Program-made: the position numbers and the translations under genes
DNA from: a virus
Lineage: Duplodnaviria > Caudoviricetes
Length of the DNA: 64,000 bases
Strand: one strand, 5' to 3'
Virus record (IMG/VR): IMGVR_UViG_3300032233_002657
Span: 96,001-160,000 of that record
Shown: positions 1 through 64,000 of the stretch, one piece after another
Layout: the number at the start of each line of letters is the position of its first letter
How positions within the stretch are numbered: position 1 is the stretch's first letter
The notes under the pieces: generated by a model
Databases searched by the model: none
What the model saw: only the letters and a program-made list of their open reading frames with translations
Told to the model about the DNA's origin: nothing

Positions 1-71
1 ATATCTGCAAGTAGCTTGGCTGCGTCTAGGGGGAAGGTAGAAATCTTAGCCGAAAATGTTTTAGATGACAT
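1..71 (-). CDS. Hypothetical protein, partial (runs off the left edge)
   Basis: ATG at 71 preceded by GAGG; open to the window edge (MSSKTFSAKISTFPLDAAKLLAD...). Confidence 0.4.
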   Translation of the reverse strand, partial: MSSKTFSAKISTFPLDAAKLLAD

Positions 72-76
72 AGCGC

Positions 77-451
77 TTATTCCTCTGTAGCGTCCAATAT
101 TATTTTTATATCATTCTCGTCTATAGTGCTAACAGCCTCAGATACCGCTGACTCTACAATGGTTATAAACGAATCTCCAGCCACGCCCCGTGGCACTTTT
201 ACTTTGTTTTCTTTAAGGCTTGACCTTATGGCTTTCCTTATCTTTATCTTGTCTAGTAGATTAGGCTTTTTTATGTGCTCTAAGGCTTCTTTAGCTTCGT
301 ACTTACAGAGCTTTGAAAGCTTAACTAGATTATATATTATGGATATAACGGCAGACACCACCACTATGGTGGATATAATAAAGCCCTTGGCTTCTAGCTT
401 ACTATGCATTTTGTCTGACATTTTGTTAGCTAGTTTATCTATTTCTTTCAT
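77..451 (-). CDS. Hypothetical membrane protein
   Basis: One hydrophobic helix (GFIISTIVVVSAVISIIY). ATG at 451 preferred over the GTG at 475, which lies inside the palindrome. Confidence 0.6.
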   Translation of the reverse strand: MKEIDKLANKMSDKMHSKLEAKGFIISTIVVVSAVISIIYNLVKLSKLCKYEAKEALEHIKKPNLLDKIKIRKAIRSSLKENKVKVPRGVAGDSFITIVESAVSEAVSTIDENDIKIILDATEE

Positions 452-459
452 GGCACCCT

Positions 460-475
460 TTGGAGACGTCTCCAC
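460..475. repeat. Dispersed 16-bp palindrome, copy 1 (TTGGAGACGTCTCCAC, 15/16)
   Basis: Read directly from sequence; consensus GTGGAGACGTCTCCAC. Confidence 0.85.
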
Positions 476-529
476 TATAGTTTATAAGCGCTGAGCATTT
501 ATCGGCAACTGCCGACATAAAGGCTACGT

Positions 530-727
530 TCAGCAGCCAGACTGGCCTTTGTACCGCCACCTCTTTGTCTTGTTCTGAGGCGCCTCTGTAGCTGGCGCCT
601 CAGGCACAGCTTCAAGTTTTTTTGATGTAAAACTTGACACTGGCTTTTCTGTTAGTAAATCAAATGACGCTTTATCCAGCTTAGTAGTTTGATAAAGCAT
701 CAAGGTCGCTAAGGTTATGTACAGCAT
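530..727 (-). CDS. Small hypothetical protein
   Basis: Fills the gap in the minus-strand operon; hydrophobic N-terminus MLYITLATLML. Confidence 0.35.
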   Translation of the reverse strand: MLYITLATLMLYQTTKLDKASFDLLTEKPVSSFTSKKLEAVPEAPATEAPQNKTKRWRYKGQSGC

Positions 728-772
728 GGCCGGCCTTGCCTTGTGTGTCAAGGCTTTAGAGTTGTTAGTAAG

Positions 773-1708
773 TTACACCAACATAAACAGGGCTTTGTCT
801 ATCAGCTGCTCAGGGAACCCTTCAAAGTTGCTAAAAGCAAACGTTTCTTTGGCCCTGATATGCTTTTCAGCGTCTTTGCGCCTGACTCTTAGTACGCCTA
901 TAGGCAGATCAACTCCAGTGTCAAAGTCTTTAAGTTGGCCATGAGAATCTGCCCAGCTATTTAGAATAATAGCGTAAGGGTCTTTATCATTATCGTCCAC
1001 GCCGATAAAGCACATCTGATGACCCCAGTTATCTGTTTGTCTATGGAACCCGTCGTTAGCTGGTGTCATGCTGTAACCGATATCGCTAGCAGTAGTACAA
1101 GGGTAGCCATTAGATATGGCAGCTACTAAGTCGTCCCAGCTCCTAATTAAGGCTGCCGACTTTACTGGGTGCAGCTTACCCTCCTCTACAAACTTCTTAT
1201 CTGGTCCTGGGCTATCTCCCCACTTCTTAGCTACTTTTCCAGAATATTCTGGCACACCGCCAAAATTACTGCGAAGAACACCGTATTTAATAATAGCGTC
1301 TGCCATCCAGCTTCCCAAGGAGCCATCGTCACCATCGAATTGCCCTCCTCCGATAAGTACCCGCCCGGTGCCATAGAGATAAGGGGGGAATACTGGGTTG
1401 AATGCCTCCCTGTCACCCTTCATGAGCTTTTCGGTAGCCATTAAGTATTCACAAGCGTTCTTAGCTCCGAAGGACACGCAATCACCAATCTCTTGTGCGT
1501 AGTTCTCTGTGTCTTTACCTAGAAGCTTTCTTACAACTTCATACAGCATAGTCTTTCCACCCTTAGTGCTTCTTGTAGAGCTAAGGATGTTAAACTCTCT
1601 AAATGAACTTTTAAGAAGGTCGAATTGAGCTTCGACTAAGCCTGGGTTATCTTTGCCTACCCAGCCACCTTTAGCCCCGTCTTTGTATAGCTTTAGGATA
1701 TCGTTCAT
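773..1708 (-). CDS. Papain-like (C1 family) cysteine peptidase
   Basis: Catalytic motifs QEIGDCVSFG (Q...C), GHQMCFIG (H) and ILNSW (N). Confidence 0.8.
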   Translation of the reverse strand: MNDILKLYKDGAKGGWVGKDNPGLVEAQFDLLKSSFREFNILSSTRSTKGGKTMLYEVVRKLLGKDTENYAQEIGDCVSFGAKNACEYLMATEKLMKGDREAFNPVFPPYLYGTGRVLIGGGQFDGDDGSLGSWMADAIIKYGVLRSNFGGVPEYSGKVAKKWGDSPGPDKKFVEEGKLHPVKSAALIRSWDDLVAAISNGYPCTTASDIGYSMTPANDGFHRQTDNWGHQMCFIGVDDNDKDPYAIILNSWADSHGQLKDFDTGVDLPIGVLRVRRKDAEKHIRAKETFAFSNFEGFPEQLIDKALFMLV

Positions 1709-1718
1709 TTTATTTTCC

Positions 1719-2492
1719 TTATTTTACAGACTTAAGACCTGCTGCTACTTCTCTCCAAGCCTCAGCAAAATCTGTGGCTGTTACCATTTGCTTGCTTTCG
1801 TAAAGGGAGTAAAGCGTTTCCTGCATTTCTTTAAAGAAAGGTTCCCATGCAGTTTTGTTGGCGCCTACTGCTGCTCTGTTAGACTCAGCGGTCTTCTTTA
1901 AAAGCTCATCGACTTCCTTAATAGCTCCTGCAGCTACGGCTGATGCCATAGATTCAAAGGACTTTGCAACGGCTGTTGCAGATCCTTTACGAATAGCTGC
2001 AGGCACCTTATTAATAGCTAAGGAATAGGCTTTCTTTTGAAGGTTGTATCTAGCTTCTGGAAACGTAGGCTCAGGAGCTGATGGCTCTGGGTCTGGGCCT
2101 GGGTCTTCGCCAATGATAACTGGAGAAGATATAATAACAGTCTTGGTGACTATCTCTGATGTCTTGTCGCCTTCTTTGACAACGTAGAGATAAGTGATAG
2201 CTACCAGAGCAGTCATGCGCTTAGGGACAACCCCAGCTCCGAAGAAAATGCCGTCTTGGTATTCTCTTACTCTTTTTTCTTTATCCCCATCAAACACCTT
2301 CCAAGCAATGCTACAAGATACAAAATGCTTCGGTGGATCTTTGATAGGTGATACTGTGAGGTCCACCAGCTCCCCAAGGGGAACTGGGGACTCAGCTCCA
2401 ACAATCTTCTGCTGTGGGACCACAAAATCGGTCGCCAAGGAGCTGCTGGAAATTAGCATTGCAGCCAATAGGCTAAATAATATCTTGTTCAT
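1719..2492 (-). CDS. Exported protein with signal peptide
   Basis: MNKILFSLLAAMLISSSSLA signal peptide; beta-rich domain, PDPEP linker, helical C-terminal domain. Confidence 0.7.
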   Translation of the reverse strand: MNKILFSLLAAMLISSSSLATDFVVPQQKIVGAESPVPLGELVDLTVSPIKDPPKHFVSCSIAWKVFDGDKEKRVREYQDGIFFGAGVVPKRMTALVAITYLYVVKEGDKTSEIVTKTVIISSPVIIGEDPGPDPEPSAPEPTFPEARYNLQKKAYSLAINKVPAAIRKGSATAVAKSFESMASAVAAGAIKEVDELLKKTAESNRAAVGANKTAWEPFFKEMQETLYSLYESKQMVTATDFAEAWREVAAGLKSVK

Positions 2493-2501
2493 TGGATCCC
2501 T

Positions 2502-2777
2502 TTACTTAGAGTGGTTTGCCAAAGCAGCCGCCACAAGCTGAGTAGCTTTTTCTTTGCTTACAGGAGTATTAGGGCCGAAAGCGTCTATAAGCGTTACTAT
2601 CAAATCAGCGAACCAAGGCTGGTCTGCAAATTGCTTAAATATGTATACGACTTTGTCGTCTACTTCTCCAGGAATCATTTTGGTCATAGAGTCAGCAATC
2701 TTTACTATTAGATCAATCGCCTTCTTAACTTTTTCTGCATCTAAGGCCGCATTAGCTACAATTTTATCTTCTGACAT
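2502..2777 (-). CDS. Hypothetical protein
   Basis: AAGGAG RBS before the ATG at 2777; in operon. Confidence 0.6.
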   Translation of the reverse strand: MSEDKIVANAALDAEKVKKAIDLIVKIADSMTKMIPGEVDDKVVYIFKQFADQPWFADLIVTLIDAFGPNTPVSKEKATQLVAAALANHSK

Positions 2778-2812
2778 GTTTATCTCCTTAAAAGTAAGTA
2801 AAACCAATATCC

Positions 2813-4447
2813 TTATACACTTTGTACGGTAACTTGCACATCCGACTTATCTAAAAAGTATGATGTGTTTTTTGAAGTTACCAAGTTTAAAGGGTCTTCA
2901 GGTACGCTCAAAGAAACCCTTCCATTAATATACCTTATTCTGCCACTAGGGTAAACAACCCTACCTCTTAGGTCTATTGAGTCTATGGACTGATCTTCAG
3001 TCAACTGGTTCTGTATCACAGATATAAGGTTAGATTCGTACAGCTTTGACCCAAACCCTATAGAGTTAACGTAGTCAAACAGCTTGTTTTTAATTACATC
3101 TACAGGCACAACGTAATCCCTATTCCTATTATGAACAACCACGGACACTTTTACGTCAAACGGTATGGCCGCTCTAACTAAGATGTCGGAGCCTGTAGGT
3201 CTGACGTCTTCACCGTTCAGCAGTTTCTGTATTTCGTCTAAAGATTTTTGGCCTCTTAGAGTAAAGCTATAGTCAGCTTTAGTCCCTATCTCTAAATCAG
3301 CTGAGGTGTCAGTATCCAAGAACTGAAGCGTCACAGTCTGGTATCGAGTAAATGCCGCCTCTACTGCTATCTCAATCTCTGGGCTAAAGCCCGTGTCGTC
3401 ATCAGATATATCAAAATCTTTAATAGTGTTTATAACTTCATAGCCATACTGTATTGATTGATTGCTGCTGTCTTTAAGCCTAACTATTCTTACTGCTTCA
3501 TAGAAACCCGGTAAAGTTTCCCTATCGAACGATACTTGCCAAACGCCTCCAGTTAATCTCTGCTCAACTAAAGAAGCTTCAGCCTCTATAGTTGTTTTTG
3601 ATGGGAGCCCTTCGTGTCTTATGTAAGCGTCTACTCTTCCCCCCTGAGCAACTGGGAAAACTCCATGGTACCTTATCTGCTCTGGGGCCCCGAAACCAAA
3701 GCTTCCTACGTCTTTAACGGTTGAGAAGTTACTCTTTATCAAGGCGCTTAGAGAGTGCTTGTTAGAGAAGTTCTTTGAAGACACCCCCTCTTTTAGCCTA
3801 GATATAAGCTCTAAGTTTGTTTCAATATCTGCGCCATTAGAAAAATCACTGGCCGCAAATGCCGATACTATTCCACCTACTGGATTAACCATTTCAAGTC
3901 TGTCGTTTTGTTTAAGCTCGTACCCTTTTCCTTCTGTCTCAGCTTCGATTGTTATGTTGAATCCATAAGACCCGTCTCCAATAGGGAAGACTAGCCTGTC
4001 TGAATCAGTTACCAAAGATGAAGGCGATGTTTTTGCTGAAAATGTTTTAGTTGCTAAATAATTTTTACCAAAGGCTACAAAAACTGAATTAGCTGCAACT
4101 ACGCTAGATCTAGAATTAAGCATTACCACTGTTATTTCGCCTGTAACTTTAATGCCTGTTTTTCTAGTAATCAAAAAATTACTTAAAACACTATCTACGA
4201 GATAAGGGTCGGCCAATGCGGGGTCGTCTTCTATGGCGAGTATGGACCCTGACCGCCTAAACTTGTCTGCGTATATTTCCTGAGCTGCATGAATAACGCC
4301 CTCAAGATTAATTAAGAGGTCATGCAAGACCCCTCGCCTGAAATCAGCTACAGGGCTTTTTTCTTGCAGCCTCTGAATAAGCAAGGCCCTAGCAGCAGCT
4401 ACGTCGGCTAAAGGTAAGCTATTAAGATCTGGGAATAAAATAGGCAT
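2813..4447 (-). CDS. Baseplate J / gp6-like wedge protein
   Basis: Baseplate-J-like pattern (GVLHDLL...TRKTGIKVTGEIT...GADIETNLELISR...GGRVDAYI); follows a gp25-like gene. Confidence 0.75.
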   Translation of the reverse strand: MPILFPDLNSLPLADVAAARALLIQRLQEKSPVADFRRGVLHDLLINLEGVIHAAQEIYADKFRRSGSILAIEDDPALADPYLVDSVLSNFLITRKTGIKVTGEITVVMLNSRSSVVAANSVFVAFGKNYLATKTFSAKTSPSSLVTDSDRLVFPIGDGSYGFNITIEAETEGKGYELKQNDRLEMVNPVGGIVSAFAASDFSNGADIETNLELISRLKEGVSSKNFSNKHSLSALIKSNFSTVKDVGSFGFGAPEQIRYHGVFPVAQGGRVDAYIRHEGLPSKTTIEAEASLVEQRLTGGVWQVSFDRETLPGFYEAVRIVRLKDSSNQSIQYGYEVINTIKDFDISDDDTGFSPEIEIAVEAAFTRYQTVTLQFLDTDTSADLEIGTKADYSFTLRGQKSLDEIQKLLNGEDVRPTGSDILVRAAIPFDVKVSVVVHNRNRDYVVPVDVIKNKLFDYVNSIGFGSKLYESNLISVIQNQLTEDQSIDSIDLRGRVVYPSGRIRYINGRVSLSVPEDPLNLVTSKNTSYFLDKSDVQVTVQSV

Positions 4448-4449
4448 TA

Positions 4450-4944
4450 TTACCTCAATGGTACTACTGTTATAGGTACTACGAATATTCTAGAGGCCCC
4501 TTCGAGGCTATCTATTCTAACAGATAAACTAATCTTGTTACCGACAACTATGCTCACTGACAGCAGTTTTGCATTACTGTACTTTTCATCGTTAGGGTAT
4601 TCGCCTTTAGAATCCTCAGCCCTGAGGTTAAAGGCTACCCTATCGTTGGCAAATTCAAACGCAGACATAACGTCAGATTCTGACCTAAGCCTACCCGATC
4701 TCACTACATTTATGAAGTTTGATCCTCTTTCTTTAAGGTAAGGCATGGACCCTAAAGGCGTTAGAAACTCTATTAACCATCTCTGCGTTAATTTTTGTAT
4801 TCCGGCACATACCTTTCCTGACGGATAACTGCTGCCGTACAAGCTCTGAGACAGCCCAAATACGTTCGAGGTGTAAGCTCCGTCTAGTATAAGTACGTCA
4901 ACTTTGCGGTTTGTGTAGTCTGTCGTCTTTTTTGTGACTGCCAT
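4450..4944 (-). CDS. Baseplate wedge protein, gp25/gpW-like
   Basis: GIQKLTQRWLIEFLTPLGSMPYLKERGSNF resembles gp25-family motifs; size and position next to baseplate J. Confidence 0.65.
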   Translation of the reverse strand: MAVTKKTTDYTNRKVDVLILDGAYTSNVFGLSQSLYGSSYPSGKVCAGIQKLTQRWLIEFLTPLGSMPYLKERGSNFINVVRSGRLRSESDVMSAFEFANDRVAFNLRAEDSKGEYPNDEKYSNAKLLSVSIVVGNKISLSVRIDSLEGASRIFVVPITVVPLR

Positions 4945-4953
4945 TTTAGTCTC

Positions 4954-5418
4954 CTACCTAGCCCCTAGAGCTATTAGTTTTTTTATGTACCCCAGTACTC
5001 CTCTAGGATCCATAAGGGTACCGTTATCAGTGCCTTGATTGTGTTTTCTTCCAGCTGATAAGGCCTCTGCCCTAGCTAGAGAACAGTGCCTTACTCTAAA
5101 GGCTCGTTCCATGGCTTGAAGGTAAGCGGCTTGCAGCTTGATTACTTTTGCGTCACTGCTTGTTCCTGGGTTACCGGTTTCGTAAGTGGCTTGGTATAGA
5201 GGGTCCAGCTCTTCAGTCCTAGAGAATTTTCCTCTTACTGATTCATGATTAGCCGTATCGCTGCCGTCTACGTCGGCAAGCTGCCATACTCTGGGCTGCC
5301 CCTCTAGGTGTGAATTACCTATCTTTAAGCATTGCTTAGCCAGCTCAGTAAGGTTCTTTGTAAACGTGTTAGCTGGAGATGATACCTTAGACGAACCGTA
5401 GTAGTTATCTGTTGCCAT
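4954..5418 (-). CDS. Hypothetical protein (tail/baseplate module)
   Basis: 154 aa ORF, start overlaps the stop of the sigma gene. Confidence 0.6.
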   Translation of the reverse strand: MATDNYYGSSKVSSPANTFTKNLTELAKQCLKIGNSHLEGQPRVWQLADVDGSDTANHESVRGKFSRTEELDPLYQATYETGNPGTSSDAKVIKLQAAYLQAMERAFRVRHCSLARAEALSAGRKHNQGTDNGTLMDPRGVLGYIKKLIALGAR

Positions 5419-6245
5419 TATAGTAACCCTATCCTTTCTCTGCTGTCCATTTTTTTCTGTATATCAGCTCTAATCTGGCTTACCCTAGCCGGGGTAATCC
5501 TTAGCTTGTTAGCAACACCTATGTTATCCAATATCCTTTTACCATTCATCCCAAATGTGTGTTCCATTATTAATTTTGCTCGGTCGTCAAGGCCGTCGTG
5601 TACGAACATTCGCCACGCCTCTCCTTGAGGAGTGTTAGGTATAACTGAAGATGGGTCCGATACATCTTCGTTTTCAGTGCCCGTAAACGACATCGAGGCA
5701 GTGCCTTCAGATAGACCTGGCTTATAACTTCTAACCTTCTCAATTCGCTTAGCGGAAAGGCCCGTGTAATCGGCTAGCTCATTATCATTGGGTTCGCGAC
5801 CTAAATTTTCCGTAAGCTCATTGAAAGAATTATTAACAAAATTACCGTCCATCCTAACTCTTTCAGGAACGTTAAGAACCTGATTAGACTTGGACGATGC
5901 CCGCTTCAAACCCTGCATGTGCCACATCATGTGCGTCTTTAGCTTGGACTTAGCAGGGTCGTAGCTCTTTAAGCCTTCTAAGGCCATGCGCTTAGCTTGA
6001 AGTCTGATACTGGGAGAGACGTCTTGACCTACGTAGCTTTTAATCGCAGTGTCTATTATAGGTGATATTTTTCCTATAATCATGTCGTTTTGATTGGGGG
6101 TCTGATTGCCAGACCATAATGAGTATGGCTCTAAGTATTCTTGTTCTAAGTTACCATTAGATATGGGCTTACCCTTGGCTTCGGGCTTATCCGAATCAAG
6201 AGAGAACATGCTGGGTACTTTTCCAAATTGTTTTTTATCGTTCAT
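5418..6245 (-). CDS. Sigma-70 family RNA polymerase sigma factor
   Basis: Region 2 (YDPAKSKLKTHMMWHMQ...VLNVPER), region 3 (LGREPNDNELADYTGLSAKRI), region 4 HTH (LDDRAKLIMEHTFG...VANKLRITPARVSQI). Confidence 0.85.
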   Translation of the reverse strand: MNDKKQFGKVPSMFSLDSDKPEAKGKPISNGNLEQEYLEPYSLWSGNQTPNQNDMIIGKISPIIDTAIKSYVGQDVSPSIRLQAKRMALEGLKSYDPAKSKLKTHMMWHMQGLKRASSKSNQVLNVPERVRMDGNFVNNSFNELTENLGREPNDNELADYTGLSAKRIEKVRSYKPGLSEGTASMSFTGTENEDVSDPSSVIPNTPQGEAWRMFVHDGLDDRAKLIMEHTFGMNGKRILDNIGVANKLRITPARVSQIRADIQKKMDSRERIGLL

Positions 6246-6266
6246 GTTATTTCCTGGTTAGTAAAA

Positions 6267-7889
6267 TTACAAAGGCCTGCCCACATATGCGCCGTCGTAT
6301 AATGGGTGTTCCTGCATAGTTAAAATTTCAGAAACGTCTTCCCGGAAAGATCTAACATATCCTACGGTAAAAGTAGTGCTAGACTCTGATGACTGAGCGC
6401 TTATACTTATTCCTACTTTAAGTACTATACCCCTAAACGAGTTAGGCTGAGTTGCGTAATTGTGTTTGCTCTCTGGAACTTCAAACTCTATATAGCTCCC
6501 TACTCCTATGTCCGTTCTAAACGGTCCTACGATGACACCTTGCCTTCCTTTAAGAATTTCAAACCCAAATACAGTTTTAGCGTAGTCATCTCTTAGTCTT
6601 TGAGTGTCTGTAACTATTTTAGACTTAGGGGGCAGATTTGAAGGGTTACCTCCGTCTCCTCCAGACGTGTTATAAGGAGGCTGTTTGTCTGAACCTCTAG
6701 AATACGTAGTAGGGCCCCCCGATATTTGAAGCCACCCTGGGGCTTGCTTGTACAGTACGGTGCCTTTGCACTCCTTTGATATGTAAGTTCCTCCTACTCT
6801 AAGGTCTGGAAAAGCGTTATCTTTTGGAGATGACCCGGGAAGGTAAGCTGAAGACGATCCCATTAGAACTGCTACTCCACGTATGGTTCTCGGCATATCC
6901 CCGGATATAGATATGGACGATATTTGTTCCCCCGTAATGCTAGCAGATGCATCAGTTGCAAATATGTTAGGTAAAAAGGGAATTACTTCCGCGTCCGATA
7001 TTCTAGGCACTACCGCAAACATATAGCTGGCGCTTGCAGACAGTATATTGTCCCATATGGTTTGCCCTGCATACCCTTGCATCGTTCCTGCGCTTATTTC
7101 GCCTTTAATGTTATCAGCCACTTGAATAGCTTCAGGGCTAGAGAATTTTAAAAATCCAATTATTTTTGATATAGCTACTTCAGCAGCCTTATTATATATC
7201 GACGTGACGTTAGATACTTGATCTGAAGCAATTGGAACAACGTCCTCTAAACACCCAGAGTCAGTTTCTCTATTTAAGTCTGCCAATGCGTTAGAGTTCA
7301 TTACTGATTGTATTATTTTTTTAAACCCGTTTTCCCATAAATTTTCGATCACTGTAGAGCCGGCCCCTAAGACCTTAGACCCGTATGTTGCAGATAAAAT
7401 ACCGACAGCTGGCGAAAATTGACTTTGAGGAGTTCGTAGTAAAGCTGCTCTCTGTAGATCCCCGGGCGTCGTGGAGTGGGTTGAAGAGCTTATCATGCTT
7501 GAAGCAGTTAAGTCTGAAAGCCAGTGCTCTATGGATATGCTTAATACAGATGCATTGCTAGTTCGTTGACACCCAAACCCTGTAATGTACCCATCAAATA
7601 AAATATCTTTTGGGCTGTCAGGTATACTTTGAAGGCCTACCAACTCTTCCGAATCTATAACGTAAGAGTAGTAAATTAGTATAGGAGCCCTAAAATTAAA
7701 AAGATTATTTCCCAGTTCGTCTGCGTTTGAGGCTTCTAGGGTTTTAACGTTAAGGCCAGTAGCTAGAGTAATAGTAGCTGAAGGTATGGTATTAAGAGCA
7801 AAGTCAACAGTAGCGTCTACTACGTCGAACTCTTTACCTTCTACCACGGCCCAGCACTTTATAGTTCTTTTTGAATACGGATAAACCAT
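6267..7889 (-). CDS. Putative baseplate hub protein (gp27/gpD-like)
   Basis: Beta-rich N-terminus (PSATITL...LFDGYITG), C-terminal RTDIGVGSYIEF...GIVLKV; position downstream of the tape measure. Confidence 0.55.
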   Translation of the reverse strand: MVYPYSKRTIKCWAVVEGKEFDVVDATVDFALNTIPSATITLATGLNVKTLEASNADELGNNLFNFRAPILIYYSYVIDSEELVGLQSIPDSPKDILFDGYITGFGCQRTSNASVLSISIEHWLSDLTASSMISSSTHSTTPGDLQRAALLRTPQSQFSPAVGILSATYGSKVLGAGSTVIENLWENGFKKIIQSVMNSNALADLNRETDSGCLEDVVPIASDQVSNVTSIYNKAAEVAISKIIGFLKFSSPEAIQVADNIKGEISAGTMQGYAGQTIWDNILSASASYMFAVVPRISDAEVIPFLPNIFATDASASITGEQISSISISGDMPRTIRGVAVLMGSSSAYLPGSSPKDNAFPDLRVGGTYISKECKGTVLYKQAPGWLQISGGPTTYSRGSDKQPPYNTSGGDGGNPSNLPPKSKIVTDTQRLRDDYAKTVFGFEILKGRQGVIVGPFRTDIGVGSYIEFEVPESKHNYATQPNSFRGIVLKVGISISAQSSESSTTFTVGYVRSFREDVSEILTMQEHPLYDGAYVGRPL

Positions 7890-7897
7890 TACTTCCT

Positions 7898-8650
7898 CTA
7901 TAATATTTTAATACGCCCTATACCATCAAGGCTTATGGCTAGGGCTAGGCTTAAAGCTCCAAGCCTATCTGAGATAAACTCAGAATCTCTCCATAGTCTT
8001 TTTAAATCTTCTTTTCCTGTAAACAGCTGCAGTTCAGTAGTTGAACCTATTATTTTTTCGCAATCTACTAACACCTGTCCTATGTCTTTTTGTGGCACTC
8101 CTATAGCCTCTAATCGGAAATGCCCCTTCTGAACTCCTATGCGCAGGTTGTAGCCCAGGTCTAGGTATGTGCCTGAAGATGCAATCTCATACTCGTTTTT
8201 GCTAACCTCGTCTACAACGTAGCAAGAATCTTCAGATATTGTTAGGTCGTATAGAAACTGCGCCTTTCCTGAGCGGTCATCGGCGTGAGGCGTAGTAAGC
8301 ACTACGTAGTCTGGAACAGCGTCGCCGTTTATAGTTTCAACCTTTACCTTACCGTATTCGCTCATTCCAGCTGCAAACTTTAAAGGCCAATATGTAAGCC
8401 GACTGTCTTTCTCAGTTGCGGTAGAGTGCAGTATGCCGTCGTGCCACATAGTAGTTATTTGTCTTAGCCTGTAGTTGAGATAGGCTCTATCTGGGCTCTC
8501 CCCGAATATAAGCCTGTGCACCGTAGACAAATAATTAGGCATGTCTGACTGGTAAAACAGCGGGTCTACCAGTTCTTCTCCAGGGTACGGAAGCCCAGGC
8601 CAGTTGTCGCCAGGTATATTCAGTAATATGGTTCTATAGTGGTTTATCAT
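7898..8650 (-). CDS. Hypothetical tail/baseplate protein
   Basis: 250 aa ORF within the tail operon. Confidence 0.55.
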   Translation of the reverse strand: MINHYRTILLNIPGDNWPGLPYPGEELVDPLFYQSDMPNYLSTVHRLIFGESPDRAYLNYRLRQITTMWHDGILHSTATEKDSRLTYWPLKFAAGMSEYGKVKVETINGDAVPDYVVLTTPHADDRSGKAQFLYDLTISEDSCYVVDEVSKNEYEIASSGTYLDLGYNLRIGVQKGHFRLEAIGVPQKDIGQVLVDCEKIIGSTTELQLFTGKEDLKRLWRDSEFISDRLGALSLALAISLDGIGRIKIL

Positions 8651-8664
8651 GACGTATAGCCTAT

Positions 8665-9165
8665 TTAATTGTTTGTACCGGGTATGGCTGCAAACTGCAT
8701 TGTGAACTGCCCTATCTGAAATTGGGGGTCTGCTACTTGCATTTGAAACCCTAGCAGAAAACCTTTTATAGTAACACTACCTGCTAAAACTATGGTTATC
8801 GGCTCTTTTCTTTTTATAGCGTTGTAGTCTTCAAACTGTTTAAAGAACGAGGTCAACGGCGGTTGTCCGCTTGGAGATCCATCTTTGCACGTAATGGGGT
8901 CGTTTAAAAACAATATGCCACTAAGTGTCATGCTGCCCATCTTGTGGCCAAACGCTGTAATATATATGACATCTCTAAGTGTTTGAGTAAACTGAACATT
9001 AGTTTCTCCAGTAATACTAAAACCTGTGACTATTCCTCCTATTACATCTGGGCCCCATATGCTGCTTTCTATTTCTATTTTAAACATAGTAACATCAGCG
9101 TCGGACTGATCGGGAGGGCTTATAGCCATTACGGTTCCAGCTGCTGCAGAAAATATACTAGGCAT
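8665..9165 (-). CDS. Putative tail tube initiator / tube-fold baseplate protein
   Basis: Directly after the tape measure; beta-strand pattern (YITAFGHKMGSMTLSGILF) like the tube proteins. Confidence 0.5.
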   Translation of the reverse strand: MPSIFSAAAGTVMAISPPDQSDADVTMFKIEIESSIWGPDVIGGIVTGFSITGETNVQFTQTLRDVIYITAFGHKMGSMTLSGILFLNDPITCKDGSPSGQPPLTSFFKQFEDYNAIKRKEPITIVLAGSVTIKGFLLGFQMQVADPQFQIGQFTMQFAAIPGTNN

Positions 9166-9174
9166 TTGTTTACT

Positions 9175-12100
9175 CTATTTAGAAGGAGGAGGAGTAGCTG
9201 ATTTAGCTGTGCCACTTACATCGCCTTTAATGGTCATAGTGCCGGAAAGCACCAGCTCTTTATTGGAAAGGGCTTTTAAAGTGCGGTCGTCTAGGGATAC
9301 TACATTGTTTGATTCTTTTCTAGCATTCGCAGCAGCCTCTTCTTTTTGTTTTTTACCCATGCTTTCTGCAGCTTCGTTAAACTTCTTTACATCTATGTTT
9401 CCGTCTTTTGTGAATATATCTTTAGTTATGCCTTCGGCTTTAAGACCTGCTCGTAGTTTTTTCTCAGGCTCGGTTAGCTTAGGGTCTTTGTCGTCTTTTT
9501 CTAATAGCGTTTTGAGTTCAGACATTCTTTGCTGGGGGCTAGCTTCTTTACCGTCTTTCCCGTCTTTACCTACCCCAGCAAGCTCTGCCGCCCTAGCCCC
9601 ACCAAGATTAATAGTGCTGGCTAACTTATTACCTACTTCTCTATTTGCCTGATAAGTTTTATCTACTGAACCAAGTTCTTCTTTTTTTACAACTGTACCT
9701 AAATTATCTTTGAAGAAATTGGTTAGGTTTTCAGTAGCCCCATTATTTTTACTAAGGTCGCCTGATTTAAGTTTGGCCGATGCTTCTAAGGCTTTAGCCA
9801 TAGTAGGGCTAAGAGCGGTATTCTTATCTTGAAGAATTATGTCTAGCTCGCTGGCATCTCTAGCCAATGAGACTTTTTCTGCAGCTGCGATTGTTTTTAA
9901 ACCTTCAACCCCGCCTATGGCTGTAACCATTTTAGAGTCTTGATCCCCAAGCTCTTTCAAAGCTGTTCTCTTAGCTTCTTCTGCTGAAACATCTTGCTTA
10001 ATAAGCTCTTTAACCCTTTGGTTAAACGCTGGGTCTTTTTCTGATCTTTGGGTTCTTTGAGCTTCGACAGCCCTTAGCTGGCCAGGGGTTAAAACCCTAG
10101 CTTCTCCAGGCTTTAATCCTAATTGCTTTTCGGCCACTTTTAGAGTCTCTTCGTCTTCAACTGTAAGTTTCTTTTTCTCTCTGTCTTTAAGCTCTGCATA
10201 ACGAACTCTATCTTTCTCATCTCCTATGCCAGCGTATGTAACTTTAGCGTCATCTTCTTTTTGCAGTAGCTGGTTCCGCTCTATAGTTTCTTCTGAAGAC
10301 AGGCCTTCGCCTACTTTACTATTCAGTTTTTCTAATCTATCCTTATCGACCTCTGTGAATTCTTTTTCGGCTGCATCGTAGGCTTTACCTATACCACTAG
10401 CTTTGTCTTTTAAGAATTGTTTCTCTTCACCATTCAAGTCTTTAAGCTTATCAAGTACAGCTTCTACTTTGTTAACATCTGTAACTGCATTAAATTTACC
10501 TTCATTAGCCCCTGATTCTTTTATTTTATCGGCTATCTCTTTCTCTACTCTAGCTATTTCAGTTTGATCAGTCATGCCTATCAAGCTAGCTCTGCGTTCG
10601 GCTACATATTTTAATTGCTCTTCAGAAGGAACAATTAAGTCCATTAAATCTTTTTTAGTTTTAATTTCCTTATTTTTAAGCTCTGGCCTATCTGTCTTTA
10701 TCTCTTCGGCAAACTTTTCTACCGCTGTTTTGCTAGCTGCTTCTTGCTTATTGGCTTTGTCTAAAGAGTCTAAACTAGCTTTAATAGCTTTTTCTTTATC
10801 AGGGTCGGCTAAAGTAGTTTGAGTCGATCTAGCCGCGATTAGCTTATCGTTAACTCCGTCTTTTTTAGTGTCTACTAAACCCTGCCTCAATTTTACTTCT
10901 GCTTTTTGTTCAGCTATGGCGCTCTTGTTGTCTGGCTCTTCCTTTTCTAATCTGGCAAGTTCAGTTTTTGAATATTGCAGTTGTTCATTATTACTAACCT
11001 GGGCGCTGGTATATGCCGTATTCATTAACTCTAAAGCTTCAATCTCCTTAGTGTTAATGTCTCTAAGCTGGTCTAAATTTATAACAGAAAACTCAGCTAA
11101 GTTAGTGTCTAAAAGATCGTCTTTTGATTGCCCTATAGCGTCTGCGTACTTATTAAGACGAGTAATACCTTCTAAGGATTTCTGCTTTACGACTTCGCCT
11201 TCTTTGCCGCCTTTAGCGTAGAGCTCAGAGTCAAGTGAGTACTTATCAAGGAACCTCTCGTACCTGTCTACCCCTTCTGCCTCTCCGTCAGTTTTACTCA
11301 TTTCATCTACGGCTTTATTAAGCTCTGATTCCCTTGAACCGCCTTTGAACGTTACCCCTGCAACCTTTAAAGATACATTCAGCTTTTCAGCTAGCTCTTC
11401 AGTTCGTTTAGAGTGATAGTCTTTAGCTATATTTCTAACCTCTTGCCCTGTCTTATCTTTCATCTCTTCCATGCTTACGCCGTTGCGCTCTTTGAAAGAG
11501 TTCTTTAACTGCTCGTTCTGTGTTTTGCTATTCTGCCTTCCCAGCTCTGCAAATCGCTCATACTCTTTTTCTTTACTGCCTTCAGTAGCAAACTTAGAAG
11601 ATACCATCTCAGCCATAATAGACTGTTTCTCTTCATCCGTAGCATTGGCTATTCTAGTTTGGAAGTAGTCTGCCCTAATCTTACCTTCATCCACTTTATC
11701 AAACGATTCTCTAGATTTCATAAGCTCAGCGAAATCGCCCTGAAGCTTATCTGCCATAGGTCCAGCAGGTTGATAGTTTAAGGCTGTTGCTATAAAGTCG
11801 TTAAACTCAGTTTTACTACTGCCCTTCCTAACAAAGTCAGATACCCTAGACATCAGCCCTTGCTTGCCTTCCGACCTAAACTTCTGCTGGAACGCAGTAT
11901 CTATTTCTACTTCAGCTTTAGTGGCTTGAGCTTCTCTAAACAGCTCCTTACTGGCCAGCTGCTGCATGGTTACAGTCCCGCCGATCATGCCTCTAGTAGT
12001 AGCAAACTTCTCAGACCCTTCTGCTATTCCTGCGGACATCCTAGCTATAGCTTTTTTCTCAGCTTCGCCTATGTTGACACCCTTGCTTGCAAAGTGCCGA

Positions 12101-13902
12101 GTAAGCGCAGCTGCTACAACTCCAGGAGCTTTCTCAGCTCCTATCTCTCCTGGCTCCACGTTCACTAAGGCTTCTGAAGCTACTCTGCTTATCTCCAATG
12201 AATTTCGATCGCCTGTAATATTGCCTTTAAAATCTGTACCTTCCATTAGGCCCTTGTCAGATGCTATTTGCGCAATAGTTGTAGATGAGTATCTGGCTAG
12301 GTCTTCCACCATTCTCAGGTTCTGATTAGACCTACCGACATTAGTGCCCAGTTCATTTTCTGCAATGATTCTGGAGTTAGCTTCTCGGTTGTACTGCAGC
12401 GAGTTTAGCTCGGAGGCAGATACCTTACCCTCTTTAGCTAAAAATCCTTGAACGCCTCCCTGCTGCCTAGTAAGGGTGTATACGTTCTTTTTTTCTCCCT
12501 TATACTCGTACTCTCCGCCGGAGTTCTTATCTTTAAGCGCTTTGTATACAGCTTCAAACTCACTACCTTTTTCTGGCTCATGCCCGTATACTTCAACAGC
12601 TCTAATAATAGAGGCCATATCGTGCGTGCTGTCGTCTCTGGAAGCTTGAACCCCTAGCTGCTCTTGAAGGTTCAAAAGCGAGTCGGAAGATAACATTCCG
12701 AAAGCCTTGGCTCCGCCGAACCTATTTTTAGAAGCTTGATTTTCAAGAATGGCTTGATTGGTTATGCCTGGCACTAGTGCTCTGTTTACGCCAGCCGCGT
12801 CAGCCATGCCTGCGGTTATACCCATCTGCCTAAACATCTCTGGCATTTCTATACCGGCTACTTTTGCAGTGTTAGCCGTGTTCCTTATCATCTTCTCCAT
12901 TTGAATAGGAGTCATCCCCTGCATGCTTGATTGCGTTAAAGTCTCTATAGCCCCAACTAATTGCGTCATAGGAGCGTTAGGCTCGCCCATCTCACCAAAC
13001 ACTTCCTGCATAGCTGAAACGGCTTTTGACATACCTTTAAGGCGGTCCGATATCTTTGATGCATCGAACTCTCTGAGCTTACTGTCTAGGTCAGGAAGCT
13101 TAGATACATCTGCTACGGTGGTGCCAAGCTGATCGGCTATGCCTTGTAGGTTCTTTCCTCTGCTCGAGCTGGAGTTAGGCATTAAACCTCGGCGCTGCAT
13201 CTCATCAAACATGGCTCCGGCTTTTCCGGCTGTAAGCCCGCTCATCTCAGATATGTCGGCATTTGCGCCGTATAGCCTGTTGTATACTCCTTTAGTTATT
13301 TCTCCGGCTGACTCAGCTGAGTACCCTCTTCGACCAGTGACTGGGTCTACAGCGTATCTTCCTCCTTTAAACATATTCTGGGACATTACGGTGGCGGACC
13401 CTTTTTCACCAAAGAAGCCTTCAACTAGATCCGGTGCGTATTGGGATAAGGTGGGTAGGGCTTCTGACATTGTCCTAGCAAATTGCTGCGCGGCCCTTTT
13501 TTCGTTTCTTCCAAACTTTTGGCCCATAAGCTTGGAGGTGCCCTCCATCATGTTGTAGATTCCTTGCTGATCTTCAACGGAGGCTATTCTAGAAGCCCTT
13601 CCCTGATCTCGTAATACATTGCCTACTTTCATCTGAGTGTACATATTAGTACCCCCAGAATACTGAGCAGAGGTATATTTTTGACCGGTAACCTGCATTA
13701 ACAGCGGTTGAAGAATTTGATTCAGGGCTATGGCGGCTCCAGGGTCAGAGATACCCATAAGGCCTGCTAAGTTTAGATCATCACCTGTTCGGCCCATTCC
13801 TAGGCCTGTTCCGATAGGGCTGCGAGCTATCGCCTGTATAAAGGAATTAGCCATGGGCGCAAATGAATCAGAAGGGTTATAGGATCCGCTCATAAAAGAC
13901 AT
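9175..13902 (-). CDS. Tail tape measure protein
   Basis: 1575 aa, helical, A/G/M/K/E-rich; directly downstream of a frameshifting chaperone pair. Confidence 0.8.
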   Translation of the reverse strand: MSFMSGSYNPSDSFAPMANSFIQAIARSPIGTGLGMGRTGDDLNLAGLMGISDPGAAIALNQILQPLLMQVTGQKYTSAQYSGGTNMYTQMKVGNVLRDQGRASRIASVEDQQGIYNMMEGTSKLMGQKFGRNEKRAAQQFARTMSEALPTLSQYAPDLVEGFFGEKGSATVMSQNMFKGGRYAVDPVTGRRGYSAESAGEITKGVYNRLYGANADISEMSGLTAGKAGAMFDEMQRRGLMPNSSSSRGKNLQGIADQLGTTVADVSKLPDLDSKLREFDASKISDRLKGMSKAVSAMQEVFGEMGEPNAPMTQLVGAIETLTQSSMQGMTPIQMEKMIRNTANTAKVAGIEMPEMFRQMGITAGMADAAGVNRALVPGITNQAILENQASKNRFGGAKAFGMLSSDSLLNLQEQLGVQASRDDSTHDMASIIRAVEVYGHEPEKGSEFEAVYKALKDKNSGGEYEYKGEKKNVYTLTRQQGGVQGFLAKEGKVSASELNSLQYNREANSRIIAENELGTNVGRSNQNLRMVEDLARYSSTTIAQIASDKGLMEGTDFKGNITGDRNSLEISRVASEALVNVEPGEIGAEKAPGVVAAALTRHFASKGVNIGEAEKKAIARMSAGIAEGSEKFATTRGMIGGTVTMQQLASKELFREAQATKAEVEIDTAFQQKFRSEGKQGLMSRVSDFVRKGSSKTEFNDFIATALNYQPAGPMADKLQGDFAELMKSRESFDKVDEGKIRADYFQTRIANATDEEKQSIMAEMVSSKFATEGSKEKEYERFAELGRQNSKTQNEQLKNSFKERNGVSMEEMKDKTGQEVRNIAKDYHSKRTEELAEKLNVSLKVAGVTFKGGSRESELNKAVDEMSKTDGEAEGVDRYERFLDKYSLDSELYAKGGKEGEVVKQKSLEGITRLNKYADAIGQSKDDLLDTNLAEFSVINLDQLRDINTKEIEALELMNTAYTSAQVSNNEQLQYSKTELARLEKEEPDNKSAIAEQKAEVKLRQGLVDTKKDGVNDKLIAARSTQTTLADPDKEKAIKASLDSLDKANKQEAASKTAVEKFAEEIKTDRPELKNKEIKTKKDLMDLIVPSEEQLKYVAERRASLIGMTDQTEIARVEKEIADKIKESGANEGKFNAVTDVNKVEAVLDKLKDLNGEEKQFLKDKASGIGKAYDAAEKEFTEVDKDRLEKLNSKVGEGLSSEETIERNQLLQKEDDAKVTYAGIGDEKDRVRYAELKDREKKKLTVEDEETLKVAEKQLGLKPGEARVLTPGQLRAVEAQRTQRSEKDPAFNQRVKELIKQDVSAEEAKRTALKELGDQDSKMVTAIGGVEGLKTIAAAEKVSLARDASELDIILQDKNTALSPTMAKALEASAKLKSGDLSKNNGATENLTNFFKDNLGTVVKKEELGSVDKTYQANREVGNKLASTINLGGARAAELAGVGKDGKDGKEASPQQRMSELKTLLEKDDKDPKLTEPEKKLRAGLKAEGITKDIFTKDGNIDVKKFNEAAESMGKKQKEEAAANARKESNNVVSLDDRTLKALSNKELVLSGTMTIKGDVSGTAKSATPPPSK

Positions 13903-13925
13903 ATCTTTAAAACCCTCAAAAAAGC

Positions 13926-14222
13926 TTACTTAGTATCTTCCCTCTCTATCCAGGGTCTTGATACCTTATCGTAATCCTCTAGCATATCGCTTATCTTTTC
14001 CCAGGATTCATTAAATAGGTCGGCAGACCCGTAGCCTAAGGCACCAGTATACCTTAAGACAGCTAACTTAACCACTTCTGATGATTTTTTTAGCGAATAA
14101 GATCGGGCCAGCCATTTGACTTTAAGCTGCCACTTGCGATCGAGTATTTTGGCGTCTGCGAAATCCACTACGCCATGAGAGGCCATCTCTACTAACAGGG
14201 AAGCTACTCGATCGCTTTCCAA
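13926..14222 (-). CDS. Tail assembly chaperone, -1 frameshift extension (gpT-like)
   Basis: Lies in the -1 frame of the upstream ORF, starting at a slippery A AAT TTT; no ATG or RBS at the overlap. Confidence 0.7.
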   Translation of the reverse strand: MESDRVASLLVEMASHGVVDFADAKILDRKWQLKVKWLARSYSLKKSSEVVKLAVLRYTGALGYGSADLFNESWEKISDMLEDYDKVSRPWIEREDTK

Positions 14223-15448
14223 AAATTTGGCGACTCTGCCATAACTTGGAGCTTATCGCACAAAGACTGAAACTCAAAGTACGCGTGCCCAACTATGGAC
14301 CTTGTGCTTTCAAGAGGTATAAACGTATCGAGTACATAGTTTAAGAACGGCACGAGCTTGTCTTGAATTTGCTTATTGTTGGTACCTTCTATTTCAGCAT
14401 CTTCTAAAGTGGGAACTTCTATTTTTCCGTAGGTTATTGACTCTATACTTTCTAAAGACATCGCCATTCTGTAAGCTTGAAGGTTTCTCCAATAGAAATC
14501 AGTACCGCCAAGAACTTTAGTTTTGTAATCTCTCTGACCGTCTATTACTATTTGTCGGTAGGCTATATCTGATTCCTTACTAGTCAATGCCCTAAAGGTT
14601 ATTTTGTACTTATCCTTAAACATTAAGTACATTTTTTTAAACCTTATTCCACCTAGGATCGACTGAACAAAGTCTTCTTTATCGCTAGTGCTTGCTTCTG
14701 TTAGGTCTTCCTTCTTTAAATCCCATCCGCAATGCTGACAGTTAGGTAGAAGGTGGACAGGGCTGTGATCTGCGTAAGACTGAGTTGCAGTGTAAGGAAC
14801 GTACTTAGGAGGCTCTGGCTCATCGGGCTGAGGTGAAGGCCTAGCCGCTTCAGCAGCTGGGCTCTTTATGTCGTTTATAAACTTCAGGCCCCCGCCTTCT
14901 TCTTTTTCTACCTTTGGAGCAGATGCTTTAACCTCTGGGTTTGTGGAGACGTCTCCACTCGCCGGTGGTGTAGGCAGGACTTGAGTTGGTTTTTCACTTT
15001 CTACCTTAGGAGCTTCTTCTCTTACAATTGGCTTGAGGCCTTCAGGAAGAACCGGGGGCTTAAGGGCGTTTTTCTTATCTTTGGAAACTTTAACTGCCTT
15101 GTTGTGGGCGGCCCATAACTCTTTAACCATTTCCTTATCATCTGTTATCTGTTTTAAAAGAGCAAAGCCTTCCTCTATTTCTTTTCTCTGCTTAGAGGGG
15201 ATATTAGCTATATTAGTAGGCTGGCTAGTCTGCCTTAATATGCCTTCGTAAGCTTTCATATCCATCTCGGATACGGCTGCTTCTTCAGGAGGAGCCTCTG
15301 GAGTGTTCTTAGTGTAATTAGCTATCTCTTTATTAAGCTCATCAATCTTTCCTTCCTTCTGAAGGTTTAAAGCTTTTAACTCGAAGTCAGTTAAAGAAGA
15401 TGGTTTTGGTTTTTCTGCTAAAGGTGGATCCTTTTCTTTATCGCTCAT
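14204..15448 (-). CDS. Tail assembly chaperone (gpG-like) with a long Pro/Glu/Lys-rich N-terminus
   Basis: Upstream of the tape measure; KITFRALTSKE motif; slippery site at the 3' end. Confidence 0.65.
   Translation of the reverse strand: MSDKEKDPPLAEKPKPSSLTDFELKALNLQKEGKIDELNKEIANYTKNTPEAPPEEAAVSEMDMKAYEGILRQTSQPTNIANIPSKQRKEIEEGFALLKQITDDKEMVKELWAAHNKAVKVSKDKKNALKPPVLPEGLKPIVREEAPKVESEKPTQVLPTPPASGDVSTNPEVKASAPKVEKEEGGGLKFINDIKSPAAEAARPSPQPDEPEPPKYVPYTATQSYADHSPVHLLPNCQHCGWDLKKEDLTEASTSDKEDFVQSILGGIRFKKMYLMFKDKYKITFRALTSKESDIAYRQIVIDGQRDYKTKVLGGTDFYWRNLQAYRMAMSLESIESITYGKIEVPTLEDAEIEGTNNKQIQDKLVPFLNYVLDTFIPLESTRSIVGHAYFEFQSLCDKLQVMAESPNFWKAIE
14222..14228 (-). other. Programmed -1 ribosomal frameshift heptamer AAATTTT
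   Basis: In-frame CCA AAT TTT TGG; a -1 shift gives AAA TTT TTG GAA AGC GAT, the frame of ORF 13926..14222. Confidence 0.75.
14943..14958. repeat. Dispersed palindrome, copy 2 (perfect GTGGAGACGTCTCCAC)
   Basis: Read directly; inside a CDS, encodes GDVST. Confidence 0.9.
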
Positions 15449-15467
15449 CAGTTCCCCAGTTCTTTTG

Positions 15468-18125
15468 TTAGCCTATTACTCTATAATTACCCTGAATCGG
15501 AAACGCTACTTCTTCGCCAGGATTCTTTTTATCTTCTATTTTTACTTCCGGCACAAGATCGTTGTAGAATTTTAAGTCTATTTCTTTAAGCCCGGCTGAG
15601 TTAGTCCATGCTTCTTTACCTGGATACGGATAGGTCTCATCGTCTAAATACACTACTGGATTTTCTTCCCACTTATTTCCAGCAGCGCCACCGAACATCC
15701 TATCTCTTTGCTGCCATCTTGATTCATATAAAACAAAAGCGGATGCTCTATAGTCTGCGCTGGTTTTAAAGTAAAACGCGTATTTGCCCCAGCCGCCGGC
15801 AGGATCGGCATCTCCTAATCTTTGCGGGCCTCTAAACGGCTTGTACATACCGGATTCGAATATATCATAAGCTGTATACTGAGCGTCATGTATAGATATG
15901 TTTATTTTTTCAAGCTGCTCGTTGGCCTCCTCTGAAGCAGTTTTACCGTCTCCATCTACGTCGTTGTCTAAGCTTCCTACGAAGCCACCCTTTAATGTTG
16001 CTATGTGCCCTTCCGTAGATATCAGGTGTTTCTTGCACACCATGTAGCCCAACCCAGCTATAGTTCCTTTTGAATATAGCGGAGATCCCATTACCGTGGC
16101 ATTTTCTGCGAATATGTTTACAGTACGGCACGCACCGTCAGTTGCGCTGGATCCCCCTAGATAGTCAAATCTAGACCTCTCTAAAAATGAATGAACTGCT
16201 CTGCCTGTCATGATGACATCGCCAGGAGATTCTCCACCTGCATCGAGTATTAAATTTCTAGCGTTCCCGCCAGCTCCAGACCTAATGTATATGTCTATCT
16301 CAGCTAAGGCGCTTATGTTTCCTGCTGATTTTAAAACTATACCACCGCTTCCTGGGGCCTTATTTTCTATCAATAGCTTTCCACCGATTCCACTGTTTCC
16401 AGCCAAAAGGAACATATCTTTCTCTGACTTTATGCGGACATCTGCATTCGACGAAGCGACGTCTATATCTTCTCTAGCCCTGATGCAGGTGCTTCTGCCT
16501 GCTAAAGATATTAGATTCCTTCCAGGCCTTAGCTGAATATCCCCTGGGCAGCTTATCTCTATAGACCCACCCACCATGCGAATTTCTTCCCCGTTAGGCC
16601 CAGCTATAACTATTGTTCCATCTGGAAGTATTTTAAAATAAGACATAAGAGCGTTGTACTCAGCTGAGTATCTGTGGTCTACCTGTTTAACTTCGATACT
16701 AGGAGGACGAATGTACCAATTACCAAAAAGGGCTCCATATGCAGGAGCTTGTTCTGGCTCGGGGTCCCCTACTTCAAAATCTTTTTCGTGATACTTAAAT
16801 GGGTGATCATTGCGCCAGGCAAACCCATAAGCTGTATCGTCATCAGCGCATAGTGCCCTTCCTACAAAAGAAGCAGCTTCAACAGGTGTGTCTGATAATA
16901 AATGTGGAGCTCCAGAACCGTTGTTACCTGAGAACTTGTAATTCTCTAGCTTATCCCCCAAATCGTTATTCTCCATTCTTGCGTTTCTTACAGGCGGCAT
17001 GTACAGGGGCGAGTGAGCTATAGTTATTCCCTGCGAAGAACGCATATGGTAGTTGCCGTCTAGGGCTAGGTTTTGCTCCCACACAATGCTTCCAGTAGGG
17101 CCCCCCATGTTGGTCACTAACCCAGTATTTTCAGGCGGTAGCCTTAGTATTTCTCTAAACCCTTGCCCTGCATATCCTGTGTAAGCTTGGAACCTGTGGT
17201 AAGGAACTTGAACATCCTTATCAGTGTTCATAGTGTCTGTAGTGCCGAGGTAAGGCTTACCTATCTGCTCTTCTTGAGGACTTATTTTTTTAGCTGTTGG
17301 AACGTTTTGGCTCGTAGCCCCAAGACCTTCAAACGCATAAGGAGACCGCCCAGAGTAAGCCGCTATTTCCCCATTGTCATCAAAGACCTCTAGCTCATAC
17401 CCACAAGCTCTTATCTGTATATTGTGCCCTTGCATTCTTGCTACTTGATCAAAGTACAAAGCCCAGAACCCACAGTTTTCATCAGCTTTTATGAAAGCCA
17501 TAAAAGGATCTACGAATACACTAGTACCTGTTTCGCAGACCCAGCCTCTTTCTCCAACCAAGGTTGAGTCTAAAGGCGAGCCCCTGGAGAAATCAGCATG
17601 ACATTCTGGATCAAGAGAGTGCAAATAAGTGTTAGTGGCTTCCGAAGCAATTGTATGGCCTGATGCCATGCTAATTCGTTCTGCGAGAATGTCCGCCACG
17701 TCAGGCATGGCCTCAGATTCGGCACCTAAGATTATTCCGGACCCTGTAAAGCTATTGCGTATGTAGTAGACTTTAGTATGGGGCTGTAAGCTGCCTATTC
17801 TACGAGCCCCCATTTTCATCTGTGAAACGTCAGATAAAAGGCTGCACATTATAGAGGTGCTAGCCCCGAATGTATCGACCTTGTACCAGCCCCAAAAAGG
17901 CATTGCTTCTCCAATAACGCCAGCCTCTATGCTAAACGCAGGAGTACTAAGATCAAACTTATTATTGTTACCAGAAGAATACGGGTCTGAGTTGTGCTTA
18001 GACGGTCGGTCTAACGGCCCGTCTCTGGAGATAGAATCAGCTGTGACCCTTATGCTATCTGAAGCGTTATCGGCGAACTTTGATATCTGCTCAAGAAAGT
18101 TAGGTCCGTTAGAAGAGTCTGCCAC
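15468..18125 (-). CDS. Baseplate central spike, gp5/VgrG-like
   Basis: OB-fold-like N-terminus (GVIGEAMPFWGWYKV...TKVYY...GIILG), later beta-helix-like repeats (DGTIVIAGPNGEEIRMVGGSIEISCPGDIQL). Confidence 0.6.
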   Translation of the reverse strand: MADSSNGPNFLEQISKFADNASDSIRVTADSISRDGPLDRPSKHNSDPYSSGNNNKFDLSTPAFSIEAGVIGEAMPFWGWYKVDTFGASTSIMCSLLSDVSQMKMGARRIGSLQPHTKVYYIRNSFTGSGIILGAESEAMPDVADILAERISMASGHTIASEATNTYLHSLDPECHADFSRGSPLDSTLVGERGWVCETGTSVFVDPFMAFIKADENCGFWALYFDQVARMQGHNIQIRACGYELEVFDDNGEIAAYSGRSPYAFEGLGATSQNVPTAKKISPQEEQIGKPYLGTTDTMNTDKDVQVPYHRFQAYTGYAGQGFREILRLPPENTGLVTNMGGPTGSIVWEQNLALDGNYHMRSSQGITIAHSPLYMPPVRNARMENNDLGDKLENYKFSGNNGSGAPHLLSDTPVEAASFVGRALCADDDTAYGFAWRNDHPFKYHEKDFEVGDPEPEQAPAYGALFGNWYIRPPSIEVKQVDHRYSAEYNALMSYFKILPDGTIVIAGPNGEEIRMVGGSIEISCPGDIQLRPGRNLISLAGRSTCIRAREDIDVASSNADVRIKSEKDMFLLAGNSGIGGKLLIENKAPGSGGIVLKSAGNISALAEIDIYIRSGAGGNARNLILDAGGESPGDVIMTGRAVHSFLERSRFDYLGGSSATDGACRTVNIFAENATVMGSPLYSKGTIAGLGYMVCKKHLISTEGHIATLKGGFVGSLDNDVDGDGKTASEEANEQLEKINISIHDAQYTAYDIFESGMYKPFRGPQRLGDADPAGGWGKYAFYFKTSADYRASAFVLYESRWQQRDRMFGGAAGNKWEENPVVYLDDETYPYPGKEAWTNSAGLKEIDLKFYNDLVPEVKIEDKKNPGEEVAFPIQGNYRVIG

Positions 18126-18141
18126 AATAAGCTCCTGTCAT

Positions 18142-18190
18142 AAAAAAATCCACCGTGCTGCCTTATTGTGGCGAGTACGGTGGATTTTTT
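18142..18190. terminator. Intrinsic terminator, bidirectional, after the tail tube genes
   Basis: AAAAAATCCACCGTGCT...AGTACGGTGGATTTTTT stem-loop with T/A tracts on both sides. Confidence 0.8.
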
Positions 18191-18208
18191 CAATAGGTAT
18201 AAACCAGC

Positions 18209-18736
18209 TTATGCGTAATCGTACTTTAAGTCAGTCATCAATCCTTGAAGCTGGGAGTTGATCAAGTTGTCCTGAGCAGCTACGCTAAAACCTACGCTCT
18301 GAAGAAGTACACCTTCTAGAGTTAAGGTAAGCTTCTGGCTATTGGTACGGGGCCCGGCTTGTTGAGCTCCGCCTGTTCCAAGAGTAGATCCCTGCGCTGC
18401 TACGCCTGTAAGCGCTGGGCAAAAAGCCGATGGTATAGCCAACACAAGCTGCCTAGGGCTACAAGGGTCAGCTAAGGCCGTTACTTGCTTTAAGGCAGCA
18501 TCACCAAATCCTAAGATCTGAGTTGCGCTAAAAGTTCCGCTAGCTTTGCCTACCACGTAATACCGGTTATTAGTTCCAACTTCAAAAAGAGGGGTTACAG
18601 GCTGTTGATGGCTTACCTGTAGGTTTTGAATAAGATTAAGATCAGCGCCTGCAAAACTTAGAACTGTTCCTACTGTGGTTCTAAAGGCCCCTTGATAGAA
18701 GCCTTGAGAATCAGCTCCGAATATAGGATTAGGCAT
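18209..18736 (-). CDS. Tail tube protein (paralogue 2)
   Basis: Follows the sheath; shares QNLQVSHQQP...LFEVGTN.R.YVVGKA.GTF with the adjacent ORF. Confidence 0.75.
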   Translation of the reverse strand: MPNPIFGADSQGFYQGAFRTTVGTVLSFAGADLNLIQNLQVSHQQPVTPLFEVGTNNRYYVVGKASGTFSATQILGFGDAALKQVTALADPCSPRQLVLAIPSAFCPALTGVAAQGSTLGTGGAQQAGPRTNSQKLTLTLEGVLLQSVGFSVAAQDNLINSQLQGLMTDLKYDYA

Positions 18737-18758
18737 AGGTCATCTCCTTTCATTAGTC

Positions 18759-19247
18759 TTACTTAATACTGATAGTAGAATACTCAAGGTCAACCATTAC
18801 GCCGCTAAGATTAGAATTAATAAGACTATCTTGAGCAGCCACGGTAAAACCTATTTGCTGTAATAGCGCGCCTTTAAGCGATAGGCTTAAAGTGCTGCCG
18901 TTCTTACCCTTTTCTTTTCCTGATACGGTACAGTAAGAATTAGGAATAAGAAGGTTTAACTGACGATTACCAATACATGGGTTAGCTAGATCGGTAATGC
19001 CTTCTAAGGCCTCGCTACCAAAACCTAAAACTTGACCTATGGTGAAAGTACCGCCGGCTTTGCCCACTACATAGAATCGCTTATTGGTGCCCACTTCAAA
19101 CAAAGGTTGAATAGGCTGTTGGTGCGAAACTTGAAGGTTTTGCACCAAAGTTATGTTCTTTTCGCCAAATTTAAGGGCAGTACCTTGGGTCGTTCGAAAC
19201 GCCCCTTGGTACTCGCCTTTAGACGCTTCGCCAAATATTGAAGCCAT
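18759..19247 (-). CDS. Tail tube protein (paralogue 1)
   Basis: Immediately downstream of the sheath; typical tube size. Confidence 0.75.
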   Translation of the reverse strand: MASIFGEASKGEYQGAFRTTQGTALKFGEKNITLVQNLQVSHQQPIQPLFEVGTNKRFYVVGKAGGTFTIGQVLGFGSEALEGITDLANPCIGNRQLNLLIPNSYCTVSGKEKGKNGSTLSLSLKGALLQQIGFTVAAQDSLINSNLSGVMVDLEYSTISIK

Positions 19248-19280
19248 GGTTTAGTCTCCTATTTTTAGTTCAGCCTAGAA

Positions 19281-22046
19281 CTACACAACCAATTTAAGGT
19301 CGATTACATTAAGTGGGTAGGGAACAGTAAGCTGAATTACTACGACGATGTTGTCCTTTAGAACAGCGTGCTGCCTAAGCTCTGTAACTGTGTAGTCTAT
19401 GAGCTGTGGCCCGATGTCGCCGCCTACGGATGTTTTAAACCCATCGCCGATGCCTTGAAGAGTTATGGCAATATTGGTAAGGGTAATATCGGTAACATTA
19501 GATCTACCGATATAGGGAACAAGGCCTCTTCGGAACGCGTAGCTCATGTTGTCTACGTTAGTTCGAACTTGTTCTTCGGTGTGATTAAGGTCAAGGTTGT
19601 TAGTGGTTACAGCGTGCCTGTTGATAAAGCTGCCGTCTTCAGCCTTGATAATGACCCAGCCGCCTGAGCCGGCTATGTCATTAAGCTGAGCAACGTTGAA
19701 CCCAGCGATGGCATCGCCAACACTGTCTAAGCCTGATACTTCCACACTTGTAAGACCTTGGTGAGGATTAACGCCAGAGCGAAGTCCAGCGATAGCAGCT
19801 GCTACAAAGTAGCCGGGCTGATTAGCGTATCCGCTAAGGGTTACTGACTGATTAGCAATAGCCACTACTCTAGTAGAGCTGTACTTACCTGCAGCCATAG
19901 CAATTTCTGCGGAGTACTCAGTATTGTTAAGAGTGCGCCAGATTTCAACTTTTTGGGCTACAGCTACAGCGTTTGCGGGCCCTGCCTTAAGCCTTAAGGT
20001 GGTTTCAGAAGTTACTGATTCCACAGTGTACTCAGTGTAGGACATGCGCTCAAAGCCGTCAGTAACATAGAAGTACCTAACAGTGTCTCCAGCTCTAACG
20101 CCTTTAGTATTAAACTTAGCGTTATTAGCGGGAACTGTAAGGCGGGTATACTGAGTGCCGCTAGTTAATGGGTCGTCAGATATAGTTGCAAGCACTGCAC
20201 CTGAATCAGAAGAGTTAGCTGCACTAACCACAGGTATAGAACGCTCTACTGACACACCAAGAACAACTGCACGCCATCGGCCTACTTCGGCACCCGACTG
20301 GTCTTCTGCGTGAGCCTTGTAAGCGTCAAGAACAGGTTGCTTAAAGGTAAGTGGAACTAAGTTGTAAAGGTCTTCACGATCGCTGACTACGTCAAGGACG
20401 TTCAACCAAGCGTCAGTGTCTTCAGGATTAGAGACCGCAGTGAATCTAACTTCTTGGCCATTGCAGTTTTGCAAAGCCATGAACACACCCCAGCAAAGAG
20501 GGTTGTCAGGATGAAGAGTACCCAGTGCCGCTGGCAAATCAGCAACATCATTAAGTGTGCCAAATTCACCAACATAAGTTTGAAGCCAAGCTCTGTACTG
20601 AACATACATCGAGCCTGATTCGATTGGCAGAGCTACCATAACACCGTTGTCGGTCCAAGATGTATGAAAAGCTGTAGATGCTTCTTTAACGATTAGCTCT
20701 GTGCCGCTGGCAGTGTAGTTAACATAAGGAGCCGATTCTTCCCTGCGCTCAGGAACTAAAAGAACTGGGCTAACTATGTAAAGCTTAATATCAAGGTCTG
20801 AAACGCCTTGTATTTCAGTAGGAAGATCGTCTTCAAGTACTATAGTTCGCATGTATCCGGGAGATACTGCTGTAGCTTCAATGTAGTACTTGTCGCCTTT
20901 GCAAAGACCTGTACCACTAAAACTTACAGTAATACCTTCGTTACCCACATTAAAAGCAGTGCTAGCTGCATTCACGGTTATGGGTGCGCTGTAATCCACG
21001 CCATTGGTTGTAGATACAGTGATTTGAGGAGAGCTAGAGAAAGCTCCACCCTTAGTCACTTCAACTATGTAAGAAGTGTCAGAGGCTCCGGTGTAGGTGC
21101 CACCAGAGGTAGCGGTACTTGGAGAAAAGACCTGGATAACCCGAATGCGCCACTTCTGGCCAACAACTAAGTCGTTAGCGCTTACGTCGTCCATGCTGGC
21201 TGCAGAAGATGCAGAAGCAGTAGGGTTAGAGTCAAACTCTACCTTTAAACCGCGAGTTCCAATAGTTGTGAAACCCCCGGCTGCAGCAGGAGTAACAGAA
21301 GCAACGTTATCAAGGCCTGAGCTGGTAGTTACTCGAAGGGCAGCAGTGGTGAGATCACCATCTCTTGAGCTTTGGGTGACTTCTACAGTGTAGTAGTCAT
21401 CAATCGCCCCGTCTTCTCGAGCATCATAGGCGGTGGCATCTGCCGTGACTGTGATGGTATTCTTAACAGTGCCGATATCGTCTACATTAACGGCAGCTGA
21501 CTGTGAGGTTTTGTTAGTAGTGGCGGCAACAGCTGCTGCTGTGCTTGCAGCTACGTCGTCGCCGATAAATCCTACTATTTTAGTATTTAAGGTGTAGGTA
21601 GTTCCGGAGGCTATACCCCTAATGTATACTGCATCGCCGCTTCGAGCCCCTCGGTCTAGAAGAGCAGCAGAGGCTGGGTAAGAAGTACCGTTATCGGTAA
21701 AAGCTACGCCGGCTGCACGAATGCGATTAGGGTGATTAGCTACTGGAGCTACAAGGCTGCCAACTCCAGCGTCATTTTGATAGTATTTGAGGTGGGCATC
21801 ATCAAGATAAAGCTTTACATAGGTAGTGTCTACAACAGCGCCTGGGCTAAGACTAGGCCAGCTGTATGAAGTGTCTTCAAGGTAGTCGTAGCTACCTAAG
21901 AATATGTTTAATTTTTCGTCGGGAACAGCGTACCGAAACAGTTCAGCGTGTCCTCCGCTTATGTGGGAGTTAAGAACTCCGGCTGTAGCTACGGGAGCTA
22001 CTCTAAATTCTTGAAATACTTTAACTTGGGGAAGAACATACGCCAT
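19281..22046 (-). CDS. Contractile tail sheath protein
   Basis: N-terminal MAYVLPQVKVFQE and C-terminal sheath domain (RHAVTT...EEQVRTNVD...YIGRSN...TVPYPLNVIDLKLVV). Confidence 0.85.
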   Translation of the reverse strand: MAYVLPQVKVFQEFRVAPVATAGVLNSHISGGHAELFRYAVPDEKLNIFLGSYDYLEDTSYSWPSLSPGAVVDTTYVKLYLDDAHLKYYQNDAGVGSLVAPVANHPNRIRAAGVAFTDNGTSYPASAALLDRGARSGDAVYIRGIASGTTYTLNTKIVGFIGDDVAASTAAAVAATTNKTSQSAAVNVDDIGTVKNTITVTADATAYDAREDGAIDDYYTVEVTQSSRDGDLTTAALRVTTSSGLDNVASVTPAAAGGFTTIGTRGLKVEFDSNPTASASSAASMDDVSANDLVVGQKWRIRVIQVFSPSTATSGGTYTGASDTSYIVEVTKGGAFSSSPQITVSTTNGVDYSAPITVNAASTAFNVGNEGITVSFSGTGLCKGDKYYIEATAVSPGYMRTIVLEDDLPTEIQGVSDLDIKLYIVSPVLLVPERREESAPYVNYTASGTELIVKEASTAFHTSWTDNGVMVALPIESGSMYVQYRAWLQTYVGEFGTLNDVADLPAALGTLHPDNPLCWGVFMALQNCNGQEVRFTAVSNPEDTDAWLNVLDVVSDREDLYNLVPLTFKQPVLDAYKAHAEDQSGAEVGRWRAVVLGVSVERSIPVVSAANSSDSGAVLATISDDPLTSGTQYTRLTVPANNAKFNTKGVRAGDTVRYFYVTDGFERMSYTEYTVESVTSETTLRLKAGPANAVAVAQKVEIWRTLNNTEYSAEIAMAAGKYSSTRVVAIANQSVTLSGYANQPGYFVAAAIAGLRSGVNPHQGLTSVEVSGLDSVGDAIAGFNVAQLNDIAGSGGWVIIKAEDGSFINRHAVTTNNLDLNHTEEQVRTNVDNMSYAFRRGLVPYIGRSNVTDITLTNIAITLQGIGDGFKTSVGGDIGPQLIDYTVTELRQHAVLKDNIVVVIQLTVPYPLNVIDLKLVV

Positions 22047-22082
22047 GATAGTTGGCCTCCGTGCCTGTTAGTTAGCCCCGTC

Positions 22083-22706
22083 TTAGGGCAGGTAAGAAGA
22101 TAAATTAACCCTCTTTAGAATCGGCCCCTGCTGGGCTACTGTCCAAACCTCTTGTCCAGTGTACTGTACAACTATAGGTGCTGCATAGTTCTCTTTTGCT
22201 TCTTCTAACTGAAAAAGAGGACCGAGCTGCACTGCTTCAAATTTAATCAAATTCAGAACATTTGCAATAACTAATCCGTAGGTATTTAAATCTTTATAAA
22301 CTTCACCTGCTAATATCTCTGACTGGACCCCGCTATTCGATATACAGAAAAGGGTGTGCGACCCTTTCATAATCCTACCATAACGCTCAGATCCTAGGTA
22401 AATATCGTCAGTACCGGCGTTGTCGTTAAGGACCAATCTTTCAGAACTCCAGCTTCCGCGCTTAATTATTATAGCTGGTCTTTTTTCTGTTATTTCTGGT
22501 TTCCACTTAGTTATAGATTCTATAAGAATGCCCGTAGGCTGTGTTGCCTTCCAAAGTAAACCTCTAAGTTGTTCTGTTTCTATATTATTTGGATCTGCAA
22601 ATCTATTGGTCAGCCAGTCTCTTAAATAGCCTGTGACTATGTGGGGAGCTATTCCTAAAGCACATAGGTTGTTTCCCGTGTCAAATGCTGGCTGAGGCTC
22701 ACTCAT
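22083..22706 (-). CDS. Putative tail completion/terminator protein
   Basis: Directly upstream of the sheath; EKRPAIIIKR motif. Confidence 0.55.
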   Translation of the reverse strand: MSEPQPAFDTGNNLCALGIAPHIVTGYLRDWLTNRFADPNNIETEQLRGLLWKATQPTGILIESITKWKPEITEKRPAIIIKRGSWSSERLVLNDNAGTDDIYLGSERYGRIMKGSHTLFCISNSGVQSEILAGEVYKDLNTYGLVIANVLNLIKFEAVQLGPLFQLEEAKENYAAPIVVQYTGQEVWTVAQQGPILKRVNLSSYLP

Positions 22707-22903
22707 ACTTTCTTGCCTTTATTCATAAAACTAAAATCAGGCTGCTGATAAGAAACTATCTTAGGCATCTCTATCTCTTTATTTTTAGGAGTGGAGACGT
22801 CTCTACTAATACCGCCGTGAAACTCTTTAACGTGATTTGCCATCTTATCAAAAGGTGAGTCATCAAACATCGACCCTTTGTCCATCATTCCTTTTACCAT
22901 CAT
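22703..22903 (-). CDS. Small hypothetical protein
   Basis: ATGA overlaps with both neighbours. Confidence 0.55.
   Translation of the reverse strand: MMVKGMMDKGSMFDDSPFDKMANHVKEFHGGISRDVSTPKNKEIEMPKIVSYQQPDFSFMNKGKKV
22791..22806. repeat. Dispersed palindrome, copy 3 (GTGGAGACGTCTCTAC, 15/16)
   Basis: Read directly. Confidence 0.85.
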
Positions 22904-23712
22904 AGCCCTTCCTCCGGTATTGTGTAGACTACGTCTGTGAACGGAGCCATTCTTAAATTTACAGCAGCTACTACATTGTATCCTCTCATTGTAACTAATT
23001 CCGTATACTCATGTACGATATATCTTCTGCCGCTACCTTTATCCCATATCACATCTGTAGCTGCAACTATCACATCTCCCACTACTCTACAGTTCTGAAC
23101 AGTTGATTGTGTTTTTGTTCCCGTGGACTCTATATCTATTTTTTGTGCTTCTGTAGCCACTGGAAGTTCTATAAATATAGGTACAGCGCTGTAGTAGCCG
23201 TTAAGTAGAGAGGTCCCAAAACATACCGGACAGTTACCGTCTATAGCTTCATCTGTTAGTGGGTCAGCACATCTAGGACACCTTTGAGCTGTTATTTTTC
23301 TTTTAAATATTACAGCGGTTTCTAGGCCAGCATATTTAGATAATCTTAATTTTTCTTTTCTTATAAGCTCTCTTACTATTCTCCAAGTTCTATAGTCTAC
23401 TCCTGAGTCGGCAGTTATTGTTGTAGAGTAGTAAGTTCTAAGAGCTGTTGTAAGTTTAACTCTGTAGCACCAGTCTAGGTCTTTGCCGTAAACCCTGCTT
23501 TCGTCGTCTATAAGAAACCAGGTGTTAATAGCGGGAGGGCCTATGTTAATAAAGTCAGCAGTATCTGCGGAAGACTTAGCGCCTTGCAAAGTAAAGTAAT
23601 AAGGGCCTGGATCAGATATAAGCCGACTAAGCTCCCACTCCACTTTTGTGCCGCCAGAGGGAGAGAACTTTACAAACGTTCTTTCAAACACGTCAATACC
23701 TGAGTATGTCAC
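22900..23712 (-). CDS. Putative neck/head-closure protein with Zn ribbon
   Basis: CPRC...CPVCFGT motif; position between the adaptor and tail completion genes. Confidence 0.55.
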   Translation of the reverse strand: MTYSGIDVFERTFVKFSPSGGTKVEWELSRLISDPGPYYFTLQGAKSSADTADFINIGPPAINTWFLIDDESRVYGKDLDWCYRVKLTTALRTYYSTTITADSGVDYRTWRIVRELIRKEKLRLSKYAGLETAVIFKRKITAQRCPRCADPLTDEAIDGNCPVCFGTSLLNGYYSAVPIFIELPVATEAQKIDIESTGTKTQSTVQNCRVVGDVIVAATDVIWDKGSGRRYIVHEYTELVTMRGYNVVAAVNLRMAPFTDVVYTIPEEGL

Positions 23713-24035
23713 GGCCTGTTCCTTACCTTCTCAAGGTGCTTGTCGCAGTCCTTAACAATGTCTATATTCCAAGACAAAAACGAGTGCAGGTGCCCAAAAA
23801 CAAAATGGCAATATGAGCACAATACTATTAGGTTCGCAGGGTCTAACTCCCTAGTAGGATCTAAATGTACAGGAACCTTATGGTGAACAACCAGCTTCTT
23901 TGTAGACCCGCATGCGGCGCAGGGCTTACCCTTTGCAAAGTCATCGCGGCACTTGGGCCACTTGCCTGATCTAACACCTAACGCCCAGACTAGCGTGTCC
24001 ATTACTTTTATTTGTATGGACTTTAAAGTTATCAT
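23709..24035 (-). CDS. HNH endonuclease (small, CxxC...HH...N...CxxCH)
   Basis: CAACG, VHHKVP, NLIVLCSYCH; ATG at 24035 overlaps the upstream stop (ATGA). Confidence 0.8.
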   Translation of the reverse strand: MITLKSIQIKVMDTLVWALGVRSGKWPKCRDDFAKGKPCAACGSTKKLVVHHKVPVHLDPTRELDPANLIVLCSYCHFVFGHLHSFLSWNIDIVKDCDKHLEKVRNRP

Positions 24036-24955
24036 CTGTATCTCCCGAATTCCCCGTAGGTAGAACCGAAAGACCCATCCCATGCTTCTTTATTTATTTG
24101 AACCTTAGTCATCTTGACCCACTTCATATATTCTTGAAGCATCTGATTGCCTATTGCTTCATACTCTTGCGCTTTGTTCTTATCGTCTACAGCTATGCCG
24201 CCTGCATTGTAAGCTAACTGGTTTCTTCTATAGTGCTTAGCCGCAAGAATATATAGCTCACCCATTATGCCATCAAAAAGAACAGTAGGATTGGGGAAGT
24301 TAGTGGTATCAAAGAATCTGTTAATCTTAGGCTGCGAAGTATTCCAGTGCTGTACGCAGTGAACCATAACCTCGCATATCTCGGATAAATCGAACTCTAA
24401 GGTGTTTAGAAGAGGATTGTCTTCAGGAGAGTTGTCTCTAAGGTATACCCTTATTTCTCGAACAGGAGGTAGGCCTCGTAGCCCGTTAACCCCAGTGGTA
24501 TTAAACTGGCTTCTCTCGACAAGTATGTAAAAGTTGGAGGAGTGTATAAGCTCACCAGAAGGAGAGAAAACTCCCCAGTTACCTTCTAACACTCCGTTAA
24601 GCCCTGTAGCGGTTACTGGTATTTTGGCTCTGACTAAACCAGCGGCGGCGTCTATAAATACACCCTCTACATCGACTAGAGGAGCGTTACTAGGGTTGGA
24701 AAGAATTTCTCTGGCCCTGAGCTTTATGCTTCCCGAAATACTGGCGCTAGACGAGCTGGAAGCTGAATCAAACCCGCATGTGGAAAAGTTTATCGGCCTG
24801 CCTTCACCGTCGCGCAGTGCCATCTCTATAACTGGAGCCATGCCTTGTGCGGTGGCTACAGCTGGAGTCTTAGTAAAAATAGGACGACCATCTACTCGAG
24901 TGATGGTGGGCCTTAAGACTAGCTGATCTGCACACTCTATTATGCTTGGGTCCAT
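24032..24955 (-). CDS. Putative head-tail adaptor/neck protein with N-terminal Ig-like domain
   Basis: Beta-rich N-terminus; helical C-terminus (IRVYLRD...RRNQLAYNAGGIAVDDK) resembling adaptor proteins; position after the capsid genes. Confidence 0.55.
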   Translation of the reverse strand: MDPSIIECADQLVLRPTITRVDGRPIFTKTPAVATAQGMAPVIEMALRDGEGRPINFSTCGFDSASSSSSASISGSIKLRAREILSNPSNAPLVDVEGVFIDAAAGLVRAKIPVTATGLNGVLEGNWGVFSPSGELIHSSNFYILVERSQFNTTGVNGLRGLPPVREIRVYLRDNSPEDNPLLNTLEFDLSEICEVMVHCVQHWNTSQPKINRFFDTTNFPNPTVLFDGIMGELYILAAKHYRRNQLAYNAGGIAVDDKNKAQEYEAIGNQMLQEYMKWVKMTKVQINKEAWDGSFGSTYGEFGRYR

Positions 24956-24969
24956 TTTGGCTCCATTGC

Positions 24970-26229
24970 TTATATTTTACACGGGCCTGGCTGATGCTGC
25001 CCCTTTAAAGCACATAGGTCGGCGTAAACGTACAGCATATTATTGGTCTTATGGAATTCAGTAGGGGCCTCGGTCCATAGTCTATCCGCTTGAAACCTGC
25101 AAGTTATCTCAGGAACAAACTTAGCGTAGTCCCTATTGGTATAGTACCAAAAAGAGTTCTGATTGATACAGTTAATGTGACTTGGGTCTTGAACGGCTGC
25201 TCTTCCGTCTGAGCTAGGCGTACCTGACAGTATCCAACCGCCTGGGGCTAGAACTCTGTAGAAGTCATTCATGCACTCAACAAACTTATGCCTAGGTATG
25301 TGCTCAAAGCAGTCATAAGCTCTTAGAATGCCGATTGAGTTATCCGCAAATGGCAGAGGCCCTTCACCTAGGGTATGGATAATGTCTGCATCTCTTTTAT
25401 CTAAGCTCTTATAACCCTTAGGTGAATTACGGCCGCCCCCTAAGTCTATCATGTCTAATTTATTCCTACGGCACCACTCTTCACACAGTTTGTGCAAGTA
25501 TCTGTTGTGTGTGGTGTTTTGCGCTTTAACAATGTCGCCTGCCTTGCTTTCAAAGGAGTTTGATTTTTTAGGGTCTATGACTCTTCTATAAAGATATAAG
25601 CATTCTTCGTGGTGAATAAATTCTGCTTTAGATAAATAAGTTTTGCATATGAGGTCGTGGTCATCGCCTACGGCCATAGAGCCGTCATGGCCTCCGGCAG
25701 CGTAATAGACATCCCTGTGCCAAGCCCTTACATGGTTAGGGGCAAAGAATACTTGTGCCAAGCAGCTTGGCGAAGGTGGAAAGCACCTATGGGCTACATA
25801 GGGTTTGCCTAGATGTTCAAAATCATATGTCTTCCAGCCGTAGGAGCTGTGGTAGACCTCAGGAGCACCATTAGGAAAGAAGCAGGCAAAGTCAGAATAG
25901 TGAAAAGCGGGCCCGTGCTTATCGTGTTTTTCTGCAATTCTTTGAAGCGCCCATGGTACCAGTATGTCATCGTGATCTAGCTCTACGTATATTTCACCTT
26001 TAGCCTGACTGCAAGCGTAGTTCTTAAGGGCGCCTATTCTTACACTCTTTACTGGCTTCACTACCACTCTAGGGTCATTTATTATTTCTGGGGGTAGGAA
26101 AAGGGTCTTATCTCCGTTAGGGACTATTATCCATTCCCAATTAGAGTGAGTCTGCTTAACTAAACTATCGTAGCAATCTTTTATCCAAGTTGTGTCATGC
26201 GTAGGAGTGAACACGCTGAATTTTAACAA
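24970..26229 (-). CDS. GT2 glycosyltransferase fused to a SAM-dependent methyltransferase-like domain
   Basis: FSVFTPTH...DSLVKQTHSNWEWIIV, ELDHDD (DxD), GDDHDL; C-terminal IDLGGG...LPFADNS...FEHI...YRVLAPGG. Confidence 0.85.
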   Translation of the reverse strand: MLKFSVFTPTHDTTWIKDCYDSLVKQTHSNWEWIIVPNGDKTLFLPPEIINDPRVVVKPVKSVRIGALKNYACSQAKGEIYVELDHDDILVPWALQRIAEKHDKHGPAFHYSDFACFFPNGAPEVYHSSYGWKTYDFEHLGKPYVAHRCFPPSPSCLAQVFFAPNHVRAWHRDVYYAAGGHDGSMAVGDDHDLICKTYLSKAEFIHHEECLYLYRRVIDPKKSNSFESKAGDIVKAQNTTHNRYLHKLCEEWCRRNKLDMIDLGGGRNSPKGYKSLDKRDADIIHTLGEGPLPFADNSIGILRAYDCFEHIPRHKFVECMNDFYRVLAPGGWILSGTPSSDGRAAVQDPSHINCINQNSFWYYTNRDYAKFVPEITCRFQADRLWTEAPTEFHKTNNMLYVYADLCALKGQHQPGPCKI

Positions 26230-26316
26230 GGTAGACTTCTTTCATAGGTAAGATTTGACTTAGTAACATGCAGTTAACATACCTATATGAGCTTTGTATT
26301 TCCAGTCCATTAAACG

Positions 26317-26344
26317 AAAAAAGCCCCGGCATGCCGAGGCTTTT
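26317..26344 (-). terminator. Intrinsic terminator
   Basis: Minus strand AAAAGCCTCGGCATGCCGGGGCTTTTTT. Confidence 0.75.
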
Positions 26345-26378
26345 AGAGCTGCTACCTAGAGCATCTCGATTATAAACA

Positions 26379-26717
26379 TTAGCTGGCAGCACTAGATGAG
26401 TAAGGCACACCAAATGGATCGACTGGTGAGAAGGTGCCGTTATCTAATTTGATAGTTTTGCTTACGTCCAAAGTAGCATCGTAAAGTATTGGGGTAGGCC
26501 CGCTAACTACTACAAGGTCACCAGACTGGACTGCAGCTGTGAAGCCCGCTCTTTTTCGACCAGAGGTTATTCTGGACAAAAGATTTTCAACAGACCCGAA
26601 GAATGTGTACTCTTCGCCAGTTTCAAGTTTTTTACCGTGTGGTGGTAAGAAGCCAAATACTGCGGCCTTACCAGACATGTTTCGCACTGTAGTGTTAATG
26701 CAATCTATATTAGCCAT
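26379..26717 (-). CDS. Hypothetical virion protein
   Basis: AGGAGG RBS; downstream of the capsid gene. Confidence 0.6.
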   Translation of the reverse strand: MANIDCINTTVRNMSGKAAVFGFLPPHGKKLETGEEYTFFGSVENLLSRITSGRKRAGFTAAVQSGDLVVVSGPTPILYDATLDVSKTIKLDNGTFSPVDPFGVPYSSSAAS

Positions 26718-26742
26718 TTTAACCTCCTAGGTTACTTGTTAA

Positions 26743-27132
26743 TTAAGCAGAGATCTGCTTGGCCATAGCCCCATGGTAAGTGAGAACTGCGTCCATTATA
26801 TCAGGCCTTGAAGCTAATTCATAGGAGGCCTTTTTAATAGCGTCGTTTAAATTGCTGTTAGCTGTGGGCGCGCCCATAAGGCCACCCAACTGCTGGTTAG
26901 CTACATTTAAAAAGTTAGTTTGAGCGGAAGCTTGCTTTACGCTTTCTTGAGCGTGAGCTTCTCCAAGACGACCTGCCATCTCTAGAAGGCTGGATACCTC
27001 AGCGTCATTCTGGGGCACGATGTTAAAATCGGAAGCCAGCTTTTCAAGGAATACGGGAATAAATACTTCACGTACAAGAGTAGCGTGCGCAGCTTGAGCT
27101 TGACCCAGCTCTTCTTGCGTTAAATTAGACAT
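26743..27132 (-). CDS. Hypothetical head-associated protein (K-x-A motifs)
   Basis: GGAGG RBS; EKLAS, VKQAS, IKKAS. Confidence 0.6.
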   Translation of the reverse strand: MSNLTQEELGQAQAAHATLVREVFIPVFLEKLASDFNIVPQNDAEVSSLLEMAGRLGEAHAQESVKQASAQTNFLNVANQQLGGLMGAPTANSNLNDAIKKASYELASRPDIMDAVLTYHGAMAKQISA

Positions 27133-27151
27133 TGTCGGCCTCCAGACTTAA

Positions 27152-27182
27152 GAAGAATAGGGGCCACTTAAAAGTGACCCCC
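27152..27182 (-). terminator. Stem-loop after the major capsid gene
   Basis: Minus strand GGGGGTCACTTTTAAGTGGCCCC followed by TATTCTTC. Confidence 0.6.
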
Positions 27183-27194
27183 GAACTGTTAACA

Positions 27195-28124
27195 TTACGC
27201 AAAGTCAACACGGGCAACTGCGTTGGTGTTGCCGATGGCGCCACCAAGAGTTTCATAAGCGAAGAATTCTAACATGTAGGCCTTTCGGTCAACATAAAGA
27301 GTTGTATCTTCGAGGATGAACGACTTGCCCAAGAATTTAGGATCAGCGAACATAAAGATGCTGTCAGTAGGAACCAAGTCCTGCTTGATGGAGATAATCC
27401 AACGAGCATTCATGAAGTTCTGCTCTGACCAGCCGTTCTTGAATACGTCCTGACTGAAGTCACCGCCCATTTCTTCACGACCGAATTTCATCAGTTCGCG
27501 AATAGTAAGGTTGTTGACCAAGCAGGTACCTACTTCAAGGCGGCTAATGGTTCTAGGAAGAACCTTAAACGCATCTTGGAGGGTGTCACGGGTAATACCA
27601 CCGTAGATGGTTTCCCATTGTACCAAGCCGGATTGAGTTACGGTAGCATCTGCTGAGCTTCCCATAGCAGCGTTACACGCTTCAATAAATTTACGATCTT
27701 CTTCCGCTAACATATCCTTAATGGCATTATCCGAAAGGATCTGCCTGATATCCATGCGGTAAGTACGAAGTTCATCTACGTCCTTCGTAAATCGTGGAGT
27801 TACAATGCGGTCAAAGGTAACCCTGTATTTCTGACCACGAATATAAAGGTTCATGGGAAGAGTATTGAATGGGATCGAGATCGCTGCTGGCGAATCAGGT
27901 TCACGTTCAATAATCTTTACAGGCTTATCAGTGTCAACCTGTTGATCAAGGTCATCGTTACTGACCTGGACAGGTGGAAGAATTCTTCGGTAGAAGCCTT
28001 CTTCGCGCATTCTGTAGCGGGTATAGTCAACGACAGCATCAAGTGCTCGTTTTTCCATACCGGGGGTTTCAAGGTAACTGAGGAATGTCTCATTCGTCAG
28101 TTTAGTGTCGTTATCGTAGGCCAT
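27195..28124 (-). CDS. Major capsid protein (HK97 fold)
   Basis: 309 aa; strong RBS, own stem-loop, order protease-scaffold-decoration-capsid; E-loop/spine-helix-like pattern (RIVTPRFTKDVDEL...DNAIKDMLAEEDRKFI). Confidence 0.7.
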   Translation of the reverse strand: MAYDNDTKLTNETFLSYLETPGMEKRALDAVVDYTRYRMREEGFYRRILPPVQVSNDDLDQQVDTDKPVKIIEREPDSPAAISIPFNTLPMNLYIRGQKYRVTFDRIVTPRFTKDVDELRTYRMDIRQILSDNAIKDMLAEEDRKFIEACNAAMGSSADATVTQSGLVQWETIYGGITRDTLQDAFKVLPRTISRLEVGTCLVNNLTIRELMKFGREEMGGDFSQDVFKNGWSEQNFMNARWIISIKQDLVPTDSIFMFADPKFLGKSFILEDTTLYVDRKAYMLEFFAYETLGGAIGNTNAVARVDFA

Positions 28125-28143
28125 GTTAGAGCTCCTCCTAGTA

Positions 28144-28698
28144 TTAGTATCCTGCTTTGCCTGGTTTGTAAACAGTCCAGAACGCTAATACATTATTGCG
28201 ATCTGATTGGCGTTTACGCACGCCTCTAGAAACAACCCCAACTATGTTAGTAGGATTACCTGAACCGGCTTCTGCAGCTACTGTACTGGCGTTGGTCAAA
28301 AGACCAGCGTCGGTGCTGCTCTGGGAGCTGGATTTACAGCGAAGATACTCGTTAGGAGCATAAGTGTTAGCTGAGTCAAACTCAGTGGTTTCCAACTCGT
28401 AAGAGCCAGAGCCTACCAAGCCAGTAATGGTGCCAGTAGGTCCGATAGGATACCAAGTGGTACCGCCATCGTTGCTGACGTCATTATCTGTACCGTTCTG
28501 AAGAAGGAAGATAGGCATCATGCTACCAGTGCAGCCGAGTTCAAACTCGCCTACAGAGTTAATATGGGCACATCGACCAGCATACACACTCACCTCAACA
28601 TTAGCAGATATCTTGGCTGTATAGTCCAAGGCTGCCATCTGAAACCAACCCTTGATCGCATCAAGAGTATGGTCAAACATCTGACGTGGATTTGCCAT
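28144..28698 (-). CDS. Putative capsid decoration/cement protein
   Basis: Gly/Thr/Ser-rich beta protein immediately upstream of the capsid gene. Confidence 0.55.
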   Translation of the reverse strand: MANPRQMFDHTLDAIKGWFQMAALDYTAKISANVEVSVYAGRCAHINSVGEFELGCTGSMMPIFLLQNGTDNDVSNDGGTTWYPIGPTGTITGLVGSGSYELETTEFDSANTYAPNEYLRCKSSSQSSTDAGLLTNASTVAAEAGSGNPTNIVGVVSRGVRKRQSDRNNVLAFWTVYKPGKAGY

Positions 28699-28753
28699 AA
28701 TTTAAGACCTCCGTGTCTGTTTGGCTACCAATCTAGCGCTGTTTAAAATACAC

Positions 28754-29140
28754 CTATAAGCCTAAGTGCTGGCGGAAACGACGATCGGACTCGCGCTCGG
28801 AAGTAGTCCGTCGTCCCACGTATGGATCATTCATCGAGTCGTAATTGTTAGCTTGCTTTTCTGGTTTACCCAGAGCTTTTGGCTTAACAGTTTTACTAAC
28901 GTCCGCAGCCTTGATCAAGATCTCTAAAGCCTTGACATGACTAGTCAAAGCAGAAGCGGCCTTTTCACGGTCAGCTGGGTCAATCCTTTCGAATTGAATT
29001 AGGGCATCGACTGCTTTGGGGAGAAGCTCCCCGATGCGTTCGTCTGCAGCTCTTTTTTCATTGAGTTGCTTTTCAGCTACGTCTAGGGCAGCCTCTACGC
29101 ATTGAATATAGTCGATTGCTTTTTCTGAGAAATTAGACAT
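28754..29140 (-). CDS. Hypothetical head protein (scaffold-like, K-x-A motifs)
   Basis: Helical; EKRAA, IKAAD, EKQAN. Confidence 0.55.
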   Translation of the reverse strand: MSNFSEKAIDYIQCVEAALDVAEKQLNEKRAADERIGELLPKAVDALIQFERIDPADREKAASALTSHVKALEILIKAADVSKTVKPKALGKPEKQANNYDSMNDPYVGRRTTSERESDRRFRQHLGL

Positions 29141-29156
29141 TTAAATAGCCTCCAAA

Positions 29157-30380
29157 TTACCCAATTATGTCACGAACACAAAGTTTGATCTGGTCGCGCA
29201 AGTTACGCTGTTGAGCGGTCTTGGCTTCAGAGAATCTAAATTTGCCAGCTTTGCGATAGGACTGAGCATACTTAATTAAGTTAGTTAAGTCGCGCTCTAC
29301 GCTAGCTTGAGCTGAAGCCATTTTAGCAGCTTCAGGGGGCATTCCAGCTTCAGGTGGCATCATTCCAGCTTCAGGAGGCATTCCGCCTGCGCCGCCGTCT
29401 CCACCTTGTTGAATCATGGCTAACAACTCTGCAGGATCAATTCCTTGTTCCTGAAGTGCCATAAGCAATTCTTGAGCTGCGTCATCAGGGCTAGCGCCGC
29501 CACCAGTATCTTCGCCAGCCATCTGGGCCATCATACCGGGGTCTACTTCCATGCCGCTTTCTGATCCGCCTTCTCCGTGCTCAGCAGACTCTTCCATAGG
29601 AGATTCTGAAGATTCTTCTTCAGGGGCTGCAGCTTCGCCTTCTGCAGCTTTATAAAAAGCTTGAAGGTAGCTTCCAACCATAGCTGCTTTTTCAAGGCCG
29701 TCAGCAATAGTTTGCTCAATAGAGCCAGCTACTACTTCTCTGGCTTGCTTGGAGAACTCATCTTGTTGCTCAGTGGTCAAAGAAGCCGCTGCGGCTCCAG
29801 CTGCCGCCATTTTATCGCAGTCTGCGGCTGGGGCTTTTTTACCCTTCTTTTCATCTATTTTTTTTTGAATAAAAGCTGGCATAGGCTTTGAGCCTGCTGC
29901 TTCTTTCATATTTACAGTGATGTCTGAAAGAATGTCATTAGCCTTGCTGCTGGCCAACTTTCGAAGTTCACCAAAAGACATAGAGCCATACTTTTCGCCA
30001 TCATTAGTCTTAGCTGGGTGGCTAGTACCTGGGTCTTCTTTATCGCTCTTATAGTCATCTTCGCTAGCTGGGTCTTCGCCGGTGGAAGCGCTAGTAATGC
30101 CTACATCGAACTGTTGATCTTCTTGTGAAGGGGAGCTGTCTCCAGCTGCGTCTACTCCACCGTTGAAGATGGTCTTCTTTACATCAGATGTGTTTTCTTG
30201 GGATCGTTTGCCTTCAGTAGCGGGTTGGGTGTTGTCGTCAACATCCTTGCTAGGATGGCTGGTGTCCCCACCTTGGCTACCGGGTTCGGTATTAGCTGCT
30301 GCTCGTTTCTTAACGGAAGCTTGCTTCTCGTTTTCAACTTCAGAAAGAAATTCTCGCAGCTGATCAAATAGCTGAGGCAT
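29157..30380 (-). CDS. Putative scaffolding protein
   Basis: Acidic and low complexity, about 11 K-x-A motifs, PPEAGM repeats; between protease and capsid genes. Confidence 0.55.
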   Translation of the reverse strand: MPQLFDQLREFLSEVENEKQASVKKRAAANTEPGSQGGDTSHPSKDVDDNTQPATEGKRSQENTSDVKKTIFNGGVDAAGDSSPSQEDQQFDVGITSASTGEDPASEDDYKSDKEDPGTSHPAKTNDGEKYGSMSFGELRKLASSKANDILSDITVNMKEAAGSKPMPAFIQKKIDEKKGKKAPAADCDKMAAAGAAAASLTTEQQDEFSKQAREVVAGSIEQTIADGLEKAAMVGSYLQAFYKAAEGEAAAPEEESSESPMEESAEHGEGGSESGMEVDPGMMAQMAGEDTGGGASPDDAAQELLMALQEQGIDPAELLAMIQQGGDGGAGGMPPEAGMMPPEAGMPPEAAKMASAQASVERDLTNLIKYAQSYRKAGKFRFSEAKTAQQRNLRDQIKLCVRDIIG

Positions 30381-30524
30381 CGTAAATTCACTCCTATTTC
30401 GTTGGCGTCGCAGGTAAGGTTACCCTTAACCAAAATTAGTACTGTTCAACGCCTTTAATGATTCTGTACAGTACTTCAAAAGTGTGCAAGACCGTCTTGC
30501 ACTTTTTTTGTATCTTTTTATCTA

Positions 30525-31961
30525 TTAAGCAAGTTGGTTGTAAGCTACAACCGCTCGGCCATAATGGTATTCTTGAGATTTATCTGCAGAAGCAGCCTTT
30601 AACCACTGTAATTGGTGCATGGCATATGCCTTGGCCAAGTCTTCGTGCTTGGAAAAATCTTCTGCATATTTTTCAAGATTTTTTAGAACTGGGCGGGAAG
30701 ACAGGCCAGATATCACGGCTGACCTAACTCCTATCTCCACACTTCTTACATCTACAGAGTGAGCACTGGCGAACTTAATAGCTTCTGAGTGCTGTCTCTC
30801 AGTAGATATAGTCTTAGATGGATCGGTGGATCTATCGCTAGCTAGCTTTTCAATAGTGGAGACGTCTCCAATCAATTTAGTAAACACATTAGGGAGATGG
30901 CGCTTAACTTCAGCTGCTATTTTTTCTTGGCCTTTAGCTGATAACCAGTCTTCCAAAGATACAAGAATACCTTGCTTAGCGCATGCTGCCCAAGGGTAGA
31001 TCCCGTTTATGGAGCTTTGCTTCCAGAAAGGAAGAGGCTTTACTCTTGCAGATACAACTGCCATAAGGACTGGGCTGCACACTCCAGCTGATTTCTCTAA
31101 GTTAGATAAACTTCTAGCTATCTCAGCTAGTTTTACGGAGCCTTCAGAAAGATCACCGGATAGTATGCTGTCCGATGCTCCTACTCCAGCTAACTCAGCA
31201 AGTTCTGCTCCGCCTACTACGCACAAGCCAGAGGCAGCTTTATAATGACCAACTACCCAGGCTATTCGGTCGGCTGGGCGGTAAACGTCGCTTATGTCGA
31301 ACCAAGTCGGGTTCGGGTTATCAACATGAAGAACGTGGCCGTCTTCTGCAACTTTAGTAAGGTTAAATTTGCAACCGCCGTACTTGCACATATCTTCTGT
31401 GCAGTACTCATCTCTATTCTTTGCTTTATTGCCGCATCCGGAACACACATCATGGGAAACTCTGCAGGCCATGCTTACGCCCCAGTTGTCATCCCCCGAA
31501 GCTATCTTCTGCATTTCTTTATCGGCTACTAATCCTTTATTTCGATCTGCTGCTTCCTTAGTAGCGTTAAGAGCTACGATGAGCTCTACTCGTTTCATCT
31601 TATCGTTGAACATGGAAGCCTTAACCATACCGTAGCTTTTTTCAGTGTCTTTGTTTTTGTGGTTTCTGTACCACCGAGCGTGCTTAACAAAAGTGTCATG
31701 GTACTTACGGCAGGTGGCTTCTTTAAAGCCGTCACCGTTGCGGTTAGGGCCGTATGCCTCTGTAGAACCTATAGCAATCATATGAATGGGTTGTTCGCCT
31801 GGCTTAAACTCTATTCCCCTAAGGAGGTGAGCAGCTTCGTCTCCAGCCCTCTTTACAAATGAAGAAAGATCGTGACCAACCAATCCTTTGGAGGATACTT
31901 TAACTATAGAGCTAACGGAGTCTCCGAAGCTCTGCGAGTTAGGGGCTATGATCTTAATCAT
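30525..31961 (-). CDS. Putative prohead (maturation) protease
   Basis: GPNRNGDGF, YRNH and VSMAC...CSGCG motifs resembling large-phage prohead serine proteases; C-terminal half rich in K-x-A. Confidence 0.6.
   Translation of the reverse strand: MIKIIAPNSQSFGDSVSSIVKVSSKGLVGHDLSSFVKRAGDEAAHLLRGIEFKPGEQPIHMIAIGSTEAYGPNRNGDGFKEATCRKYHDTFVKHARWYRNHKNKDTEKSYGMVKASMFNDKMKRVELIVALNATKEAADRNKGLVADKEMQKIASGDDNWGVSMACRVSHDVCSGCGNKAKNRDEYCTEDMCKYGGCKFNLTKVAEDGHVLHVDNPNPTWFDISDVYRPADRIAWVVGHYKAASGLCVVGGAELAELAGVGASDSILSGDLSEGSVKLAEIARSLSNLEKSAGVCSPVLMAVVSARVKPLPFWKQSSINGIYPWAACAKQGILVSLEDWLSAKGQEKIAAEVKRHLPNVFTKLIGDVSTIEKLASDRSTDPSKTISTERQHSEAIKFASAHSVDVRSVEIGVRSAVISGLSSRPVLKNLEKYAEDFSKHEDLAKAYAMHQLQWLKAASADKSQEYHYGRAVVAYNQLA
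30856..30871. repeat. Dispersed palindrome, copy 4 (GTGGAGACGTCTCCAA, 15/16)
   Basis: Read directly. Confidence 0.85.
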
Positions 31962-31963
31962 TG

Positions 31964-32977
31964 TTAGTCCTCTTTTTTGTAGTAGTTGCCCATATAGTTG
32001 CTTACTGGCCCGCTTGCAAGAATGGCCAGTAACGCTCCGGGTATTCCACCTACGCCTGACCGAGTCCAGCCACCTGGCTTGCCGTTTAAGGTCTGCCCCG
32101 CGGTTCCCTTAGTAGCTAAAATTCGATTAAGATCATCTCTAAGCCCTGGCAGTTTATTTTGATTATGCTTTAATACTTTTAAGGCCTCTCCATAATCGTA
32201 GCCTTTCTGCTTAAAGGCTTGATGTGCAGCCTGATTAGCCTCAAATGCCTTAAACGCGTCAAGTTTTCCTGGGTAAGCCGCTGCGTCTCTAAGATAGTTT
32301 TTGTAGATTGCGGAACTAGGGGAGTAGGGCATGCCGGTTGCTTTAAGTGGATATATAGGCTCAGCCCCAGGATTAGCGACGGCTCGCATCCTAGCTGGCT
32401 CAAGCCCTGGGCCTACTGGCCTAGGAGTATTAAGTATGTCTTGTATCTGCGATTTGAGGCCAGTTGCTTCAGGGTTCTGAAAGTTAAACAGGCCTCCGGC
32501 AAGTCTTTTTCCAACAACGTAGCCGCCTGTGCCAGCCAGTGCAGCGTTGCCTGGAGCGGCCATTATACCGGCCCCCGCTAAGGCTGCTTCATTAGCAAGG
32601 GTATCAAGAGGGCCATTAGGCTTACTCTCACTTAAAGATCTTACTGTGTCCGTCCAAGATTTTTCTGTGTTCTTATTTTTGTCATCCTTCTTAGAATCCA
32701 TTTCTGTCATTAGCCCACCTACAGCTGCTCCTGGAAGAGCGCCTATAAGGCCGCCGTACAGAGCGTTCCTTAAATTTAATTTTTTACCTTTTAAATAGTC
32801 GTACCCGAGGGTGCCTAGGCCCCCTACTCCAGCTCCAGCTAAGGCGCCTAACGCGGAGTTTGTAAGTATGCCAGCCTGCTTATTCATCTTAGATTTTTGA
32901 GCTTCTACGTACATAACCGCTAATTGGTTACTTGCTTCTGAGGCTGTCTTACTGAATATGCTATTATCTAGGCTCAT
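31964..32977 (-). CDS. Glycine-zipper protein with K-x-A motifs (putative internal/ejection protein)
   Basis: FSKTAS, NKQAG, followed by GALAGAGVGGLG and GGLIGALPGAAVGG. Confidence 0.6.
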   Translation of the reverse strand: MSLDNSIFSKTASEASNQLAVMYVEAQKSKMNKQAGILTNSALGALAGAGVGGLGTLGYDYLKGKKLNLRNALYGGLIGALPGAAVGGLMTEMDSKKDDKNKNTEKSWTDTVRSLSESKPNGPLDTLANEAALAGAGIMAAPGNAALAGTGGYVVGKRLAGGLFNFQNPEATGLKSQIQDILNTPRPVGPGLEPARMRAVANPGAEPIYPLKATGMPYSPSSAIYKNYLRDAAAYPGKLDAFKAFEANQAAHQAFKQKGYDYGEALKVLKHNQNKLPGLRDDLNRILATKGTAGQTLNGKPGGWTRSGVGGIPGALLAILASGPVSNYMGNYYKKED

Positions 32978-33033
32978 GACTTATGTGTCCCTTAAACAAA
33001 ATAAAATATTAGGTTGTCGTCTAATCAGTAAAC

Positions 33034-34419
33034 TTAAAGCCCTACATCAGACCCGCCGCTGCTGTTTAGCTTCTTCCTAAAATTAGATGTATGCGCTCTA
33101 GTTTTCTCTATGTCCAGCATTTGCTGTACATCAGATGGATCTATAGCTGCGTTTCCGCCTTCCAATCTTTTTCTAAGCAGTGGTCTCATTATGGCTGGAT
33201 TAGAAGAAGCGTCTGGGGCTATGTGGCTTACTTCGTTAAAGTGGAAAGCCACGTCTTCAGGATGGTGAGCGCCTATGACGTCGTCATTTGCCATAAGGTC
33301 TGACAAGGCGGTACTGGCTCTTATGTTTTTTAAAACTAAGTCCTGAACCATCTGGTCATTTTTAAACTCTAAGTTACCTATGGCGTCCGCGTTACTTTCT
33401 GGGCCTTTGGTATTAAGCAAGTCTTTAGAGGCGCTGTACATACCACCAGCTATTTGATTAGACCTGTTAGTCAATCTTCCAAGCCCTTTTGCAACAGCCC
33501 CGCTGCCGCCTTCTGAGTCATCTTCGGCTGCTGTCTTAATACCGTCCATAACTGACCCTGTGTAGTCAACAGGAAGAGACTTAGCGAATGCTGAAGATAT
33601 GGCTGAATTTATATCTTTAGATATGTATGCAGCAGCTGCCTTTTTATTAATGTGAGTAGAAGCCAGCTCCATACATTCCTGTATGGTTCTGTAAGGCTCG
33701 CACTTGATGTCGACCGCGGCGTTTGCTTCCGCCACGGTGCCAGCCTGTTTCTTAAGAGCCTTATTGGAGCCTGATAGAATATCTAAAAGGGCCGCAGCTT
33801 TCTTGCCGAACAATTTAGAGCTGTTATCCTTAGCCACGCTAAATGGAACACTTCCAAAGGTTCTAAAATAAGAAGCTAACTTGGATATCCCTTCCATCAT
33901 TTTGTCTTTATTATTGGCCGAGTCCATTCTCAGCTTTTCTACGTTTCTTCCCATCTTCTCTATAAGGGAGCTAACGGCTCTAGTGTTACCTAATTGATCT
34001 TTGGGCATGGCAGCATAGCTTCCTTTGTCGGAAGCTAATTTTGCCAAGGGCTTTAATTCAACTGACTTAGAAGCTGGCTTGTATTTGTATATGTCAGATA
34101 TGGCTGCTTCTTTGAGCATGCTGGAAGCAGTTTTAATAGAGTCTGGGTACACCAGGCCTATAACTGTCTTAAGGTCAGCAAGTTCAAACTCAGCCAGCTT
34201 TTCCATAGGGTCTTCCCCTGATTGGCGCTGGGCTTCGCTTCTGCCAGTGTTGTAAGCTCGAACCATAAGCTCTAAATGACCAACGGGAACCCCGTTAGCG
34301 GAAGCTGTTTTAGATATGGCCTCATTCGGGGATAAGCCAGAGTTTACTAACTCTGCTACCTCTCCTAGAGAGTCGGTTATCTTGGTTTCGGCTTCTTTAC
34401 TAAGTCGTTGCGCTGCCAT
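33034..34419 (-). CDS. Hypothetical K-x-A-rich head/core protein
   Basis: About 12 K-x-A motifs in 461 aa. Confidence 0.6.
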   Translation of the reverse strand: MAAQRLSKEAETKITDSLGEVAELVNSGLSPNEAISKTASANGVPVGHLELMVRAYNTGRSEAQRQSGEDPMEKLAEFELADLKTVIGLVYPDSIKTASSMLKEAAISDIYKYKPASKSVELKPLAKLASDKGSYAAMPKDQLGNTRAVSSLIEKMGRNVEKLRMDSANNKDKMMEGISKLASYFRTFGSVPFSVAKDNSSKLFGKKAAALLDILSGSNKALKKQAGTVAEANAAVDIKCEPYRTIQECMELASTHINKKAAAAYISKDINSAISSAFAKSLPVDYTGSVMDGIKTAAEDDSEGGSGAVAKGLGRLTNRSNQIAGGMYSASKDLLNTKGPESNADAIGNLEFKNDQMVQDLVLKNIRASTALSDLMANDDVIGAHHPEDVAFHFNEVSHIAPDASSNPAIMRPLLRKRLEGGNAAIDPSDVQQMLDIEKTRAHTSNFRKKLNSSGGSDVGL

Positions 34420-35344
34420 CGGCTGAGGCCTCCGGTAATTTAGTGCCTACTAGACGCTCTAGTATAGTTGTGTCCCCGCCGGCTATAAGCATAGCCTCTT
34501 CAGCTCTGGGTTCTGCTGCGTTAATATCCTTACCAACCCATTCGAGTGTGTTCTTGTTATTTGAGTTGGAGCCTGTCGTCACAACTGTGGACATGGCCTC
34601 CATGAAATAATTAAGAACATTGCCGCTATCCGCCCCGCCTTTATAGGATGAGGAATCTGCAGCTATCTCCTGCTCCTTCTGATGAAGTTGAAGAAGCTGT
34701 AGCTGATTCCAGCTGTTAGCCGCAACAATCTTAGAGCTCTGAAGATTCTTTCTTAGAAGGTTAGCTGATATTTCTGAATGGGCCCACTTATTCGTTTCAG
34801 GGTCGGCTCTATGGTGTATAAGCCAGTCAAGCTTTTCGGCTCCGTATAAATACCCATAAAACTTCCACAAAATATCAAGGTCCCTTTCAGAGGCTCCTAG
34901 GAATGCGTTCTTGCCTATGGCAAAGTGCATGACCCAAGAAGCGTTATCTATTCTATCCGATACATTAAAGAACAGACTTTCATACCATTTTATGCATTTA
35001 GGTGATAGGTTAGTCATCTTTGAAATAACCAAGATGTCTGTTCTAGCTAGAATCCTAGCTTCTAATTCCCACTTTAAAAGCTTGGCTTCTTGCCTGCTGT
35101 ATACCTCATAAGCATCGGCTAAGGCTTGGTTAGCCATACACTTAGCGCAATACTCCCAAGCATCTTCGACTTTGTCTATCATGCTAAAAAACTTCCAAGC
35201 CGCTTGCACGAACTTATCATCTTTAAACCTGTCAGGGTTCTTGCTAGAGGTGAAGAGAGCTACAGCGCGCTTCCACCTCCAATCCGTAGGCCTGGTAGGG
35301 CTGGATTTTCTTAAGTTCACATATTCAGCAAGGCTGGCTTCCAT
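34400..35344 (-). CDS. Hypothetical protein
   Basis: 314 aa, Trp-rich and helical; overlaps both neighbours. Confidence 0.6.
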   Translation of the reverse strand: MEASLAEYVNLRKSSPTRPTDWRWKRAVALFTSSKNPDRFKDDKFVQAAWKFFSMIDKVEDAWEYCAKCMANQALADAYEVYSRQEAKLLKWELEARILARTDILVISKMTNLSPKCIKWYESLFFNVSDRIDNASWVMHFAIGKNAFLGASERDLDILWKFYGYLYGAEKLDWLIHHRADPETNKWAHSEISANLLRKNLQSSKIVAANSWNQLQLLQLHQKEQEIAADSSSYKGGADSGNVLNYFMEAMSTVVTTGSNSNNKNTLEWVGKDINAAEPRAEEAMLIAGGDTTILERLVGTKLPEASADGSATT

Positions 35345-35775
35345 TATCCTACGTCACTCCAACCTGAAAGTGATATATCCCAAGTAGCGTCGCCTGATCC
35401 ATTCGGGTAAATCTGAACGTATATTCTTCTCTGCCTATCTGAGAGAGGGCCATCGCCGTTCTTGTAAGCTCGGCCAAACTCATCTGATAAAGATAAGTAC
35501 TCTCCAGAAACCCCGTTGGCTTGAGGAAACACTCTGTAAAGTTCTTGGTCTGCTGAGTAGTCGCCGCCTACTTCGTCTCCGCCAGACGAGGAAGCTGATA
35601 AGAATGCTTTTTTAGAGTTAAATATGTCTACCGTGAAATCAGAAAGGGAGTCGTTGCCCACTTGCTTTACGACTATTTTCTTTATGAATCCTTCAGAGAA
35701 GAATCCAAGCGAAAGCTGAGTCGGTGAGCCCTTGGGTGCTACTACGCTTCTATAGTGTTTTTCGTAAATACGCAT
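35344..35775 (-). CDS. Hypothetical beta-rich protein
   Basis: 143 aa in operon; SASSSGG patch. Confidence 0.55.
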   Translation of the reverse strand: MRIYEKHYRSVVAPKGSPTQLSLGFFSEGFIKKIVVKQVGNDSLSDFTVDIFNSKKAFLSASSSGGDEVGGDYSADQELYRVFPQANGVSGEYLSLSDEFGRAYKNGDGPLSDRQRRIYVQIYPNGSGDATWDISLSGWSDVG

Positions 35776-35787
35776 TTATAGCTCCAT

Positions 35788-38199
35788 TTACACGTTGTTA
35801 TCTTCAAGGCTTATGCCTTCATCGGGATACGAGTCTATAGTCTTCTGCTTCAGGAACAATAGTAGATCGCCCATCTGCTCAAACGAGTTTCTAAGATTAT
35901 CTTCAAGTTCTGGCATATCCTTCTTACCGTACCGGTCTTCAAACTTATCTTTGTGCCAGTAGAAGCTAAACAAAATCCTACCAATCTTATCTAGGCCGCC
36001 CATGAGGTCTCCTAGATGTCTATCGACCATAGTGTCGTCTCTAACTGACTTTATAAGAGTGCCTATCATAGAAGTATCAAATACTTCTTTTTGTCCTGAC
36101 TGAGCGGCGTTGTATCCTATAGCCATGGTCTTAGGATCAGGTAGCCTAGGGTCGTACAAAGCGGTATTAGACTGAAGCGACGTCCCTGCCATTGCAGGTA
36201 TAGCCTGCTGCATAGGGTAAGAAGACTGCACGCTTCCTAAAAGAGTTTGTTCCATACCCGTTGGCTGAGTTGGAAATGCTGGAGCCGTGGTGCCGCCCAT
36301 CATGCTTGGGTCCATAGGGTCGCCAGGAGCAGCTGACTTTATTAAGTCTCCTGCGTCTTCTTTTACTGGTTTGTGAATTATGTAGTTAGCAACCTTAAGG
36401 GTCTTAGCTTCGTCTAATATAACTCTAGCCTGCTTTTCTCTAAGAGCTACGTCCCTAACCAAGTGTATAAGCGCGTTCTGTGGGTCTAGCACTCTGCCGT
36501 TAATGCTAACTTCAGAGCCAGTGTGCCTTACGTTTAATGAGGCCGTCTTCTGATAAATAGCATGCTGAAGATCGTTAAGATCGCCTGGGACTATAGCCCC
36601 ATCCCCGCAGCAGCTGTCTCCGCTCAGCTTTACAGCTTTAAAATTGCCAGGAATGTAAAGGTCACCGTTAATAGACTTAATTCTCACACCTGGCTTGTCA
36701 GTTACATATAAATTCTGCCCTGCACCTATGTGAGACATGCCCCCGCTAAAATCACTATAAGCTCCTTTAGCCACGGCAGGAAGGTACTTTGGTCTAGCTT
36801 GAGAAGCGTAATCAAGGTATCGCACCTTGTAGCCACTAGTGCCGTCAGAATCCCCCATTACCTTTAACACTTCAAACGGAACGCTGGCGTCGCCGGTTTC
36901 ACTAACAGCTAAATAGACATTCCCCTTTGATAAAGACGAAAGGCTAGAAAGCTCTTCAAAAAACTTGGCAAAGCTTTGGCCGCTATTTTTACTTTCAGGA
37001 GCGTCTTGGCCCCCATCTCTTGGCGGACGTGTAAACAAGTTACCTGGGTGACTGTTAATCCAGTGCTTCTCACCTGTGTAGTTAACTACAGTGGCGAAGT
37101 CATGGCGCCCTGAAGGGCCATGAGGCATAAGGAAAATTATGGTCTTAAGCATGGAGAAAGGACAAACTAAAAGATCATAGACACCGGTAGAAGCAGGATT
37201 CTCTATTGAGGTAGGTTCCTGCACTTTGTAAGCGATAGCCGTGTCGTCTTTTGTCCTAGCGTCTCTAAATATAACCCCGTCTGTAAGGAGTTTTTCCTTA
37301 TCAGCTTTTGGAGAATCCATAACTCCATCTGAAGAAGCGTTGAAACTTCTGATCATGATGGTAAGGGCTTTCTTTTCCTGAGGCTTAATGTATACGTCTT
37401 CTTCAGACAGAATACCAGGCTCTGGAATGCTTTTAAGCTTATCGACAGCATTCTTTATAAAGTCAGACCCGTAAACTTTTTCAATAGCTTCTGCCATCTT
37501 TGGAAACTGCTGGCATGTACCTATAAGAGCTTTAACTAATTCTTTAAACGCTTGCTTACCATGAGCTGCTTCTTTAGTAAGAAAAGATTTAAGAGTAAGG
37601 GCGTTATTAAACTTTGGATCGTTGGAAGGATTGGTGCAAGCAAACTTAGCAAAGGATCTTACTCCTTCGCGCATCTCGTCTTTATCTACTGCTGATGCAA
37701 ACTTAGCAGGTGGTCGGCTGAAAGCTTGCAGGTCAGGTGAAAGAAATCCTAGTCTAGCCATGTTCTGATCTGTCTTCTTTCCTAAGCTAGCAGGCTTACG
37801 TCGTAGAATGTAGTTAAGCCAGTTTTCTTTAAGTGGCACAAACTGATCTTGGTCTTTAAGGTAGAGCAGCTCATGGCCTTTAAGATCGCCATTAATAAAA
37901 AATACAGGGGCGTAAAGCCATTGAGGCCCAACCTTAAATCCAAACAAGCCAACAGCTTTGGTGTTGTCTTCGTTGCGTTCCATGAGCTCGAAGCCTACCT
38001 CATAGTCGAGTAGGCCTGGGGCTTTGTCTTTTAGATAGGCATGCGCAAGGTTGCTAAATGCCTGTTCAAACTGAACATCGTTTCCAGCCCCTCCAAGCTC
38101 GGCTTTTTTTACGAAGCCTGCAATAGGTGGGAGAGGGTTCAGAAAACTATTACTTTTGTTGCTCATGTTCTTAACCTTCCAGGGCTTAGAAAATAACAT
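35788..38199 (-). CDS. Large hypothetical virion-associated protein
   Basis: 803 aa; K-x-A motifs (VKKAE, TKEAA, QKTAS, IKSAA) and PMDPSMMGG; the start may instead be at 38166. Confidence 0.6.
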   Translation of the reverse strand: MLFSKPWKVKNMSNKSNSFLNPLPPIAGFVKKAELGGAGNDVQFEQAFSNLAHAYLKDKAPGLLDYEVGFELMERNEDNTKAVGLFGFKVGPQWLYAPVFFINGDLKGHELLYLKDQDQFVPLKENWLNYILRRKPASLGKKTDQNMARLGFLSPDLQAFSRPPAKFASAVDKDEMREGVRSFAKFACTNPSNDPKFNNALTLKSFLTKEAAHGKQAFKELVKALIGTCQQFPKMAEAIEKVYGSDFIKNAVDKLKSIPEPGILSEEDVYIKPQEKKALTIMIRSFNASSDGVMDSPKADKEKLLTDGVIFRDARTKDDTAIAYKVQEPTSIENPASTGVYDLLVCPFSMLKTIIFLMPHGPSGRHDFATVVNYTGEKHWINSHPGNLFTRPPRDGGQDAPESKNSGQSFAKFFEELSSLSSLSKGNVYLAVSETGDASVPFEVLKVMGDSDGTSGYKVRYLDYASQARPKYLPAVAKGAYSDFSGGMSHIGAGQNLYVTDKPGVRIKSINGDLYIPGNFKAVKLSGDSCCGDGAIVPGDLNDLQHAIYQKTASLNVRHTGSEVSINGRVLDPQNALIHLVRDVALREKQARVILDEAKTLKVANYIIHKPVKEDAGDLIKSAAPGDPMDPSMMGGTTAPAFPTQPTGMEQTLLGSVQSSYPMQQAIPAMAGTSLQSNTALYDPRLPDPKTMAIGYNAAQSGQKEVFDTSMIGTLIKSVRDDTMVDRHLGDLMGGLDKIGRILFSFYWHKDKFEDRYGKKDMPELEDNLRNSFEQMGDLLLFLKQKTIDSYPDEGISLEDNNV

Positions 38200-38251
38200 A
38201 GAGCCATTATGCTCTTTATTTGTTAATTCTGCAACGCTTACGATAAATTTA

Positions 38252-38623
38252 TTATCTAGGGCGCATGTTTAGTATGTTCCTAGAAATACTTCCACTTTTT
38301 AACAAGTCTATAACAATAGCCAGCTTTTCGTTCGTAGCCATCTTAGCATGTTCTTTACCGGATGTGGGAGTGGAGACGTCTCCACTAGCCGCCGATACAG
38401 CCGCAGCCTGATTGCTTACTGGGGGGAGCGCATTAGATGGAGAAAAAGCTGCCGGCATAGTATTCATAGATTTTATAGGTGAATTTGTAGAGCCTACGCT
38501 TTTAAGGTCGGATATTGGTGCGGAGGCCTGAGGGCCGGTTAGCTTGGGAAGAGTTAAATCCTTGGAAGCACTTACAGAGTTGTTTCCAGACCAGTTAGCC
38601 CATTTATATATGAACGCGCTCAT
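38252..38623 (-). CDS. Low-complexity hypothetical protein
   Basis: Ser/Ala/Pro-rich; abuts the RNAP beta' C-half gene. Confidence 0.5.
   Translation of the reverse strand: MSAFIYKWANWSGNNSVSASKDLTLPKLTGPQASAPISDLKSVGSTNSPIKSMNTMPAAFSPSNALPPVSNQAAAVSAASGDVSTPTSGKEHAKMATNEKLAIVIDLLKSGSISRNILNMRPR
38370..38385. repeat. Dispersed palindrome, copy 5 (perfect; extends to 18 bp AGTGGAGACGTCTCCACT)
   Basis: Read directly. Confidence 0.9.
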
Positions 38624-40546
38624 TTAAAGTACACCGCCATTTGATTCGTCCGGAGAAAGAATATTATTTTTAGCCTGGTTTGTATCATAACCTTTTACTG
38701 GACCTTTTCTACCGAATTCAACCGACTTAGCCAAAGAAGGTACATACGAAGTTCCTTGCTCGTCGCTTATGGCTCCCCTATGCACGGCTTGAAGGGTAGA
38801 CTTCCTCAAATTACTTCCTAGCATTCGAGTCATCCAGTCAGGGTCATGCTGCAGGTTTTCTAGACCTCTGACAAAGTGTGCGTCAAACGGAGCTGGGTTT
38901 TTATGGGTAGTAATCTGGTTAATACCAAACTCTTCAAAATCTTTTACCATCGAAGGCTTTATTTTAGTACCTATAGTGTAATGCAAGGAGGGCTTCTCTA
39001 AGTATTGACCAACAGCTGATTTAGGGGTCATGACCTTATGTCCTTCTCGAGGTTCCCAAGAGTTCTCTATAGCGTCGTAAGGAATGACGTCGTCTGGGGC
39101 GTATTGGTTATACTCCTCATTCATCTTTATGTGGTTTATAAGACCCTTAGACATTATCTCTATATTTCGCCTATTGCCTGACATGCCTGAGTCTTTCATA
39201 GCTGTTTTAAAGGCTGTAACGAATTGTCGCCTTCCTTCGCCTATACCTTTAAACTTTGTAAGCTGTGCTGGGTTTGCTATTCCGTCAGACAGCATGTCTC
39301 CTGCCTCTACGTTGTCATGCAGTTTCACAGTTAGGCCTACCTGAGGATTAACGTAATGGTCTATGCCGTCAATTCCTATAAACATGCCGCCGGTTGGAGC
39401 AGGCTTGATACTGGTAACCTTTCCATCTCTTTGAGCATGAGTAGCCCAATATGGAGATTGCTTAGGGGATTGCACTAACTGGTTTAGGTGCTTAAAGCCA
39501 GACACAGCCCCTGCGGCTCCGGCTACTCCGCCTGTGTGCTTGGAACTAAGCTGACCTTGGGATATAGGTTCAGATAAAGCCTGCATGGCGGCTATGCCTA
39601 CTGAATCACCTGAAGGAGCTAGGCCGCCTCTTTCTCTTACGCCTAGGTCTTTAGAGTAGACCCCACCATCCGCAGCCCCAAAAGCTACAGGGCTTCTTAC
39701 TACTATTCTCTTTAGTCCTTTAGCCTTGAGATCTTTAAGAACTCTAGGAGACAGCAAAGTATTCCTGCTGTAGCCCCCAGCGGACATAGCAAGAAGGGCT
39801 CCCTCGTTATCATCGTCATTAAGGTCTACAGGCATACCCCTATTTTCGCCACGAGTAGGGTCAGGATCATCATCCCCTACTACTATCATTCTGTGCCCTA
39901 CCTGATTCAACTGCTTAGAAAAGAACCCGGCGTCCATGGTAGAAAACTTAGTATCTGAAACGCCTTTTCTAGCACCGAATGTGCCTGCAAAGTATTCAGC
40001 TGGGTTTAGCCCTTTAGAGTATGAATTGAATACAGGTATAGGAATCGGGTTATCGTGATGATCAGTGTATAGAAGATCTCCGCCTCTTAAGCTTTTTAAA
40101 TTCATAGCCTTACCCCTAGACCCAGACTGTATCTGACGGGCTAGCTGGTTGTTCTCTCTTATGGAGTCGTCAAATATGCCTTTCTCCATTGGCTTCTGTG
40201 CGGCATTTAGAAGATCTATCATCTTAGTATTTTTAGCGCCTTCGTCGTCTCTGTTATCAGCCATTATTTTAGCAATGGCTATTCTTAGCTCTGCTTTGCT
40301 GTCTATGGAGAACTTTGATTCTCTTAGATCTTTTAGACCAAATGAAAACCCACCGCTTGAGTAGGAAACGTCTCTGCCTACGTCGTACAGCTTCTTAGAT
40401 ATGTCTCTATATTTTTCTGGATGTTTTTCAGCTATGAGCTGCATTAGCGCAGTTGAAGCCTTAGAATCAAGCGATCTTGAATAGTCCTTCAGCTCTTCTG
40501 GAAGGGCATCATTAACCATGATCTGGCCCACAGTGGTCCTAAGCAT
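38624..40546 (-). CDS. rpoC: Phage RNA polymerase beta' subunit, C-terminal half
   Basis: RTTVGQ, GSRG, bridge helix (GLNPAEYFAGTFGARKGVSDTKFSTMDAGFFSKQL), trigger loop (VGIAAMQALSEPISQGQLSSKHTGG). Confidence 0.9.
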   Translation of the reverse strand: MLRTTVGQIMVNDALPEELKDYSRSLDSKASTALMQLIAEKHPEKYRDISKKLYDVGRDVSYSSGGFSFGLKDLRESKFSIDSKAELRIAIAKIMADNRDDEGAKNTKMIDLLNAAQKPMEKGIFDDSIRENNQLARQIQSGSRGKAMNLKSLRGGDLLYTDHHDNPIPIPVFNSYSKGLNPAEYFAGTFGARKGVSDTKFSTMDAGFFSKQLNQVGHRMIVVGDDDPDPTRGENRGMPVDLNDDDNEGALLAMSAGGYSRNTLLSPRVLKDLKAKGLKRIVVRSPVAFGAADGGVYSKDLGVRERGGLAPSGDSVGIAAMQALSEPISQGQLSSKHTGGVAGAAGAVSGFKHLNQLVQSPKQSPYWATHAQRDGKVTSIKPAPTGGMFIGIDGIDHYVNPQVGLTVKLHDNVEAGDMLSDGIANPAQLTKFKGIGEGRRQFVTAFKTAMKDSGMSGNRRNIEIMSKGLINHIKMNEEYNQYAPDDVIPYDAIENSWEPREGHKVMTPKSAVGQYLEKPSLHYTIGTKIKPSMVKDFEEFGINQITTHKNPAPFDAHFVRGLENLQHDPDWMTRMLGSNLRKSTLQAVHRGAISDEQGTSYVPSLAKSVEFGRKGPVKGYDTNQAKNNILSPDESNGGVL

Positions 40547-40548
40547 GA

Positions 40549-40767
40549 TTACCCTCCAAGTGTTATTTTCTTTATTCCCGGTGGTGTTATTCCGTTTTGC
40601 TCTAAAGTATCTGCAAAACTGGAGTCGGCGGCCGTAACGCAGGTTATTACAGAATCTGAATTATCTAGGAACAAGGCTATAGGGTTATTTAAGTTGTCGT
40701 AAATAACTAGCCTTGTTGCCTTTGCCGGTGGAGTCTTATCAAAAAAATTATGATAATCAAGAATCAT
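40549..40767 (-). CDS. Small hypothetical protein
   Basis: Tightly packed between its neighbours. Confidence 0.55.
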   Translation of the reverse strand: MILDYHNFFDKTPPAKATRLVIYDNLNNPIALFLDNSDSVITCVTAADSSFADTLEQNGITPPGIKKITLGG

Positions 40768-41371
40768 GTCTATTGGTCTTTCTCAAAAGGTCCATTATAC
40801 CAGCTGCTTTTTCAGCAATCTCATGTTTAGAAAAACCTGCTGTCTTTGGGGCTGGTGCTGGTGCTCCAGCGGAAGGATCTCCGCCTTGAGGCTGAGGTTT
40901 ACCTTGTGAAGAGTCATCTTTATTCTGGCTTGGGGCTTCGTCAAGAATGTCATGAGGAAGGTTTATGCCTAGGGAAGAATATAGATGGGTTAACAACTTT
41001 TGAATACGGCGCATAAACATTTCAGTGTTCTGCCCGTTATCTGATTTCTTTCCAGCTCCTTTGTTTCCCTTTACTTCAGCTAGAGCTGTCTGCAGTTCAG
41101 ACTTAACTACAGCTCTAATTTGTTCAGTAGGGTCTTCTGGAGGAGGCGCGCCCCCCATCATAGAGGGATCCATAGGTGGTGCTCCCCCCATCATAGAAGG
41201 GTCCATAGGAGGCTGACCGCCCATCATTGATGGGTCCATAGGTGGTGCGCCTGGAGGAGCACCTCCAGCCATAGCCGGGTCCATAGGAGGTTGGCCGCCG
41301 CCCTCAGGGGGCATGAAGGCCGACTTGATGCTCAATTGAGCCTGCTTTAATAGATACTTATTAATTGCCAT
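40757..41371 (-). CDS. Pro/Met/Gly-rich protein with K-x-A motifs
   Basis: LKQAQ, IKSAF, PKTAG, EKAAG; tandem GGAPPMDPSMM. Confidence 0.65.
   Translation of the reverse strand: MAINKYLLKQAQLSIKSAFMPPEGGGQPPMDPAMAGGAPPGAPPMDPSMMGGQPPMDPSMMGGAPPMDPSMMGGAPPPEDPTEQIRAVVKSELQTALAEVKGNKGAGKKSDNGQNTEMFMRRIQKLLTHLYSSLGINLPHDILDEAPSQNKDDSSQGKPQPQGGDPSAGAPAPAPKTAGFSKHEIAEKAAGIMDLLRKTNRHDS
41142..41302 (-). repeat. Coding tandem repeat, ~33-bp units encoding GG(A/Q)PPMDPSMM
   Basis: About 4 imperfect units visible in DNA and protein. Confidence 0.75.
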
Positions 41372-41423
41372 GATAACTCCTAGACACTATGGGTTGCTTA
41401 CATTAAGGCCGCAGTAGAGTACG

Positions 41424-42053
41424 TTACTCGTAGGGCGCTACTTTATTTGGAGTTTTAGGTTTTGCTTTTTTCCCGCTGATACCTTGTATTCTGTTCTTCT
41501 CTGCATCAGGGTCTGTAAGATCTGAACCTGCAAATGAAGGTTTAGTAGGTTTATCGCCTTTTCTAGAAATTTGATTGGTAGTTGGCTTAGGTACTAAATC
41601 ATTAACTATACTTCCGTCTTCGTCTTTTGTAGTTCCAGCTCCTAAACCTATTTCACCGCCACTATTAACTTTGTCCTGCATGGCATTCATAAAGCTTCCA
41701 GCGTATGGGCTTACAGGAGCTTTAGGACCGAGAAGACGTTTTAAATACTCATTTCCAGTTCCTGCTAGATCCACTCCAAAGTGTTGAGCACCGGCGCCAC
41801 CTAAGCCGCCTACAGCGCCACCACCTACAGCACCAGATAAGAGACGAGATATAACACCTTGCTCGCTGTCGCCAAATAAAGCATTGCCAAGCCCGCCTAC
41901 TAAGGCACCGCCGCCAGCCCCAAGGAGCCCGGCCTGAAGCCTAGGGTCCAAGCCGTTGTAAGCGTCCATGTACCCGCTTGCCTTATACATGCTTCCAGTT
42001 TTGTTACCCAAGTACTGAGCTAACTCTATAGCTTTATTGTTTTGGTACTGCAT
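41424..42053 (-). CDS. Glycine-zipper protein
   Basis: GLLGAGGGALVGGLG and GAVGGGAVGGLGGAG. Confidence 0.65.
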   Translation of the reverse strand: MQYQNNKAIELAQYLGNKTGSMYKASGYMDAYNGLDPRLQAGLLGAGGGALVGGLGNALFGDSEQGVISRLLSGAVGGGAVGGLGGAGAQHFGVDLAGTGNEYLKRLLGPKAPVSPYAGSFMNAMQDKVNSGGEIGLGAGTTKDEDGSIVNDLVPKPTTNQISRKGDKPTKPSFAGSDLTDPDAEKNRIQGISGKKAKPKTPNKVAPYE

Positions 42054-42145
42054 CTTGCTCTCCCATGTAAAATAAAATACTTATATAAGACTATAACTTA
42101 CTACTTACGCCCTTAGCTACCTCATTATTTAAAAACAGTGTGTAA

Positions 42146-45100
42146 TCAAGGCTTAGCGGGAGCCGAAGCCGCTTGGTTTGCCGGGGTAGGTTTGTAAAAA
42201 CTATCTACGCCTCTAAGGCCTCCATAAGCCCCCAGGCCCATGCCCGTTACCGAACCTAAATCCCTGATAAGCTGATACCAGTCTTTATTTTTTTTAAGGC
42301 TATCCTTGGAAACAGTAGACTTTAATATCTTATCCGTGAGCCAATCGCCTCCTAGCATACCGGCAAACCCGCCGCCTACTAAGCCAGCCCCGTGCTGCAT
42401 AGATTTAATTCCAGTATACTTCAAGGCATCTTTGAGGTCCTCGTTTCCTTCTTCTGTAGCAAAAGGAACTCTAAATTGCTGTAGGATCTTATGAGCTAAT
42501 GATTTAGTCTCGTCATTTACGGTTGTGGTTCTAAGTATCGGCCGGCCTTTTTCATCAAGCTTAGTTTCAGTAATAAGCGGCTGAGCATTTCTTAGAGCTT
42601 CGGTTTCTTTTGGGCCCATAGCAGTAGATTCTGGATGCGACTGGCTAAGTTCATCAAGAGTAGGTTTACGTGTTACCTGCGCCCCAGACACCGAAATCTT
42701 TTTGTCGGTGTTTAAGAATGGGGCTTTAAAAGCTTCAGTAAACGACGCGACAGGGTTAGCGTTAACGGCTAGTTGGGCTTGAGTGTGAGGCATATACGCC
42801 CACCTTATTCCTGAAGAAACGCCATCTTGAGCCAGCGACGTAATCCCTGGCATGTTTACAGCTCCGGTTCCTAGGATAGCAGCGTCTGTAAGAGGGCTTG
42901 GGCCATACATGTGTTTTTGCACAGCTACAGGCTGTGCTTTTCTTAAAGCATCATACTTTTTGTACTTTGTAGCAATTGAAGGAAGCCCGGTCGTGTATGA
43001 CAGTAGGGTATTCCCCGCAGTTTGTGAAAGCACTCTATCCCAGTCAGTCTGCTGTTTGCCTGTATTATAACCTCTAGATGGAGAGACAGGGTCAAAGCCT
43101 TCTTCGCCGGCTACGGGAAACGCTTGTTGCTTAGGGACTACTCCTCCAAGATACTGGGCCCCCGTTAATCCTGTACCAAAAGCAATGTGCTTTGCAAGTG
43201 ACTTGCCCCCATTGTACCAGGTAGAACCTAGTAAAAGTGACTTAGCCGCATCTACAAATCCTGCTGCTTTAACCGCGGTAGAAGGCCTGAGTGCATGGAC
43301 CGCTGCTGCGACACCGGCGGCGCCTCCGCCTATTTCTCCTACTAGCTTTAACCACCACCTTCTATCTTCTTGCCTTCTTCTATCATCATACTCATCTCCC
43401 TCTTCGTCGGGAAAAATGTAATTTGCTATTCCGCCCATAGCCCTATTGCCTAAATAAGAACCGGCTAGTCCCCCGGTTACATGCGGTATTAAAGCTTTTC
43501 CTAAATCCTTTAAGCTAGGGTCTGCAACTTCGTCTCCGCCTAGTGACTTTATAACATGGTTTGCAGCAGGCACTATGTATTCTTTATGTGCTTTGGCGGC
43601 ATATTGAGCAGCGTTTGCATTCGCAGTGTCTATCATTTTTACAAGAGATTTATTGCCGTAGAAATCCCCTAAAGATTTAAAAGGAGTTTGAATCCACTTG
43701 TCTACTTGTTCTTTTTGTCTGGGGTCTCTAGCTCTAGCCGCAAATTCTGAAACGTCTCCTTGAGTCTTGCTTACGTACTCACCGTAGGCCGGACCAATCC
43801 CCGAACCAAATATTCCATTCTTGTATTCCGGAGCCATTATGCCATGTCTAATTATTCCAAAACCCCCTAAGCCTGACCCAAGTGATCTTACTGGAGCATT
43901 CCAGACCGCGGTACCGGCTCTAGGAGTGGCCATAACCGCTCCCCATAGCGCAGAGTTAGCCTTAGATTTTTCAAGGGTATGCTGGGGTACATTCGGGTAC
44001 ACTTTCTTTTGGTAAGCGTCTTCAAGATTATATCCAGCAGTTGCGCCAAGGGCCATCCGCCCAGCCGTAGTAACAGAAGGTAAATAGGGTTTTATAACAT
44101 CTAAGAGACCTGATGATTTTTCAATCCCGTTATTACTTTTAATTTTATTGCTACCGACTTCTTTTAATATATTAAGGAACTGCTCATTCAGCTTTTGCTT
44201 ACGATCAGCGGCGTTTATTAAATAGTCATCCGTCGCTGGTAATGGGTCAGCTTTTATACCTACGTTCCTTAAAAAGGATCTTAATCTACCTGGAGCCGTT
44301 CGGGCTATGTATCTCTCTATTAAAACTTTACGATCTTCAGGGGCTAAGTGCTCATGGCTATCAAACCTAAGCGCCCTGCCTTCGCTTTGGCTGCTTCTTG
44401 CTGTGTTCCAGTGTGGGTCTAGAAGTTGAACTAACTTGGTGCCTTTAAAAGATAACCCTTCGGTACCGGACGGTCCGAGAAGAGCAACTTTAAGTTTATC
44501 TGTGTTGTAGTCGTCTACTAACTTCTTTCTTTCCTTGTCAGATAAGTTGCCTGTGAACGAAGCTGCGGGTATACCAGCTTTATTAAGCGCATCTTGATAG
44601 GGGGATAAACCAGCGTCTATAAAATTAGAGAACACTAAGGCCTTGCCTTGTGGGTCTTTTTCAAAGAGTGATTTTAGGTTGCCAAGAGCTGCGGTAAGTT
44701 TGGGAGACTGCTCAAACGCCTTTGAAACATCTTTATTGCCGCGCATGAACGGAAGAGTAGATAGACCGACCTGCCTTAGACCAGTCATAAAGCTGGTCAT
44801 CTTTGTAATTTCATCTTGAGTCAGCGGATAGTTCATCTTTAGCTTCCACCTGAGCACTGTAGGAAGTTGCCCCATCATGTAGCTATTAAGGTCGGTCTGG
44901 TCCCTGCCCATCTCTACTACAACGTCTTTTCTATTTATCTCAGCCTTAGGAGCCAGCGGGGCAAAGTAATCAACCTTATCCTTTAATTTACTTTTTAGCT
45001 CGTCCTGATTTATAATAGCTGGCTCTTCCGCTGAGGAATCAAATAAGGCTTTATACCAAGGCTTATCAGGAATTTCATCTACGTATCTTTTACTAAACTC

Positions 45101-45634
45101 TTCAGGAGTTACGCTATCTCCAGTAAGAATGTTATAAGGAACCGAGAAGTCGCTCGGGTCGTTTACTACTGGGGTTCCTGTAAGAAGTACGACCTGCCTA
45201 GCTTTACGGGCAGCTTCCATAAGGTTCTTAGTCTGGGAAGATTTTGGGTTTCTAAACCTATGAGCTTCATCTACTAATATGGATTGCGGGTTTGCGATCT
45301 CAGTTCCGTTACCTACGGCAGTGTGACTCATAACGCTACTAGGAGTTGCCGTTGCAGGATCTATAAACCTTTCTTGTTCTTTTCTAAGGTTGTTACGCAG
45401 GGCTGCGGGCACTACGGCTGTGTAAGGTATCTTAGTGGCGTCAGCAGCGGCTAACCCGCTAAGGGTCTTGCCTGATCCTAGGCTGTGATAAAGAAGCAGC
45501 CTCGCTTTGTTCTGTGTGTCTAACTGCTTTTGGACTTTGTCCACTACTGCCGTTTGATGCGGCTGAAGCGTTATACCGGGCTGTAATTCAGCCTGCTTCA
45601 ATACTTCCAACTCGTTCGATAAAGGAGTGCTCAT
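42146..45634 (-). CDS. SNF2-family (SF2) helicase fused to a long glycine-zipper C-terminal region
   Basis: HSLGSGKT, VDEAH, LTGTP, GTEGLSF, WNTARSSQSEGRALR in roughly the first 500 aa; multiple GxxxG hydrophobic segments after that. Confidence 0.85.
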   Translation of the reverse strand: MSTPLSNELEVLKQAELQPGITLQPHQTAVVDKVQKQLDTQNKARLLLYHSLGSGKTLSGLAAADATKIPYTAVVPAALRNNLRKEQERFIDPATATPSSVMSHTAVGNGTEIANPQSILVDEAHRFRNPKSSQTKNLMEAARKARQVVLLTGTPVVNDPSDFSVPYNILTGDSVTPEEFSKRYVDEIPDKPWYKALFDSSAEEPAIINQDELKSKLKDKVDYFAPLAPKAEINRKDVVVEMGRDQTDLNSYMMGQLPTVLRWKLKMNYPLTQDEITKMTSFMTGLRQVGLSTLPFMRGNKDVSKAFEQSPKLTAALGNLKSLFEKDPQGKALVFSNFIDAGLSPYQDALNKAGIPAASFTGNLSDKERKKLVDDYNTDKLKVALLGPSGTEGLSFKGTKLVQLLDPHWNTARSSQSEGRALRFDSHEHLAPEDRKVLIERYIARTAPGRLRSFLRNVGIKADPLPATDDYLINAADRKQKLNEQFLNILKEVGSNKIKSNNGIEKSSGLLDVIKPYLPSVTTAGRMALGATAGYNLEDAYQKKVYPNVPQHTLEKSKANSALWGAVMATPRAGTAVWNAPVRSLGSGLGGFGIIRHGIMAPEYKNGIFGSGIGPAYGEYVSKTQGDVSEFAARARDPRQKEQVDKWIQTPFKSLGDFYGNKSLVKMIDTANANAAQYAAKAHKEYIVPAANHVIKSLGGDEVADPSLKDLGKALIPHVTGGLAGSYLGNRAMGGIANYIFPDEEGDEYDDRRRQEDRRWWLKLVGEIGGGAAGVAAAVHALRPSTAVKAAGFVDAAKSLLLGSTWYNGGKSLAKHIAFGTGLTGAQYLGGVVPKQQAFPVAGEEGFDPVSPSRGYNTGKQQTDWDRVLSQTAGNTLLSYTTGLPSIATKYKKYDALRKAQPVAVQKHMYGPSPLTDAAILGTGAVNMPGITSLAQDGVSSGIRWAYMPHTQAQLAVNANPVASFTEAFKAPFLNTDKKISVSGAQVTRKPTLDELSQSHPESTAMGPKETEALRNAQPLITETKLDEKGRPILRTTTVNDETKSLAHKILQQFRVPFATEEGNEDLKDALKYTGIKSMQHGAGLVGGGFAGMLGGDWLTDKILKSTVSKDSLKKNKDWYQLIRDLGSVTGMGLGAYGGLRGVDSFYKPTPANQAASAPAKP

Positions 45635-45637
45635 GGG

Positions 45638-48600
45638 TTACCCTACTATTACGACTTTATCGTTTGCGGATATTTCGCCTGCCTTGTAGGCACGTACGGC
45701 GTCCATCTTTGTTTTGAAGTATTTTTCAGGTCGCTTAGACGCTTCAGAGGTAGCCGTGTACAGCCCACCCTGGTACTCGTTCATAGGAAGCTGATGAACT
45801 TTGAAGTTTTTTACGGCAAGAAGATTACGGCTGGGTAGCATCTTTTCTAAAGCATCTTTAACAGACTCATCAGTTGTGGGCACATGGTAGTTCATGGCGT
45901 CGCCATCAAAGTCTGCTCCGAACCCTTTAACTATAATAGGAGGAACTTGAAGAGTACTTCCTTTAACAAGCTGAGGCCTAAACGCCATAACCCCGTAACG
46001 GTGAAGCACTGGAGCTCTTGTTATGATTACAGGTCGAGCATCCATTTCTGCAAGCATTGCATCCATGGCCATCTTGTCTTTACTTTCTATAAGATCGGCT
46101 GCTTTAAACCGATCCACTCCTCGTCGAATAAGCCTTCTCATGATAAAGGGTTTATACACAGCCCAAGCTCTGTCTTCCGGAAGGCCAACTTGATCCATGT
46201 CTAAGTCTGGGTTTGGAGTAATAGCCGCTCGGCCAACCATGTCCACGTTAGAGGCTAACAGCTTTCTTTGAAGCACTCCAAACTTAGGGTTATCTCCAAA
46301 TACTTGTTTTAATATTCCTTTTACGTTCTTTTGTTCTAGCTTAGGGTTACTAGTATCGGCCATGCCGGTTACGCCCTTGAAAGAGTCGTATACAGCCAGT
46401 CTATGATCTGACAAATCTGTAAAATGGTTGGATGCTTCCTTCATCTCAGAGTTAGAATCTATGAGCTCCTTATAAAGGTAGTTAGCATCTCCTACCATAG
46501 GAAGGCCGCTGCTCTGCATTATGCTGACTGGCCTAAACAAAGGAGGAAGCACTGGCACTTTATCAAGAACCCAATCAGAGGGGTGCATTCCCAGATCCTT
46601 AGACGTTTTAAGATACCCTAGCTTTCTAACAGCTGTGTCTCTGTAAGACTTTTTACCTGACGCTATCTGCGCTCTAGCTTTTAGTATCTCCTGATCGACG
46701 TTCATCTTTTTAAGGGCCCCAGATATAGCTCCTGGCCCTTTAATTCCATTTAGCTCTTCTCTGCCCGCTAGCACATCCCTAAACTTATTCTCTGTTAATC
46801 CTAATACTCTGCGTATGGGCTCTTCCATAACTGGATTAGGCATAGGTTCATGCAGCTTTATGTGGCTCCACATAGTGCCGCCGTGGCCACCAGTTAAAGT
46901 AGGGTCAAACAGGCCCCCGCCTACAGGCTTCATGCTGCCAGACCAATCAACTGTATCTGATCTTGTAATCTCTCTAGTACCAGACAAAGAATCGACGTCT
47001 GCGCTGGTCATAGCCATAAGCTGCGTCTTAGAACCTTTACGCACAGGGTTGATTCCGGCTGCCTGAAGCTGGGACATGAATTTACGATAGGTCAAAGGAA
47101 CTCTTGGTATGGGCAGAGGCTTACCAGTCATGAACGCAGCCCAGTAGTCTTCGTTTTTCTGACCTCGAATAGCTCCTGCATCTCTTAATACTTCGTGGGC
47201 TCCGTGAGAAAGAAGCGCGTTGACGTCCATAAGGGCCATACGCTTTGATCCTGTCTCTCCACCTTTAGCAGGAGTTTCTTCAGCTGTGTACCCGCTGGAT
47301 ACTCCTCTACCTTGGCCTTTTGATTCAGAGGTGTGATGCAGCTTCATAAAAAATCTGTTACCAGTGAATATACCTTTTATCTTTCTCCCAGTGTCGGGGT
47401 CTTCTATATCTTCCATATCGCTTAGATTATGCTTCTTTAGTTCGTTGATCGCATACTCTGTAAGATCCTCTATGTTATCAAAGTCTTTTACGGCATACCT
47501 TTTACCCGTCTTCTCGGATATCTTGCCTAAAGCAGCTTCCACCATTTGGCCAGGGTTTGTACGAGTGATGATACCTAAGGGATTGAGCAGAACCTCAAAA
47601 GGTCTGCCGTCCGCTCCTTTAGGCATTTTGTCGTCTGGGACTACGGTGGATATTACACCTTTGTCGCCGTATCGTCCTGACAGCTTATCCCCTTCCTTCA
47701 TAGGGACAAGACTTTTTACACTTACTGCATAACCTTTCTTAGTAGCAGTAACATCGGTGACTATTCCCTCATTCTCGTGATCCCAAGTTACGCTGGCATC
47801 GTTAAAGCCAGTCCTAGATCTACCCACTTGTTGATTGTGCGCTCTAGATAATATGTTGGCTTGGAATATTAAAGGGTCGCCGGTTCGTACGACGGTGCCT
47901 GGCTTAACTACTCCATTGTCATCCATGTTGCCTACATGTTCTTTGGTGTAGTTAGAAGGGAACAACGTAAGAAAAGCTCTTTTGCCTTGCTTAGTGTCTG
48001 GGCCAAACTCAGTTTCATGCTGGTACATATGCTCTGAAGTAAGCCTTTTTGCTGCCCCTTCTGATATGACTATGGCATCTTCAAAGTTGAAGCCTTTATA
48101 AGGTATGTAGGCAGTTCGTAAGTTAGTACCTAAAGCAGTAGTACCTTTATCATCGGTGTAGTTTGACTTAGCCAGAAGGTCGCCTTTGCCGACTACGTCC
48201 CCAACAGACACTGAAGGCGTGTTGTGAAGAAACGTCTTTCTGTTAAACGGAAGATTGTTATAAAGCTCGGTCTTATGAAGCTGGCCATCTTCTCCGCGTA
48301 TGTGAATCTCGTCCCCGTCAACCTTTATGACTTGGCCCGCGTTCTGAGATCTAACTGCGCCCATATGAGAGCCATACTCTTCTTCGTATGACTTATCTTC
48401 TTCATCGGGCATACCAGATTGGACGTAAGGCGACTGAGGGTTCTGCAAGGGCAGGGCCTGAGTAAGCATTCTCGCGCCCATCATTACGCGCTGGCCTTTA
48501 GTGGCGCTTTTTAAAGGTATAAGATTAGCCAATTGATTAAACGAGCTTTCCATTCTGGGTAGCTCATAGGCTACTTCGTCCCTGTTGACGTATTTTATTT

Positions 48601-50092
48601 TACCGCCTGAAAGAGCCGCTATTTTAATGTTATTAGGGTCTCTTAGCTGATTAGGGAATGCTACTATCTCCTTGGTCATTTCTTCTGGAGTTCTCCACAC
48701 ATCCTTATTAGTGGAGACGTCTCTAAAGCTGCCGTACACCTTACCATCTAAACCTTTACGGGAGTTGATGGCGATGCGGCTGTCCACGCCTACCTTTAAT
48801 GACTCTGGAGTAAGCAGAGGGTCAATAAACCCAAAGTGAGAAGGCTGCACGTTTCTAGCTTCTTCAGGAACTGACTGCAGGGATGGTATACCGCCTTCAC
48901 CTAGTCTGGTTACTCTTGTAATTTGATTTAGTAAATCAGCTGGATTTACTTCCTCAAGAGGCTGCCCCATTCCGCTGGTAGAGATAGCTCCGTTTACATG
49001 GGAGTCTAGAAACCCAGGGGAGAACGAGCTTAAATTTTGCTTGAAGCTAGCCTTCCAAAGCAGAGGTCGCATAACTCTGTGAGAGGACCTAACTCTTTCA
49101 GAGAATAAATCTTCAGGCCCTATCATCGATTGATAGGCCATGGCATCTCTGTCGTCTGGGTCTGACTCTCTTCTGTGAACAGCTAATATCTTTTTAGTTG
49201 CAGCTAGAATTGAGTCGGCTGAGACATTCTTATACGGCTGCCCAAGAGTTTTAAAATTAACGTCGGGGTCCATCTCCATTTTGGCTATGGCGTCTAATAC
49301 AGACTGCTTTCTGCTTTCTGGAGTAACTATGTCGCCTGGTTTAGACTTACCGATCTTACTAAATATCTTTTCCATGTGCTGCGGGTCATCAGTGGAGGCA
49401 TTAGAGTTATATATGTCATTACCCCAAGCTTCCCGTAGCTGCTTATCAGACGCCCCTAAAGCTTTTAGAAGAGGAGTTATGGGTACAGACGACTGTCCAA
49501 ACTTTATAGAGAATACGCCCTTTTCCGGATCCAGCGCATATTTATGGGATGCTCCTTTTCCCGGCATAATGTTAGCGTGGCTTTCAACTTCGCCGCTGTG
49601 CGTTATTCTTGTAAAGACTCCAGGCTTAAGCCTCATTTGATTGGCTAGAGTGTATTCTGTGCCGTTAAGAATGAAAGTACCTCTATCAGTGAGATAGGGT
49701 ATTTTAGCCAAGGTTGTTCGTTTGCTTTCTATGATATCGCCGGTAACACTGTCTGTGAGGTTAAGCGTGCCTTTAAGGCTTCTGTTTAGCGTCTGGCCTT
49801 TAAGTATAGCTTCCTTCTGCGCTTTTATAGATTTGGTTTCTTCGTTGTCGCCCCACCCTACATCTGTAACACTAAGCGTGTGCCTTTGATTTACAATAGG
49901 TTCAAATTTAGAGGCAGTGGCTAGAACCCCGCCAAATATAGCGGATCTAGTAGCTTTCATGTCGTCAAACTTACGCATGGTTGGGTCAGCCATGGGCGCA
50001 AGCGGCATGGGCGCAAGCTTTGGCGGCGAGCTCAGCGCAGGAGTTGAAAGAACTCCTAAAGAGCTATCGTTATCTGGTAGAACTCCAGCCAT
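45638..50092 (-). CDS. rpoBC: Phage RNA polymerase: beta subunit fused to the N-terminal half of beta'
   Basis: Beta motifs GTFILNGTEY, HFGFIDPLLTPES, GFNFEDAIVISE, GDKLSGRYGDKGVIS, LLNPLG; then beta' motifs VPVLPPLFRP, RAPVLHR and catalytic GADFDGD. Confidence 0.92.
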   Translation of the reverse strand: MAGVLPDNDSSLGVLSTPALSSPPKLAPMPLAPMADPTMRKFDDMKATRSAIFGGVLATASKFEPIVNQRHTLSVTDVGWGDNEETKSIKAQKEAILKGQTLNRSLKGTLNLTDSVTGDIIESKRTTLAKIPYLTDRGTFILNGTEYTLANQMRLKPGVFTRITHSGEVESHANIMPGKGASHKYALDPEKGVFSIKFGQSSVPITPLLKALGASDKQLREAWGNDIYNSNASTDDPQHMEKIFSKIGKSKPGDIVTPESRKQSVLDAIAKMEMDPDVNFKTLGQPYKNVSADSILAATKKILAVHRRESDPDDRDAMAYQSMIGPEDLFSERVRSSHRVMRPLLWKASFKQNLSSFSPGFLDSHVNGAISTSGMGQPLEEVNPADLLNQITRVTRLGEGGIPSLQSVPEEARNVQPSHFGFIDPLLTPESLKVGVDSRIAINSRKGLDGKVYGSFRDVSTNKDVWRTPEEMTKEIVAFPNQLRDPNNIKIAALSGGKIKYVNRDEVAYELPRMESSFNQLANLIPLKSATKGQRVMMGARMLTQALPLQNPQSPYVQSGMPDEEDKSYEEEYGSHMGAVRSQNAGQVIKVDGDEIHIRGEDGQLHKTELYNNLPFNRKTFLHNTPSVSVGDVVGKGDLLAKSNYTDDKGTTALGTNLRTAYIPYKGFNFEDAIVISEGAAKRLTSEHMYQHETEFGPDTKQGKRAFLTLFPSNYTKEHVGNMDDNGVVKPGTVVRTGDPLIFQANILSRAHNQQVGRSRTGFNDASVTWDHENEGIVTDVTATKKGYAVSVKSLVPMKEGDKLSGRYGDKGVISTVVPDDKMPKGADGRPFEVLLNPLGIITRTNPGQMVEAALGKISEKTGKRYAVKDFDNIEDLTEYAINELKKHNLSDMEDIEDPDTGRKIKGIFTGNRFFMKLHHTSESKGQGRGVSSGYTAEETPAKGGETGSKRMALMDVNALLSHGAHEVLRDAGAIRGQKNEDYWAAFMTGKPLPIPRVPLTYRKFMSQLQAAGINPVRKGSKTQLMAMTSADVDSLSGTREITRSDTVDWSGSMKPVGGGLFDPTLTGGHGGTMWSHIKLHEPMPNPVMEEPIRRVLGLTENKFRDVLAGREELNGIKGPGAISGALKKMNVDQEILKARAQIASGKKSYRDTAVRKLGYLKTSKDLGMHPSDWVLDKVPVLPPLFRPVSIMQSSGLPMVGDANYLYKELIDSNSEMKEASNHFTDLSDHRLAVYDSFKGVTGMADTSNPKLEQKNVKGILKQVFGDNPKFGVLQRKLLASNVDMVGRAAITPNPDLDMDQVGLPEDRAWAVYKPFIMRRLIRRGVDRFKAADLIESKDKMAMDAMLAEMDARPVIITRAPVLHRYGVMAFRPQLVKGSTLQVPPIIVKGFGADFDGDAMNYHVPTTDESVKDALEKMLPSRNLLAVKNFKVHQLPMNEYQGGLYTATSEASKRPEKYFKTKMDAVRAYKAGEISANDKVVIVG
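48711..48726. repeat. Dispersed palindrome, copy 6 (GTGGAGACGTCTCTAA, 14/16)
   Basis: Read directly; inside the RNAP gene. Confidence 0.75.
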
Positions 50093-50093
50093 T

Positions 50094-51131
50094 TTAGTCC
50101 TTATTAATTAGCCGCTTTAAAGCGTTTCTAGCGGGCTTTATAGAATTTTTAGCTTTGTTAATTCTTACAGGAACTGGAACAGAGTAGATGGGCATGCCTT
50201 CAGCATTGCGCCTTGAAAGAAACTCATTAAGGTATCGCTCAGAAGCTAAACGCTCTGGATCGTTTTTCTTTGCTTCTCTATACCCTTTTACGGTTCCTGC
50301 AGTGCCTAACCCTAAAGTTAAGGCGCCTAAAAGTCCGGCGTACCCTTTAAATGCTTTGTCAGCATTGTTAAGCCCGTAGGCCAGGCCTCCTAGCGCGTTT
50401 GAACCAGCACCTACAACTCCTTTGCCTAAGGATAAAGCGCCTGACATTAAGTCAGCCCCTAGGTCAGCAGATTTTTCAAGGTTGTTTTGCCCTACGCAAG
50501 CCTCAGCTAGCTTCTCTAGGTCTGCAGCTAAAGAAGACATCTCAGAACTTGCTGCCTTTTCTGCTACGGCCCTTTCAGCCGTAACAGGTCGGTTTAATCG
50601 GTTGGAGTGTGACTCTATGAGAGCTTCCCCAAACTCTTTCTTGGCTTCTTCTAGCTCTGTTAAATGATCTTCTTTTATTTTGTTCTTTAAAACGTAGTTC
50701 AGCAGCATGTTGCTGCCTATAGCAGGACCGGCGGCCGAAGCTACAATAGCTGGTAAATAGTAAGGGTTAGTTAAAGATTTTAAACTAAACGCAGTCTTTA
50801 CATCGCTATGAGATGATTTCTTTTCTGTGTCCTTATCTGGAGCTTCGGCCAAGTCTTGACTAGGCTTAAATGTTTGTAGCTTTTTAGCTTTTCCTTTAAA
50901 CCTTTTCTTTCTTGTTTTTTCGAAGAAGTCACTTGTAGAAGGCAGAGCCTCTTGGCCGGGAACCGGTACTTCTATTACAGGGGAGCCTATGCTCATAACT
51001 TTATCTCTAAATAGGGCGCCAGGTCTAAGGTATTTGCTCAGCGCTACAGCAGATCCTCCAAGAAGGCTAGCTAGGCCCAACCGCTTCATGTCGAAGATTT
51101 CTTCGGGACTGAACAATGATTTCTTAAGCAT
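50094..51131 (-). CDS. K-x-A / glycine-zipper membrane-type protein
   Basis: VKTAF, EKAAS, EKLAE, EKSAD; hydrophobic segment YAGLLGALTLGLGTAG. Confidence 0.6.
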   Translation of the reverse strand: MLKKSLFSPEEIFDMKRLGLASLLGGSAVALSKYLRPGALFRDKVMSIGSPVIEVPVPGQEALPSTSDFFEKTRKKRFKGKAKKLQTFKPSQDLAEAPDKDTEKKSSHSDVKTAFSLKSLTNPYYLPAIVASAAGPAIGSNMLLNYVLKNKIKEDHLTELEEAKKEFGEALIESHSNRLNRPVTAERAVAEKAASSEMSSLAADLEKLAEACVGQNNLEKSADLGADLMSGALSLGKGVVGAGSNALGGLAYGLNNADKAFKGYAGLLGALTLGLGTAGTVKGYREAKKNDPERLASERYLNEFLSRRNAEGMPIYSVPVPVRINKAKNSIKPARNALKRLINKD

Positions 51132-51485
51132 CTAACTTCTCCTGTTTGGCGCCAGCTTTCCTTGAACGTCAGCCCACTCCATGTGAATGCTAAGCTTTTT
51201 ATCTTCAGAGATAATCTTAGTCCTGTCGATTATAACACAGGCCCTGTTGGCGGCTAAGTCTCTAATCTTCGTGTATTCCTTAAGGTCTTCAGGATTACTA
51301 AGGTCAAATATCTTTACTTTAACGTCATACTGAAGAGGTATATTTTCATACTCCTCTTGAGTAGTGTTTGGGGCCATTGGGCCTCCTAAAATAGGAAAAC
51401 CCTGAGACGTCGTCCCAGTGGTCTGCCTATATTTAACTCCTACACCACCTAATCCAAACTGACTTAAAATAGCGCTGTCTCTCAT
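51132..51485 (-). CDS. Hypothetical protein
   Basis: 117 aa in operon. Confidence 0.6.
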   Translation of the reverse strand: MRDSAILSQFGLGGVGVKYRQTTGTTSQGFPILGGPMAPNTTQEEYENIPLQYDVKVKIFDLSNPEDLKEYTKIRDLAANRACVIIDRTKIISEDKKLSIHMEWADVQGKLAPNRRS

Positions 51486-51495
51486 GGTCGTCTTT

Positions 51496-52458
51496 CTAAT
51501 ATCGGGTTATTCCGGACATACCTCTATCACGAGCTCTTCGACGTCTTGTGAGTTCGGCTTGCCGTTTAATAGTTTCGGCTTGCCTATCGTATTCATTTAT
51601 AATTTCTTCTTTCAAAAGATCATCTTTATCTGGCAGTGGAGCTTTAAAAGCTTCGTGAATGCCAGGGCCTACTATGTTCTTACCGGCGTAATAACCGCCG
51701 CCAGCTGTTAGTGCTGCGGTTCCTAAAGCAAGAGCCGGTACTGTGCGTATTAGTTCGCCTAAGGCTGCCAAGTTTGCCTTCTTCTCTACAGCATGCAAAG
51801 CCTGCTTTACTCTTAACTTTATCTCATCGATAGTAAGTCCGTCTTCTATGCACTTAGCTAGAAAGGCTACTTTGAACATTTGTTTGTCAGTCATAGCTGA
51901 TCCTTGCTTATCGGCCATAGGGGCTGACGTGGGTGTAGCTGAAGGGGCTGGGGTAACAGAGGGAGCGATAGGGGCAGGGGCTGAGCCTACTGCGCCCATA
52001 GGGGCCGGGGTTGGAGACGGGCTAGGAGCTGGAGATGGCACTGCTGGCGGTACGTACCCAGGAGACCCTTCGACTAAATCATTTTTGTGAGGCAACCATT
52101 TTTGATTTTTTCTGTCCCAGCCTATGTTGGTATCTAGCGCTTTAGTCTTCTGTGGATTACCGGCAAACCTTTTATAATCAGAGGCGTAGGTTTGGAATTT
52201 CATGTTATCAGAATTTTTGTTAGCTGCCCCTAGCTGCAACCCAAGAAGGGTAGCATGATAACTGTTAGGGTTGTCCCACTCTGCCTGGGGTATTCCAAAC
52301 TGATCTGTTATCTTTTTTTGCAGGCTAGGGTGGAGATCCGAGAAGTTCGCCCGCCCTAGCTCTACTCCTCCGTTATTGGCGGCGTACCTGGCGGCTGAGG
52401 CATGGACCTGATCGGGTGTTGATGGTCTTCTTTGTGGGACGGTTACTGGGTTAGGCAT
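51496..52458 (-). CDS. K-x-A protein with Pro-rich linker and hydrophobic helix
   Basis: PSPAPSPSPTP linker; FKVAF, EKKAN; ALALGTAALTAGGGYYAG. Confidence 0.6.
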   Translation of the reverse strand: MPNPVTVPQRRPSTPDQVHASAARYAANNGGVELGRANFSDLHPSLQKKITDQFGIPQAEWDNPNSYHATLLGLQLGAANKNSDNMKFQTYASDYKRFAGNPQKTKALDTNIGWDRKNQKWLPHKNDLVEGSPGYVPPAVPSPAPSPSPTPAPMGAVGSAPAPIAPSVTPAPSATPTSAPMADKQGSAMTDKQMFKVAFLAKCIEDGLTIDEIKLRVKQALHAVEKKANLAALGELIRTVPALALGTAALTAGGGYYAGKNIVGPGIHEAFKAPLPDKDDLLKEEIINEYDRQAETIKRQAELTRRRRARDRGMSGITRY

Positions 52459-52462
52459 GATG

Positions 52463-52831
52463 TTATCCTAGTATAATTCCTGAGTTAGTTACGCCCTTCT
52501 CTACGCTAGCCCCGGTTGACCAAATCTTTCGGTTGTCGTGCGCTAATTGCTTAGCTACTCTAGGATCCGTAGGATCCCCTTGCTCTTTGGCTTCCTGTAC
52601 ACACAGCATAATATCCCTAGCTGCTGAAATCAACTTTTGCTTGTCGTCATAGTGTTGAGCCCTTGAGGCTTCTTCAAATAAAGCCTTAGCTCTCTTGCGC
52701 ATGACCGCCGTCGGTTCTACTTTAGTTGACCCGTCTCGCCCGTCGTAAATGTTAACTAGACCGTGCTCGGCCCAAAACTCTATTTGGTTATACTTGTAAG
52801 CTTTTTTAGTATTTATAACCGGAATATCCAT
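52463..52831 (-). CDS. Hypothetical protein
   Basis: GAGGA RBS; 122 aa. Confidence 0.6.
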   Translation of the reverse strand: MDIPVINTKKAYKYNQIEFWAEHGLVNIYDGRDGSTKVEPTAVMRKRAKALFEEASRAQHYDDKQKLISAARDIMLCVQEAKEQGDPTDPRVAKQLAHDNRKIWSTGASVEKGVTNSGIILG

Positions 52832-52894
52832 GTGGTCCTCTTTTCCTATTAATTAAGAATAATACACTAATCTAACTAGCATGTCACCTAGTAT

Positions 52895-54190
52895 TTAGTG
52901 CCCGAACAGGCCCGGCACTATGGTTTTTATAGCCCCAGCCATAATCCCAGCGTTCTGTAATGTACGCTGCGCCTGAGGGGTAAGCCCAGCCAAAGCTCCA
53001 AGGACTTTACCGCCAATGGTTGCCTGTGCATAGCCCGCTCCCATTCCTATTCCTATTTTAGCTATGTCCATGGGGGTTATGAATCCTGAGCTGCCGTTGA
53101 GAGTATTAGCTGCCCCTACGATACCCATTGTGGCGGCTTGCATGCTTGAAGAAGAGAACGGGTCGCCCATGACTACTCTGTTAAAGGCATCCACAGGAAT
53201 AGGGGCTAAGTAAAGAGAGTCACTGTTGCCAAAGAAGTCGGCTGCCTTCTTCATCTCGTCAGAAATCTGTGGCTGTATATCTGACAAAGAGTCAGAGGCT
53301 TGTTTTAAATTAGAGTTACCAAATAAGACGTTTGGTCTTATAAAAGAGTTAAATGAGGTTCTGTGCCTATCTGGGTTAGATGGGTCGTCCCAATTAGACA
53401 TGCCTACGCCGCCTAGCGCAGCCCCAGGCAGAGCTCCTAACGCTCCTCCAAGTACAGCTAGCCTTTTTCGAAGCTTCCCCTTTTCAAAGACCTCAGGGGC
53501 AAACGTTTCAGCCAAAGCACCTGCTCCGTACCCTAGACCCGCAGTTAAAGCTCCACCGGCTATCATAGATGCCAACGGAGTGGCTCCGCCTATGGCGTCG
53601 GTAAAACCAGATGGCTTTATCGCAAATGCCTGAGCCATCGGGCCAGCTACACTTGATATGGTTGTAGCAGACTTCACTAGTATCCAAGGGCGGTTTAAGT
53701 TAGGGCGCCCTATCTTATGATGAATTCCATTTTTCTCTAAAACTGTGGAGACGTCTCCACTCGGAATGGCTCCATAATCGTCCACTAAAACCTTGTCGTT
53801 TAATGGGCTTACCCAAGCTCGCATATTTGGAAGAAGCGCCCTTGCAACCTTTTCAAAAATAGATTTTGCAGCTGATGTGTAAGTGTTGACAAGCTCAGGC
53901 ACATAGCTCCAGGATAAATCTGATGAAATTTTATTTAAGGCTTCTTGCCTCTTTATCGTATAAGGGATAATATCTCTTGGAGCGTGGACTTTGAATGATG
54001 TAGGCACGTGCGTAACTCCCACAAATTTCTTGTTAAGATCGGAATCTATGAGGAAATCTTCAGGTCTGCTCATAAACAGATTCCTTAATATTTTGTTCTT
54101 CTCATGATAATTTTTACCGTCCGACATGGCTTTTGCTTGCAACAGCAAATGAAGGTCGGCTTTGGGGTTGCGTTCTACCTGTGGCTGCAT
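52895..54190 (-). CDS. K-x-A / glycine-zipper membrane-type protein
   Basis: GGAGG RBS before the ATG at 54190; VKSAT, LKQAS, KKAAD; several GxxxG hydrophobic segments. Confidence 0.65.
   Translation of the reverse strand: MQPQVERNPKADLHLLLQAKAMSDGKNYHEKNKILRNLFMSRPEDFLIDSDLNKKFVGVTHVPTSFKVHAPRDIIPYTIKRQEALNKISSDLSWSYVPELVNTYTSAAKSIFEKVARALLPNMRAWVSPLNDKVLVDDYGAIPSGDVSTVLEKNGIHHKIGRPNLNRPWILVKSATTISSVAGPMAQAFAIKPSGFTDAIGGATPLASMIAGGALTAGLGYGAGALAETFAPEVFEKGKLRKRLAVLGGALGALPGAALGGVGMSNWDDPSNPDRHRTSFNSFIRPNVLFGNSNLKQASDSLSDIQPQISDEMKKAADFFGNSDSLYLAPIPVDAFNRVVMGDPFSSSSMQAATMGIVGAANTLNGSSGFITPMDIAKIGIGMGAGYAQATIGGKVLGALAGLTPQAQRTLQNAGIMAGAIKTIVPGLFGH
53745..53760. repeat. Dispersed palindrome, copy 7 (perfect)
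   Basis: Read directly. Confidence 0.9.
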
Positions 54191-54296
54191 TACAAAATCC
54201 TCCACCCCGATAGTAACAACTATTAGCTCTTCAAGCCATAGTTGATACTGTGTATGCAGGAATTACTTAACTTAGGTGAAATAGGAGATTCAGTAA

Positions 54297-56558
54297 ATGG
54301 TCCCAGTTAGCAAAAAAAGTACAAGTGTAGGCGTAAAGAAAGTAGAAAAAAGAAACGGTAGTGTAGATGACTTTGATGTGCAGAAAATAGCATTAGCTAT
54401 AGAGCGCTGCTTTAAGAACGGCCTTCAGAGCACTGATGAAGAAGCTCAGGTAGCCGGAATTAAAGTTTCAAAGGCAGTTGTCAACATTCTTAATAAAAGG
54501 GTCGACGAAGAAGTCATAACCGTAGAAGCCTTGCAGCGTCTTGTGATTCAGCAGCTTTGGGCTTTAGGTCACTTCGAAGCCGCAGAGCAATATACTCTGT
54601 TTAAAGAAAAAAGAAGGCAAGAAAGAATAGCTCACCCAGTTGACGCTGAGCTTAGAAAGTTAGTGGAAGAGGATTCTGTATATTTTCCATCTGCGCTTCA
54701 GTACTACCAGTTCATTAGCAAGTTCTCCAAGTGGGACGAAGTCCTAGGCAGAAGAGAGACATGGGGAGAGTGTGTTAATCGAGTTATGAACTTCTTTACC
54801 AAGCAGACCTTTGGTGAAAAGCTTACTAAGATAGAAATAAAAGAACTTAGAGAGTCACTTCTTAAGATGGACGCTACTCCAGCCATGCGAGTTATTCAGA
54901 TGGCAGGGCCCGCGCTAGACCGTTGCCATGTAGGAGTTTACAACTGCAGCTACATGCCTCTATGCGACATACGATCTTTTAGTGAACTGCTATATATTCT
55001 TATGCAGGGCACTGGGGCTGGGTTTTCCGTAGAGCGTAAGTATGTTGAACAACTTCCAGCTGTAAGAAGGCAGATAGGAAAGCCTCCAGCAAAAATGGGC
55101 GTCATGGACACCACCGAAGGTTGGTGCGATGCTCTGTTCGCAGGAATGGATGCTTGGTTCAACGGTAAAGATATAGAGTTTGATTTTAGTAAAGTAAGAC
55201 CAGCTGGCGCTAGGCTAAGCATCAAAGGCGGAAGAGCTAGCGGGCCTGGGCCTCTAAAAGATTTGCTTCAGTTTGCTAGGACTCTTATTCTGTCTAGACA
55301 GGGTAGGTCATTGTCTGACATAGACTGCCATGACCTAGCGTGCATGACTGGAAAAATAGTTCAGGTAGGCGGAGTTCGCAGAGCCAGTGAGATATCCCTC
55401 AGCGATCTTGATTCTGCAGAGATGAGAGGAGCTAAGTCAGGTCCTTGGTGGCAAAACTCTATTCATCGGTCTATGGCTAATAACTCTGCTGTTTATAACG
55501 TTAAGCCTAACGCTATAGATTTTATGGATGAGTGGCTTTCTTTAGCAAAGAGCGGCTCTGGAGAAAGAGGAATATTTAACCGAGACGGAGTTCTTAGAAG
55601 TCTTCCAGAAAGAAGGCAGCAAAAAGACTTCGGTACAAATCCCTGCGCGGAGATTATTTTAAGGCCTTATCAGTTTTGTAACTTATCTATCGTTGTAGCA
55701 AGAGAGAACGATACGGTAGAAAGCCTTAAGCGCAAAGTAAAAGTAGCCGCCATCTTCGGCACTATGCAGAGCTGCCTTACTGACTTCAAGTACATTCGTA
55801 GGGAATGGAAAGATAACTGCCAAGAAGAAAGATTACTAGGGGTGGACATTACAGGACAAATGGACTGCCCGCTTTTGAGGCCTGGCGCTGAAGGCAGGGA
55901 CGAGCTTCTTAAAAAGTTAAGGGCCATAGCTGGAAAGACAAACGCCGAATACGCTGAAAGGTTTGGTATAAACAGGTCTGCGTCGGATACCTGTGTAAAG
56001 CCGTCTGGGAATAGTTCAGTGATGTTTGGCTGCTCTTCTGGTATACATGCCAGGTTTGCATCCCACTACGTACGCAGAGTTAGGGAGCGCGCGGACAGCC
56101 CTGTAGCTCATATGCTAGTCGATGCAGGGGTTCCTTGGATTCAAGCTCCTGAAGATCCTTCGCTTATATGCTTTGAGTTTCCTTGCGCTGCTCCAGCAGG
56201 GGCTGTAACAAAGGATGACCAAACAGTAATAGACCAATTAGACAACTGGTTATGCTGGAAGAAGAACTGGGCAGAGCACTCTGTATCCGCAACCATTTAC
56301 GTTGAGCCAGAAGAGTGGCTGACTGCAGGCCACTGGGTATACGAAAACTTTGACGCTATATCTGGGCTTAGTTTTCTTCCTAGGGATAACGGCACCTACA
56401 CCGGAACTCCTTACGAAGAGATAACGGAAGCGGAGTACAACAGCCGAGTGGAGACGTTTCCAAAGGTAGACTGGGCTAAGCTCTCTAGGTATGAGAAAAC
56501 TGACCACACTGAGTCAGCTCAAACCTACGCCTGCACCAGTGGCGGATGCGATATGTAA
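54297..56558 (+). CDS. nrdJ: Class II (B12-dependent) ribonucleotide reductase with N-terminal ATP cone
   Basis: VEKRNG ATP cone, RRETWGE, YNC, GTGAGF, GGVRR, TNPCAEI, VKPSGN, C-terminal CTSGGC; no NrdB adjacent. Confidence 0.88.
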   Translation: MVPVSKKSTSVGVKKVEKRNGSVDDFDVQKIALAIERCFKNGLQSTDEEAQVAGIKVSKAVVNILNKRVDEEVITVEALQRLVIQQLWALGHFEAAEQYTLFKEKRRQERIAHPVDAELRKLVEEDSVYFPSALQYYQFISKFSKWDEVLGRRETWGECVNRVMNFFTKQTFGEKLTKIEIKELRESLLKMDATPAMRVIQMAGPALDRCHVGVYNCSYMPLCDIRSFSELLYILMQGTGAGFSVERKYVEQLPAVRRQIGKPPAKMGVMDTTEGWCDALFAGMDAWFNGKDIEFDFSKVRPAGARLSIKGGRASGPGPLKDLLQFARTLILSRQGRSLSDIDCHDLACMTGKIVQVGGVRRASEISLSDLDSAEMRGAKSGPWWQNSIHRSMANNSAVYNVKPNAIDFMDEWLSLAKSGSGERGIFNRDGVLRSLPERRQQKDFGTNPCAEIILRPYQFCNLSIVVARENDTVESLKRKVKVAAIFGTMQSCLTDFKYIRREWKDNCQEERLLGVDITGQMDCPLLRPGAEGRDELLKKLRAIAGKTNAEYAERFGINRSASDTCVKPSGNSSVMFGCSSGIHARFASHYVRRVRERADSPVAHMLVDAGVPWIQAPEDPSLICFEFPCAAPAGAVTKDDQTVIDQLDNWLCWKKNWAEHSVSATIYVEPEEWLTAGHWVYENFDAISGLSFLPRDNGTYTGTPYEEITEAEYNSRVETFPKVDWAKLSRYEKTDHTESAQTYACTSGGCDM
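56448..56463. repeat. Dispersed palindrome, copy 8 (GTGGAGACGTTTCCAA, 14/16)
   Basis: Read directly; inside nrdJ. Confidence 0.7.
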
Positions 56559-56561
56559 TGT

Positions 56562-56617
56562 CTGATAGCTAAAAAAAATCACCTCCATGTTCTTAAGAAC
56601 TGGAGGTGTTTTGTTTT
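56562..56617. terminator. Bidirectional terminator with tail CTGATAGCTAAAAAAAA
   Basis: CACCTCCA...TGGAGGTG stem between convergent genes; the 17-bp tail is repeated at 58056. Confidence 0.75.
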
Positions 56618-56621
56618 AATA

Positions 56622-57146
56622 CTACTCCTCAGAGTAGGATAGTTCTGGATATTGATTGACCTTATTCTTTATCTTGCCCACGGCGTCCAGAATTCTCCTG
56701 CCCTGGTTGGGCACTTCCTTCTGCCAAACCGTCCAACGGGGGTCGTTGGGGTCATTTAAAAGCTTCTGTAGCTCCTTGTCCCCGAGACCGGGGAAGATCC
56801 CTTTGAGGGTGGTATCCCAAGTAACCGCAGCCGCTGCCGCAACCAAGCCCTTGGAGGGGGCTCTCCCCGAGGTCTTTTTGAACTCCGCCGCAAATGGGCC
56901 AGAGAACCCGGTGCACCAGCCCTCGTAGACGGGGCCGGTTAACACCTCCAGTCTAACCCCCGCGTAGAAAATACTATGGTCACCCATCCCGCCCCTCATG
57001 GGGGCGGCTATCACCGCCGCCGCGGCTTGGGACGCAGCGTCGATAGCCCCCGCCTTGGGGGCGGAGGTGGTGGCGGCAGTGCCCCCACAGGCGGTGCCGA
57101 AAACAACAATAGCAGCTGACAAAACCAAAGTTGTAATTTTTTGCAC
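56622..57146 (-). CDS. Putative lipoprotein (GC-rich gene)
   Basis: AAGGAG RBS; MQKITTLVLSAAIVVFGTA-C lipobox-like signal. Confidence 0.7.
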   Translation of the reverse strand: MQKITTLVLSAAIVVFGTACGGTAATTSAPKAGAIDAASQAAAAVIAAPMRGGMGDHSIFYAGVRLEVLTGPVYEGWCTGFSGPFAAEFKKTSGRAPSKGLVAAAAAVTWDTTLKGIFPGLGDKELQKLLNDPNDPRWTVWQKEVPNQGRRILDAVGKIKNKVNQYPELSYSEE

Positions 57147-57236
57147 GGTATTTCTCCTTATAAGAGAGGGCTACCAACCCATGATAACAATAGTGAAAAG
57201 ACCACATCAGTCTCTGAACACTATCGTATACATGTT

Positions 57237-57267
57237 ATTGTGACGCTATTTCGGGCTGGATTAAGCT
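57237..57267 (-). promoter_or_regulatory. Putative phage promoter, copy A
   Basis: 24/31 identical to 58337..58367; minus strand AGCTTAAT-N8-AAATAGcGTCAcAAT. Confidence 0.5.
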
Positions 57268-58044
57268 CTATTCGTCAAGGGGACGGTTTAAGTACATATC
57301 GCAAATAAAGCCTATAGATAGGCCTTTATTAAGTTTAGTCACGATAGTAGTTCGACTTACTTTAAGATACCTAGCCCAATCGCTAACCGTCATACTCTTA
57401 TCATTGTAAGAGTAAAGAACTGGGTTAGCTACCATGTAGGCTATGGGGTTAGCCGCTATCTCGTCTCCGGTATACCCCTGATTAAAAAGACGCATGGCTT
57501 TGTCGTAGTTAAGGTTGAGAAGAGTGACTAAGCCTCTAAGTCTCATCTTTTTAGAGTTGTACACTACGAACCTAGATTTACTTTTAAGCCGCCCTTGAGA
57601 TATAGCGTCTTCTAAACTGTAGCCCCTGCCAAGTCTGGTATTCACTGTCTCGTAGTTTAGATTAAGGTCTTTGCACAGCACCGACAGAGGAAGCTCCTTA
57701 CCTTCATACTTTACTATCTTATTATTAGTTTTATTTAAAGCTTGAAGAGGTATTTTAAGCCAAGCTACGTTACCCGCTAAATACCCTAAAGAATTGTCTA
57801 TGCGCTCTATGCTGTATTCAGGCTTTGGCTCTGGACACTCGCCTATTTCATTTAGGAAGTTTAAAAAGCTGTACCTAAACAGATCGTCTACGGCTAAGCC
57901 CTTAGCTCCGTAACTAGCATACCTATGGTGATTAGGGTTATAGCACTTAGATAGAATACGCTGCCATGTTTTGTACTCTTTCCAGAACCGACCCCCTTTA
58001 GTGCTTGATCCCCGTACGTCTTTAGCCGTGAATCTCACTGCCAT
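57268..58044 (-). CDS. Degenerate HNH-type homing endonuclease with repeated HTH-like domains
   Basis: YKTWQRILSKCYNP...YGAKG...SIERIDNSLGY..GNVAW, followed by three Y.(G/N)K...L repeats. Confidence 0.7.
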   Translation of the reverse strand: MAVRFTAKDVRGSSTKGGRFWKEYKTWQRILSKCYNPNHHRYASYGAKGLAVDDLFRYSFLNFLNEIGECPEPKPEYSIERIDNSLGYLAGNVAWLKIPLQALNKTNNKIVKYEGKELPLSVLCKDLNLNYETVNTRLGRGYSLEDAISQGRLKSKSRFVVYNSKKMRLRGLVTLLNLNYDKAMRLFNQGYTGDEIAANPIAYMVANPVLYSYNDKSMTVSDWARYLKVSRTTIVTKLNKGLSIGFICDMYLNRPLDE

Positions 58045-58055
58045 TAGGTATCCTC

Positions 58056-58094
58056 CTGATAGCTAAAAAAAAGCCAGGTCATTTCAACCTGGCT
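58056..58094 (-). terminator. Intrinsic terminator with tail CTGATAGCTAAAAAAAA
   Basis: AGCCAGGT...ACCTGGCT stem plus an 8-nt U-tract on the minus strand. Confidence 0.75.
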
Positions 58095-58108
58095 AGAGAC
58101 CATGGATT

Positions 58109-58288
58109 CTACCATGATCTCCGCACAGTGATAGACAAGTCTATCTTGTCTATCACTCGATCGTCCCACGGGCTAGCCGTGGTACGGTATGTGGTCTCTG
58201 CTGAATGAGAGACCTTATTACAACACCTGCACCCGGTGCAGAAATAGGCCAGGGCCAGTGCCCAGACCAATATAGCTACCCTCATCAT
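58109..58288 (-). CDS. Small putative lipoprotein
   Basis: AAGGAG RBS; MMRVAILVWALALAYFCTG-C lipobox-like signal. Confidence 0.55.
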   Translation of the reverse strand: MMRVAILVWALALAYFCTGCRCCNKVSHSAETTYRTTASPWDDRVIDKIDLSITVRRSW

Positions 58289-58336
58289 AAGCGCTCCTTC
58301 GCTAAGAGGTAAAAATGAACCATCGTGGTCCATCTA

Positions 58337-58367
58337 ATTATGACTCTATTTACGAATGAATTAAGCT
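58337..58367 (-). promoter_or_regulatory. Putative phage promoter, copy B
   Basis: Minus strand AGCTTAAT-N8-AAATAGAGTCATAAT, with a -10-like CATAAT. Confidence 0.5.
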
Positions 58368-58433
58368 AACCCTGCATATCTATATAAGTGATAAAATAGT
58401 ACATTATTACGAAACCTATATGGAGTCGAGAAT

Positions 58434-59090
58434 ATGCAAAGATTTGTAGATATTGTAACTTCCCTTCTGTGCCCACCTGTATTGAAGAGAAACCCAGCTT
58501 CATGGCTAAAGGACCCAGCCCTTATAGAAATGTATACTGGCACTGAAGGAGCTCATAATAGCCCAGACCCAGTAGAGTGCTGGATGCTGTATAACCTAGC
58601 CAAGCTAGCGCCAAATAATGTTTTAGAGATAGGGTCGTGGAGAGGGAGAAGCTCAGCTTTTCTAGCTAAGGGGATAAAAGACAGTAAAGACGCTCACACG
58701 AATAAAGAAAGAAGATTAGCCTGCCTTGACTGGTTCATCGGAGATAAGACCGGAGGGTCTTCTCCAGATAAGTTTATTATGCTCAAGTCTCTGATTAAAT
58801 TTGATGTCAACGCCTTAGTAGATATCTATGACCAGAACATGCTAGAGTTTGATTTCGCAGGTAAGGCACAGAACGTAGATCTAGTCTTCTACGACGCAGA
58901 TCACAATACAGAACCAACTAAGGCAGTTCTTAATGCTATACACCCAGTTCTTAATCCTGGGTGCATAGTCACGATGCACGACGCTAACTGGAATATGACT
59001 AGAAAAGCCATCTACGACCTAAGCGAAAAGTACAAGCACATAGGCACTCTCAACGTTTGGGAAGGGTTTGCAATACTTGCAAAGATATAA
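58434..59090 (+). CDS. Class I SAM-dependent methyltransferase (Methyltransf_24-like)
   Basis: VLEIGSWRGRS, DLVFYDADH, LNPGCIVTMHD. Confidence 0.8.
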   Translation: MQRFVDIVTSLLCPPVLKRNPASWLKDPALIEMYTGTEGAHNSPDPVECWMLYNLAKLAPNNVLEIGSWRGRSSAFLAKGIKDSKDAHTNKERRLACLDWFIGDKTGGSSPDKFIMLKSLIKFDVNALVDIYDQNMLEFDFAGKAQNVDLVFYDADHNTEPTKAVLNAIHPVLNPGCIVTMHDANWNMTRKAIYDLSEKYKHIGTLNVWEGFAILAKI

Positions 59091-59092
59091 AC

Positions 59093-59527
59093 CTACCCGT
59101 CCCAGCCTACCCACTGCTCAGTAACACCTTGAAAATCTGTAGACAGCCTGTAGGAATCACTGTCGAAGTGCTCCGTGGATGTTTCAAATATAACAGAGTC
59201 CTCTACCCCGTAGAACTGGTGCACACTTCCCGGCTTAATGTGCCAAGCCTGCCCTGGGTGAAGAGTTTCCTGCAACTTAGGAACGTCAAAGGCTACACTA
59301 CCTACTGCGATAGTAGTAGCCTCGCTCTGCTCAGCGTAAACTATTATCACCTTACCAGAGAGGACTACGAAAGTTTCCTCTTTAAGCTTGTGATAGTGAA
59401 AGCTGCAGAACATGCCTTTGTTTATGTGCAAAAACTTACCGCAGTACTTATTCGTATTTACTACCCATATCTCCCTGCCCCATGACTTAGGGACATAGGT
59501 CATAGAGGTCACTAGTCCACTGTCCAT
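59093..59527 (-). CDS. Cupin (sugar isomerase-like)
   Basis: VPKSWGREIW...CSFHYHKLKEETF...IKPGSVHQF; start uncertain (59527 or 59551). Confidence 0.75.
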   Translation of the reverse strand: MDSGLVTSMTYVPKSWGREIWVVNTNKYCGKFLHINKGMFCSFHYHKLKEETFVVLSGKVIIVYAEQSEATTIAVGSVAFDVPKLQETLHPGQAWHIKPGSVHQFYGVEDSVIFETSTEHFDSDSYRLSTDFQGVTEQWVGWDG

Positions 59528-59531
59528 TTGA

Positions 59532-60182
59532 TTACCTTTTCCTTTCTTCATCCTTGATCGCTGTAATAATAGACAGCAGTGAAGGATGCCGTACAATCAT
59601 ACTTTCATCAAACCTTACATACCCTACGCAGTCTAGATTTTCAAGGCAATTAGTAAAACTCTGCAGAGAGTTTTTAAACTTAAGATCACTCTGGTCAGGG
59701 TCCCCACATATGATGAGCTTACCCCCTTTACCTAACCTAGTGATAAATAGCTTAAGCTGTTCCCATGTGCAGTTCTGAGCTTCATCGAGAATGGCGACAC
59801 AATCATCAAAGGTTCTACCCCGCATAACTGCCAAAGGAATAATCTCCATAGATTTCATTACTTCCTGAGGGTTAGTGGTGGTTATTCTTCTAAGTACGTC
59901 CTCAATAGGAGCTACCCAAGGGGCTAGCTTCTGATTGATGTCGCCAGGAAGAAAGCCTAGCTTTTCTCCGCACTCAACCATAGGTCTTGATAGAATCATC
60001 CTACGGCATTTTCCGTTTAGATATGATGTTAGAGCTAACTTTACTGCTTGATGCGTTTTGCCTGTTCCTGCAGGCCCTAAAAGAAATATTACGTCCTTCT
60101 TATTAAATATCTTCTCTGACTCTCGCTGTGCCTCATTTATGGGTAAAAGTACGGGGTTAAGGTCCTTAGGCAATTTAGCCAT
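59532..60182 (-). CDS. phoH: PhoH-family ATPase
   Basis: GPAGTGKT, LGFLPGD, MRGRTF, DEAQN, GDPDQSD. Confidence 0.92.
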   Translation of the reverse strand: MAKLPKDLNPVLLPINEAQRESEKIFNKKDVIFLLGPAGTGKTHQAVKLALTSYLNGKCRRMILSRPMVECGEKLGFLPGDINQKLAPWVAPIEDVLRRITTTNPQEVMKSMEIIPLAVMRGRTFDDCVAILDEAQNCTWEQLKLFITRLGKGGKLIICGDPDQSDLKFKNSLQSFTNCLENLDCVGYVRFDESMIVRHPSLLSIITAIKDEERKR

Positions 60183-60235
60183 TTTTACTCCGACCGGGTA
60201 TTAACCCGGCTATGGGTTACACCGAACTACCAACA

Positions 60236-60251
60236 TTGGAGACGTCTCCAC
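60236..60251. repeat. Dispersed palindrome, copy 9 (TTGGAGACGTCTCCAC, 15/16), intergenic
   Basis: Read directly; upstream of phoH. Confidence 0.85.
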
Positions 60252-60252
60252 T

Positions 60253-60966
60253 TTACTTCTTTCCCTTTAATTTAGTTAGAGGCCTTTTATTTGTATTTTT
60301 TTTGCCTAGAGGCTTGGCCACAGGATTCTTAGGTGTAGACACTTTTTTGATAGTGCCCCCAGACCCTGGAAAAATAGGTGCAAGAAACGCTGGGTCTTTT
60401 AGTTTCTCTCTAAAAGCCGCTGGGTCTATGTATTTAACCCCAGCGCCACTACCGGTTTTAAGCTTGTGGAACATGTACTGATGAGTAGCTTCTTCGCAAT
60501 TTCCTAAAGGGCACGTGTACACTTTATTTGCTGACGGTCCGCCTGAGTCACTGTTAATGGTGTCAACATACAGGAACCAATTCATCATAGCTCTGTATGC
60601 AAGAAAGCCCTTAATCTGTTCTTTATTAGGCATAGGTTGCGGCGCGCATGGTATGCCCATAACGCATGGCGTGCCCTTACCGCTTAGCGACCAAGGGTTC
60701 TCTTTGCGATTAAGCCCACCTTGAGTAAGATAGTTATTTGCTTTAGTCTGGGTTAAAGGCTCATAAGGTCTTAGCTGTAGGGCCATTTCTCGAGCCACCT
60801 CGGCCTCGTTATTTGTCCAAGAGTAAATTTGTATCGAATCTTTGTATAAGTCTGGAAGCTTTATTGTATTTAGTCTTCCTGGGCCTGAGCCAGGCATAGG
60901 TACTGTAGTTCCAATAAACTGGTACATTCCACGATATGCCCAATAACCGTTTGTATATATAGACAT
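60253..60966 (-). CDS. Hypothetical protein with a basic C-terminal tail
   Basis: AAGGAGG RBS; Lys-rich C-terminus. Confidence 0.6.
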   Translation of the reverse strand: MSIYTNGYWAYRGMYQFIGTTVPMPGSGPGRLNTIKLPDLYKDSIQIYSWTNNEAEVAREMALQLRPYEPLTQTKANNYLTQGGLNRKENPWSLSGKGTPCVMGIPCAPQPMPNKEQIKGFLAYRAMMNWFLYVDTINSDSGGPSANKVYTCPLGNCEEATHQYMFHKLKTGSGAGVKYIDPAAFREKLKDPAFLAPIFPGSGGTIKKVSTPKNPVAKPLGKKNTNKRPLTKLKGKK

Positions 60967-60990
60967 AGCTGCTTATCCTCCTTTGGGTTA

Positions 60991-61845
60991 TTACCTTTTC
61001 TTTAATGGTGTTATCTTTCTTCTTTTAAGATCAGCATCTTTTATGGCTTTAACCACGTCAGCCATTAGCTGGTCTGATTGAGCTTTATTAAGATTAGAAG
61101 CCTTAGATGCTGCCTGTACTGCTTTTATAAAAGCTGCTTTGCCTCTCTCGTTAGCTCGGGCGTTAGTACCAGGCTTGAAAGAAGCACTAGTTAAAAAAGG
61201 GATAGTTACTGTAGTTTTTGTTGTTTTGACTGCTGGGATAGCAGGAGCAACAGGTTTAGTAGGAGTAACGGGTATAGAGGGAACTAACACAGTGTCGCCC
61301 GGGTAGCCTACTGGGTCGTCTATTTTTATAATTCCGTTATTGGCTGGGCTACTTTTAGTTCCTGTAGTGCTTGAAAACCCTCCTGTAAATGTAGGGGTTG
61401 TGTATAAGTGCGCCCAAAAATCTACGTTGAGCCCGTCCTCTTTTAACTTAGCTTCTATGCGAGCACCTCTGCTAGATGTGACTAGAGTGGGTTGCCCAGG
61501 AACGCTAGGGTTAGATTTTATAGCCGGGGTAAAGGGAATGTTAATACTACTACCGGTATCTCTGGAGGGTGGGCTATTGTCCCATTTACTAGTCGATGGC
61601 CCAGATACTGATATAAGTATGCTAGGGCTGAACATGGTTTCTTGTTGATTAATGCCGATGTCCAGAATACGGTAGGTCCCATCTACGGCCCTCCATAGTC
61701 CCATAGGCTGGCTCATTTCCTCAGAGAATAAATACTGCAAAGTAATGCTATCGCCTACTCTAAAGTCTATTCCGTTAGTGCCTCTGCCGTTCCAGTTTGG
61801 GTTGCGCTCTGTGGCTCTGTAACTAAAAGTTAATATGTGAAACAT
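60991..61845 (-). CDS. Hypothetical protein, paralogue of 61857..63101
   Basis: Shares TIPFLTSASFKPG...GKAAFI and G..F..GD.ITL with the neighbour. Confidence 0.65.
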   Translation of the reverse strand: MFHILTFSYRATERNPNWNGRGTNGIDFRVGDSITLQYLFSEEMSQPMGLWRAVDGTYRILDIGINQQETMFSPSILISVSGPSTSKWDNSPPSRDTGSSINIPFTPAIKSNPSVPGQPTLVTSSRGARIEAKLKEDGLNVDFWAHLYTTPTFTGGFSSTTGTKSSPANNGIIKIDDPVGYPGDTVLVPSIPVTPTKPVAPAIPAVKTTKTTVTIPFLTSASFKPGTNARANERGKAAFIKAVQAASKASNLNKAQSDQLMADVVKAIKDADLKRRKITPLKKR

Positions 61846-61856
61846 TATTGCCTCCT

Positions 61857-63101
61857 TTAGACTTTTTTAATTGGCTTTTTAACTACTATAGTGGGTGCTT
61901 TAAGTGCAGTTAAGCTACTCTTCTTCACAAGCATGGCCTTGTCTATAGCTTCATAGACTGTAGCGAGTAGTTGAGCATCCTGCTCTTTAGTAAGCTTAGA
62001 AGCAACCGAAGCTTTTTTTACTAAAGTTATGAAAGCGGCTTTACCCTTTGCGTTAGCCGCTGCACTAATTCCTGGCTTGAACGAAGCACTAGTTAAAAAG
62101 GGTATGGATACCGTGGTGCCGGATACTTTAACGGTTGGTGTGGGCTTAGTAGGAGTAGTAGCGGCAGGAGGAGCAACAGCTACAGGCTTAGTTGGAGTAG
62201 TTTGCACTGGTTCGATGTATGGGTCTGTAATTGGAAATATGCCTACGATTGGGTTTAGATCTACAGTTGGGTTGTCTGGAGGGGTAGGAACTACAACCAG
62301 GTCAGGAATACTAGCCTCTGGAGGAAGCAAAGTTACAGAGTAATCAAGACGTGCAACTCCAGTCCATGTGCCATATGGAAGACCTGATTGCACTATTTGT
62401 ACGCCATTTTTTGAACTAAGTGATTGCCCTGCTGAAAAAGGTAAGTTTAGTGAGCGCGTAGAAGTAGTGCCCCCTGTGCTCCACTGAATAGACCCATAAA
62501 AAACTTCTACATAAAGTCCAAGCTCTGTAGTAATTCCTCTTATTATGTAACTCCCATTAATTTGTCTCCAGTCTCTAATTGTCGGGCTGATTGTAAAATT
62601 GTTGAGCGTAATTACATCCCCCGTTTTAAATTTTAATCCGTTAGACCCGGTGATAGTTGGGGTGGTGTATTGTACATTAACCGATGGTCGGTTATACAGG
62701 AGTATGACTTTTTTAGTGTTGCTTGAGTATGGTGGAGGCGGAGCCGGAATAGCCGGGTCGTCCCCATAAGACTGTAAAGATTTAATTACGTCTTCTAAAA
62801 TACCAGCCCTCACAAGAGAACCGTTCATCATTTCATTAGGCAGGGTAAAAACTGGAAGGGTGTTAAAGGTAGTTATGGTTCCCACGGTTGTGCAGCCGTC
62901 AAAAGTACAATTGTATATTTGACTTAAAATACTGGCTAAAACTCCTGCCTGCTCTACTCTGCTTTTGTATTCCCATTTTTTAATAGAGTAGAGTAATGAG
63001 CTTTTTTGAATTGTGATGAAGTCTTTATACTGAGCTGAAAGGCTAGCTTTTTCGGCGCTAGTAAAATCTGTTATAAACCCAGGCGGTATAGCATATGCCA
63101 T
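61857..63101 (-). CDS. Hypothetical Pro/Thr-rich protein
   Basis: AGGAGG RBS before the ATG at 63101; paralogous domains shared with the downstream ORF. Confidence 0.65.
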   Translation of the reverse strand: MAYAIPPGFITDFTSAEKASLSAQYKDFITIQKSSLLYSIKKWEYKSRVEQAGVLASILSQIYNCTFDGCTTVGTITTFNTLPVFTLPNEMMNGSLVRAGILEDVIKSLQSYGDDPAIPAPPPPYSSNTKKVILLYNRPSVNVQYTTPTITGSNGLKFKTGDVITLNNFTISPTIRDWRQINGSYIIRGITTELGLYVEVFYGSIQWSTGGTTSTRSLNLPFSAGQSLSSKNGVQIVQSGLPYGTWTGVARLDYSVTLLPPEASIPDLVVVPTPPDNPTVDLNPIVGIFPITDPYIEPVQTTPTKPVAVAPPAATTPTKPTPTVKVSGTTVSIPFLTSASFKPGISAAANAKGKAAFITLVKKASVASKLTKEQDAQLLATVYEAIDKAMLVKKSSLTALKAPTIVVKKPIKKV

Positions 63102-63123
63102 TTGAATCACCTCCTATTAATTA

Positions 63124-64000
63124 TTACGATCTTATAATACAGCCATAACCGCAATAAACTTGCCTAGTTACAGGTTTTGGAGCAGCCGGCGCCCCTTTCA
63201 CAGGAGCAACAGGTGTTCTAGCTGCGGCCGCAGCTGCATTACTGGCAGCAACAGCGTTAGCTATAGCAATTCCGGCGTCCTCAGGTTCAGGACCAGAAGA
63301 CGCGGATGAAACTCTTGTTGGTCTTCTAGTAGCCTTAGAAGAAGGCCTAGCTGCAGGCGGCTTAGGAGCAGTTGGTGTAACCTTTTCTTTGACTGGCGTA
63401 TTGGGCTTAGGGGCAGGGGGAGGAGGCGGATAAACAGCAGCGGCTCCAGCCTGGCGTGCCGCCTCAATACCTTTGGCTGACCGGTCTTTAAGATACACTG
63501 GAACAAAAGCACGCCTGTAGGCAACGCACAAAGCAGATCTAGAAAACTCTGGCTGATTGCTGTTTCCTTCGCAAGCGATTAAATCTGGGGAGCCACCAGC
63601 GCTTGAACCAGCGTCTTGAACTATCGATGTTACGTTATTCTTAGCCGCCTGTGCTGCTGCGATACTATTTCTTTTAGCCTGCTCAGCTATACTTCTAGCG
63701 GTGTTGGCTTCTCTATTTAATTTGTTCTGCCAAGCAGTTGCGTTAGCTCTTACTCCCTCCTGTATTTGATTTTGAATAGCTTGGTATTGCTGAAGGCATT
63801 GTTGATTAGCTGGAGAATTAAACCCTGGAGGCAGCATGGTGCCGTAGCCATTACCGTAGTTTTTACCTGCAGTGTAATTTGATGGGGCTTGCCCAGCGCC
63901 TAGTGGTGTATATAGCTCTTGAATGCACTTAGGCGCTTGAGCTTGAAGATGCGTGGGCCCGCTATAGTGAAAAGGATCACTCGGTGTACAAGTTCGAATA
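63124..64000 (-). CDS. Hypothetical Ala/Pro-rich protein, 5' partial
   Basis: The frame of ORF 63124..63837 stays open to the right edge of the window. Confidence 0.6.
   Translation of the reverse strand, partial: IRTCTPSDPFHYSGPTHLQAQAPKCIQELYTPLGAGQAPSNYTAGKNYGNGYGTMLPPGFNSPANQQCLQQYQAIQNQIQEGVRANATAWQNKLNREANTARSIAEQAKRNSIAAAQAAKNNVTSIVQDAGSSAGGSPDLIACEGNSNQPEFSRSALCVAYRRAFVPVYLKDRSAKGIEAARQAGAAAVYPPPPPAPKPNTPVKEKVTPTAPKPPAARPSSKATRRPTRVSSASSGPEPEDAGIAIANAVAASNAAAAAARTPVAPVKGAPAAPKPVTRQVYCGYGCIIRS

Follow-up and report, generated by a model that had tools for sequence, protein, structure and literature searches.

What is the role of a short palindrome that recurs through unrelated genes of a phage chromosome? 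The question arises from the 64,000-nucleotide stretch analysed here (the window), which is part of a 181-kb viral contig of an uncultured freshwater phage of ~200 kb. An initial annotation, made from the window alone, had listed nine copies of GTGGAGACGTCTCCAC, and with up to two mismatches allowed their coordinates and mismatch classes were exactly reproduced (three perfect, four with one mismatch, two with two). The frequency is indeed far beyond chance, as 100 dinucleotide-preserving shuffles of the window contained 0 matches. The coding contexts could also be verified, with six copies encoding [G/R]DVST, one encoding VETFP and two being intergenic. Regarding the gene names that had been assigned, Pfam supported RNA polymerase and ribonucleotide reductase, and gave no match for the chaperone and the protease. 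The copies are:

460..475, intergenic, sense on the minus strand: TTGGAGACGTCTCCAC, one mismatch, 8 nt upstream of the ATG of ORF 77-451 (124-aa product with a transmembrane segment) and 54 nt past the stop of ORF 530-727.
14943..14958, within minus-strand ORF 14204-15448 (414 aa; no match in a Pfam scan): perfect copy encoding SGDVST in a Pro/Ser/Ala-rich linker; the peptide is kept in relatives G001 and G002, and the alignment has a gap in G006.
22791..22806, within the small minus-strand ORF 22703-22903 (66 aa): GTGGAGACGTCTCTAC, one mismatch, encoding SRDVST; orthologous copies in G001 and G002.
30856..30871, within minus-strand ORF 30525-31961 (478 aa): GTGGAGACGTCTCCAA, one mismatch, encoding IGDVST.
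38370..38385, within minus-strand ORF 38252-38623 (123 aa): perfect copy encoding SGDVST.
48711..48726, within minus-strand gene 45638-50092 (fused beta/beta'-N RNA polymerase by Pfam): weak copy GTGGAGACGTCTCTAA, two mismatches, encoding FRDVST; found in this genome only.
53745..53760, within minus-strand ORF 52895-54205 (~431 aa): perfect copy encoding SGDVST.
56448..56463, near the 3' end of plus-strand gene 54297-56558 (class II ribonucleotide reductase-like by Pfam): weak copy GTGGAGACGTTTCCAA, two mismatches, encoding VETFP; common to G006 and missing in G001 and G002.
60236..60251, intergenic, directly past the stop of ORF 60253-60966 and followed 54 nt downstream by the PhoH-like gene 59532-60182: TTGGAGACGTCTCCAC, one mismatch; kept in G001, G002 and G005.

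The dispersal noted in the window extends over the whole genome, with 21 copies in the 181,489-bp contig, and the motif is also present in eight related contigs that represent at least five distinct phage lineages (11-26 copies each, compared with 0-1 for a reversed-pattern control). The conserved footprint spans 18-20 bp and reads (T)A-GTGGAGACGTCTCCAC-W(A) on the sense strand. Approximately three quarters of the copies are intragenic, at relative positions in the gene from 0.12 to 0.95 and without preference for gene starts, although the scarce intergenic DNA is 3-5 fold enriched in copies. Copy positions are exactly orthologous even where the flanking proteins are only 33-70% identical, and this deep positional conservation is accompanied by local turnover, since the copy at 48711 is private to this genome and replaces a lost site that its relatives carry at the junction of the SNF2 and RNAP genes, at a distance of 3.1 kb. 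In G001, strain-specific accessory genes are bracketed by three intergenic copies. Two motif-less relatives contain different, promoter-like repeats, i.e., an AT-rich palindrome mostly just upstream of starts in G010 and an oriented motif in G008.

Several observations locate the constraint on the DNA, as had been proposed, rather than on the encoded peptide. The 21 copies use all three reading frames (GDVST-type, VETSP-type and WRRLH) as well as intergenic DNA, in which five of them lie, and 200 synonymous-codon shuffles kept on average 4.6 of 19 copies, ~4 of which were unshuffled intergenic ones, so that ~0.6 of 15 coding copies was retained. Moreover, identity between genomes is 0.94 within the 16-mer and 0.92 at position +17, compared with ~0.70 in the flanks. 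Because all frames and intergenic DNA are used, codon shuffling loses the copies and their identity exceeds that of the flanks, these data show that purifying selection acts at the DNA level. Two outcomes that would have spoken against the initial annotation, a lack of enrichment over codon-shuffled controls and a peptide maintained while the palindrome is lost, were both looked for and neither was observed.

The copies align without gaps to ordinary, near-matching codons of motif-less orthologues (for example, IGDVST at 30856..30871 aligns with VSSSDL and VERGDL), and these alignments show that they arose via point substitution and not by insertion. This largely refutes a selfish miniature palindromic element that owes its spread to a transposase, analogous to REP sequences with their RAYT/HUH enzymes. 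Such an element would fit the co-occurrence of a dispersed palindrome with a possibly HUH-like gene and the accessory genes flanked by three intergenic copies in G001, but it is barely conceivable given, in addition, the conservation of copy positions across deep divergence, their even spacing, and their mostly intragenic location, where REPs are extragenic according to the available part of the source (PMC3479197).

In support of the symmetric element that had been proposed, the two halves of the site behave as independent parts of a recognition element with two-fold symmetry. Its central ACGT is self-complementary, variants at the outer positions occur in a 32/28/6 distribution (expected for independent halves, 32.1/27.9/6.1), and 25 single-arm changes were found, with 0 compensatory double changes. 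The independence of the halves and the lack of compensatory changes speak more for duplex DNA bound by a symmetric dimer than for a hairpin, whereas a hairpin in which a protein reads the stem bases may still be compatible with the latter observation; as single-stranded DNA, the 20-mer forms an 8-bp hairpin of -5.8 kcal/mol. These patterns bear in particular on an RNA hairpin that would act as a processing, stabilising or anti-termination signal in long one-directional transcripts. The near-uniform gene strand implies that every copy is transcribed, and a stem of 6-8 bp closing a 4-nt loop is possible, but compensatory or wobble-biased changes were not seen, the commonest internal variant being A.C in the sense RNA instead of G.U. 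Stem and loop sequence are invariant between lineages, the loop is self-complementary (a 1-in-16 chance for a hairpin loop), the majority of copies lie within translated ORFs and an Rfam search yielded no family match, which makes an RNA element extremely improbable.

Even spacing adds a property to the earlier reading. In five genomes, the coefficient of variation of the gaps was 0.46-0.59, compared with 0.94-0.96 for random placement (P <0.0001 to 0.017), and gaps of 7-9 kb form the peak of the histogram. In G001, the longest gap measures 15.1 kb versus a random median of 25.5 kb (P=0.007); the present genome has one 25-kb gap. A Rayleigh test for a regular lattice was not significant, and the spacing therefore represents a preferred distance rather than a lattice. 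Such spacing suggests that the function requires the whole chromosome, and not one locus, to be covered.

Operators or promoter-type elements, recognised by a phage regulator or by the phage's own sigma-like factor with its RNA polymerase, would instead mark off expression units along the one-directional genome. A multisubunit RNA polymerase and a Sigma70_r3-like protein are encoded, start codons lie 8-16 nt downstream of the intergenic copies, and the motif-less relatives G010 and G008 have their promoter-like repeats. Nevertheless, this role is very unlikely, because the mainly intragenic copies do not favour gene starts, the site has no orientation despite 187 of 208 genes pointing in one direction, and the intergenic copies merely occupy very short spacers.

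Dense, even coverage with selection against long gaps could also be expected of self-marks for DNA repair or recombination that resemble Chi but are read alike in both directions, where a processive nuclease or helicase of host or phage would change its behaviour, such that phage DNA is spared or recombined and unmarked host DNA is degraded. The information content of the motif far exceeds the requirement for uniqueness in 200 kb, prokaryotic genomes lack it as a site class (see below), and the phage has SbcCD-like proteins, a RuvC-like resolvase and a clade-specific SNF2/ResIII helicase fusion. Mosaic breakpoints coincide with sites 2-3 times per genome pair (0.5-1.4 expected), but this enrichment is weak (P 0.02-0.3), involves the same two intergenic sites and is in part an alignment artefact. 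Chi sites, moreover, are short, asymmetric and read on a single strand, and a RecBCD/AddAB-type enzyme was not found among the phage genes, leaving self-marking distinctly unlikely.

The motif is specific to this phage lineage and does not constitute a host site class: 185,579 prokaryotic genomes contained 72 scattered matches, fewer than expected by chance, and only one genome had two copies. The view that the site is not borrowed from the host thus holds. A DNA modification or restriction-type enzyme, either a phage or host methyltransferase or a rare-cutting endonuclease, is a highly improbable reader. GACGTC and two CGTCTC sites in head-to-head orientation are contained in the palindrome, perfect palindromes centred on CG typify type II recognition sites, and several SAM-methyltransferase folds are encoded; these are of generic small-molecule or sugar types, however, and N6_N4_Mtase, DNA_methylase, D12 and Dam were all absent from the domains found. 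Phages usually shed restriction sites rather than retain them, the core GACGTC outside the motif is present at about chance level (11 copies against ~12 by our own rough expectation), and neither even spacing nor positional conservation would be accounted for.

With respect to the protein that reads the site, the kinship with parS/ParB implied in the initial annotation was not borne out, as six-frame searches of five genomes (E<=1) revealed no ParB_N domain, and the search it suggested for HTH/RHH families and DNA methyltransferases found none among ~190 ORFs scanned. The best lead for the predicted reader is a 259-aa Cys-rich, zinc-ribbon, weakly Rep/HUH-like protein encoded outside the window (genome positions 36220-36996). 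All motif-bearing contigs that span the locus (G000, G001, G003, G005, G011, G013 and G014) encode a member of its family, and the relatives without the motif, G008 (100% complete) and G010 (90% complete), have none. At least ~30 other genes share this phyletic pattern, and the candidate is therefore a lead only. It also evolves fast, with 29-31% identity between lineages whose proteomes are ~55% identical, a rate that one would not expect of a protein that reads an invariant site.

The candidate brings forward a further possibility, that the palindromes are processed and not merely bound. A site-specific nuclease would cut them to give nicks at regular intervals (phage T5 has a nicked genome) or multiple starts of strand-displacement or recombination-dependent replication; one such enzyme could be the Rep/HUH-like Cys-rich protein, with an extruded hairpin or cruciform as substrate. 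In the ESM atlas, the 259-aa protein resembles rolling-circle initiators of the Rep_1 family (PF01446; score 0.95, 185 of 256 features), and fold searches placed HUH nucleases near the top, with Helitron transposase at rank 1 and further matches to SIRV1 ORF119, nanovirus and Vientovirus Reps, and RepB. These structural matches are all weak (Z <=3.3 on a model with pLDDT 91), though, Pfam and PDB sequence searches with the protein gave no match, and in the wider family the would-be HUH motif does not keep its His, nor is either Tyr of the C-terminal Y-x3-Y invariant. The clade's own RuvC-like resolvase and SbcCD-like genes could process branched or broken DNA, and the hairpin formed by the single-stranded 20-mer would suit such an enzyme, but the stem is not maintained by compensatory changes, a spacerless palindrome of 16-20 bp extrudes poorly, and contig ends do not coincide with sites. 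Several lineages carry a copy in the last 22-62 nt of the Rep-like gene, in two different frames; this copy is simply a conserved position of the array, and the present genome has lost it. Overall, cutting of the sites appears unlikely.

We consider it somewhat probable (roughly 0.55) that the palindromes are putative docking sites for a phage-encoded dimeric protein with a chromosome-wide function, and not single-gene operators, by which the earlier interpretation is partly supported. The predicted reader would bind duplex DNA as a two-fold symmetric dimer, with one subunit per half-site (TA)GTGGAGAC. With sites kept at about one per 7-8 kb along the whole chromosome, each would serve a finite neighbourhood of ~4 kb on either side, possibly as a landing or loading pad from which the factor spreads, slides, bridges or acts locally, and the phage chromosome may thereby be marked or organised; segregation, tethering, ejection and protection, as put forward in the initial annotation, would be possible uses. 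That the reader is a phage-encoded protein dimer, and that its purpose is chromosome-wide coverage, we infer from the symmetry, specificity and spacing of the sites.

The closest published analogue appears to be an unexplained 17-bp dyad-symmetric repeat, 5'-TGTTCGGNNNCCGAACA, of Cluster O mycobacteriophages (Cresawn et al. 2015, PMC4351075), with 34 copies in ~70 kb, ~2 kb apart, in a 7+3+7 arrangement with variable spacer. It occurs between and inside ORFs, with many copies intergenic and concentrated in one arm, mostly at similar positions in related phages and not in host genomes; its authors predict that it is bound by a dimeric protein as part of some process that is not the control of transcription initiation, and a protein with a ParB-like domain is encoded by these phages (PMC4351075). 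Both systems share an invariant dyad in tens of copies genome-wide, inside and between ORFs, at positions common to relatives, which is not a feature of host genomes. The present palindrome differs in being contiguous (16-20 bp), evenly spaced at ~7-8 kb and three-quarters intragenic, in the absence of an encoded ParB domain, and in its conservation over much deeper divergence.

Plasmid RK2 carries about a dozen OB copies over its full length. These palindromes resemble the present array in that a mobile replicon is covered entirely by one dispersed palindrome with sites a few kb apart. According to the available part of the study, OB sites load KorB, a dimeric ParB-family CTPase of this IncP plasmid that acts as a CTP-dependent sliding clamp and exerts its effect at a distance (PMC11790492). 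Unlike the present case, OB is mostly promoter-associated and not within coding sequence, and ParB_N is not encoded here. The host sites parS, NBS, SBS and matS are 12-16 bp palindromes of the GTG...CAC type, often with a central CG, that genes tolerate and through which dimeric readers organise a chromosome region, each system being confined to particular regions. Their reader families (ParB, TetR and MatP) were not found in this phage, and the motif is no site class in the prokaryotic genomes.

REPs, in the portions of the sources at hand, are extragenic, imperfect, 20-40 bp long, recognised as single-strand hairpins and thought to be spread by transposition (PMC3479197, PMC8266576). REP/RAYT (TnpA-REP) systems share with this phage a dispersed short palindrome and possibly an HUH-type protein encoded once per genome; as far as those portions allow comparison, the copies here differ in being mostly intragenic, substitution-born and devoid of stem covariation. 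Finally, Chi is 5-8 nt, asymmetric, orientation-dependent and host-encoded. It is nevertheless similar as a frequent and evenly needed mark of 'self', for which density counts more than exact positions.

A search of the window with the palindrome GTGGAGACGTCTCCAC, allowing up to two mismatches, returned exactly nine copies, against none in 100 dinucleotide-preserving shuffles, and the sequence shared by the flanks of these copies amounts to one or two bases at most. All nine copies and their mismatch counts, as listed in the initial annotation, were recovered, and so were the readings it had described, i.e., [G/R]DVST six times, VETFP once, and two intergenic copies. The source record (G000), of which the window represents bases 96001-160000, is linear, 181,489 bp in length and 88% complete, and contains 21 copies in which the 12-bp core has no more than one mismatch, as well as two weaker copies. 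According to a crude gene call, 187 of its 208 ORFs are encoded on the minus strand. ORF-internal copies account for 16 of the 21, use all three frames and lie at relative gene positions of 0.12-0.95; genome-wide, VETSP is read six times and WRRLH twice, and five copies are intergenic. Among the gene names initially assigned to motif-bearing ORFs, RNA polymerase and ribonucleotide reductase were borne out by Pfam, whereas 'chaperone' and 'protease' found no Pfam support, and Pfam returned no match for the remaining motif-bearing ORFs of the window. The two assigned genes are:

Window 45638-50092: fused beta/beta'-N RNA polymerase (Pfam)
Window 54297-56558: class II ribonucleotide-reductase-like protein (Pfam)

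A blastn comparison of the RNA polymerase gene with the phage collection returned no annotated relative. Most copies are intragenic, yet non-coding DNA, which makes up 6-8% of the sequence, holds 22-43% of the copies (a three- to five-fold enrichment). Intergenic copies occupy the short spacer from a stop codon to the next ribosome-binding site, several copies are found inside Pro/Ser/Ala-rich linkers, and the base composition within 20 bp of sites is only slightly AT-richer. Contig ends did not coincide with sites. In the related contig G001, three intergenic copies at 106711, 107241, and 109366 (locus L058), all of which directly follow a TAA on the plus strand, flank small accessory genes specific to the strain (129, 136, 265, 105, and 122 aa), and the sister contig G003 carries a different gene set between the equivalent copies. 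Homology breakpoints between genomes occur at sites slightly more often than expected; this effect is weak, involves two intergenic sites only and is in part an alignment artefact, so that it gives no more than a weak indication of the sites as mosaic or cassette boundaries.

The initial annotation had placed the constraint on the DNA rather than on the encoded peptide, and this view is upheld by codon-aware controls and by comparison with relatives. In 200 synonymous-codon shuffles, in which the proteins and the per-gene codon usage were kept fixed, 4.6 of 19 copies were retained; about four of these are the untouched intergenic copies, leaving approximately 0.6 of the 15 coding copies. The enrichment over codon-shuffled controls is thus clear, orthologues do not keep the peptide with a scrambled palindrome, and all three frames as well as intergenic DNA are used, by which GDVST as a peptide-level constraint is ruled out. 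A small number of other large contigs from uncultured viruses contain the exact 16-mer as well, each with 11-26 core copies, versus 0-1 for a reversed-pattern control. G001 and G002 are syntenic with G000 at approximately 70% nucleotide identity and G005 at 87%, and at orthologous positions every letter of the 16-mer is retained, even in the end variants TTGG... and ...CCAA. Mean identity across 24 site pairs amounted to 0.94 within the motif and 0.92 for the base that follows it, compared with 0.79 for the base just before it and approximately 0.70 for the flanks; the consensus oriented by gene strand, (T)A-GTGGAGACGTCTCCAC-W(A), describes a symmetric footprint of 18-20 bp. Even in G011 and G013, of which the proteins have a median identity to G000 of 53-56%, many copies occupy exactly orthologous positions in proteins that are merely 33-70% identical. 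Positions are therefore common to related phages, with occasional loss by point change, and selection is strong enough to hold 18-20 bp inside unrelated coding genes while their surroundings diverge.

The origin of the copies could be approached through two near-complete relatives that lack the motif, G008 and G010, of which the RNA polymerase is 51-58% identical to that of G000 and the proteome has a median identity of about 33%. The motif-encoded residues align to ordinary residues of the motif-less orthologues (WRRLH to WVRRQ, LETSP to IETAT, and IGDVST to VSSSDL) and do so without gaps; the copies are therefore the product of point substitution at codons that were already close, and not of cassette insertion. 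The absence of alignment gaps at the sites rules out an inserted 18-bp cassette of six codons, and a mobile palindrome of the REP/RAYT type, with extragenic copies spread by insertion, is likewise very unlikely in view of the intragenic location of most copies and their gap-free alignment to ordinary codons.

The motif-less relatives carry repeated motifs of their own. G010 (IMGVR_UViG_3300022723_000184, loci L093-L103) is GC-rich (62.5%) and contains 15 copies of an AT-rich palindrome of about 22 bp, ATCTAAAAAGTACTTTTTAGAT, for example at 10520, 103643, 144100, and 185327, with a gap coefficient of variation (CV) of 0.46, i.e., more even than random; nine of the 15 are intergenic, usually 4-30 nt upstream of a start codon, and this palindrome could serve as a promoter or operator, or correspond in function to the present array. 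G008 (IMGVR_UViG_3300044712_001462, loci L111-L122) contains ten copies, in both orientations, of the oriented non-palindromic motif CTCTnTAGCGATAACA, for example at 26648, 109582, 172066, and 218141, which looks promoter-like.

The pattern of variation was used to compare recognition of the palindrome as duplex DNA with recognition as a hairpin, two forms that the oligonucleotide TAGTGGAGACGTCTCCACTA can represent. The four central bases are self-complementary, which is not a requirement of hairpin loops. At the outermost position of 66 site families, neither, one, or both halves were variant in 32, 28, and 6 cases, respectively, as compared to 32.1, 27.9, and 6.1 expected, and this agreement implies that the two halves vary independently. 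At positions 2-15, 25 single-arm changes and no compensatory double changes were found, and the commonest internal variant gives A.C in sense RNA, not G.U. Variation of this kind would be expected of two half-sites that a symmetric dimer reads on duplex DNA, and it speaks against RNA and single-strand hairpin models, while a hairpin stem read by a protein remains compatible with it; the 20-mer as single-stranded DNA forms an 8-bp hairpin of only -5.8 kcal/mol. With no compensatory changes and no family matched in an Rfam search of the window, a structured RNA element is considered very unlikely. Half-sites outside full copies are four-fold in excess over a Markov model and display a strong strand bias, but codon-aware shuffles explain most of this excess (9-11 observed versus 5.3-6.8 expected, P 0.07-0.09), and the half-sites as a separate oriented signal are therefore regarded as a codon-usage effect.

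The copies are spread more evenly than chance would predict. In five genomes the gap CV ranged from 0.46 to 0.59, versus 0.94-0.96 for random placement (P <0.0001 to 0.017), and the pooled gap histogram peaks at 7-9 kb, an interval that holds 27 of 75 gaps. A strict periodic lattice found no support, as the Rayleigh test was non-significant, save for a borderline result in G006. The largest gap in G001 is 15.1 kb, where random placement gives a median of 25.5 kb (P=0.007), and the corresponding test in G006 gave P=0.012; in G000 the maximum-gap test was non-significant because of a single 25-kb gap, which spans a variable region with giant genes:

Genome 66792-92269: sole long site-free stretch (25 kb), ending 3.7 kb before the window

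This stretch spans genome-specific ORFs and a giant gene encoding 2468 aa, and contains only a half-site (76711) and a copy with three mismatches (89878). Site turnover looks compensated: the junction of the SNF2 and RNA polymerase genes carries a copy in G001 and G002 and none in G000, which has a weak copy inside the polymerase gene (window 48711) at 3.1 kb from the junction copy, and where G011 and G013 carry a copy in the tail of a Rep-like gene, G000 and G001 have in its place one located 1.2-2.4 kb away. The even spacing and strong selection imply an important function that reaches approximately 4 kb to either side of a site. The best-supported mechanism, to which we assign a probability of roughly 0.55, is that the palindromes offer duplex-DNA docking sites at even spacing to a symmetric, phage-encoded protein, which would need to cover the whole chromosome.

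Sites of this kind could have been derived from a host system or be read by a member of a known protein family. The exact 16-mer was found at 72 scattered places in prokaryotes (185,579 species, one genome each, 596 Gb), which is below a rough chance expectation of about 140, and only one genome contained two copies; this below-chance, scattered occurrence rules out a host site class. In the literature, the palindrome sequence was matched only in two unrelated papers on MamK, probably as primers. The likeness to parS proposed in the initial annotation holds for the site, which has the ParB/parS-type features of a palindrome of about 16 bp with independent half-sites, but fails on the encoded protein: a six-frame search for ParB_N (PF02195) in G000, G001, G006, G008, and G010 returned nothing at E<=1, in a setting in which 11 of 14 control genomes were matched and in which a gene in the missing part of G000 is possible (G000 is 88% and G001 92% complete). 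Pfam and PHROGs scans of about 190 ORFs, many of which had no match of any kind, detected no DNA methyltransferase, HTH, or RHH families. The nucleic-acid proteins that were detected comprise a fusion of a UDG-like domain and a family-A polymerase, a DnaG primase, helicases, SbcCD-like proteins, a RuvC-like resolvase, one small HNH protein, a sigma-70 region-3-like protein, and PhoH, besides an asparagine-synthase-like enzyme, glycosyltransferases, generic SAM methyltransferases, a lambda-type terminase ATPase, and MoxR/VWA proteins. Two of these are placed in the window as follows:

Window 23709-24083, minus strand: HNH endonuclease, 124 aa, near the head-gene region
Somewhere in the gene set at window 77-42053: Sigma70 region 3 match

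Among the Pfam hits, restriction-modification candidates are solely the generic SAM methyltransferases and the HNH protein, and the latter was rejected as reader of the palindrome since it is also present in the motif-less G010. An autoregulated DNA-binding gene beside the intergenic copies was rejected as well, the downstream genes encoding a transmembrane protein, PhoH, and an acidic 81-aa protein. An ESM-atlas search with a basic 351-aa protein gave chance-level scores only.

Some of the replication-associated genes have features of their own. The family-A DNA polymerase (genome 18223-21117, minus strand, locus L200) carries an N-terminal domain of the uracil-DNA-glycosylase superfamily (PF03167, E 4e-13). 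The RuvC-like Holliday-junction resolvase (genome 4963-5604, minus strand, locus L073), recognized through phrog_159 (E 5e-16) and missed by Pfam, is restricted to the motif-bearing clade, in which it is 66-75% conserved. An SNF2/ResIII-type helicase of 1162 aa (window 42146-45634, minus strand), with approximately 700 further residues without assigned function, sits between the two RNA polymerase genes and is likewise restricted to the motif-bearing clade, being 79-81% identical in G001 and G002 and without a match in G008 and G010.

A phylogenetic profile yielded about 70 ORFs that are encountered in motif-bearing genomes and of which none is present in G008 or G010, and one of these encodes a candidate reader:

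Genome 36220-36996 (L074:16217-17032), minus strand, outside the window: candidate reader gene, 259 aa from the likely start

The protein is basic (pI 10) and Cys-rich, and its homologues are confined to this phage group. Its gene occurs on all motif-bearing contigs that extend over the locus (G000, G001, G003, G005, G011, G013, and G014) and absent from the motif-less relatives, including the complete G008 and the 90%-complete G010; the G002 and G006 contigs stop short of the locus, and absence there carries no information. This phyletic pattern is common to at least 30 further genes in the first 70 kb, and the divergence of the protein is much faster than that of the proteome. The last 22-62 nt of the candidate gene contain the palindrome in several lineages, with GDVST or VETSP as its reading depending on the lineage; this linkage was not taken as decisive, as it concerns one conserved array position among many and is lost in G000. 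The distant Rep-like homologues P0016, P0018, P0021, and P0022 are located on contigs of 1.5-4 kb, which are too short for array counts. The family alignment displays an invariant C-x5-C-x2-CW-x4-C cluster (a probable zinc ribbon), Cys, Tyr, and Glu residues that are invariant elsewhere, and, at the C-terminus, R-x-Y-G-x-F-Y, of which neither Tyr is invariant family-wide; Y73 and Y193 are invariant.

The main rival to docking is that the palindromes are substrates for site-specific processing by a Rep-like nuclease, and the candidate protein bears on both sides of this unlikely reading. Its ESM-atlas look-alikes are Rep_1 rolling-circle replication initiators (score 0.95, 185 of 256 features in common), and Pfam and PDB sequence searches gave no match. 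A confident AlphaFold model built on 21 sequences (pLDDT 91, pTM 0.89) has its best structural match, a weak one, in the HUH region of a Helitron transposase (Z 3.3 over 140 residues), with other Rep nucleases at Z 2.2-2.8 and nothing in Foldseek at E<=0.001. The His-hydrophobic-His metal-binding motif of HUH endonucleases is not conserved family-wide in the alignment; the invariance of H173 (LVVHS) is limited to the close clade, and the wider family has VYP, VFR, or AYK at this position. Membership of the HUH superfamily is therefore not established, there being no good structural match and the would-be HUH His being unconserved in the wider family. As the reader of the palindrome the 259-aa protein is a lead, with a chance of roughly one in three.

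Returning to the docking-site reading, the observation of the initial annotation is strengthened and its central proposal, that the constraint lies on the DNA and that the sites would be bound by a dimeric protein in a chromosome-wide role, is upheld, but its parS analogy fails. A more specific and clearly more tentative possibility is that the array and the Cys-rich zinc-ribbon family together constitute an undescribed ParB-independent system that covers the whole phage chromosome, in which a protein of novel fold, possibly HUH-derived, would load at high-information palindromes about every 8 kb to mark or organize chromosome domains. If so, possible roles include a self/non-self mark during host DNA breakdown, condensation before packaging, or the provision of multiple starts of replication or recombination. 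In a hostile cell, a large phage has 200 kb of DNA to replicate, transcribe, protect, and package, yet chromosome-wide cis signals are barely known. Moreover, a high-information site that is absent from hosts, together with its reader, could form an orthogonal DNA-targeting pair.

In mechanism, the nearest known system is that of plasmid RK2, in which KorB is described to load as a sliding clamp at dispersed OB sites (PMC11790492). The ParB-type protein that defines this system is absent here, and therefore the array may, by analogy, work like KorB/OB but is no member of that system. Among published cases, the 17-bp dyad repeat of Cluster O mycobacteriophages comes closest, with 34 invariant copies in approximately 70 kb, between as well as inside ORFs, at similar positions in related phages, and none in host genomes; its authors predict that a dimeric protein binds it in a process distinct from the initiation of transcription, and its function has been unexplained since 2015 (PMC4351075). 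The present array likewise consists of one dyad-symmetric sequence, invariant and repeated tens of times over the length of the genome, inside and between ORFs, mostly without promoter association, at positions common to relatives, and absent from host and other genomes. It differs from the Cluster O repeat, its only published counterpart, in that the palindrome is contiguous, four times sparser, demonstrably evenly spaced, and mainly intragenic. The present lineage, in which sites are fewer, spacing follows a clear rule, sister phages without the motif are available for comparison, and the candidate readers form a short list, offers the cleaner case, and the question is therefore directly testable in it.

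Follow-up and report, generated by a model that had tools for sequence, protein, structure and literature searches.

A Lys-x-Ala motif in the head genes of an uncultured phage as the probable substrate code of its prohead protease

The window, which is the whole stretch of DNA that was analysed, comprises 64,000 nucleotides. Its source is an uncultured phage of 181 kb. The head block (genes 26743-41371) encodes an HK97-fold major capsid protein, a prohead protease, a scaffold-like protein and several further proteins (Table 1). Genes 33034 and 31964 are followed by the protease gene, the scaffold-like gene, two small genes and the capsid gene, and this gene order is shared by Arash, D181, phage G, Myrna and Stormageddon.

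Table 1. Head-block genes and predicted cleavage sites in the window; K-x-A counts are given as observed vs. expected.
Feature	Position	Strand	Remarks
129-aa protein	26743..27132	-	downstream of capsid gene; K-x-A 3 vs. 0.9
HK97-fold major capsid protein, 309 aa	27195..28124	-	phrog_2522 major head protein; NF042927 HK97-fold MCP
128-aa protein	28754..29140	-	between scaffold and capsid genes; K-x-A 4 vs. 1.6
Scaffold-like protein, 407 aa	29157..30380	-	directly downstream of protease gene
Prohead protease, 478 aa	30525..31961	-	gp21/assemblin-fold N-terminal domain (model), about residues 16-228
K241-A-A-S244, linker after protease domain	31230..31241	-	predicted self-release site
K37-R-A-G40, protease N-terminal part	31842..31853	-	predicted propeptide removal site
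337-aa protein	31964..32977	-	two N-terminal K-x-A only: FSKTAS (residue 10), MNKQAG (residue 33)
All-helical protein, 461 aa, no family assigned	33034..34419	-	K-x-A 14 vs. 5.2
Head-block protein, 803 aa, no family assigned	35788..38199	-	K-x-A 14 vs. 5.4
204-aa protein	40757..41371	-	K-x-A 5 vs. 1.65, p 0.008

A sequence-only reading of the window had pointed to K-x-A as a motif recurring over about 27 kb and had proposed it as a cleavage code. All of the examples it quoted are present in the genes named, all on the minus strand. With expected counts taken from shuffles within each protein, K-x-A ranked first among 400 gapped dipeptides in genes 26743-41371 (79 observed vs. 37.6 expected, z 7.5), the runner-up reaching z 3.4. 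The excess was also seen for K-x-A-[S/A/G] (42 vs. 10.3, z 10.5) and K-x-A-S (21 vs. 3.2). Adjacent KA (37 vs. 36.8) and K-x-x-A (35 vs. 36.9) were flat, so local composition is not the cause of the K-x-A excess. The individually significant carriers are 29157-30380, 30525-31961, 33034-34419, 35788-38199 and 40757-41371, with weaker enrichment in 26743-27132 and 28754-29140, and six of the ten significantly enriched genes of the whole genome lie inside the head block. After correction for composition, the enrichment stands for about half of the span originally proposed. The full 27-kb extent has to be given up: genes 41424-54205 (RNA polymerase, helicase and others) show no excess of K-x-A-[S/A/G] (7 vs. 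8.3), among them the RNA polymerase subunits, the helicase and genes 50094-54205, and the single N-terminal sites of the polymerase and helicase are unconvincing when compared with relatives. The tail genes below 26743 are not enriched either (13 vs. 11.6). It is also true, as had been noticed, that the motif often lies near the N-terminus: K-x-A occurs in the first 45 residues in 14 of 19 consecutive genes (26379-50092) vs. 45 of the remaining 183 genes of the genome (Fisher p 3e-5).

The lysine codons at the motif are diverse (AAG 23, AAA 19), serine is encoded by both TCN and AGY, and neither paralogy nor internal repeats were found among the carrier proteins. Together with the unenriched neighbouring spacings, these properties indicate a signal at the protein level. 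Lysines of the motif are invariant in 56 of 66 cases vs. 80 of 148 for lysines outside it (p 1.3e-5), and purifying selection acts on the K and the A, leaving the middle residue free. At approximately 30% identity, K-x-A stays in the same alignment column in the capsid (N-terminus), the protease (on either side of its domain) and the scaffold (N-terminus and C-terminal tail); across the protease, scaffold-like and 461-aa families, such columns persist at approximately 30-50% identity. The motif is tied to head-morphogenesis genes, and its conserved positions are those at which a prohead protease would be expected to cut.

The product of 30525-31961 had been taken for the head protease, and structural comparison bears this out. 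Its AF2 model, built on a 36-sequence alignment, has N-terminal domain blocks mostly at pLDDT 70-90. It matches T4 gp21 best (5jbl_A; VIA Z 8.8, rmsd 3.1 Å, 139/165 residues; Foldseek probability 0.90), and it also matches the herpesvirus proteases of VZV (1vzv_A, Z 5.9) and HCMV (8j3s_A, Z 4.2) as well as 1fl1_A (Z 3.2), whereas Z 5.5 was the highest value for an unrelated structure. On this model, the N-terminal domain is of the gp21/assemblin fold. Of the candidate catalytic residues, H60 and S163 do not vary among 36 homologues and H209/H212 show at least 90% conservation; their His-Ser-His order is that of the assemblins. An insertion with five cysteines (C166-C192) lies between S163 and H209/H212. 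No match was found to Pfam or NCBIfam, where the curated protease families S77, S78, U35 and S21 were sought, nor for the protease profile among PDB sequences, and the sole family match is phrog_2774, which carries no name.

The protease itself holds 14 K-x-A vs. 4.6 expected. At the column of residue 37, K-x-A-[S/A/G] is present in 98% of 117 homologues (42-97% identity), and the site recurs in Arash gp222 (residue 30) and D181 protein 277 (residue 27). K-x-A at residues 241/242 is found in 93% of the 117 homologues, in a linker (230-254) that is disordered in the model (pLDDT below 50); K241 is a predicted self-release site and, by analogy, a counterpart of the herpesvirus R-site. Seven further motifs (277, 290, 347, 372, 396, 431 and 455) lie in the C-terminal half, which is helical and evolves fast. 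Conserved K-x-A also occur within the catalytic domain (residues 80, 93, 135 and 152), where they may be structural rather than cut.

The capsid protein has a single K-x-A, K25-R-A27 (nucleotides 28044-28052), which predicts a propeptide of 27 residues. The column is kept, with a free middle residue, in all clade members, in Arash gp226 and in D181 protein 282 (29-30% identity). Phage G has R-V-A at this column, and the capsid N-termini of Myrna and Stormageddon have R-F-A and R-V-A, respectively. The residue at P1' in the clade is Leu or Ile rather than S/A/G, which is a point against a cleavage code. The scaffold-like protein contains 12 K-x-A vs. 4.3 expected, and its family of 117 sequences has a mean of 10.5 per protein vs. 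5.0. Conservation reaches 100% at K19 (EKQAS), about 100% at K189/190, 92% at K244 and 91% at K353 (KMAS), the last site lying approximately 55 residues ahead of a conserved basic C-terminal domain. The name "scaffold" is based on gene position and composition, because the protein has no PHROG, Pfam or NCBIfam match. It shows no BLAST similarity to the C-terminal half of the protease, and the two genes are separate and non-overlapping.

Several other head-block proteins also carry the motif. In the 461-aa protein, 12 K-x-A-[S/A/G] fall within residues 37-297 and none in the C-terminal ~160 residues. Its family (117 representatives, mean identity 30%) averages 11.6 K-x-A per protein vs. 3.7 expected, with conserved columns at residues 37 (97%), 74, 96, 127, 224 and about 302. 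The AF2 model of this protein (pLDDT 82) has no fold match, and the highly conserved sites 37, 180 and 259 sit in confidently predicted helices. In the 803-aa protein, which is weakly related by BLAST to the Arash virion protein gp218, the motifs cluster in residues 31-276 and 478-621, and 13 of 14 motif lysines are invariant across four orthologues vs. 63% of the others. The 337-aa protein has two copies of the extended motif [LMFIV].K.A[SAG] vs. 0.21 expected. Orthologues keep sites 16, 176 and 188 of the 204-aa protein and all four sites of the 128-aa protein. In the 129-aa protein, K-x-A-S at residues 31, 66 and 100 is kept in all four orthologues, while the middle residue varies (KQAS/KSAS; KKAS/KQAS/KTAS).

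The same footprint is found in other phages. In three further head modules K-x-A takes first place among gapped dipeptides, namely those of Salmonella phage Arash (46 vs. 21.2), Vibrio phage D181 (51 vs. 22.6) and Bacillus phage G (44 vs. 20.8), and in that of Myrna both K-x-A and R-x-A are enriched; a protease homologue is present in all four phages. As a positive control, the test was applied to T4 head genes, where the known I-x-E and L-x-E motifs appeared at ranks 1-3. Beyond the window, seven genes of the studied phage share an 18-residue leader ending in [M/F]-[G/F]-K-x-A. Similarity among these genes ends immediately after the Ala, which suggests a cut after this residue.

The most probable explanation, to which a probability of roughly 0.7 can be assigned, is that the maturation protease recognises its substrates by an extended motif, [L/F/I]-[E/V/I]-K-x-A (more narrowly, [L/F]-[E/V]-K-x-A) with [S/A/G] as the next residue. 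From the enrichment, conservation and placement of the motif and from the fold of the protease, we infer that cutting takes place, which bond it would break and what would become of the fragments. A procapsid would be co-assembled from the capsid protein, the scaffold-like protein, several internal proteins and the protease, whose C-terminal half is itself scaffold-like. The protease would then cut at K-x-A, most likely between the Ala and the next small residue. Cuts at K37 and at the linker site K241 would set it free, and others would take approximately 27 residues off the capsid protein and, at K353, detach the conserved C-terminal tail of the scaffold. Where the motif is dense, in 29157, 33034, 35788 and the small proteins, the chains would be reduced to short peptides able to exit the shell ahead of DNA entry. 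A large packaged proteome would thereby be processed, as the sequence-only reading had supposed. By analogy, the placement of the sites resembles that in known systems (capsid N-terminus, protease linker, scaffold ahead of its tail, dense scaffold-like regions). The sites predicted to lie in helices of 33034 and in the catalytic domain count against cleavage. In the literature, no neo-N-terminus, processed band or activity was found for any member of the protease family.

K-x-A-[S/A/G] could instead serve in docking or assembly without being cleaved, drawing proteins into the procapsid through contacts with the inner face of the capsid, with the portal or with the protease. This would suit the highly conserved sites in confident helices or in the folded protease domain, as well as the scaffold-like proteins of Arash and D181, in which the motif is embedded in longer repeated helical units (e.g., ELVKEAS, LEKAAAV). 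The motif-rich proteins of Arash were all detected in virions, so they are not expelled completely; peptide-level data are not given in the virion proteomics paper. Nevertheless, docking is unlikely. It leaves unexplained the sites that flank the protease domain, one of them in a disordered linker, the leader that ends exactly at Ala, and the 10-14 copies per protein. The alternation of P5, P3 and P1 with a free P2 is that of an extended, strand-bound protease substrate and not of a helix face; as the T4 control demonstrates, just such a footprint is left by cleavage codes.

Cutting of the K-x-A sites by another enzyme, either a host protease or a second phage protease, is far less probable still. 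In staphylococcal phage 80alpha, a host protease trims the capsid and scaffold proteins, which provides a precedent, but nothing in the present analysis favours this explanation. The motif tracks the protease family across very different hosts (Salmonella, Vibrio, Lysinibacillus/Bacillus, Mycobacterium and an uncultured freshwater host), and the protease itself bears it at both borders of its catalytic domain. Finally, an artefact of composition or chance, which the richness of the carrier proteins in K (7.6-8.9%) and A (8-14%) might suggest, is refuted by the flat neighbouring spacings, the z values of 7.5-10.5 obtained with within-protein shuffles, including the K-x-A-[S/A/G] excess, the Lys- and Ala-rich 1575-aa tail protein that is not enriched (K-x-A 14 vs. 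16 expected) and the first rank in three other genomes.

Among known systems, T4 gp21 offers the best structural match to the protease domain. In both systems, a P3-x-P1 code would be repeated in the scaffold or core proteins, the capsid N-terminus and the protease itself, leaving the same statistical footprint, and short common leaders of cargo genes, in T4 the capsid-targeting leaders of the internal proteins, end in the motif. The P3/P1 residues are Lys/Ala here and Leu-Ile/Glu in T4. Unlike T4 gp21, to which no sequence similarity is detectable (BLAST E above 1; no Pfam match), the protease combines a Cys-rich insertion with a helical C-terminal half of 240 residues, and the predicted capsid propeptide is just ~27 residues long. 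For the prohead proteases phiKZ gp175 and SPN3US gp245, the motif is S/A/G-x-E or A-x-E, and long SPN3US propeptides are cut into fragments at multiple A-x-E sites (PMC10052503), which the multiple K-x-A copies resemble. Like the present phage, these are large myoviruses with many head proteins and with a multisubunit RNA polymerase packaged in the virion, and Ser is favoured at P1' in both systems. The P3 and P1 residues differ, the RNA polymerase subunits of the window show no sign of processing, and the phiKZ/SPN3US sites are proven by mass spectrometry, whereas the K-x-A sites are predicted.

Herpesvirus assemblin (pUL26/pUL80a) belongs to the same fold superfamily. Its cleavage consensus is (V/L/I)-x-A|S, so the predicted Ala-Ser scissile pair is shared, although P3 is Lys here and not hydrophobic. 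As in the herpesvirus protease-scaffold architecture with its R-site and M-site (PMC4498786), an N-terminal protease domain is fused to a scaffold-like region through a linker with an R-site-like site, and an M-site-like site stands right ahead of the scaffold's C-terminal tail, which in herpesviruses binds the capsid. The differences are that the scaffold has a separate gene and is not encoded as an in-frame copy nested in that of the protease's C-terminal half, that the sites per protein are far more numerous, and that this is a bacterial virus. Closer relatives are phage G gp19, Myrna gp97 and Stormageddon gp13 (PHROG 2774), whose protease domains are 27-30% identical and whose head modules show the same enrichment (K/R-x-A in Myrna). 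Members of PHROG 2774 differ strongly in their C-terminal extension (300 to 1211 aa in total), and in the accessible literature a cleavage specificity was found for none of these three proteins. The system is best read as a new variant of the T4/phiKZ type with a herpesvirus-like Ala-Ser junction.

If the protease cuts at K-x-A, its cutting rule would be a novel one, in a large and unstudied family of phage proteases, which spans phage G gp19, Myrna gp97, Arash gp222 and more than 1,000 metagenomic homologues. It is conceivable, though doubtful, that this whole widespread family has one code, a basic residue, any residue and Ala followed by a small residue, and that it serves in the phage lineage as a portable tag that is both an address and a cutting signal. 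As the Ala|Ser scissile pair is that of the herpesvirus assemblins, the code may be closer to the ancestral assemblin specificity than that of the Glu-specific T4/phiKZ branch. Should the motif be such a tag, new cargo would be loaded into the head and released piecewise by way of the 18-residue leaders and of those multidomain proteins, encoded elsewhere in the genome, that K-x-A delimits.

In the head block of this phage genome (genes 26743–41371), the gapped pair Lys-x-Ala (K-x-A) occurs far more often than composition predicts. Each protein was shuffled on its own with its composition kept, and all 400 residue pairs were scored at spacings of 0, 1 and 2 to offset the bias of a motif chosen by eye. 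K-x-A ranked first among the 400, with 79 instances against 37.6 expected (z 7.5), whereas the second-best pair reached a z of 3.4. Individual significance in the shuffle test was found for the scaffold-like protein 29157 (genes are named by their lower window coordinate; 12 instances vs. 4.3 expected), the candidate prohead protease 30525 (14 vs. 4.6), and the proteins 33034 (14 vs. 5.2), 35788 (14 vs. 5.4) and 40757 (5 vs. 1.65), and three small proteins gave a weaker signal. The signal was sharpened by adding the residue after Ala to the pattern: K-x-A-[S/A/G] was counted 42 times against 10.3 expected (z 10.5), and K-x-A-S 21 times against 3.2. A hydrophobic residue (F, L or M) was favoured two residues before Lys, and Glu or Ile directly before it. 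The extended pattern [LMFIV]-x-K-x-A-[SAG] occurred 18 times vs. 2.5 in the head block and 28 times vs. 17.1 in the other 186 genes. Six of the ten significantly enriched genes genome-wide fall in the head block. Trivial causes were ruled out: local-composition clustering by the flat counts of K-A (37 vs. 36.8) and K-x-x-A (35 vs. 36.9) in the same genes, a DNA-level motif by codon diversity (Lys as AAG 23 and AAA 19 times, like the background, Ala by all four codons, Ser by both TCN and AGY), and paralogy or internal repeats in this genome by carrier proteins that share no BLAST similarity and contain no repeats.

The sequence-only reading had drawn the motif-bearing block at about 27 kb. The enrichment is present at 26743–41371 (about 14.6 kb) and absent from the remaining 13 kb, with K-x-A-[S/A/G] at 7 vs. 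8.3 expected in genes 41424–54205. Tail genes are slightly under expectation for K-x-A (40 vs. 47.4) and near it for K-x-A-[S/A/G] (13 vs. 11.6). Outside the window and distant from the head block, a 371-aa protein on the plus strand (genome 57510–58625) carries the densest motif load of the genome, with 15 K-x-A, 9 K-x-A-[SAG] vs. 1.15 expected, and 6 matches to the extended pattern. It may be a further scaffold or internal head protein located outside the head module.

Features of the window region under study (source record of 181,489 bp, window at its bases 96001–160000; almost all window genes are on the minus strand)
Feature	Window coordinates	Remarks
129-aa gene	from 26743	lowest coordinate of the block drawn by the sequence-only reading
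Major capsid protein, HK97-fold	27195–28124	phrog_2522; NF042927
Two small genes		between the capsid gene and the 407-aa scaffold-like gene
Scaffold-like gene, 407 aa	29157–30380	
478-aa gene	30525–31961	called a protease in the sequence-only reading
Five genes without known family		between the 478-aa gene and the RNA polymerase beta' C-terminal part
RNA polymerase beta' subunit, C-terminal part	38624–40546	Rpb1 domain 5; separate 640-aa protein
Two small genes		between the RNA polymerase beta' C-terminal gene and the helicase
SNF2-type helicase	42146–45634	
RNA polymerase beta + N-terminal part of beta' fusion, 1484 aa	45638–50092	
Five further genes of unknown family	above 50092, reaching 54205	

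The RNA polymerase and the helicase, both inside the block drawn by the sequence-only reading, were rejected as substrates. No K-x-A enrichment was found in the beta-beta' fusion, the beta' C-terminal subunit or the helicase, and the last is if anything depleted (4 vs. 9.9 expected). Their N-terminal sites also fail comparison with relatives: K25-L-A of the polymerase is missing from three of them, and in relatives the conserved K-Q-A-[D/E]-L of the helicase is just three residues away from the start. Mass spectrometry of Salmonella phage Arash virions places the homologous polymerase subunits and helicase among the proteins of highest abundance (PMC10585845). The polymerase subunits and helicase are thus probably packaged, suggesting a head-packaged multisubunit RNA polymerase, while their processing at K-x-A finds no support here. 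The SNF2 helicase gene separates the beta-beta' fusion gene from the gene for the rest of beta'.

The motif sites are conserved as sites. The window was compared with three related viral contigs, in which the capsid proteins are 94–98% identical and the scaffold-like and 33034 proteins 51–69%. Lys and Ala are kept while the middle residue varies freely (KQAS/KSAS, KKAS/KQAS/KTAS). Invariance was found for 56 of 66 motif lysines vs. 80 of 148 other lysines in the same proteins (Fisher p 1.3e-5), and for 71% vs. 19% in 33034 alone. Motif sites also keep fixed columns in wider alignments of three families. Among 117 protease homologues (42–97% identity), K-x-A recurs at three positions of the window protein: residue 37 (98% of homologues), 135 (88%) and 241/242 (93%). 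In the 33034 family (117 representatives, mean pairwise identity 30%), there are 11.6 K-x-A per protein vs. 3.7 expected, with fixed sites at 37 (97%), 74 (87%), and 96, 127, 224 and about 302 (73% each). The 117 members of the scaffold-like family have fixed sites at 19 (100%), 189/190 (about 100%), 244 (92%) and 353 (91%), the last (PKMA[S/A]A) directly ahead of a conserved basic C-terminal domain. The capsid protein has a single K-x-A, GMEK[R/Q/V/K]A[L/I]D, which falls in the same column in Arash (GLVKEAGA) and Vibrio phage D181 (GLTKEAGA), where the capsid proteins are only 29–30% identical to that of the window; phage G has R-V-A at this column. A logo of 1,407 instances from 15 conserved sites gives L/A/F/I at P5, E/V/I/T at P4, K at P3, any residue at P2, A at P1, and A/S/G at P1' in 73%.

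The 478-aa protein at 30525–31961 was not named by any sequence library, and its alignment profile gave a spurious SMC as the sole match among PDB sequences. In an AlphaFold2 model built from 36 homologues (mean pLDDT 76), an N-terminal domain of mixed alpha/beta structure is joined through a disordered linker (residues 230–254, pLDDT under 50) to a C-terminal half made of helices. In a structural search independent of Foldseek, model residues 16–228 matched T4 gp21 best (5jbl_A, Z 8.8, rmsd 3.1 Å, 139/165 residues), followed by the VZV protease (Z 5.9) and, lower down, the HCMV (Z 4.2) and KSHV (Z 3.2) proteases. Foldseek concurs (5jbl probability 0.90), and the predicted fold thus upholds the initial assignment as a protease. 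From the alignment, the candidate catalytic residues are the invariant H60 and S163 and the nearly invariant H209/H212, in the His-Ser-His order of assemblins. Between S163 and H209/H212, an insertion with five conserved cysteines (C166, C173, C176, C187, C192; residues 166–192, window 31386–31466) is invariant in the 36 homologues and may bind zinc. T4 gp21 is not known to carry such a Cys-rich insertion. In close relatives, the N-terminal domain is 78–98% invariant and the C-terminal half 10–55%, yet every motif lysine in that half is kept. K241-A-A-S is located in the disordered linker.

The closest cultured relatives are Arash and the Vibrio phages D181, D148 and D69 (36–38% identity in the protease domain); Bacillus phage G (gp19), mycobacteriophage Myrna (gp97) and some Gordonia and Rhodococcus phages are further removed. 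Arash, D181, phage G and Myrna all have a homologous protease. K-x-A ranks first of 400 in the head modules of Arash (46 vs. 21.2 expected, z 6.0), D181 (51 vs. 22.6, z 6.8) and phage G (44 vs. 20.8, z 5.5). L-x-K is second in Arash and matches the P5 preference. In the GC-rich Myrna, R-x-A (rank 3) and K-x-A (rank 5) are both raised. The identical test was applied as a positive control to T4 genes 20, 67, 68, 21, 22, 23 and 24. I-x-E (rank 1–2) and L-x-E (rank 3) came out on top (z 3.1–4.5), which is the experimentally known gp21 code, and K-x-A was only at rank 16–25. A genuine prohead-protease code therefore leaves this kind of footprint, and the K-x-A footprint here is stronger than that of the T4 code.

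Some genes of the region and its relatives deserve separate mention. Proteins 29157, 33034, 35788, 31964, 34400, 40757 and 52895 have no family in PHROGs, Pfam or NCBIfam; the protein atlas yielded no usable result for 52895 or 35788, and the 33034 model had no Foldseek match in the viral library. The portal gene was not located; BLAST with the Arash portal gp204 found no match in this genome. A gene for a 184-aa protein (window 28144–28698), lying immediately upstream of the capsid gene, has no K-x-A and occupies the same position as Myrna gp98, a reported minor capsid protein (PMC7150772). GenBank annotates Myrna gp97 (Myrna 6914–10549) as a tape measure, yet its sequence opens with a domain homologous to this protease domain, and its gene lies between those for the portal and the major head protein. 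A protease-scaffold fusion, as in Stormageddon gp13, is its more likely identity.

K-x-A is probably the cleavage code of this protease, a reading well supported by the statistics and the comparisons of sequences. By analogy with T4, phiKZ/SPN3US and herpesviruses, the protease would be brought into the procapsid by its own scaffold-like C-half. SPN3US propeptides contain several A-x-E motifs and are cleaved into fragments (PMC10052503). In herpesviruses, the protease is fused to the scaffold, and both the R-site in the linker and the M-site ahead of the capsid-binding tail of the scaffold are cut (PMC4498786). Inside the procapsid, cutting would occur after the Ala of [L/F]-[E/V]-K-x-A, a position suggested by the P5/P3/P1 alternation, the small P1' residue and a shared leader ending at Ala. 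This 18-residue leader, ending in [M/F]-[G/F]-K-x-A, is found in seven neighbouring genes beyond the window (genome 171162–176903). It comes in two related forms, MNRFEKAAxFGAxMGKxA and MRxFxK[IL]AxLHxxFFKRA, with K-x-A at positions 6 and 16, and the similarity of the seven genes ends directly after the second Ala. The catalytic domain would be freed via sites 37 and 241, and the capsid protein would lose 27 residues. The scaffold would be severed from its C-terminal tail at site 353 and then fragmented, as would residues 1–297 of 33034, leaving its motif-free 160-residue C-terminal domain.

That K-x-A is instead a docking motif and is not cleaved is unlikely. This explanation stays live because some of the best-conserved sites fall within confident predicted helices of 33034 or within the fold of the protease (positions 80, 93, 135, 152), because in this clade the capsid protein has Leu or Ile at P1', and because the motif-rich proteins were all detected in Arash virions (PMC10585845). 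The sites within helices or the fold could be structural, or self-inactivation sites. Searched for cleavage evidence, the Arash paper does not mention a protease in its main text, and its supplement consists of gene sequences only. Its virion proteome (Table 2) gives only protein-level values, with a 'coverage' at odds with peptide counts. The column reaches 100% for proteins with only two unique peptides; it is therefore not sequence coverage and unusable for inferring missing propeptides.

Systems of this kind, in which a prohead protease recognizes a short cleavage code and propeptides act as address tags, are well known. The protease family described here has no curated name, and a Lys-x-Ala code for it would be new. 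The literature search, with the phage G structure paper outside its scope, found no published cleavage specificity for any member of this family. The megaphage paper has no cleavage data, prohead proteases go unmentioned in the jumbo-phage review, no N-terminus is reported in the Myrna cryo-EM papers, and a full-text search for the motif in connection with phage capsids and proteases gave no match. For actinobacteriophage capsids, a 2022 preprint states that the delta-domain cut site is unpredictable (10.1101/2022.09.09.507160).

Cutting rules of prohead proteases are experimentally known for only a few phage lineages. Where such a rule is lacking, one cannot predict which mature capsid, scaffold and cargo proteins a new phage makes. 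If true, the K-x-A rule would at once allow propeptides and mature N-termini to be annotated, along with probable cargo packaged in the head. Its reach would extend to a very large clade of uncultured freshwater and marine phages of roughly 180–230 kb, to the cultured phages Arash and the Vibrio D-series, and probably to phage G (0.5 Mb) and cluster C mycobacteriophages. The rule can be tested directly, since cultures exist for several of these phages. The codes of T4 and phiKZ are Glu-specific and differ from the Lys-x-Ala code predicted here, whereas herpesvirus assemblins cut at an Ala-Ser junction, which the predicted code has in common with them. The rule, if true, would also provide a data point on the evolution of specificity between phage and herpesvirus maturation proteases.

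Follow-up and report, generated by a model that had tools for sequence, protein, structure and literature searches.

A bacterial-type RNA polymerase in two rearranged chains, encoded by an uncultured phage and probably packaged in its head

Introduction

Phage genomes are known to carry multisubunit RNA polymerases, but in the locus studied here the beta subunit runs in frame into the first part of beta' and the rest of beta' is a gene of its own, which raises the question of what kind of enzyme this is and where it would act. Three kinds of multisubunit polymerase have been published from phages: phiKZ/AR9-type jumbo phages have highly diverged enzymes of many pieces without sigma, the crAss/YonO kind is distant and single-chain, and the mReC kind (multisubunit-RNAP-encoding Caudovirales) has two genes. 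In Helicobacter and Wolbachia the end of beta continues in frame into the start of beta' (rpoB-rpoC), and cyanobacteria and plastids have a free beta together with alpha, omega and the zinc sites. According to reviews up to 2026, phages that encode a polymerase have no sigma factor and those that encode a sigma factor have no polymerase (PMC7598289; PMC13282480). We analysed a stretch of 64,000 nucleotides (the window) of a 181-kb record from an uncultured phage; the positions of the features are collected in Table 1.

Results

The initial annotation read ORF 45638..50092 as beta running into the beta' N-terminus, and both Pfam and phmmer searches against the PDB agree in placing the two subunits in one chain. 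The beta domains Rpb2_3 and Rpb2_6 and the beta' domains Rpb1_1 and Rpb1_2 occur together on the 1484-aa protein (PF00562 with E 7e-51, PF00623 with E 5.5e-21), residues ~55-1040 correspond to bacterial beta and residues ~1092-1481 to beta' ~151-561, and the PDB matches to beta and beta' reach down to E 3e-75. Beta is complete and in frame, with a variable, Pro/Ala-rich N-terminus of ~45 aa before the compact bacterial-type part, and the beta' portion makes up the first ~464 residues of that subunit. The catalytic motif GADFDGD has Gly in place of the canonical preceding Asn, and the chain ends 86 aa beyond it, where about 85 had been estimated. At the junction, expected near 47025-47050 and found at nt ~47003-47056, the C-terminal helix of beta and the strand GINPVR (residues 999-1019) lead directly into QLMAMTS (residue 1024), without a linker and with ~20 N-terminal residues of bacterial beta' missing.

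Table 1. Features of the polymerase locus and of associated genes in the window
Feature	Position	Strand	Basis and remarks
Sigma-70-family factor, 275 aa, no Cys	5418..6245	minus	Homologue of Arash virion sigma gp10
803-aa protein	35788..38199	minus	Downstream of beta'(C); syntenic in relatives; weak similarity to Arash virion protein gp218
beta'(C) gene	38624..40546	minus	ORF, 640 aa, no Cys; starts 2 residues before the TTVG motif
Trigger loop and two flanking helices, beta'(C) residues ~316-358	39473..39601	minus	AlphaFold2 model; beta' alignment
Bridge helix, beta'(C) residues ~192-217	39896..39973	minus	AlphaFold2 helix 192-217; beta' alignment
Two small conserved ORFs, 72 and 204 aa	40549..41371	minus	Just upstream of beta'(C); syntenic in relatives
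SNF2-family ATPase	42146..45634	minus	Homologue of Arash virion protein gp217; no Cys
beta::beta'(N) fused-chain gene	45638..50092	minus	ORF, 1484 aa, no Cys; Pfam and PDB alignments
Catalytic Mg-binding motif GADFDGD, residues 1392-1398	45899..45919	minus	Sequence alignment
Site of deleted beta' zinc ribbon	46865..46897	minus	Short Gly-rich loop instead; rpoC alignment
Fusion junction, residues ~1013-1030	47003..47056	minus	Alignment with Salmonella and S. aureus rpoB/rpoC; alignment of 28 relatives
Beta part, residues 1 to ~1020	47033..50092	minus	Compact bacterial-type beta (Pfam, PDB alignment)

The remainder of beta' from RTTVG, annotated as a separate gene ~5 kb away, is indeed a 640-aa ORF with Rpb1_5 (PF04998, Pfam), and the gap to the fused gene is 5.1 kb. 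Residues 2-486 of this beta'(C) align to beta' 577-1090 of 8i23_D, and its AlphaFold2 model (pLDDT 76.6) matches bacterial beta' at TM ~0.6 (Foldseek), with the trigger-loop region predicted as helices 316-338 and 346-358 around a low-confidence loop at 339-344. Taken together, Pfam, the PDB alignments and the beta'(C) model support the claim that the two double-psi barrels share a chain, the bridge helix and trigger loop belonging to the second.

A stop or a frameshift at the junction had been named as a possible refutation. There is none in the ORF, and the junction is uninterrupted in all of the best 120 protein homologues, which are ~1470-1490 aa long (the longer ones being intein carriers), have PF00562 and PF00623 each, and in no case have PF04998. 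It is also contiguous at 80 of the 80 best IMG/VR loci and gap-free in the 28-sequence alignment, and in a small beta'(N) tree the fused sequences are a single group (support 100/99). The free chain gives the same picture: its best 150 relatives, where match coordinates are given, start at residue ~1, that is, at the same split, and ~1015 beta'(C) clusters at 50% identity score E ≤ 1e-30. That the fusion is an artefact of assembly or frameshift, or a decaying gene, can be practically dismissed, as the same fusion recurs in many independently assembled samples and in two groups of cultured phages, the fused ORF has no stops, and peptides cover 100% of the fused protein gp206 of the cultured phage Arash (PMC10585845). 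The fused-and-split layout is real and common to hundreds of metagenomic phages and to Arash.

Salmonella phage Arash (OQ632216) encodes the same layout in gp206 (1525 aa) and gp216 (606 aa), and so do the Vibrio phages D69, D148 and D181. The present locus has both features of this family, beta in frame with beta'(N) and a beta'(C) that starts just before TTVG, and its genome also holds both of the family's companions, a gp10-type sigma factor and a gp217-type SNF2 helicase. With Arash it shares the fusion, the column of the split, the ribbon deletion, a single polymerase set, an own sigma factor and an SNF2 helicase nearby. However, the identity to the present proteins is only 31% and 24%, the Arash motif is AADYDGD, its chains have a few Cys (1 and 4), and its helicase lies after beta'(C) and has no long tail, whereas that of the present phage follows the fused gene and carries a tail of 680 aa. 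The Arash paper names the proteins beta and beta', and the fusion is unmentioned in it (PMC10585845). According to the initial annotation, an identical architecture in an already characterised phage clade would lessen the novelty of the finding; the first part of this holds, since Arash, the Vibrio phages D69, D148 and D181 and metagenomic phages in their hundreds have the identical layout, but none of these enzymes is biochemically characterised.

The beta' zinc ribbon, which in bacteria has ~32 aa with four Cys, is missing from the fused chain. Neither the ribbon nor the second zinc site (four Cys each) is present in beta', and there is no Cys in either polymerase chain. The same ribbon deletion is found in Arash, Vibrio D69 and L009, and RHph_Y65 and RP13, phages with an unfused or split beta', have kept the ribbon; unfused phage beta' with the ribbon has 16 Cys. 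Cys is absent from the fused chain, beta'(C), the SNF2 helicase and the sigma factor alike (0 in 3286 residues, versus 1.3% genome-wide), and 98 of 108 intein-free relatives are Cys-free. A lack of Cys is no hallmark of ejected proteins: it extends to a Baseplate_J protein of the same phage, and Cys is scarce throughout the structural module.

No alpha or omega subunit (PF01000, PF01192) is matched by Pfam anywhere in the 181-kb record, which extends to the full record what had been noted for the window, and alpha (PF01000) is without a match in five 100%-complete relatives as well, each of which has one beta'(C) gene. The record holds one polymerase set, although at 88% completeness a second could lie outside it; in Arash and D69 every polymerase query finds one place. 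The sigma-70-family factor, which is the probable specificity subunit, is single-copy in ten of ten related genomes with the fused polymerase. The SNF2 ATPase gene adjoins the fused gene directly downstream and consists of the ATPase itself (residues 1-480) and a Gly/Ala-rich tail. The synteny and similarity given for the 803-aa protein in Table 1 come from L006, L008, L010 and L012, and from L001 with E 5e-6. For the two small ORFs upstream of beta'(C), no notable Pfam or PHROG match was found, only a sub-threshold Mucin-like Pfam match.

Among the known architectures, mReC resembles the present enzyme in that the phages are uncultured and ~100-300 kb in size and that beta and beta' are close enough to the bacterial subunits to be aligned readily (PMC7481178). 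However, in Weinheimer and Aylward (2020) beta and beta' are two proteins of ~900-1370 aa each (Supplementary Data 2), and beta' was filtered at a length of at least 800 aa (PMC7481178). An mReC enzyme, with separate beta and beta' chains of at least 800 aa each and NADxDGD on the latter, is ruled out here: beta and the motif share a chain, and the other chain has 640 aa and no motif.

The phiKZ/AR9-type enzymes likewise have no alpha or omega, a beta' divided after the catalytic barrel and before the bridge helix, one virion-packaged enzyme and an SNF2 helicase linked to the polymerase genes (PMC7598289; PMC7824862). They differ in having beta in two or three pieces and no fusion, two sets that are paralogous to each other, no homologue of sigma and a far greater divergence (PHROG E-values). 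This membership is ruled out by a whole beta, one set and the presence of sigma. As had been stated, the jumbo-type split is different and its sequences are more diverged; in Ralstonia phage RP13, the jumbo-type example, beta' is cut ~40 residues earlier and the zinc ribbon is kept.

Cyanobacterial and plastid RpoC1 (gamma)/RpoC2 are split in the same inter-module segment, and in structural comparison the beta'(N) fragment matches RpoC1 chains best. Their cut is ~15-20 profile positions later, beyond the TTVG motif (profile position 4 is E. coli beta' 572, and RpoC2 residues 4-12 are profile positions 19-23), which fits the initial description of this split as near but just after the TT.GR motif; a cyanobacterial-type split is ruled out, the boundaries being near but not identical. 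In Helicobacter and Wolbachia the fused chain holds the whole of beta', and alpha and omega are kept, whereas here beta' is cut after the catalytic barrel. An rpoBC fusion of this type is ruled out by a chain that stops 86 aa past the motif and by PF04998 in 0 of the best 120 homologues.

Discussion

We consider it quite likely that this phage carries a bacterial-type two-chain RNA polymerase core without alpha and omega, together with a sigma factor and an SNF2 ATPase, probably packed in the head. Its function is most likely that of a virion-delivered, sigma-dependent, alpha-free and zinc-free two-chain RNA polymerase. The first chain comprises the whole of beta and the beta' N-terminal module, i.e. 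a ribbonless clamp core, the clamp helices and the double-psi barrel that holds the Mg site, and the second chain the beta' C-terminal module with bridge helix, trigger loop and cleft/jaw. Throughout the family the polymerase genes are accompanied by the sigma factor and the SNF2 ATPase. Going by the homology to Arash, both chains, sigma and the ATPase would probably be head-packed, and the packaged proteins would be delivered with the DNA and start transcription independently of the host enzyme. Since it is the only polymerase set encoded, the enzyme probably also serves later stages of infection. Proteomics of purified Arash virions ranks gp206 first by spectral count, with peptides covering 100% of it, and also detects gp216, the sigma factor gp10 and the helicase gp217, all four in abundance (PMC10585845). 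The present phage has homologues of all four and probably of gp218, and its polymerase genes sit in the head/structural module, syntenic with virion proteins. Packaging in the present phage is suggested by this homology, and sigma would act on the phage core. The covalent link between beta and beta' may make up for the absent alpha assembly platform, and the loss of Cys and zinc could reflect adaptation to being exported by way of the tail and refolded.

It is unlikely, although not greatly so, that the polymerase stays unpackaged in this phage and is produced and active solely within infected cells, its place among virion genes reflecting timing instead of delivery. The virion evidence comes from Arash, which is outside the present lineage, and the Arash authors themselves allow that abundant enzymes could be carry-over in purified particles (PMC10585845); as a single set, the enzyme must work intracellularly in any case. 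On the other hand, gp206 leads the Arash virion counts with sigma and helicase alongside, the genes lie within the syntenic head/structural module, and the total absence of Cys matches the Arash virion sigma (0 Cys) and not the other Arash sigma, gp196 (3 Cys). Alternatively, the sigma factor might redirect the host polymerase while the phage core, as in phiKZ and AR9, initiates in some other way that needs no sigma. The jumbo-phage polymerases published so far lack a sigma homologue and phage sigmas are usually assigned to the host core (PMC7598289; PMC13282480), but this alternative has a low probability, given that sigma accompanies the fused polymerase as a single copy in every one of the ten genomes, is co-packaged with it in Arash (PMC10585845) and is as Cys-free as the polymerase itself, and that the clamp-helix hairpin, the binder of sigma region 2, is present in the predicted model.

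The fused chain could also be a precursor which a head protease cuts near the junction into separate mature beta and beta'(N). In phiKZ-like phages the virion polymerase subunits are cut by the head protease, and K-L-A occurs at residues 25-27 in the variable Pro/Ala-rich N-terminal leader. The junction, however, is highly conserved, gap-free and without K-x-A, and in a fragment model that is poor overall (pLDDT 66, TM 0.3) it is predicted as a strand pair followed by well-ordered structure. As the fusion is strictly kept across ~30% sequence identity, its re-separation by cleavage is hard to explain, and we regard it as very improbable; a cut that trims the N-terminal leader would be more plausible than one at the junction.

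A further-reaching version of the virion-delivered polymerase is doubtful, but worth stating: a complete starter kit of two-chain core, sigma and SNF2 ATPase would lie in the head, be threaded unfolded through the tail and reassemble without zinc, disulfides or an alpha platform, with the beta-beta' link replacing the alpha dimer, and the same enzyme would transcribe the whole genome. If this were true, a large phage family would be independent of the host polymerase.

We found no publication that describes a beta::beta'(N) fusion. The family breaks the sigma-or-polymerase rule of the reviews, and its enzyme can be aligned to the bacterial one residue by residue, yet has two chains and no alpha, omega or zinc. 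It is widespread (about a thousand clusters at 50% identity) and has in Arash a cultured, easily handled member on Salmonella Typhimurium. Bacterial-like sequence, wide occurrence and a cultured member together make assembly without a platform, the role of the zinc sites and the delivery of a large enzyme through a tail directly testable. The present phage is one more member of this large overlooked family, with an unusual helicase arrangement, and the gain from this window alone is modest. A packaged multisubunit enzyme with SNF2 ATPases (NPH-I and VETF-s) is also found in the poxvirus virion, which is an analogy and not kinship, as that polymerase is of eukaryotic type and belongs to another virus realm; the best PDB sequence match of the present helicase is poxvirus NPH-I (E 3e-10), a match that covers the generic helicase C-domain only.

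Architecture of the polymerase

With two chains, its own sigma factor and no alpha, omega or zinc, the polymerase encoded here is a novel form of the bacterial-type enzyme, and it belongs to a large, overlooked phage family. Pfam places the beta domains Rpb2_3 and Rpb2_6 together with the beta' domains Rpb1_1 and Rpb1_2 in the 1484-aa chain; the 640-aa chain has Rpb1_5. In PDB alignments, residues ~55-1040 of the fused chain correspond to bacterial beta and residues ~1092-1481 to beta' ~151-561, while residues 2-486 of beta'(C) correspond to beta' 577-1090. A PDB search restricted to residues 1-110 of beta'(C) gave no match, and the start of this chain was placed on beta' by profile search. 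The initial annotation had proposed a fusion of beta to the N-terminal part of beta' with a separate beta'(C), and these searches together with the residue-level alignment bear it out; both the observation and its reading were right. The fused chain was said to end about 85 aa past DFDGD, and GADFDGD indeed lies at residues 1392-1398 of 1484. The spacing of about 5 kb between the two polymerase genes likewise agrees with the 5.1 kb found. The whole IMG/VR record, of which the window covers 96001-160000, is 181,489 bp long and 88% complete.

Features of the polymerase locus and its surroundings (window positions)
Feature	Position	Strand	Remark
Fused-chain gene, 1484 aa	45638-50092	-	ORF
Fused-chain residues 1-47	49950-50092	-	start motif and variable Pro/Ala-rich stretch
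Fused-chain residue 1392	45917-45919	-	Gly of GADFDGD
SNF2 helicase gene, 1162 aa	42146-45634	-	ORF directly downstream of fused-chain gene
Helicase tail, 680 residues	42146-44194	-	11% Gly, 11% Ala
beta'(C) gene, 640 aa	38624-40546	-	ORF 5.1 kb from the fused-chain gene
Sigma-70-family protein, 275 aa	5418-6245	-	homologue of Arash gp10
Baseplate_J protein, 544 aa	2813-4447	-	Cys-free
Protein, 1575 aa	9175-13902	-	Cys-free
Protein, 436 aa	52895-54205	-	Cys-free
Ribonucleotide reductase	54297-56558	+	matches to ATP-cone, B12-dependent RNR insertion domain and RNR barrel

The rpoB and rpoC genes of Salmonella and S. aureus, present on contigs of the phage collection, served as residue-level references. 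Aligned to these, the C-terminal helix and last strand of beta (residues 999-1019) run without a break into the N-terminus of beta' at about residue 1024. Bacterial beta' has ~20 more residues at its start, and in the phage chain a short Gly-rich loop stands in place of the ~32-residue zinc ribbon. At the other end, beta'(C) begins 2 residues ahead of the TTVG motif (E. coli beta' 572), and a variable bacterial beta' segment of ~20 residues is absent at the cut between the two chains. The cyanobacterial RpoC1/RpoC2 cut, which the initial annotation had put close by but later, lies 15-20 positions later. In Ralstonia phage RP13, beta' is split into 517 and 486 aa, with the cut ~40 residues before the Arash-type cut (Arash is a cultured Salmonella phage). 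The three positions indicate that the same inter-module segment has been cut by three lineages at different points.

Residue 1392 is Gly where the bacterial NADFDGD motif has Asn, a residue that touches the substrate ribose. Across the family the equivalent position varies (Gly in 73, Asn in 34 and Ala in 10 of 121), and Arash and Vibrio phage D69 have AADYDGD, in contrast to GADFDGD here. The fused chain opens with a short conserved start motif of Met, Ala/Pro, Gly/Ser, Val/Ile and Leu, followed by 30-60 variable, Pro/Ala-rich residues and then the conserved core. K-L-A occurs at residues 25-27, and the N-terminal stretch could act in targeting or as a propeptide.

The AlphaFold2 model of beta'(C) (pLDDT 76.6) displays the bridge helix (192-217) and the trigger-loop helices and superposes on bacterial beta' with a TM of about 0.6. 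A model of the junction fragment (residues 861-1484), poor globally (pLDDT 66, TM 0.3, rmsd 27) and used for local secondary structure only, is confident from ~1030 to 1190, with cyanobacterial and plastid RpoC1 as its top structural matches. A viral structure library returned only distant matches, the top one being 17% identical and of the same length as the beta' of Rhizobium phage RHph_Y65.

Conservation of the fusion and the split

All of the best 120 homologues of the fused chain carry both PF00562 and PF00623, at ~1470-1490 aa and 52-99% identity, and the majority of the longer ones among them carry intein families. The initial annotation had named a stop or frameshift at the junction as refuting the fusion; the reading is unbroken in the window, and each of the best 80 of 270 IMG/VR relatives gives one continuous match across the junction, which is also gap-free in a 28-sequence alignment. 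For beta'(C), an exhaustive HMMER search gave ~1015 clusters (50% identity) at E<=1e-30, and the best 150 matches begin at about residue 1 of the protein, as far as match coordinates were given. The same layout is found in cultured phages, namely Arash (gp206, 1525 aa, and gp216, 606 aa) and Vibrio phages D69, D148 and D181, with the split column and ribbon deletion identical to those here. In a small tree built on beta'(N), the fused sequences all grouped together (support 100/99), apart from 2 bacteria and 2 other phages; with 20 rows, this tree serves as a consistency check and not as a deep phylogeny.

A free beta'(N) form was considered from 120 shorter proteins, and no evidence of it in this clade was seen among them: their starts cluster at sites fitting the insertions of two IMG/VR relatives (L011 and L012), and those whose first residue falls right at the junction (P0300 and P0320) are at contig ends. 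Membership of the multisubunit-RNAP-encoding Caudovirales (mReC) is ruled out by the table of their own authors, in which these phages have two separate large subunits, beta and beta' (PMC7481178). In reviews, jumbo-phage polymerases have divided subunits, never joined ones, come as two sets and lack sigma (PMC7824862, PMC7598289, PMC13282480). Our literature searches found no description of beta fused to beta'(N) alongside a separate beta'(C), nor of a phage polymerase having its own sigma.

Insertions of ~1-1.3 kb are frequent in the polymerase genes of relatives (L010, L011 and L012; the beta part of L012 has as many as six, its beta'(C) two), and several are inteins with LAGLIDADG and intein-splicing Pfam families (insertion-bearing proteins P0023, P0027, P0032, P0039, P0041, P0042 and P0063); the window's own polymerase genes are without insertions. 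Most beta'(C) relatives (145 of 150, P0124-P0273) exceed 800 aa and end in low-complexity tails rich in Gly, Ala, Pro and Gln that reach ~1900 aa, part of the extra length being inteins. Such a tail is absent from the window's beta'(C) and from several complete relatives, and one relative (P0160) carries DUF4269 and DUF5661. Some matching "phage" records (OR846602, OR844998, OR849902, AFYI01000006, AGRM01000005 and others) contaminate the collection: they are host chromosomal rpoB-rpoC contigs, from Salmonella and, unverified, from "phage" clones of Staphylococcus, Listeria and Enterococcus, and hold no phage polymerases.

Companion proteins

The SNF2 ATPase occupies residues 1-480 of the helicase protein, with 33% identity to Arash gp217, and its gene comes directly after the fused-chain gene, whereas in Arash it comes after beta'(C). 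The helicase tail has no detectable relatives and contains repeated glycine-zipper-like hydrophobic stretches; it perhaps inserts into a membrane or anchors to the virion. BLAST showed no homology of this tail to the long tails of the beta'(C) relatives, and a beta'(C)-helicase fusion occurs in only one of 150 beta'(C) relatives (P0249, with the helicase in its tail).

Six-frame Pfam scans gave no match to sigma regions 2 and 4, and the family profile of the sigma protein matches sigma-70 factors across regions 2-4. A gp10-type sigma is single-copy in 10 of 10 fused-polymerase genomes examined, 8 of which are at least 90% complete. In the window its gene sits in the baseplate/tail module, adjoining Baseplate_J and a VgrG-like protein. 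The lack of a recognisable alpha or omega noticed in the window extends to the whole record, and in five 100%-complete relatives no alpha was found and there is exactly one beta'(C) gene each. The Arash portal, its sigma gp196 and several of its structural proteins had no tblastn match in this genome.

Probable link to the virion

The polymerase is probably delivered in the virion, judging from Arash. Among the proteins of purified Arash particles, gp206 ranks first by spectral count, with 3516 spectra and 100% coverage, and gp216, sigma gp10, helicase gp217 and gp218 are also present (PMC10585845). The authors name the two polymerase proteins beta and beta', and the fusion goes unremarked (PMC10585845). 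All five proteins have homologues in the window, the match to gp218 being weak. Beyond the architecture, we infer mechanism from Arash and from features of the sequence.

Across 3286 residues, the helicase and both polymerase chains have 0 Cys, compared with 1.3% genome-wide, and the window sigma also has none. Since neither chain has Cys, neither four-cysteine zinc site of bacterial beta' can exist here. In contrast, Rhizobium phage RHph_Y65 has a whole unfused beta' (1127 aa, 16 Cys) with the zinc ribbon kept, and the ribbon is also kept in RP13. Among fused-chain relatives without inteins 98 of 108 are Cys-free, and in Arash the virion sigma gp10 has 0 Cys while the other sigma, gp196, has 3. 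The lack of Cys would fit ejection rather than prove it, and literature searches on cysteine-free ejected proteins gave nothing relevant. Cys is scarce in the structural module overall and absent from a baseplate protein, so the lack of Cys fits extracellular or ejected proteins generally. Upstream of the polymerase block, the ribonucleotide reductase gene lies on the opposite strand.
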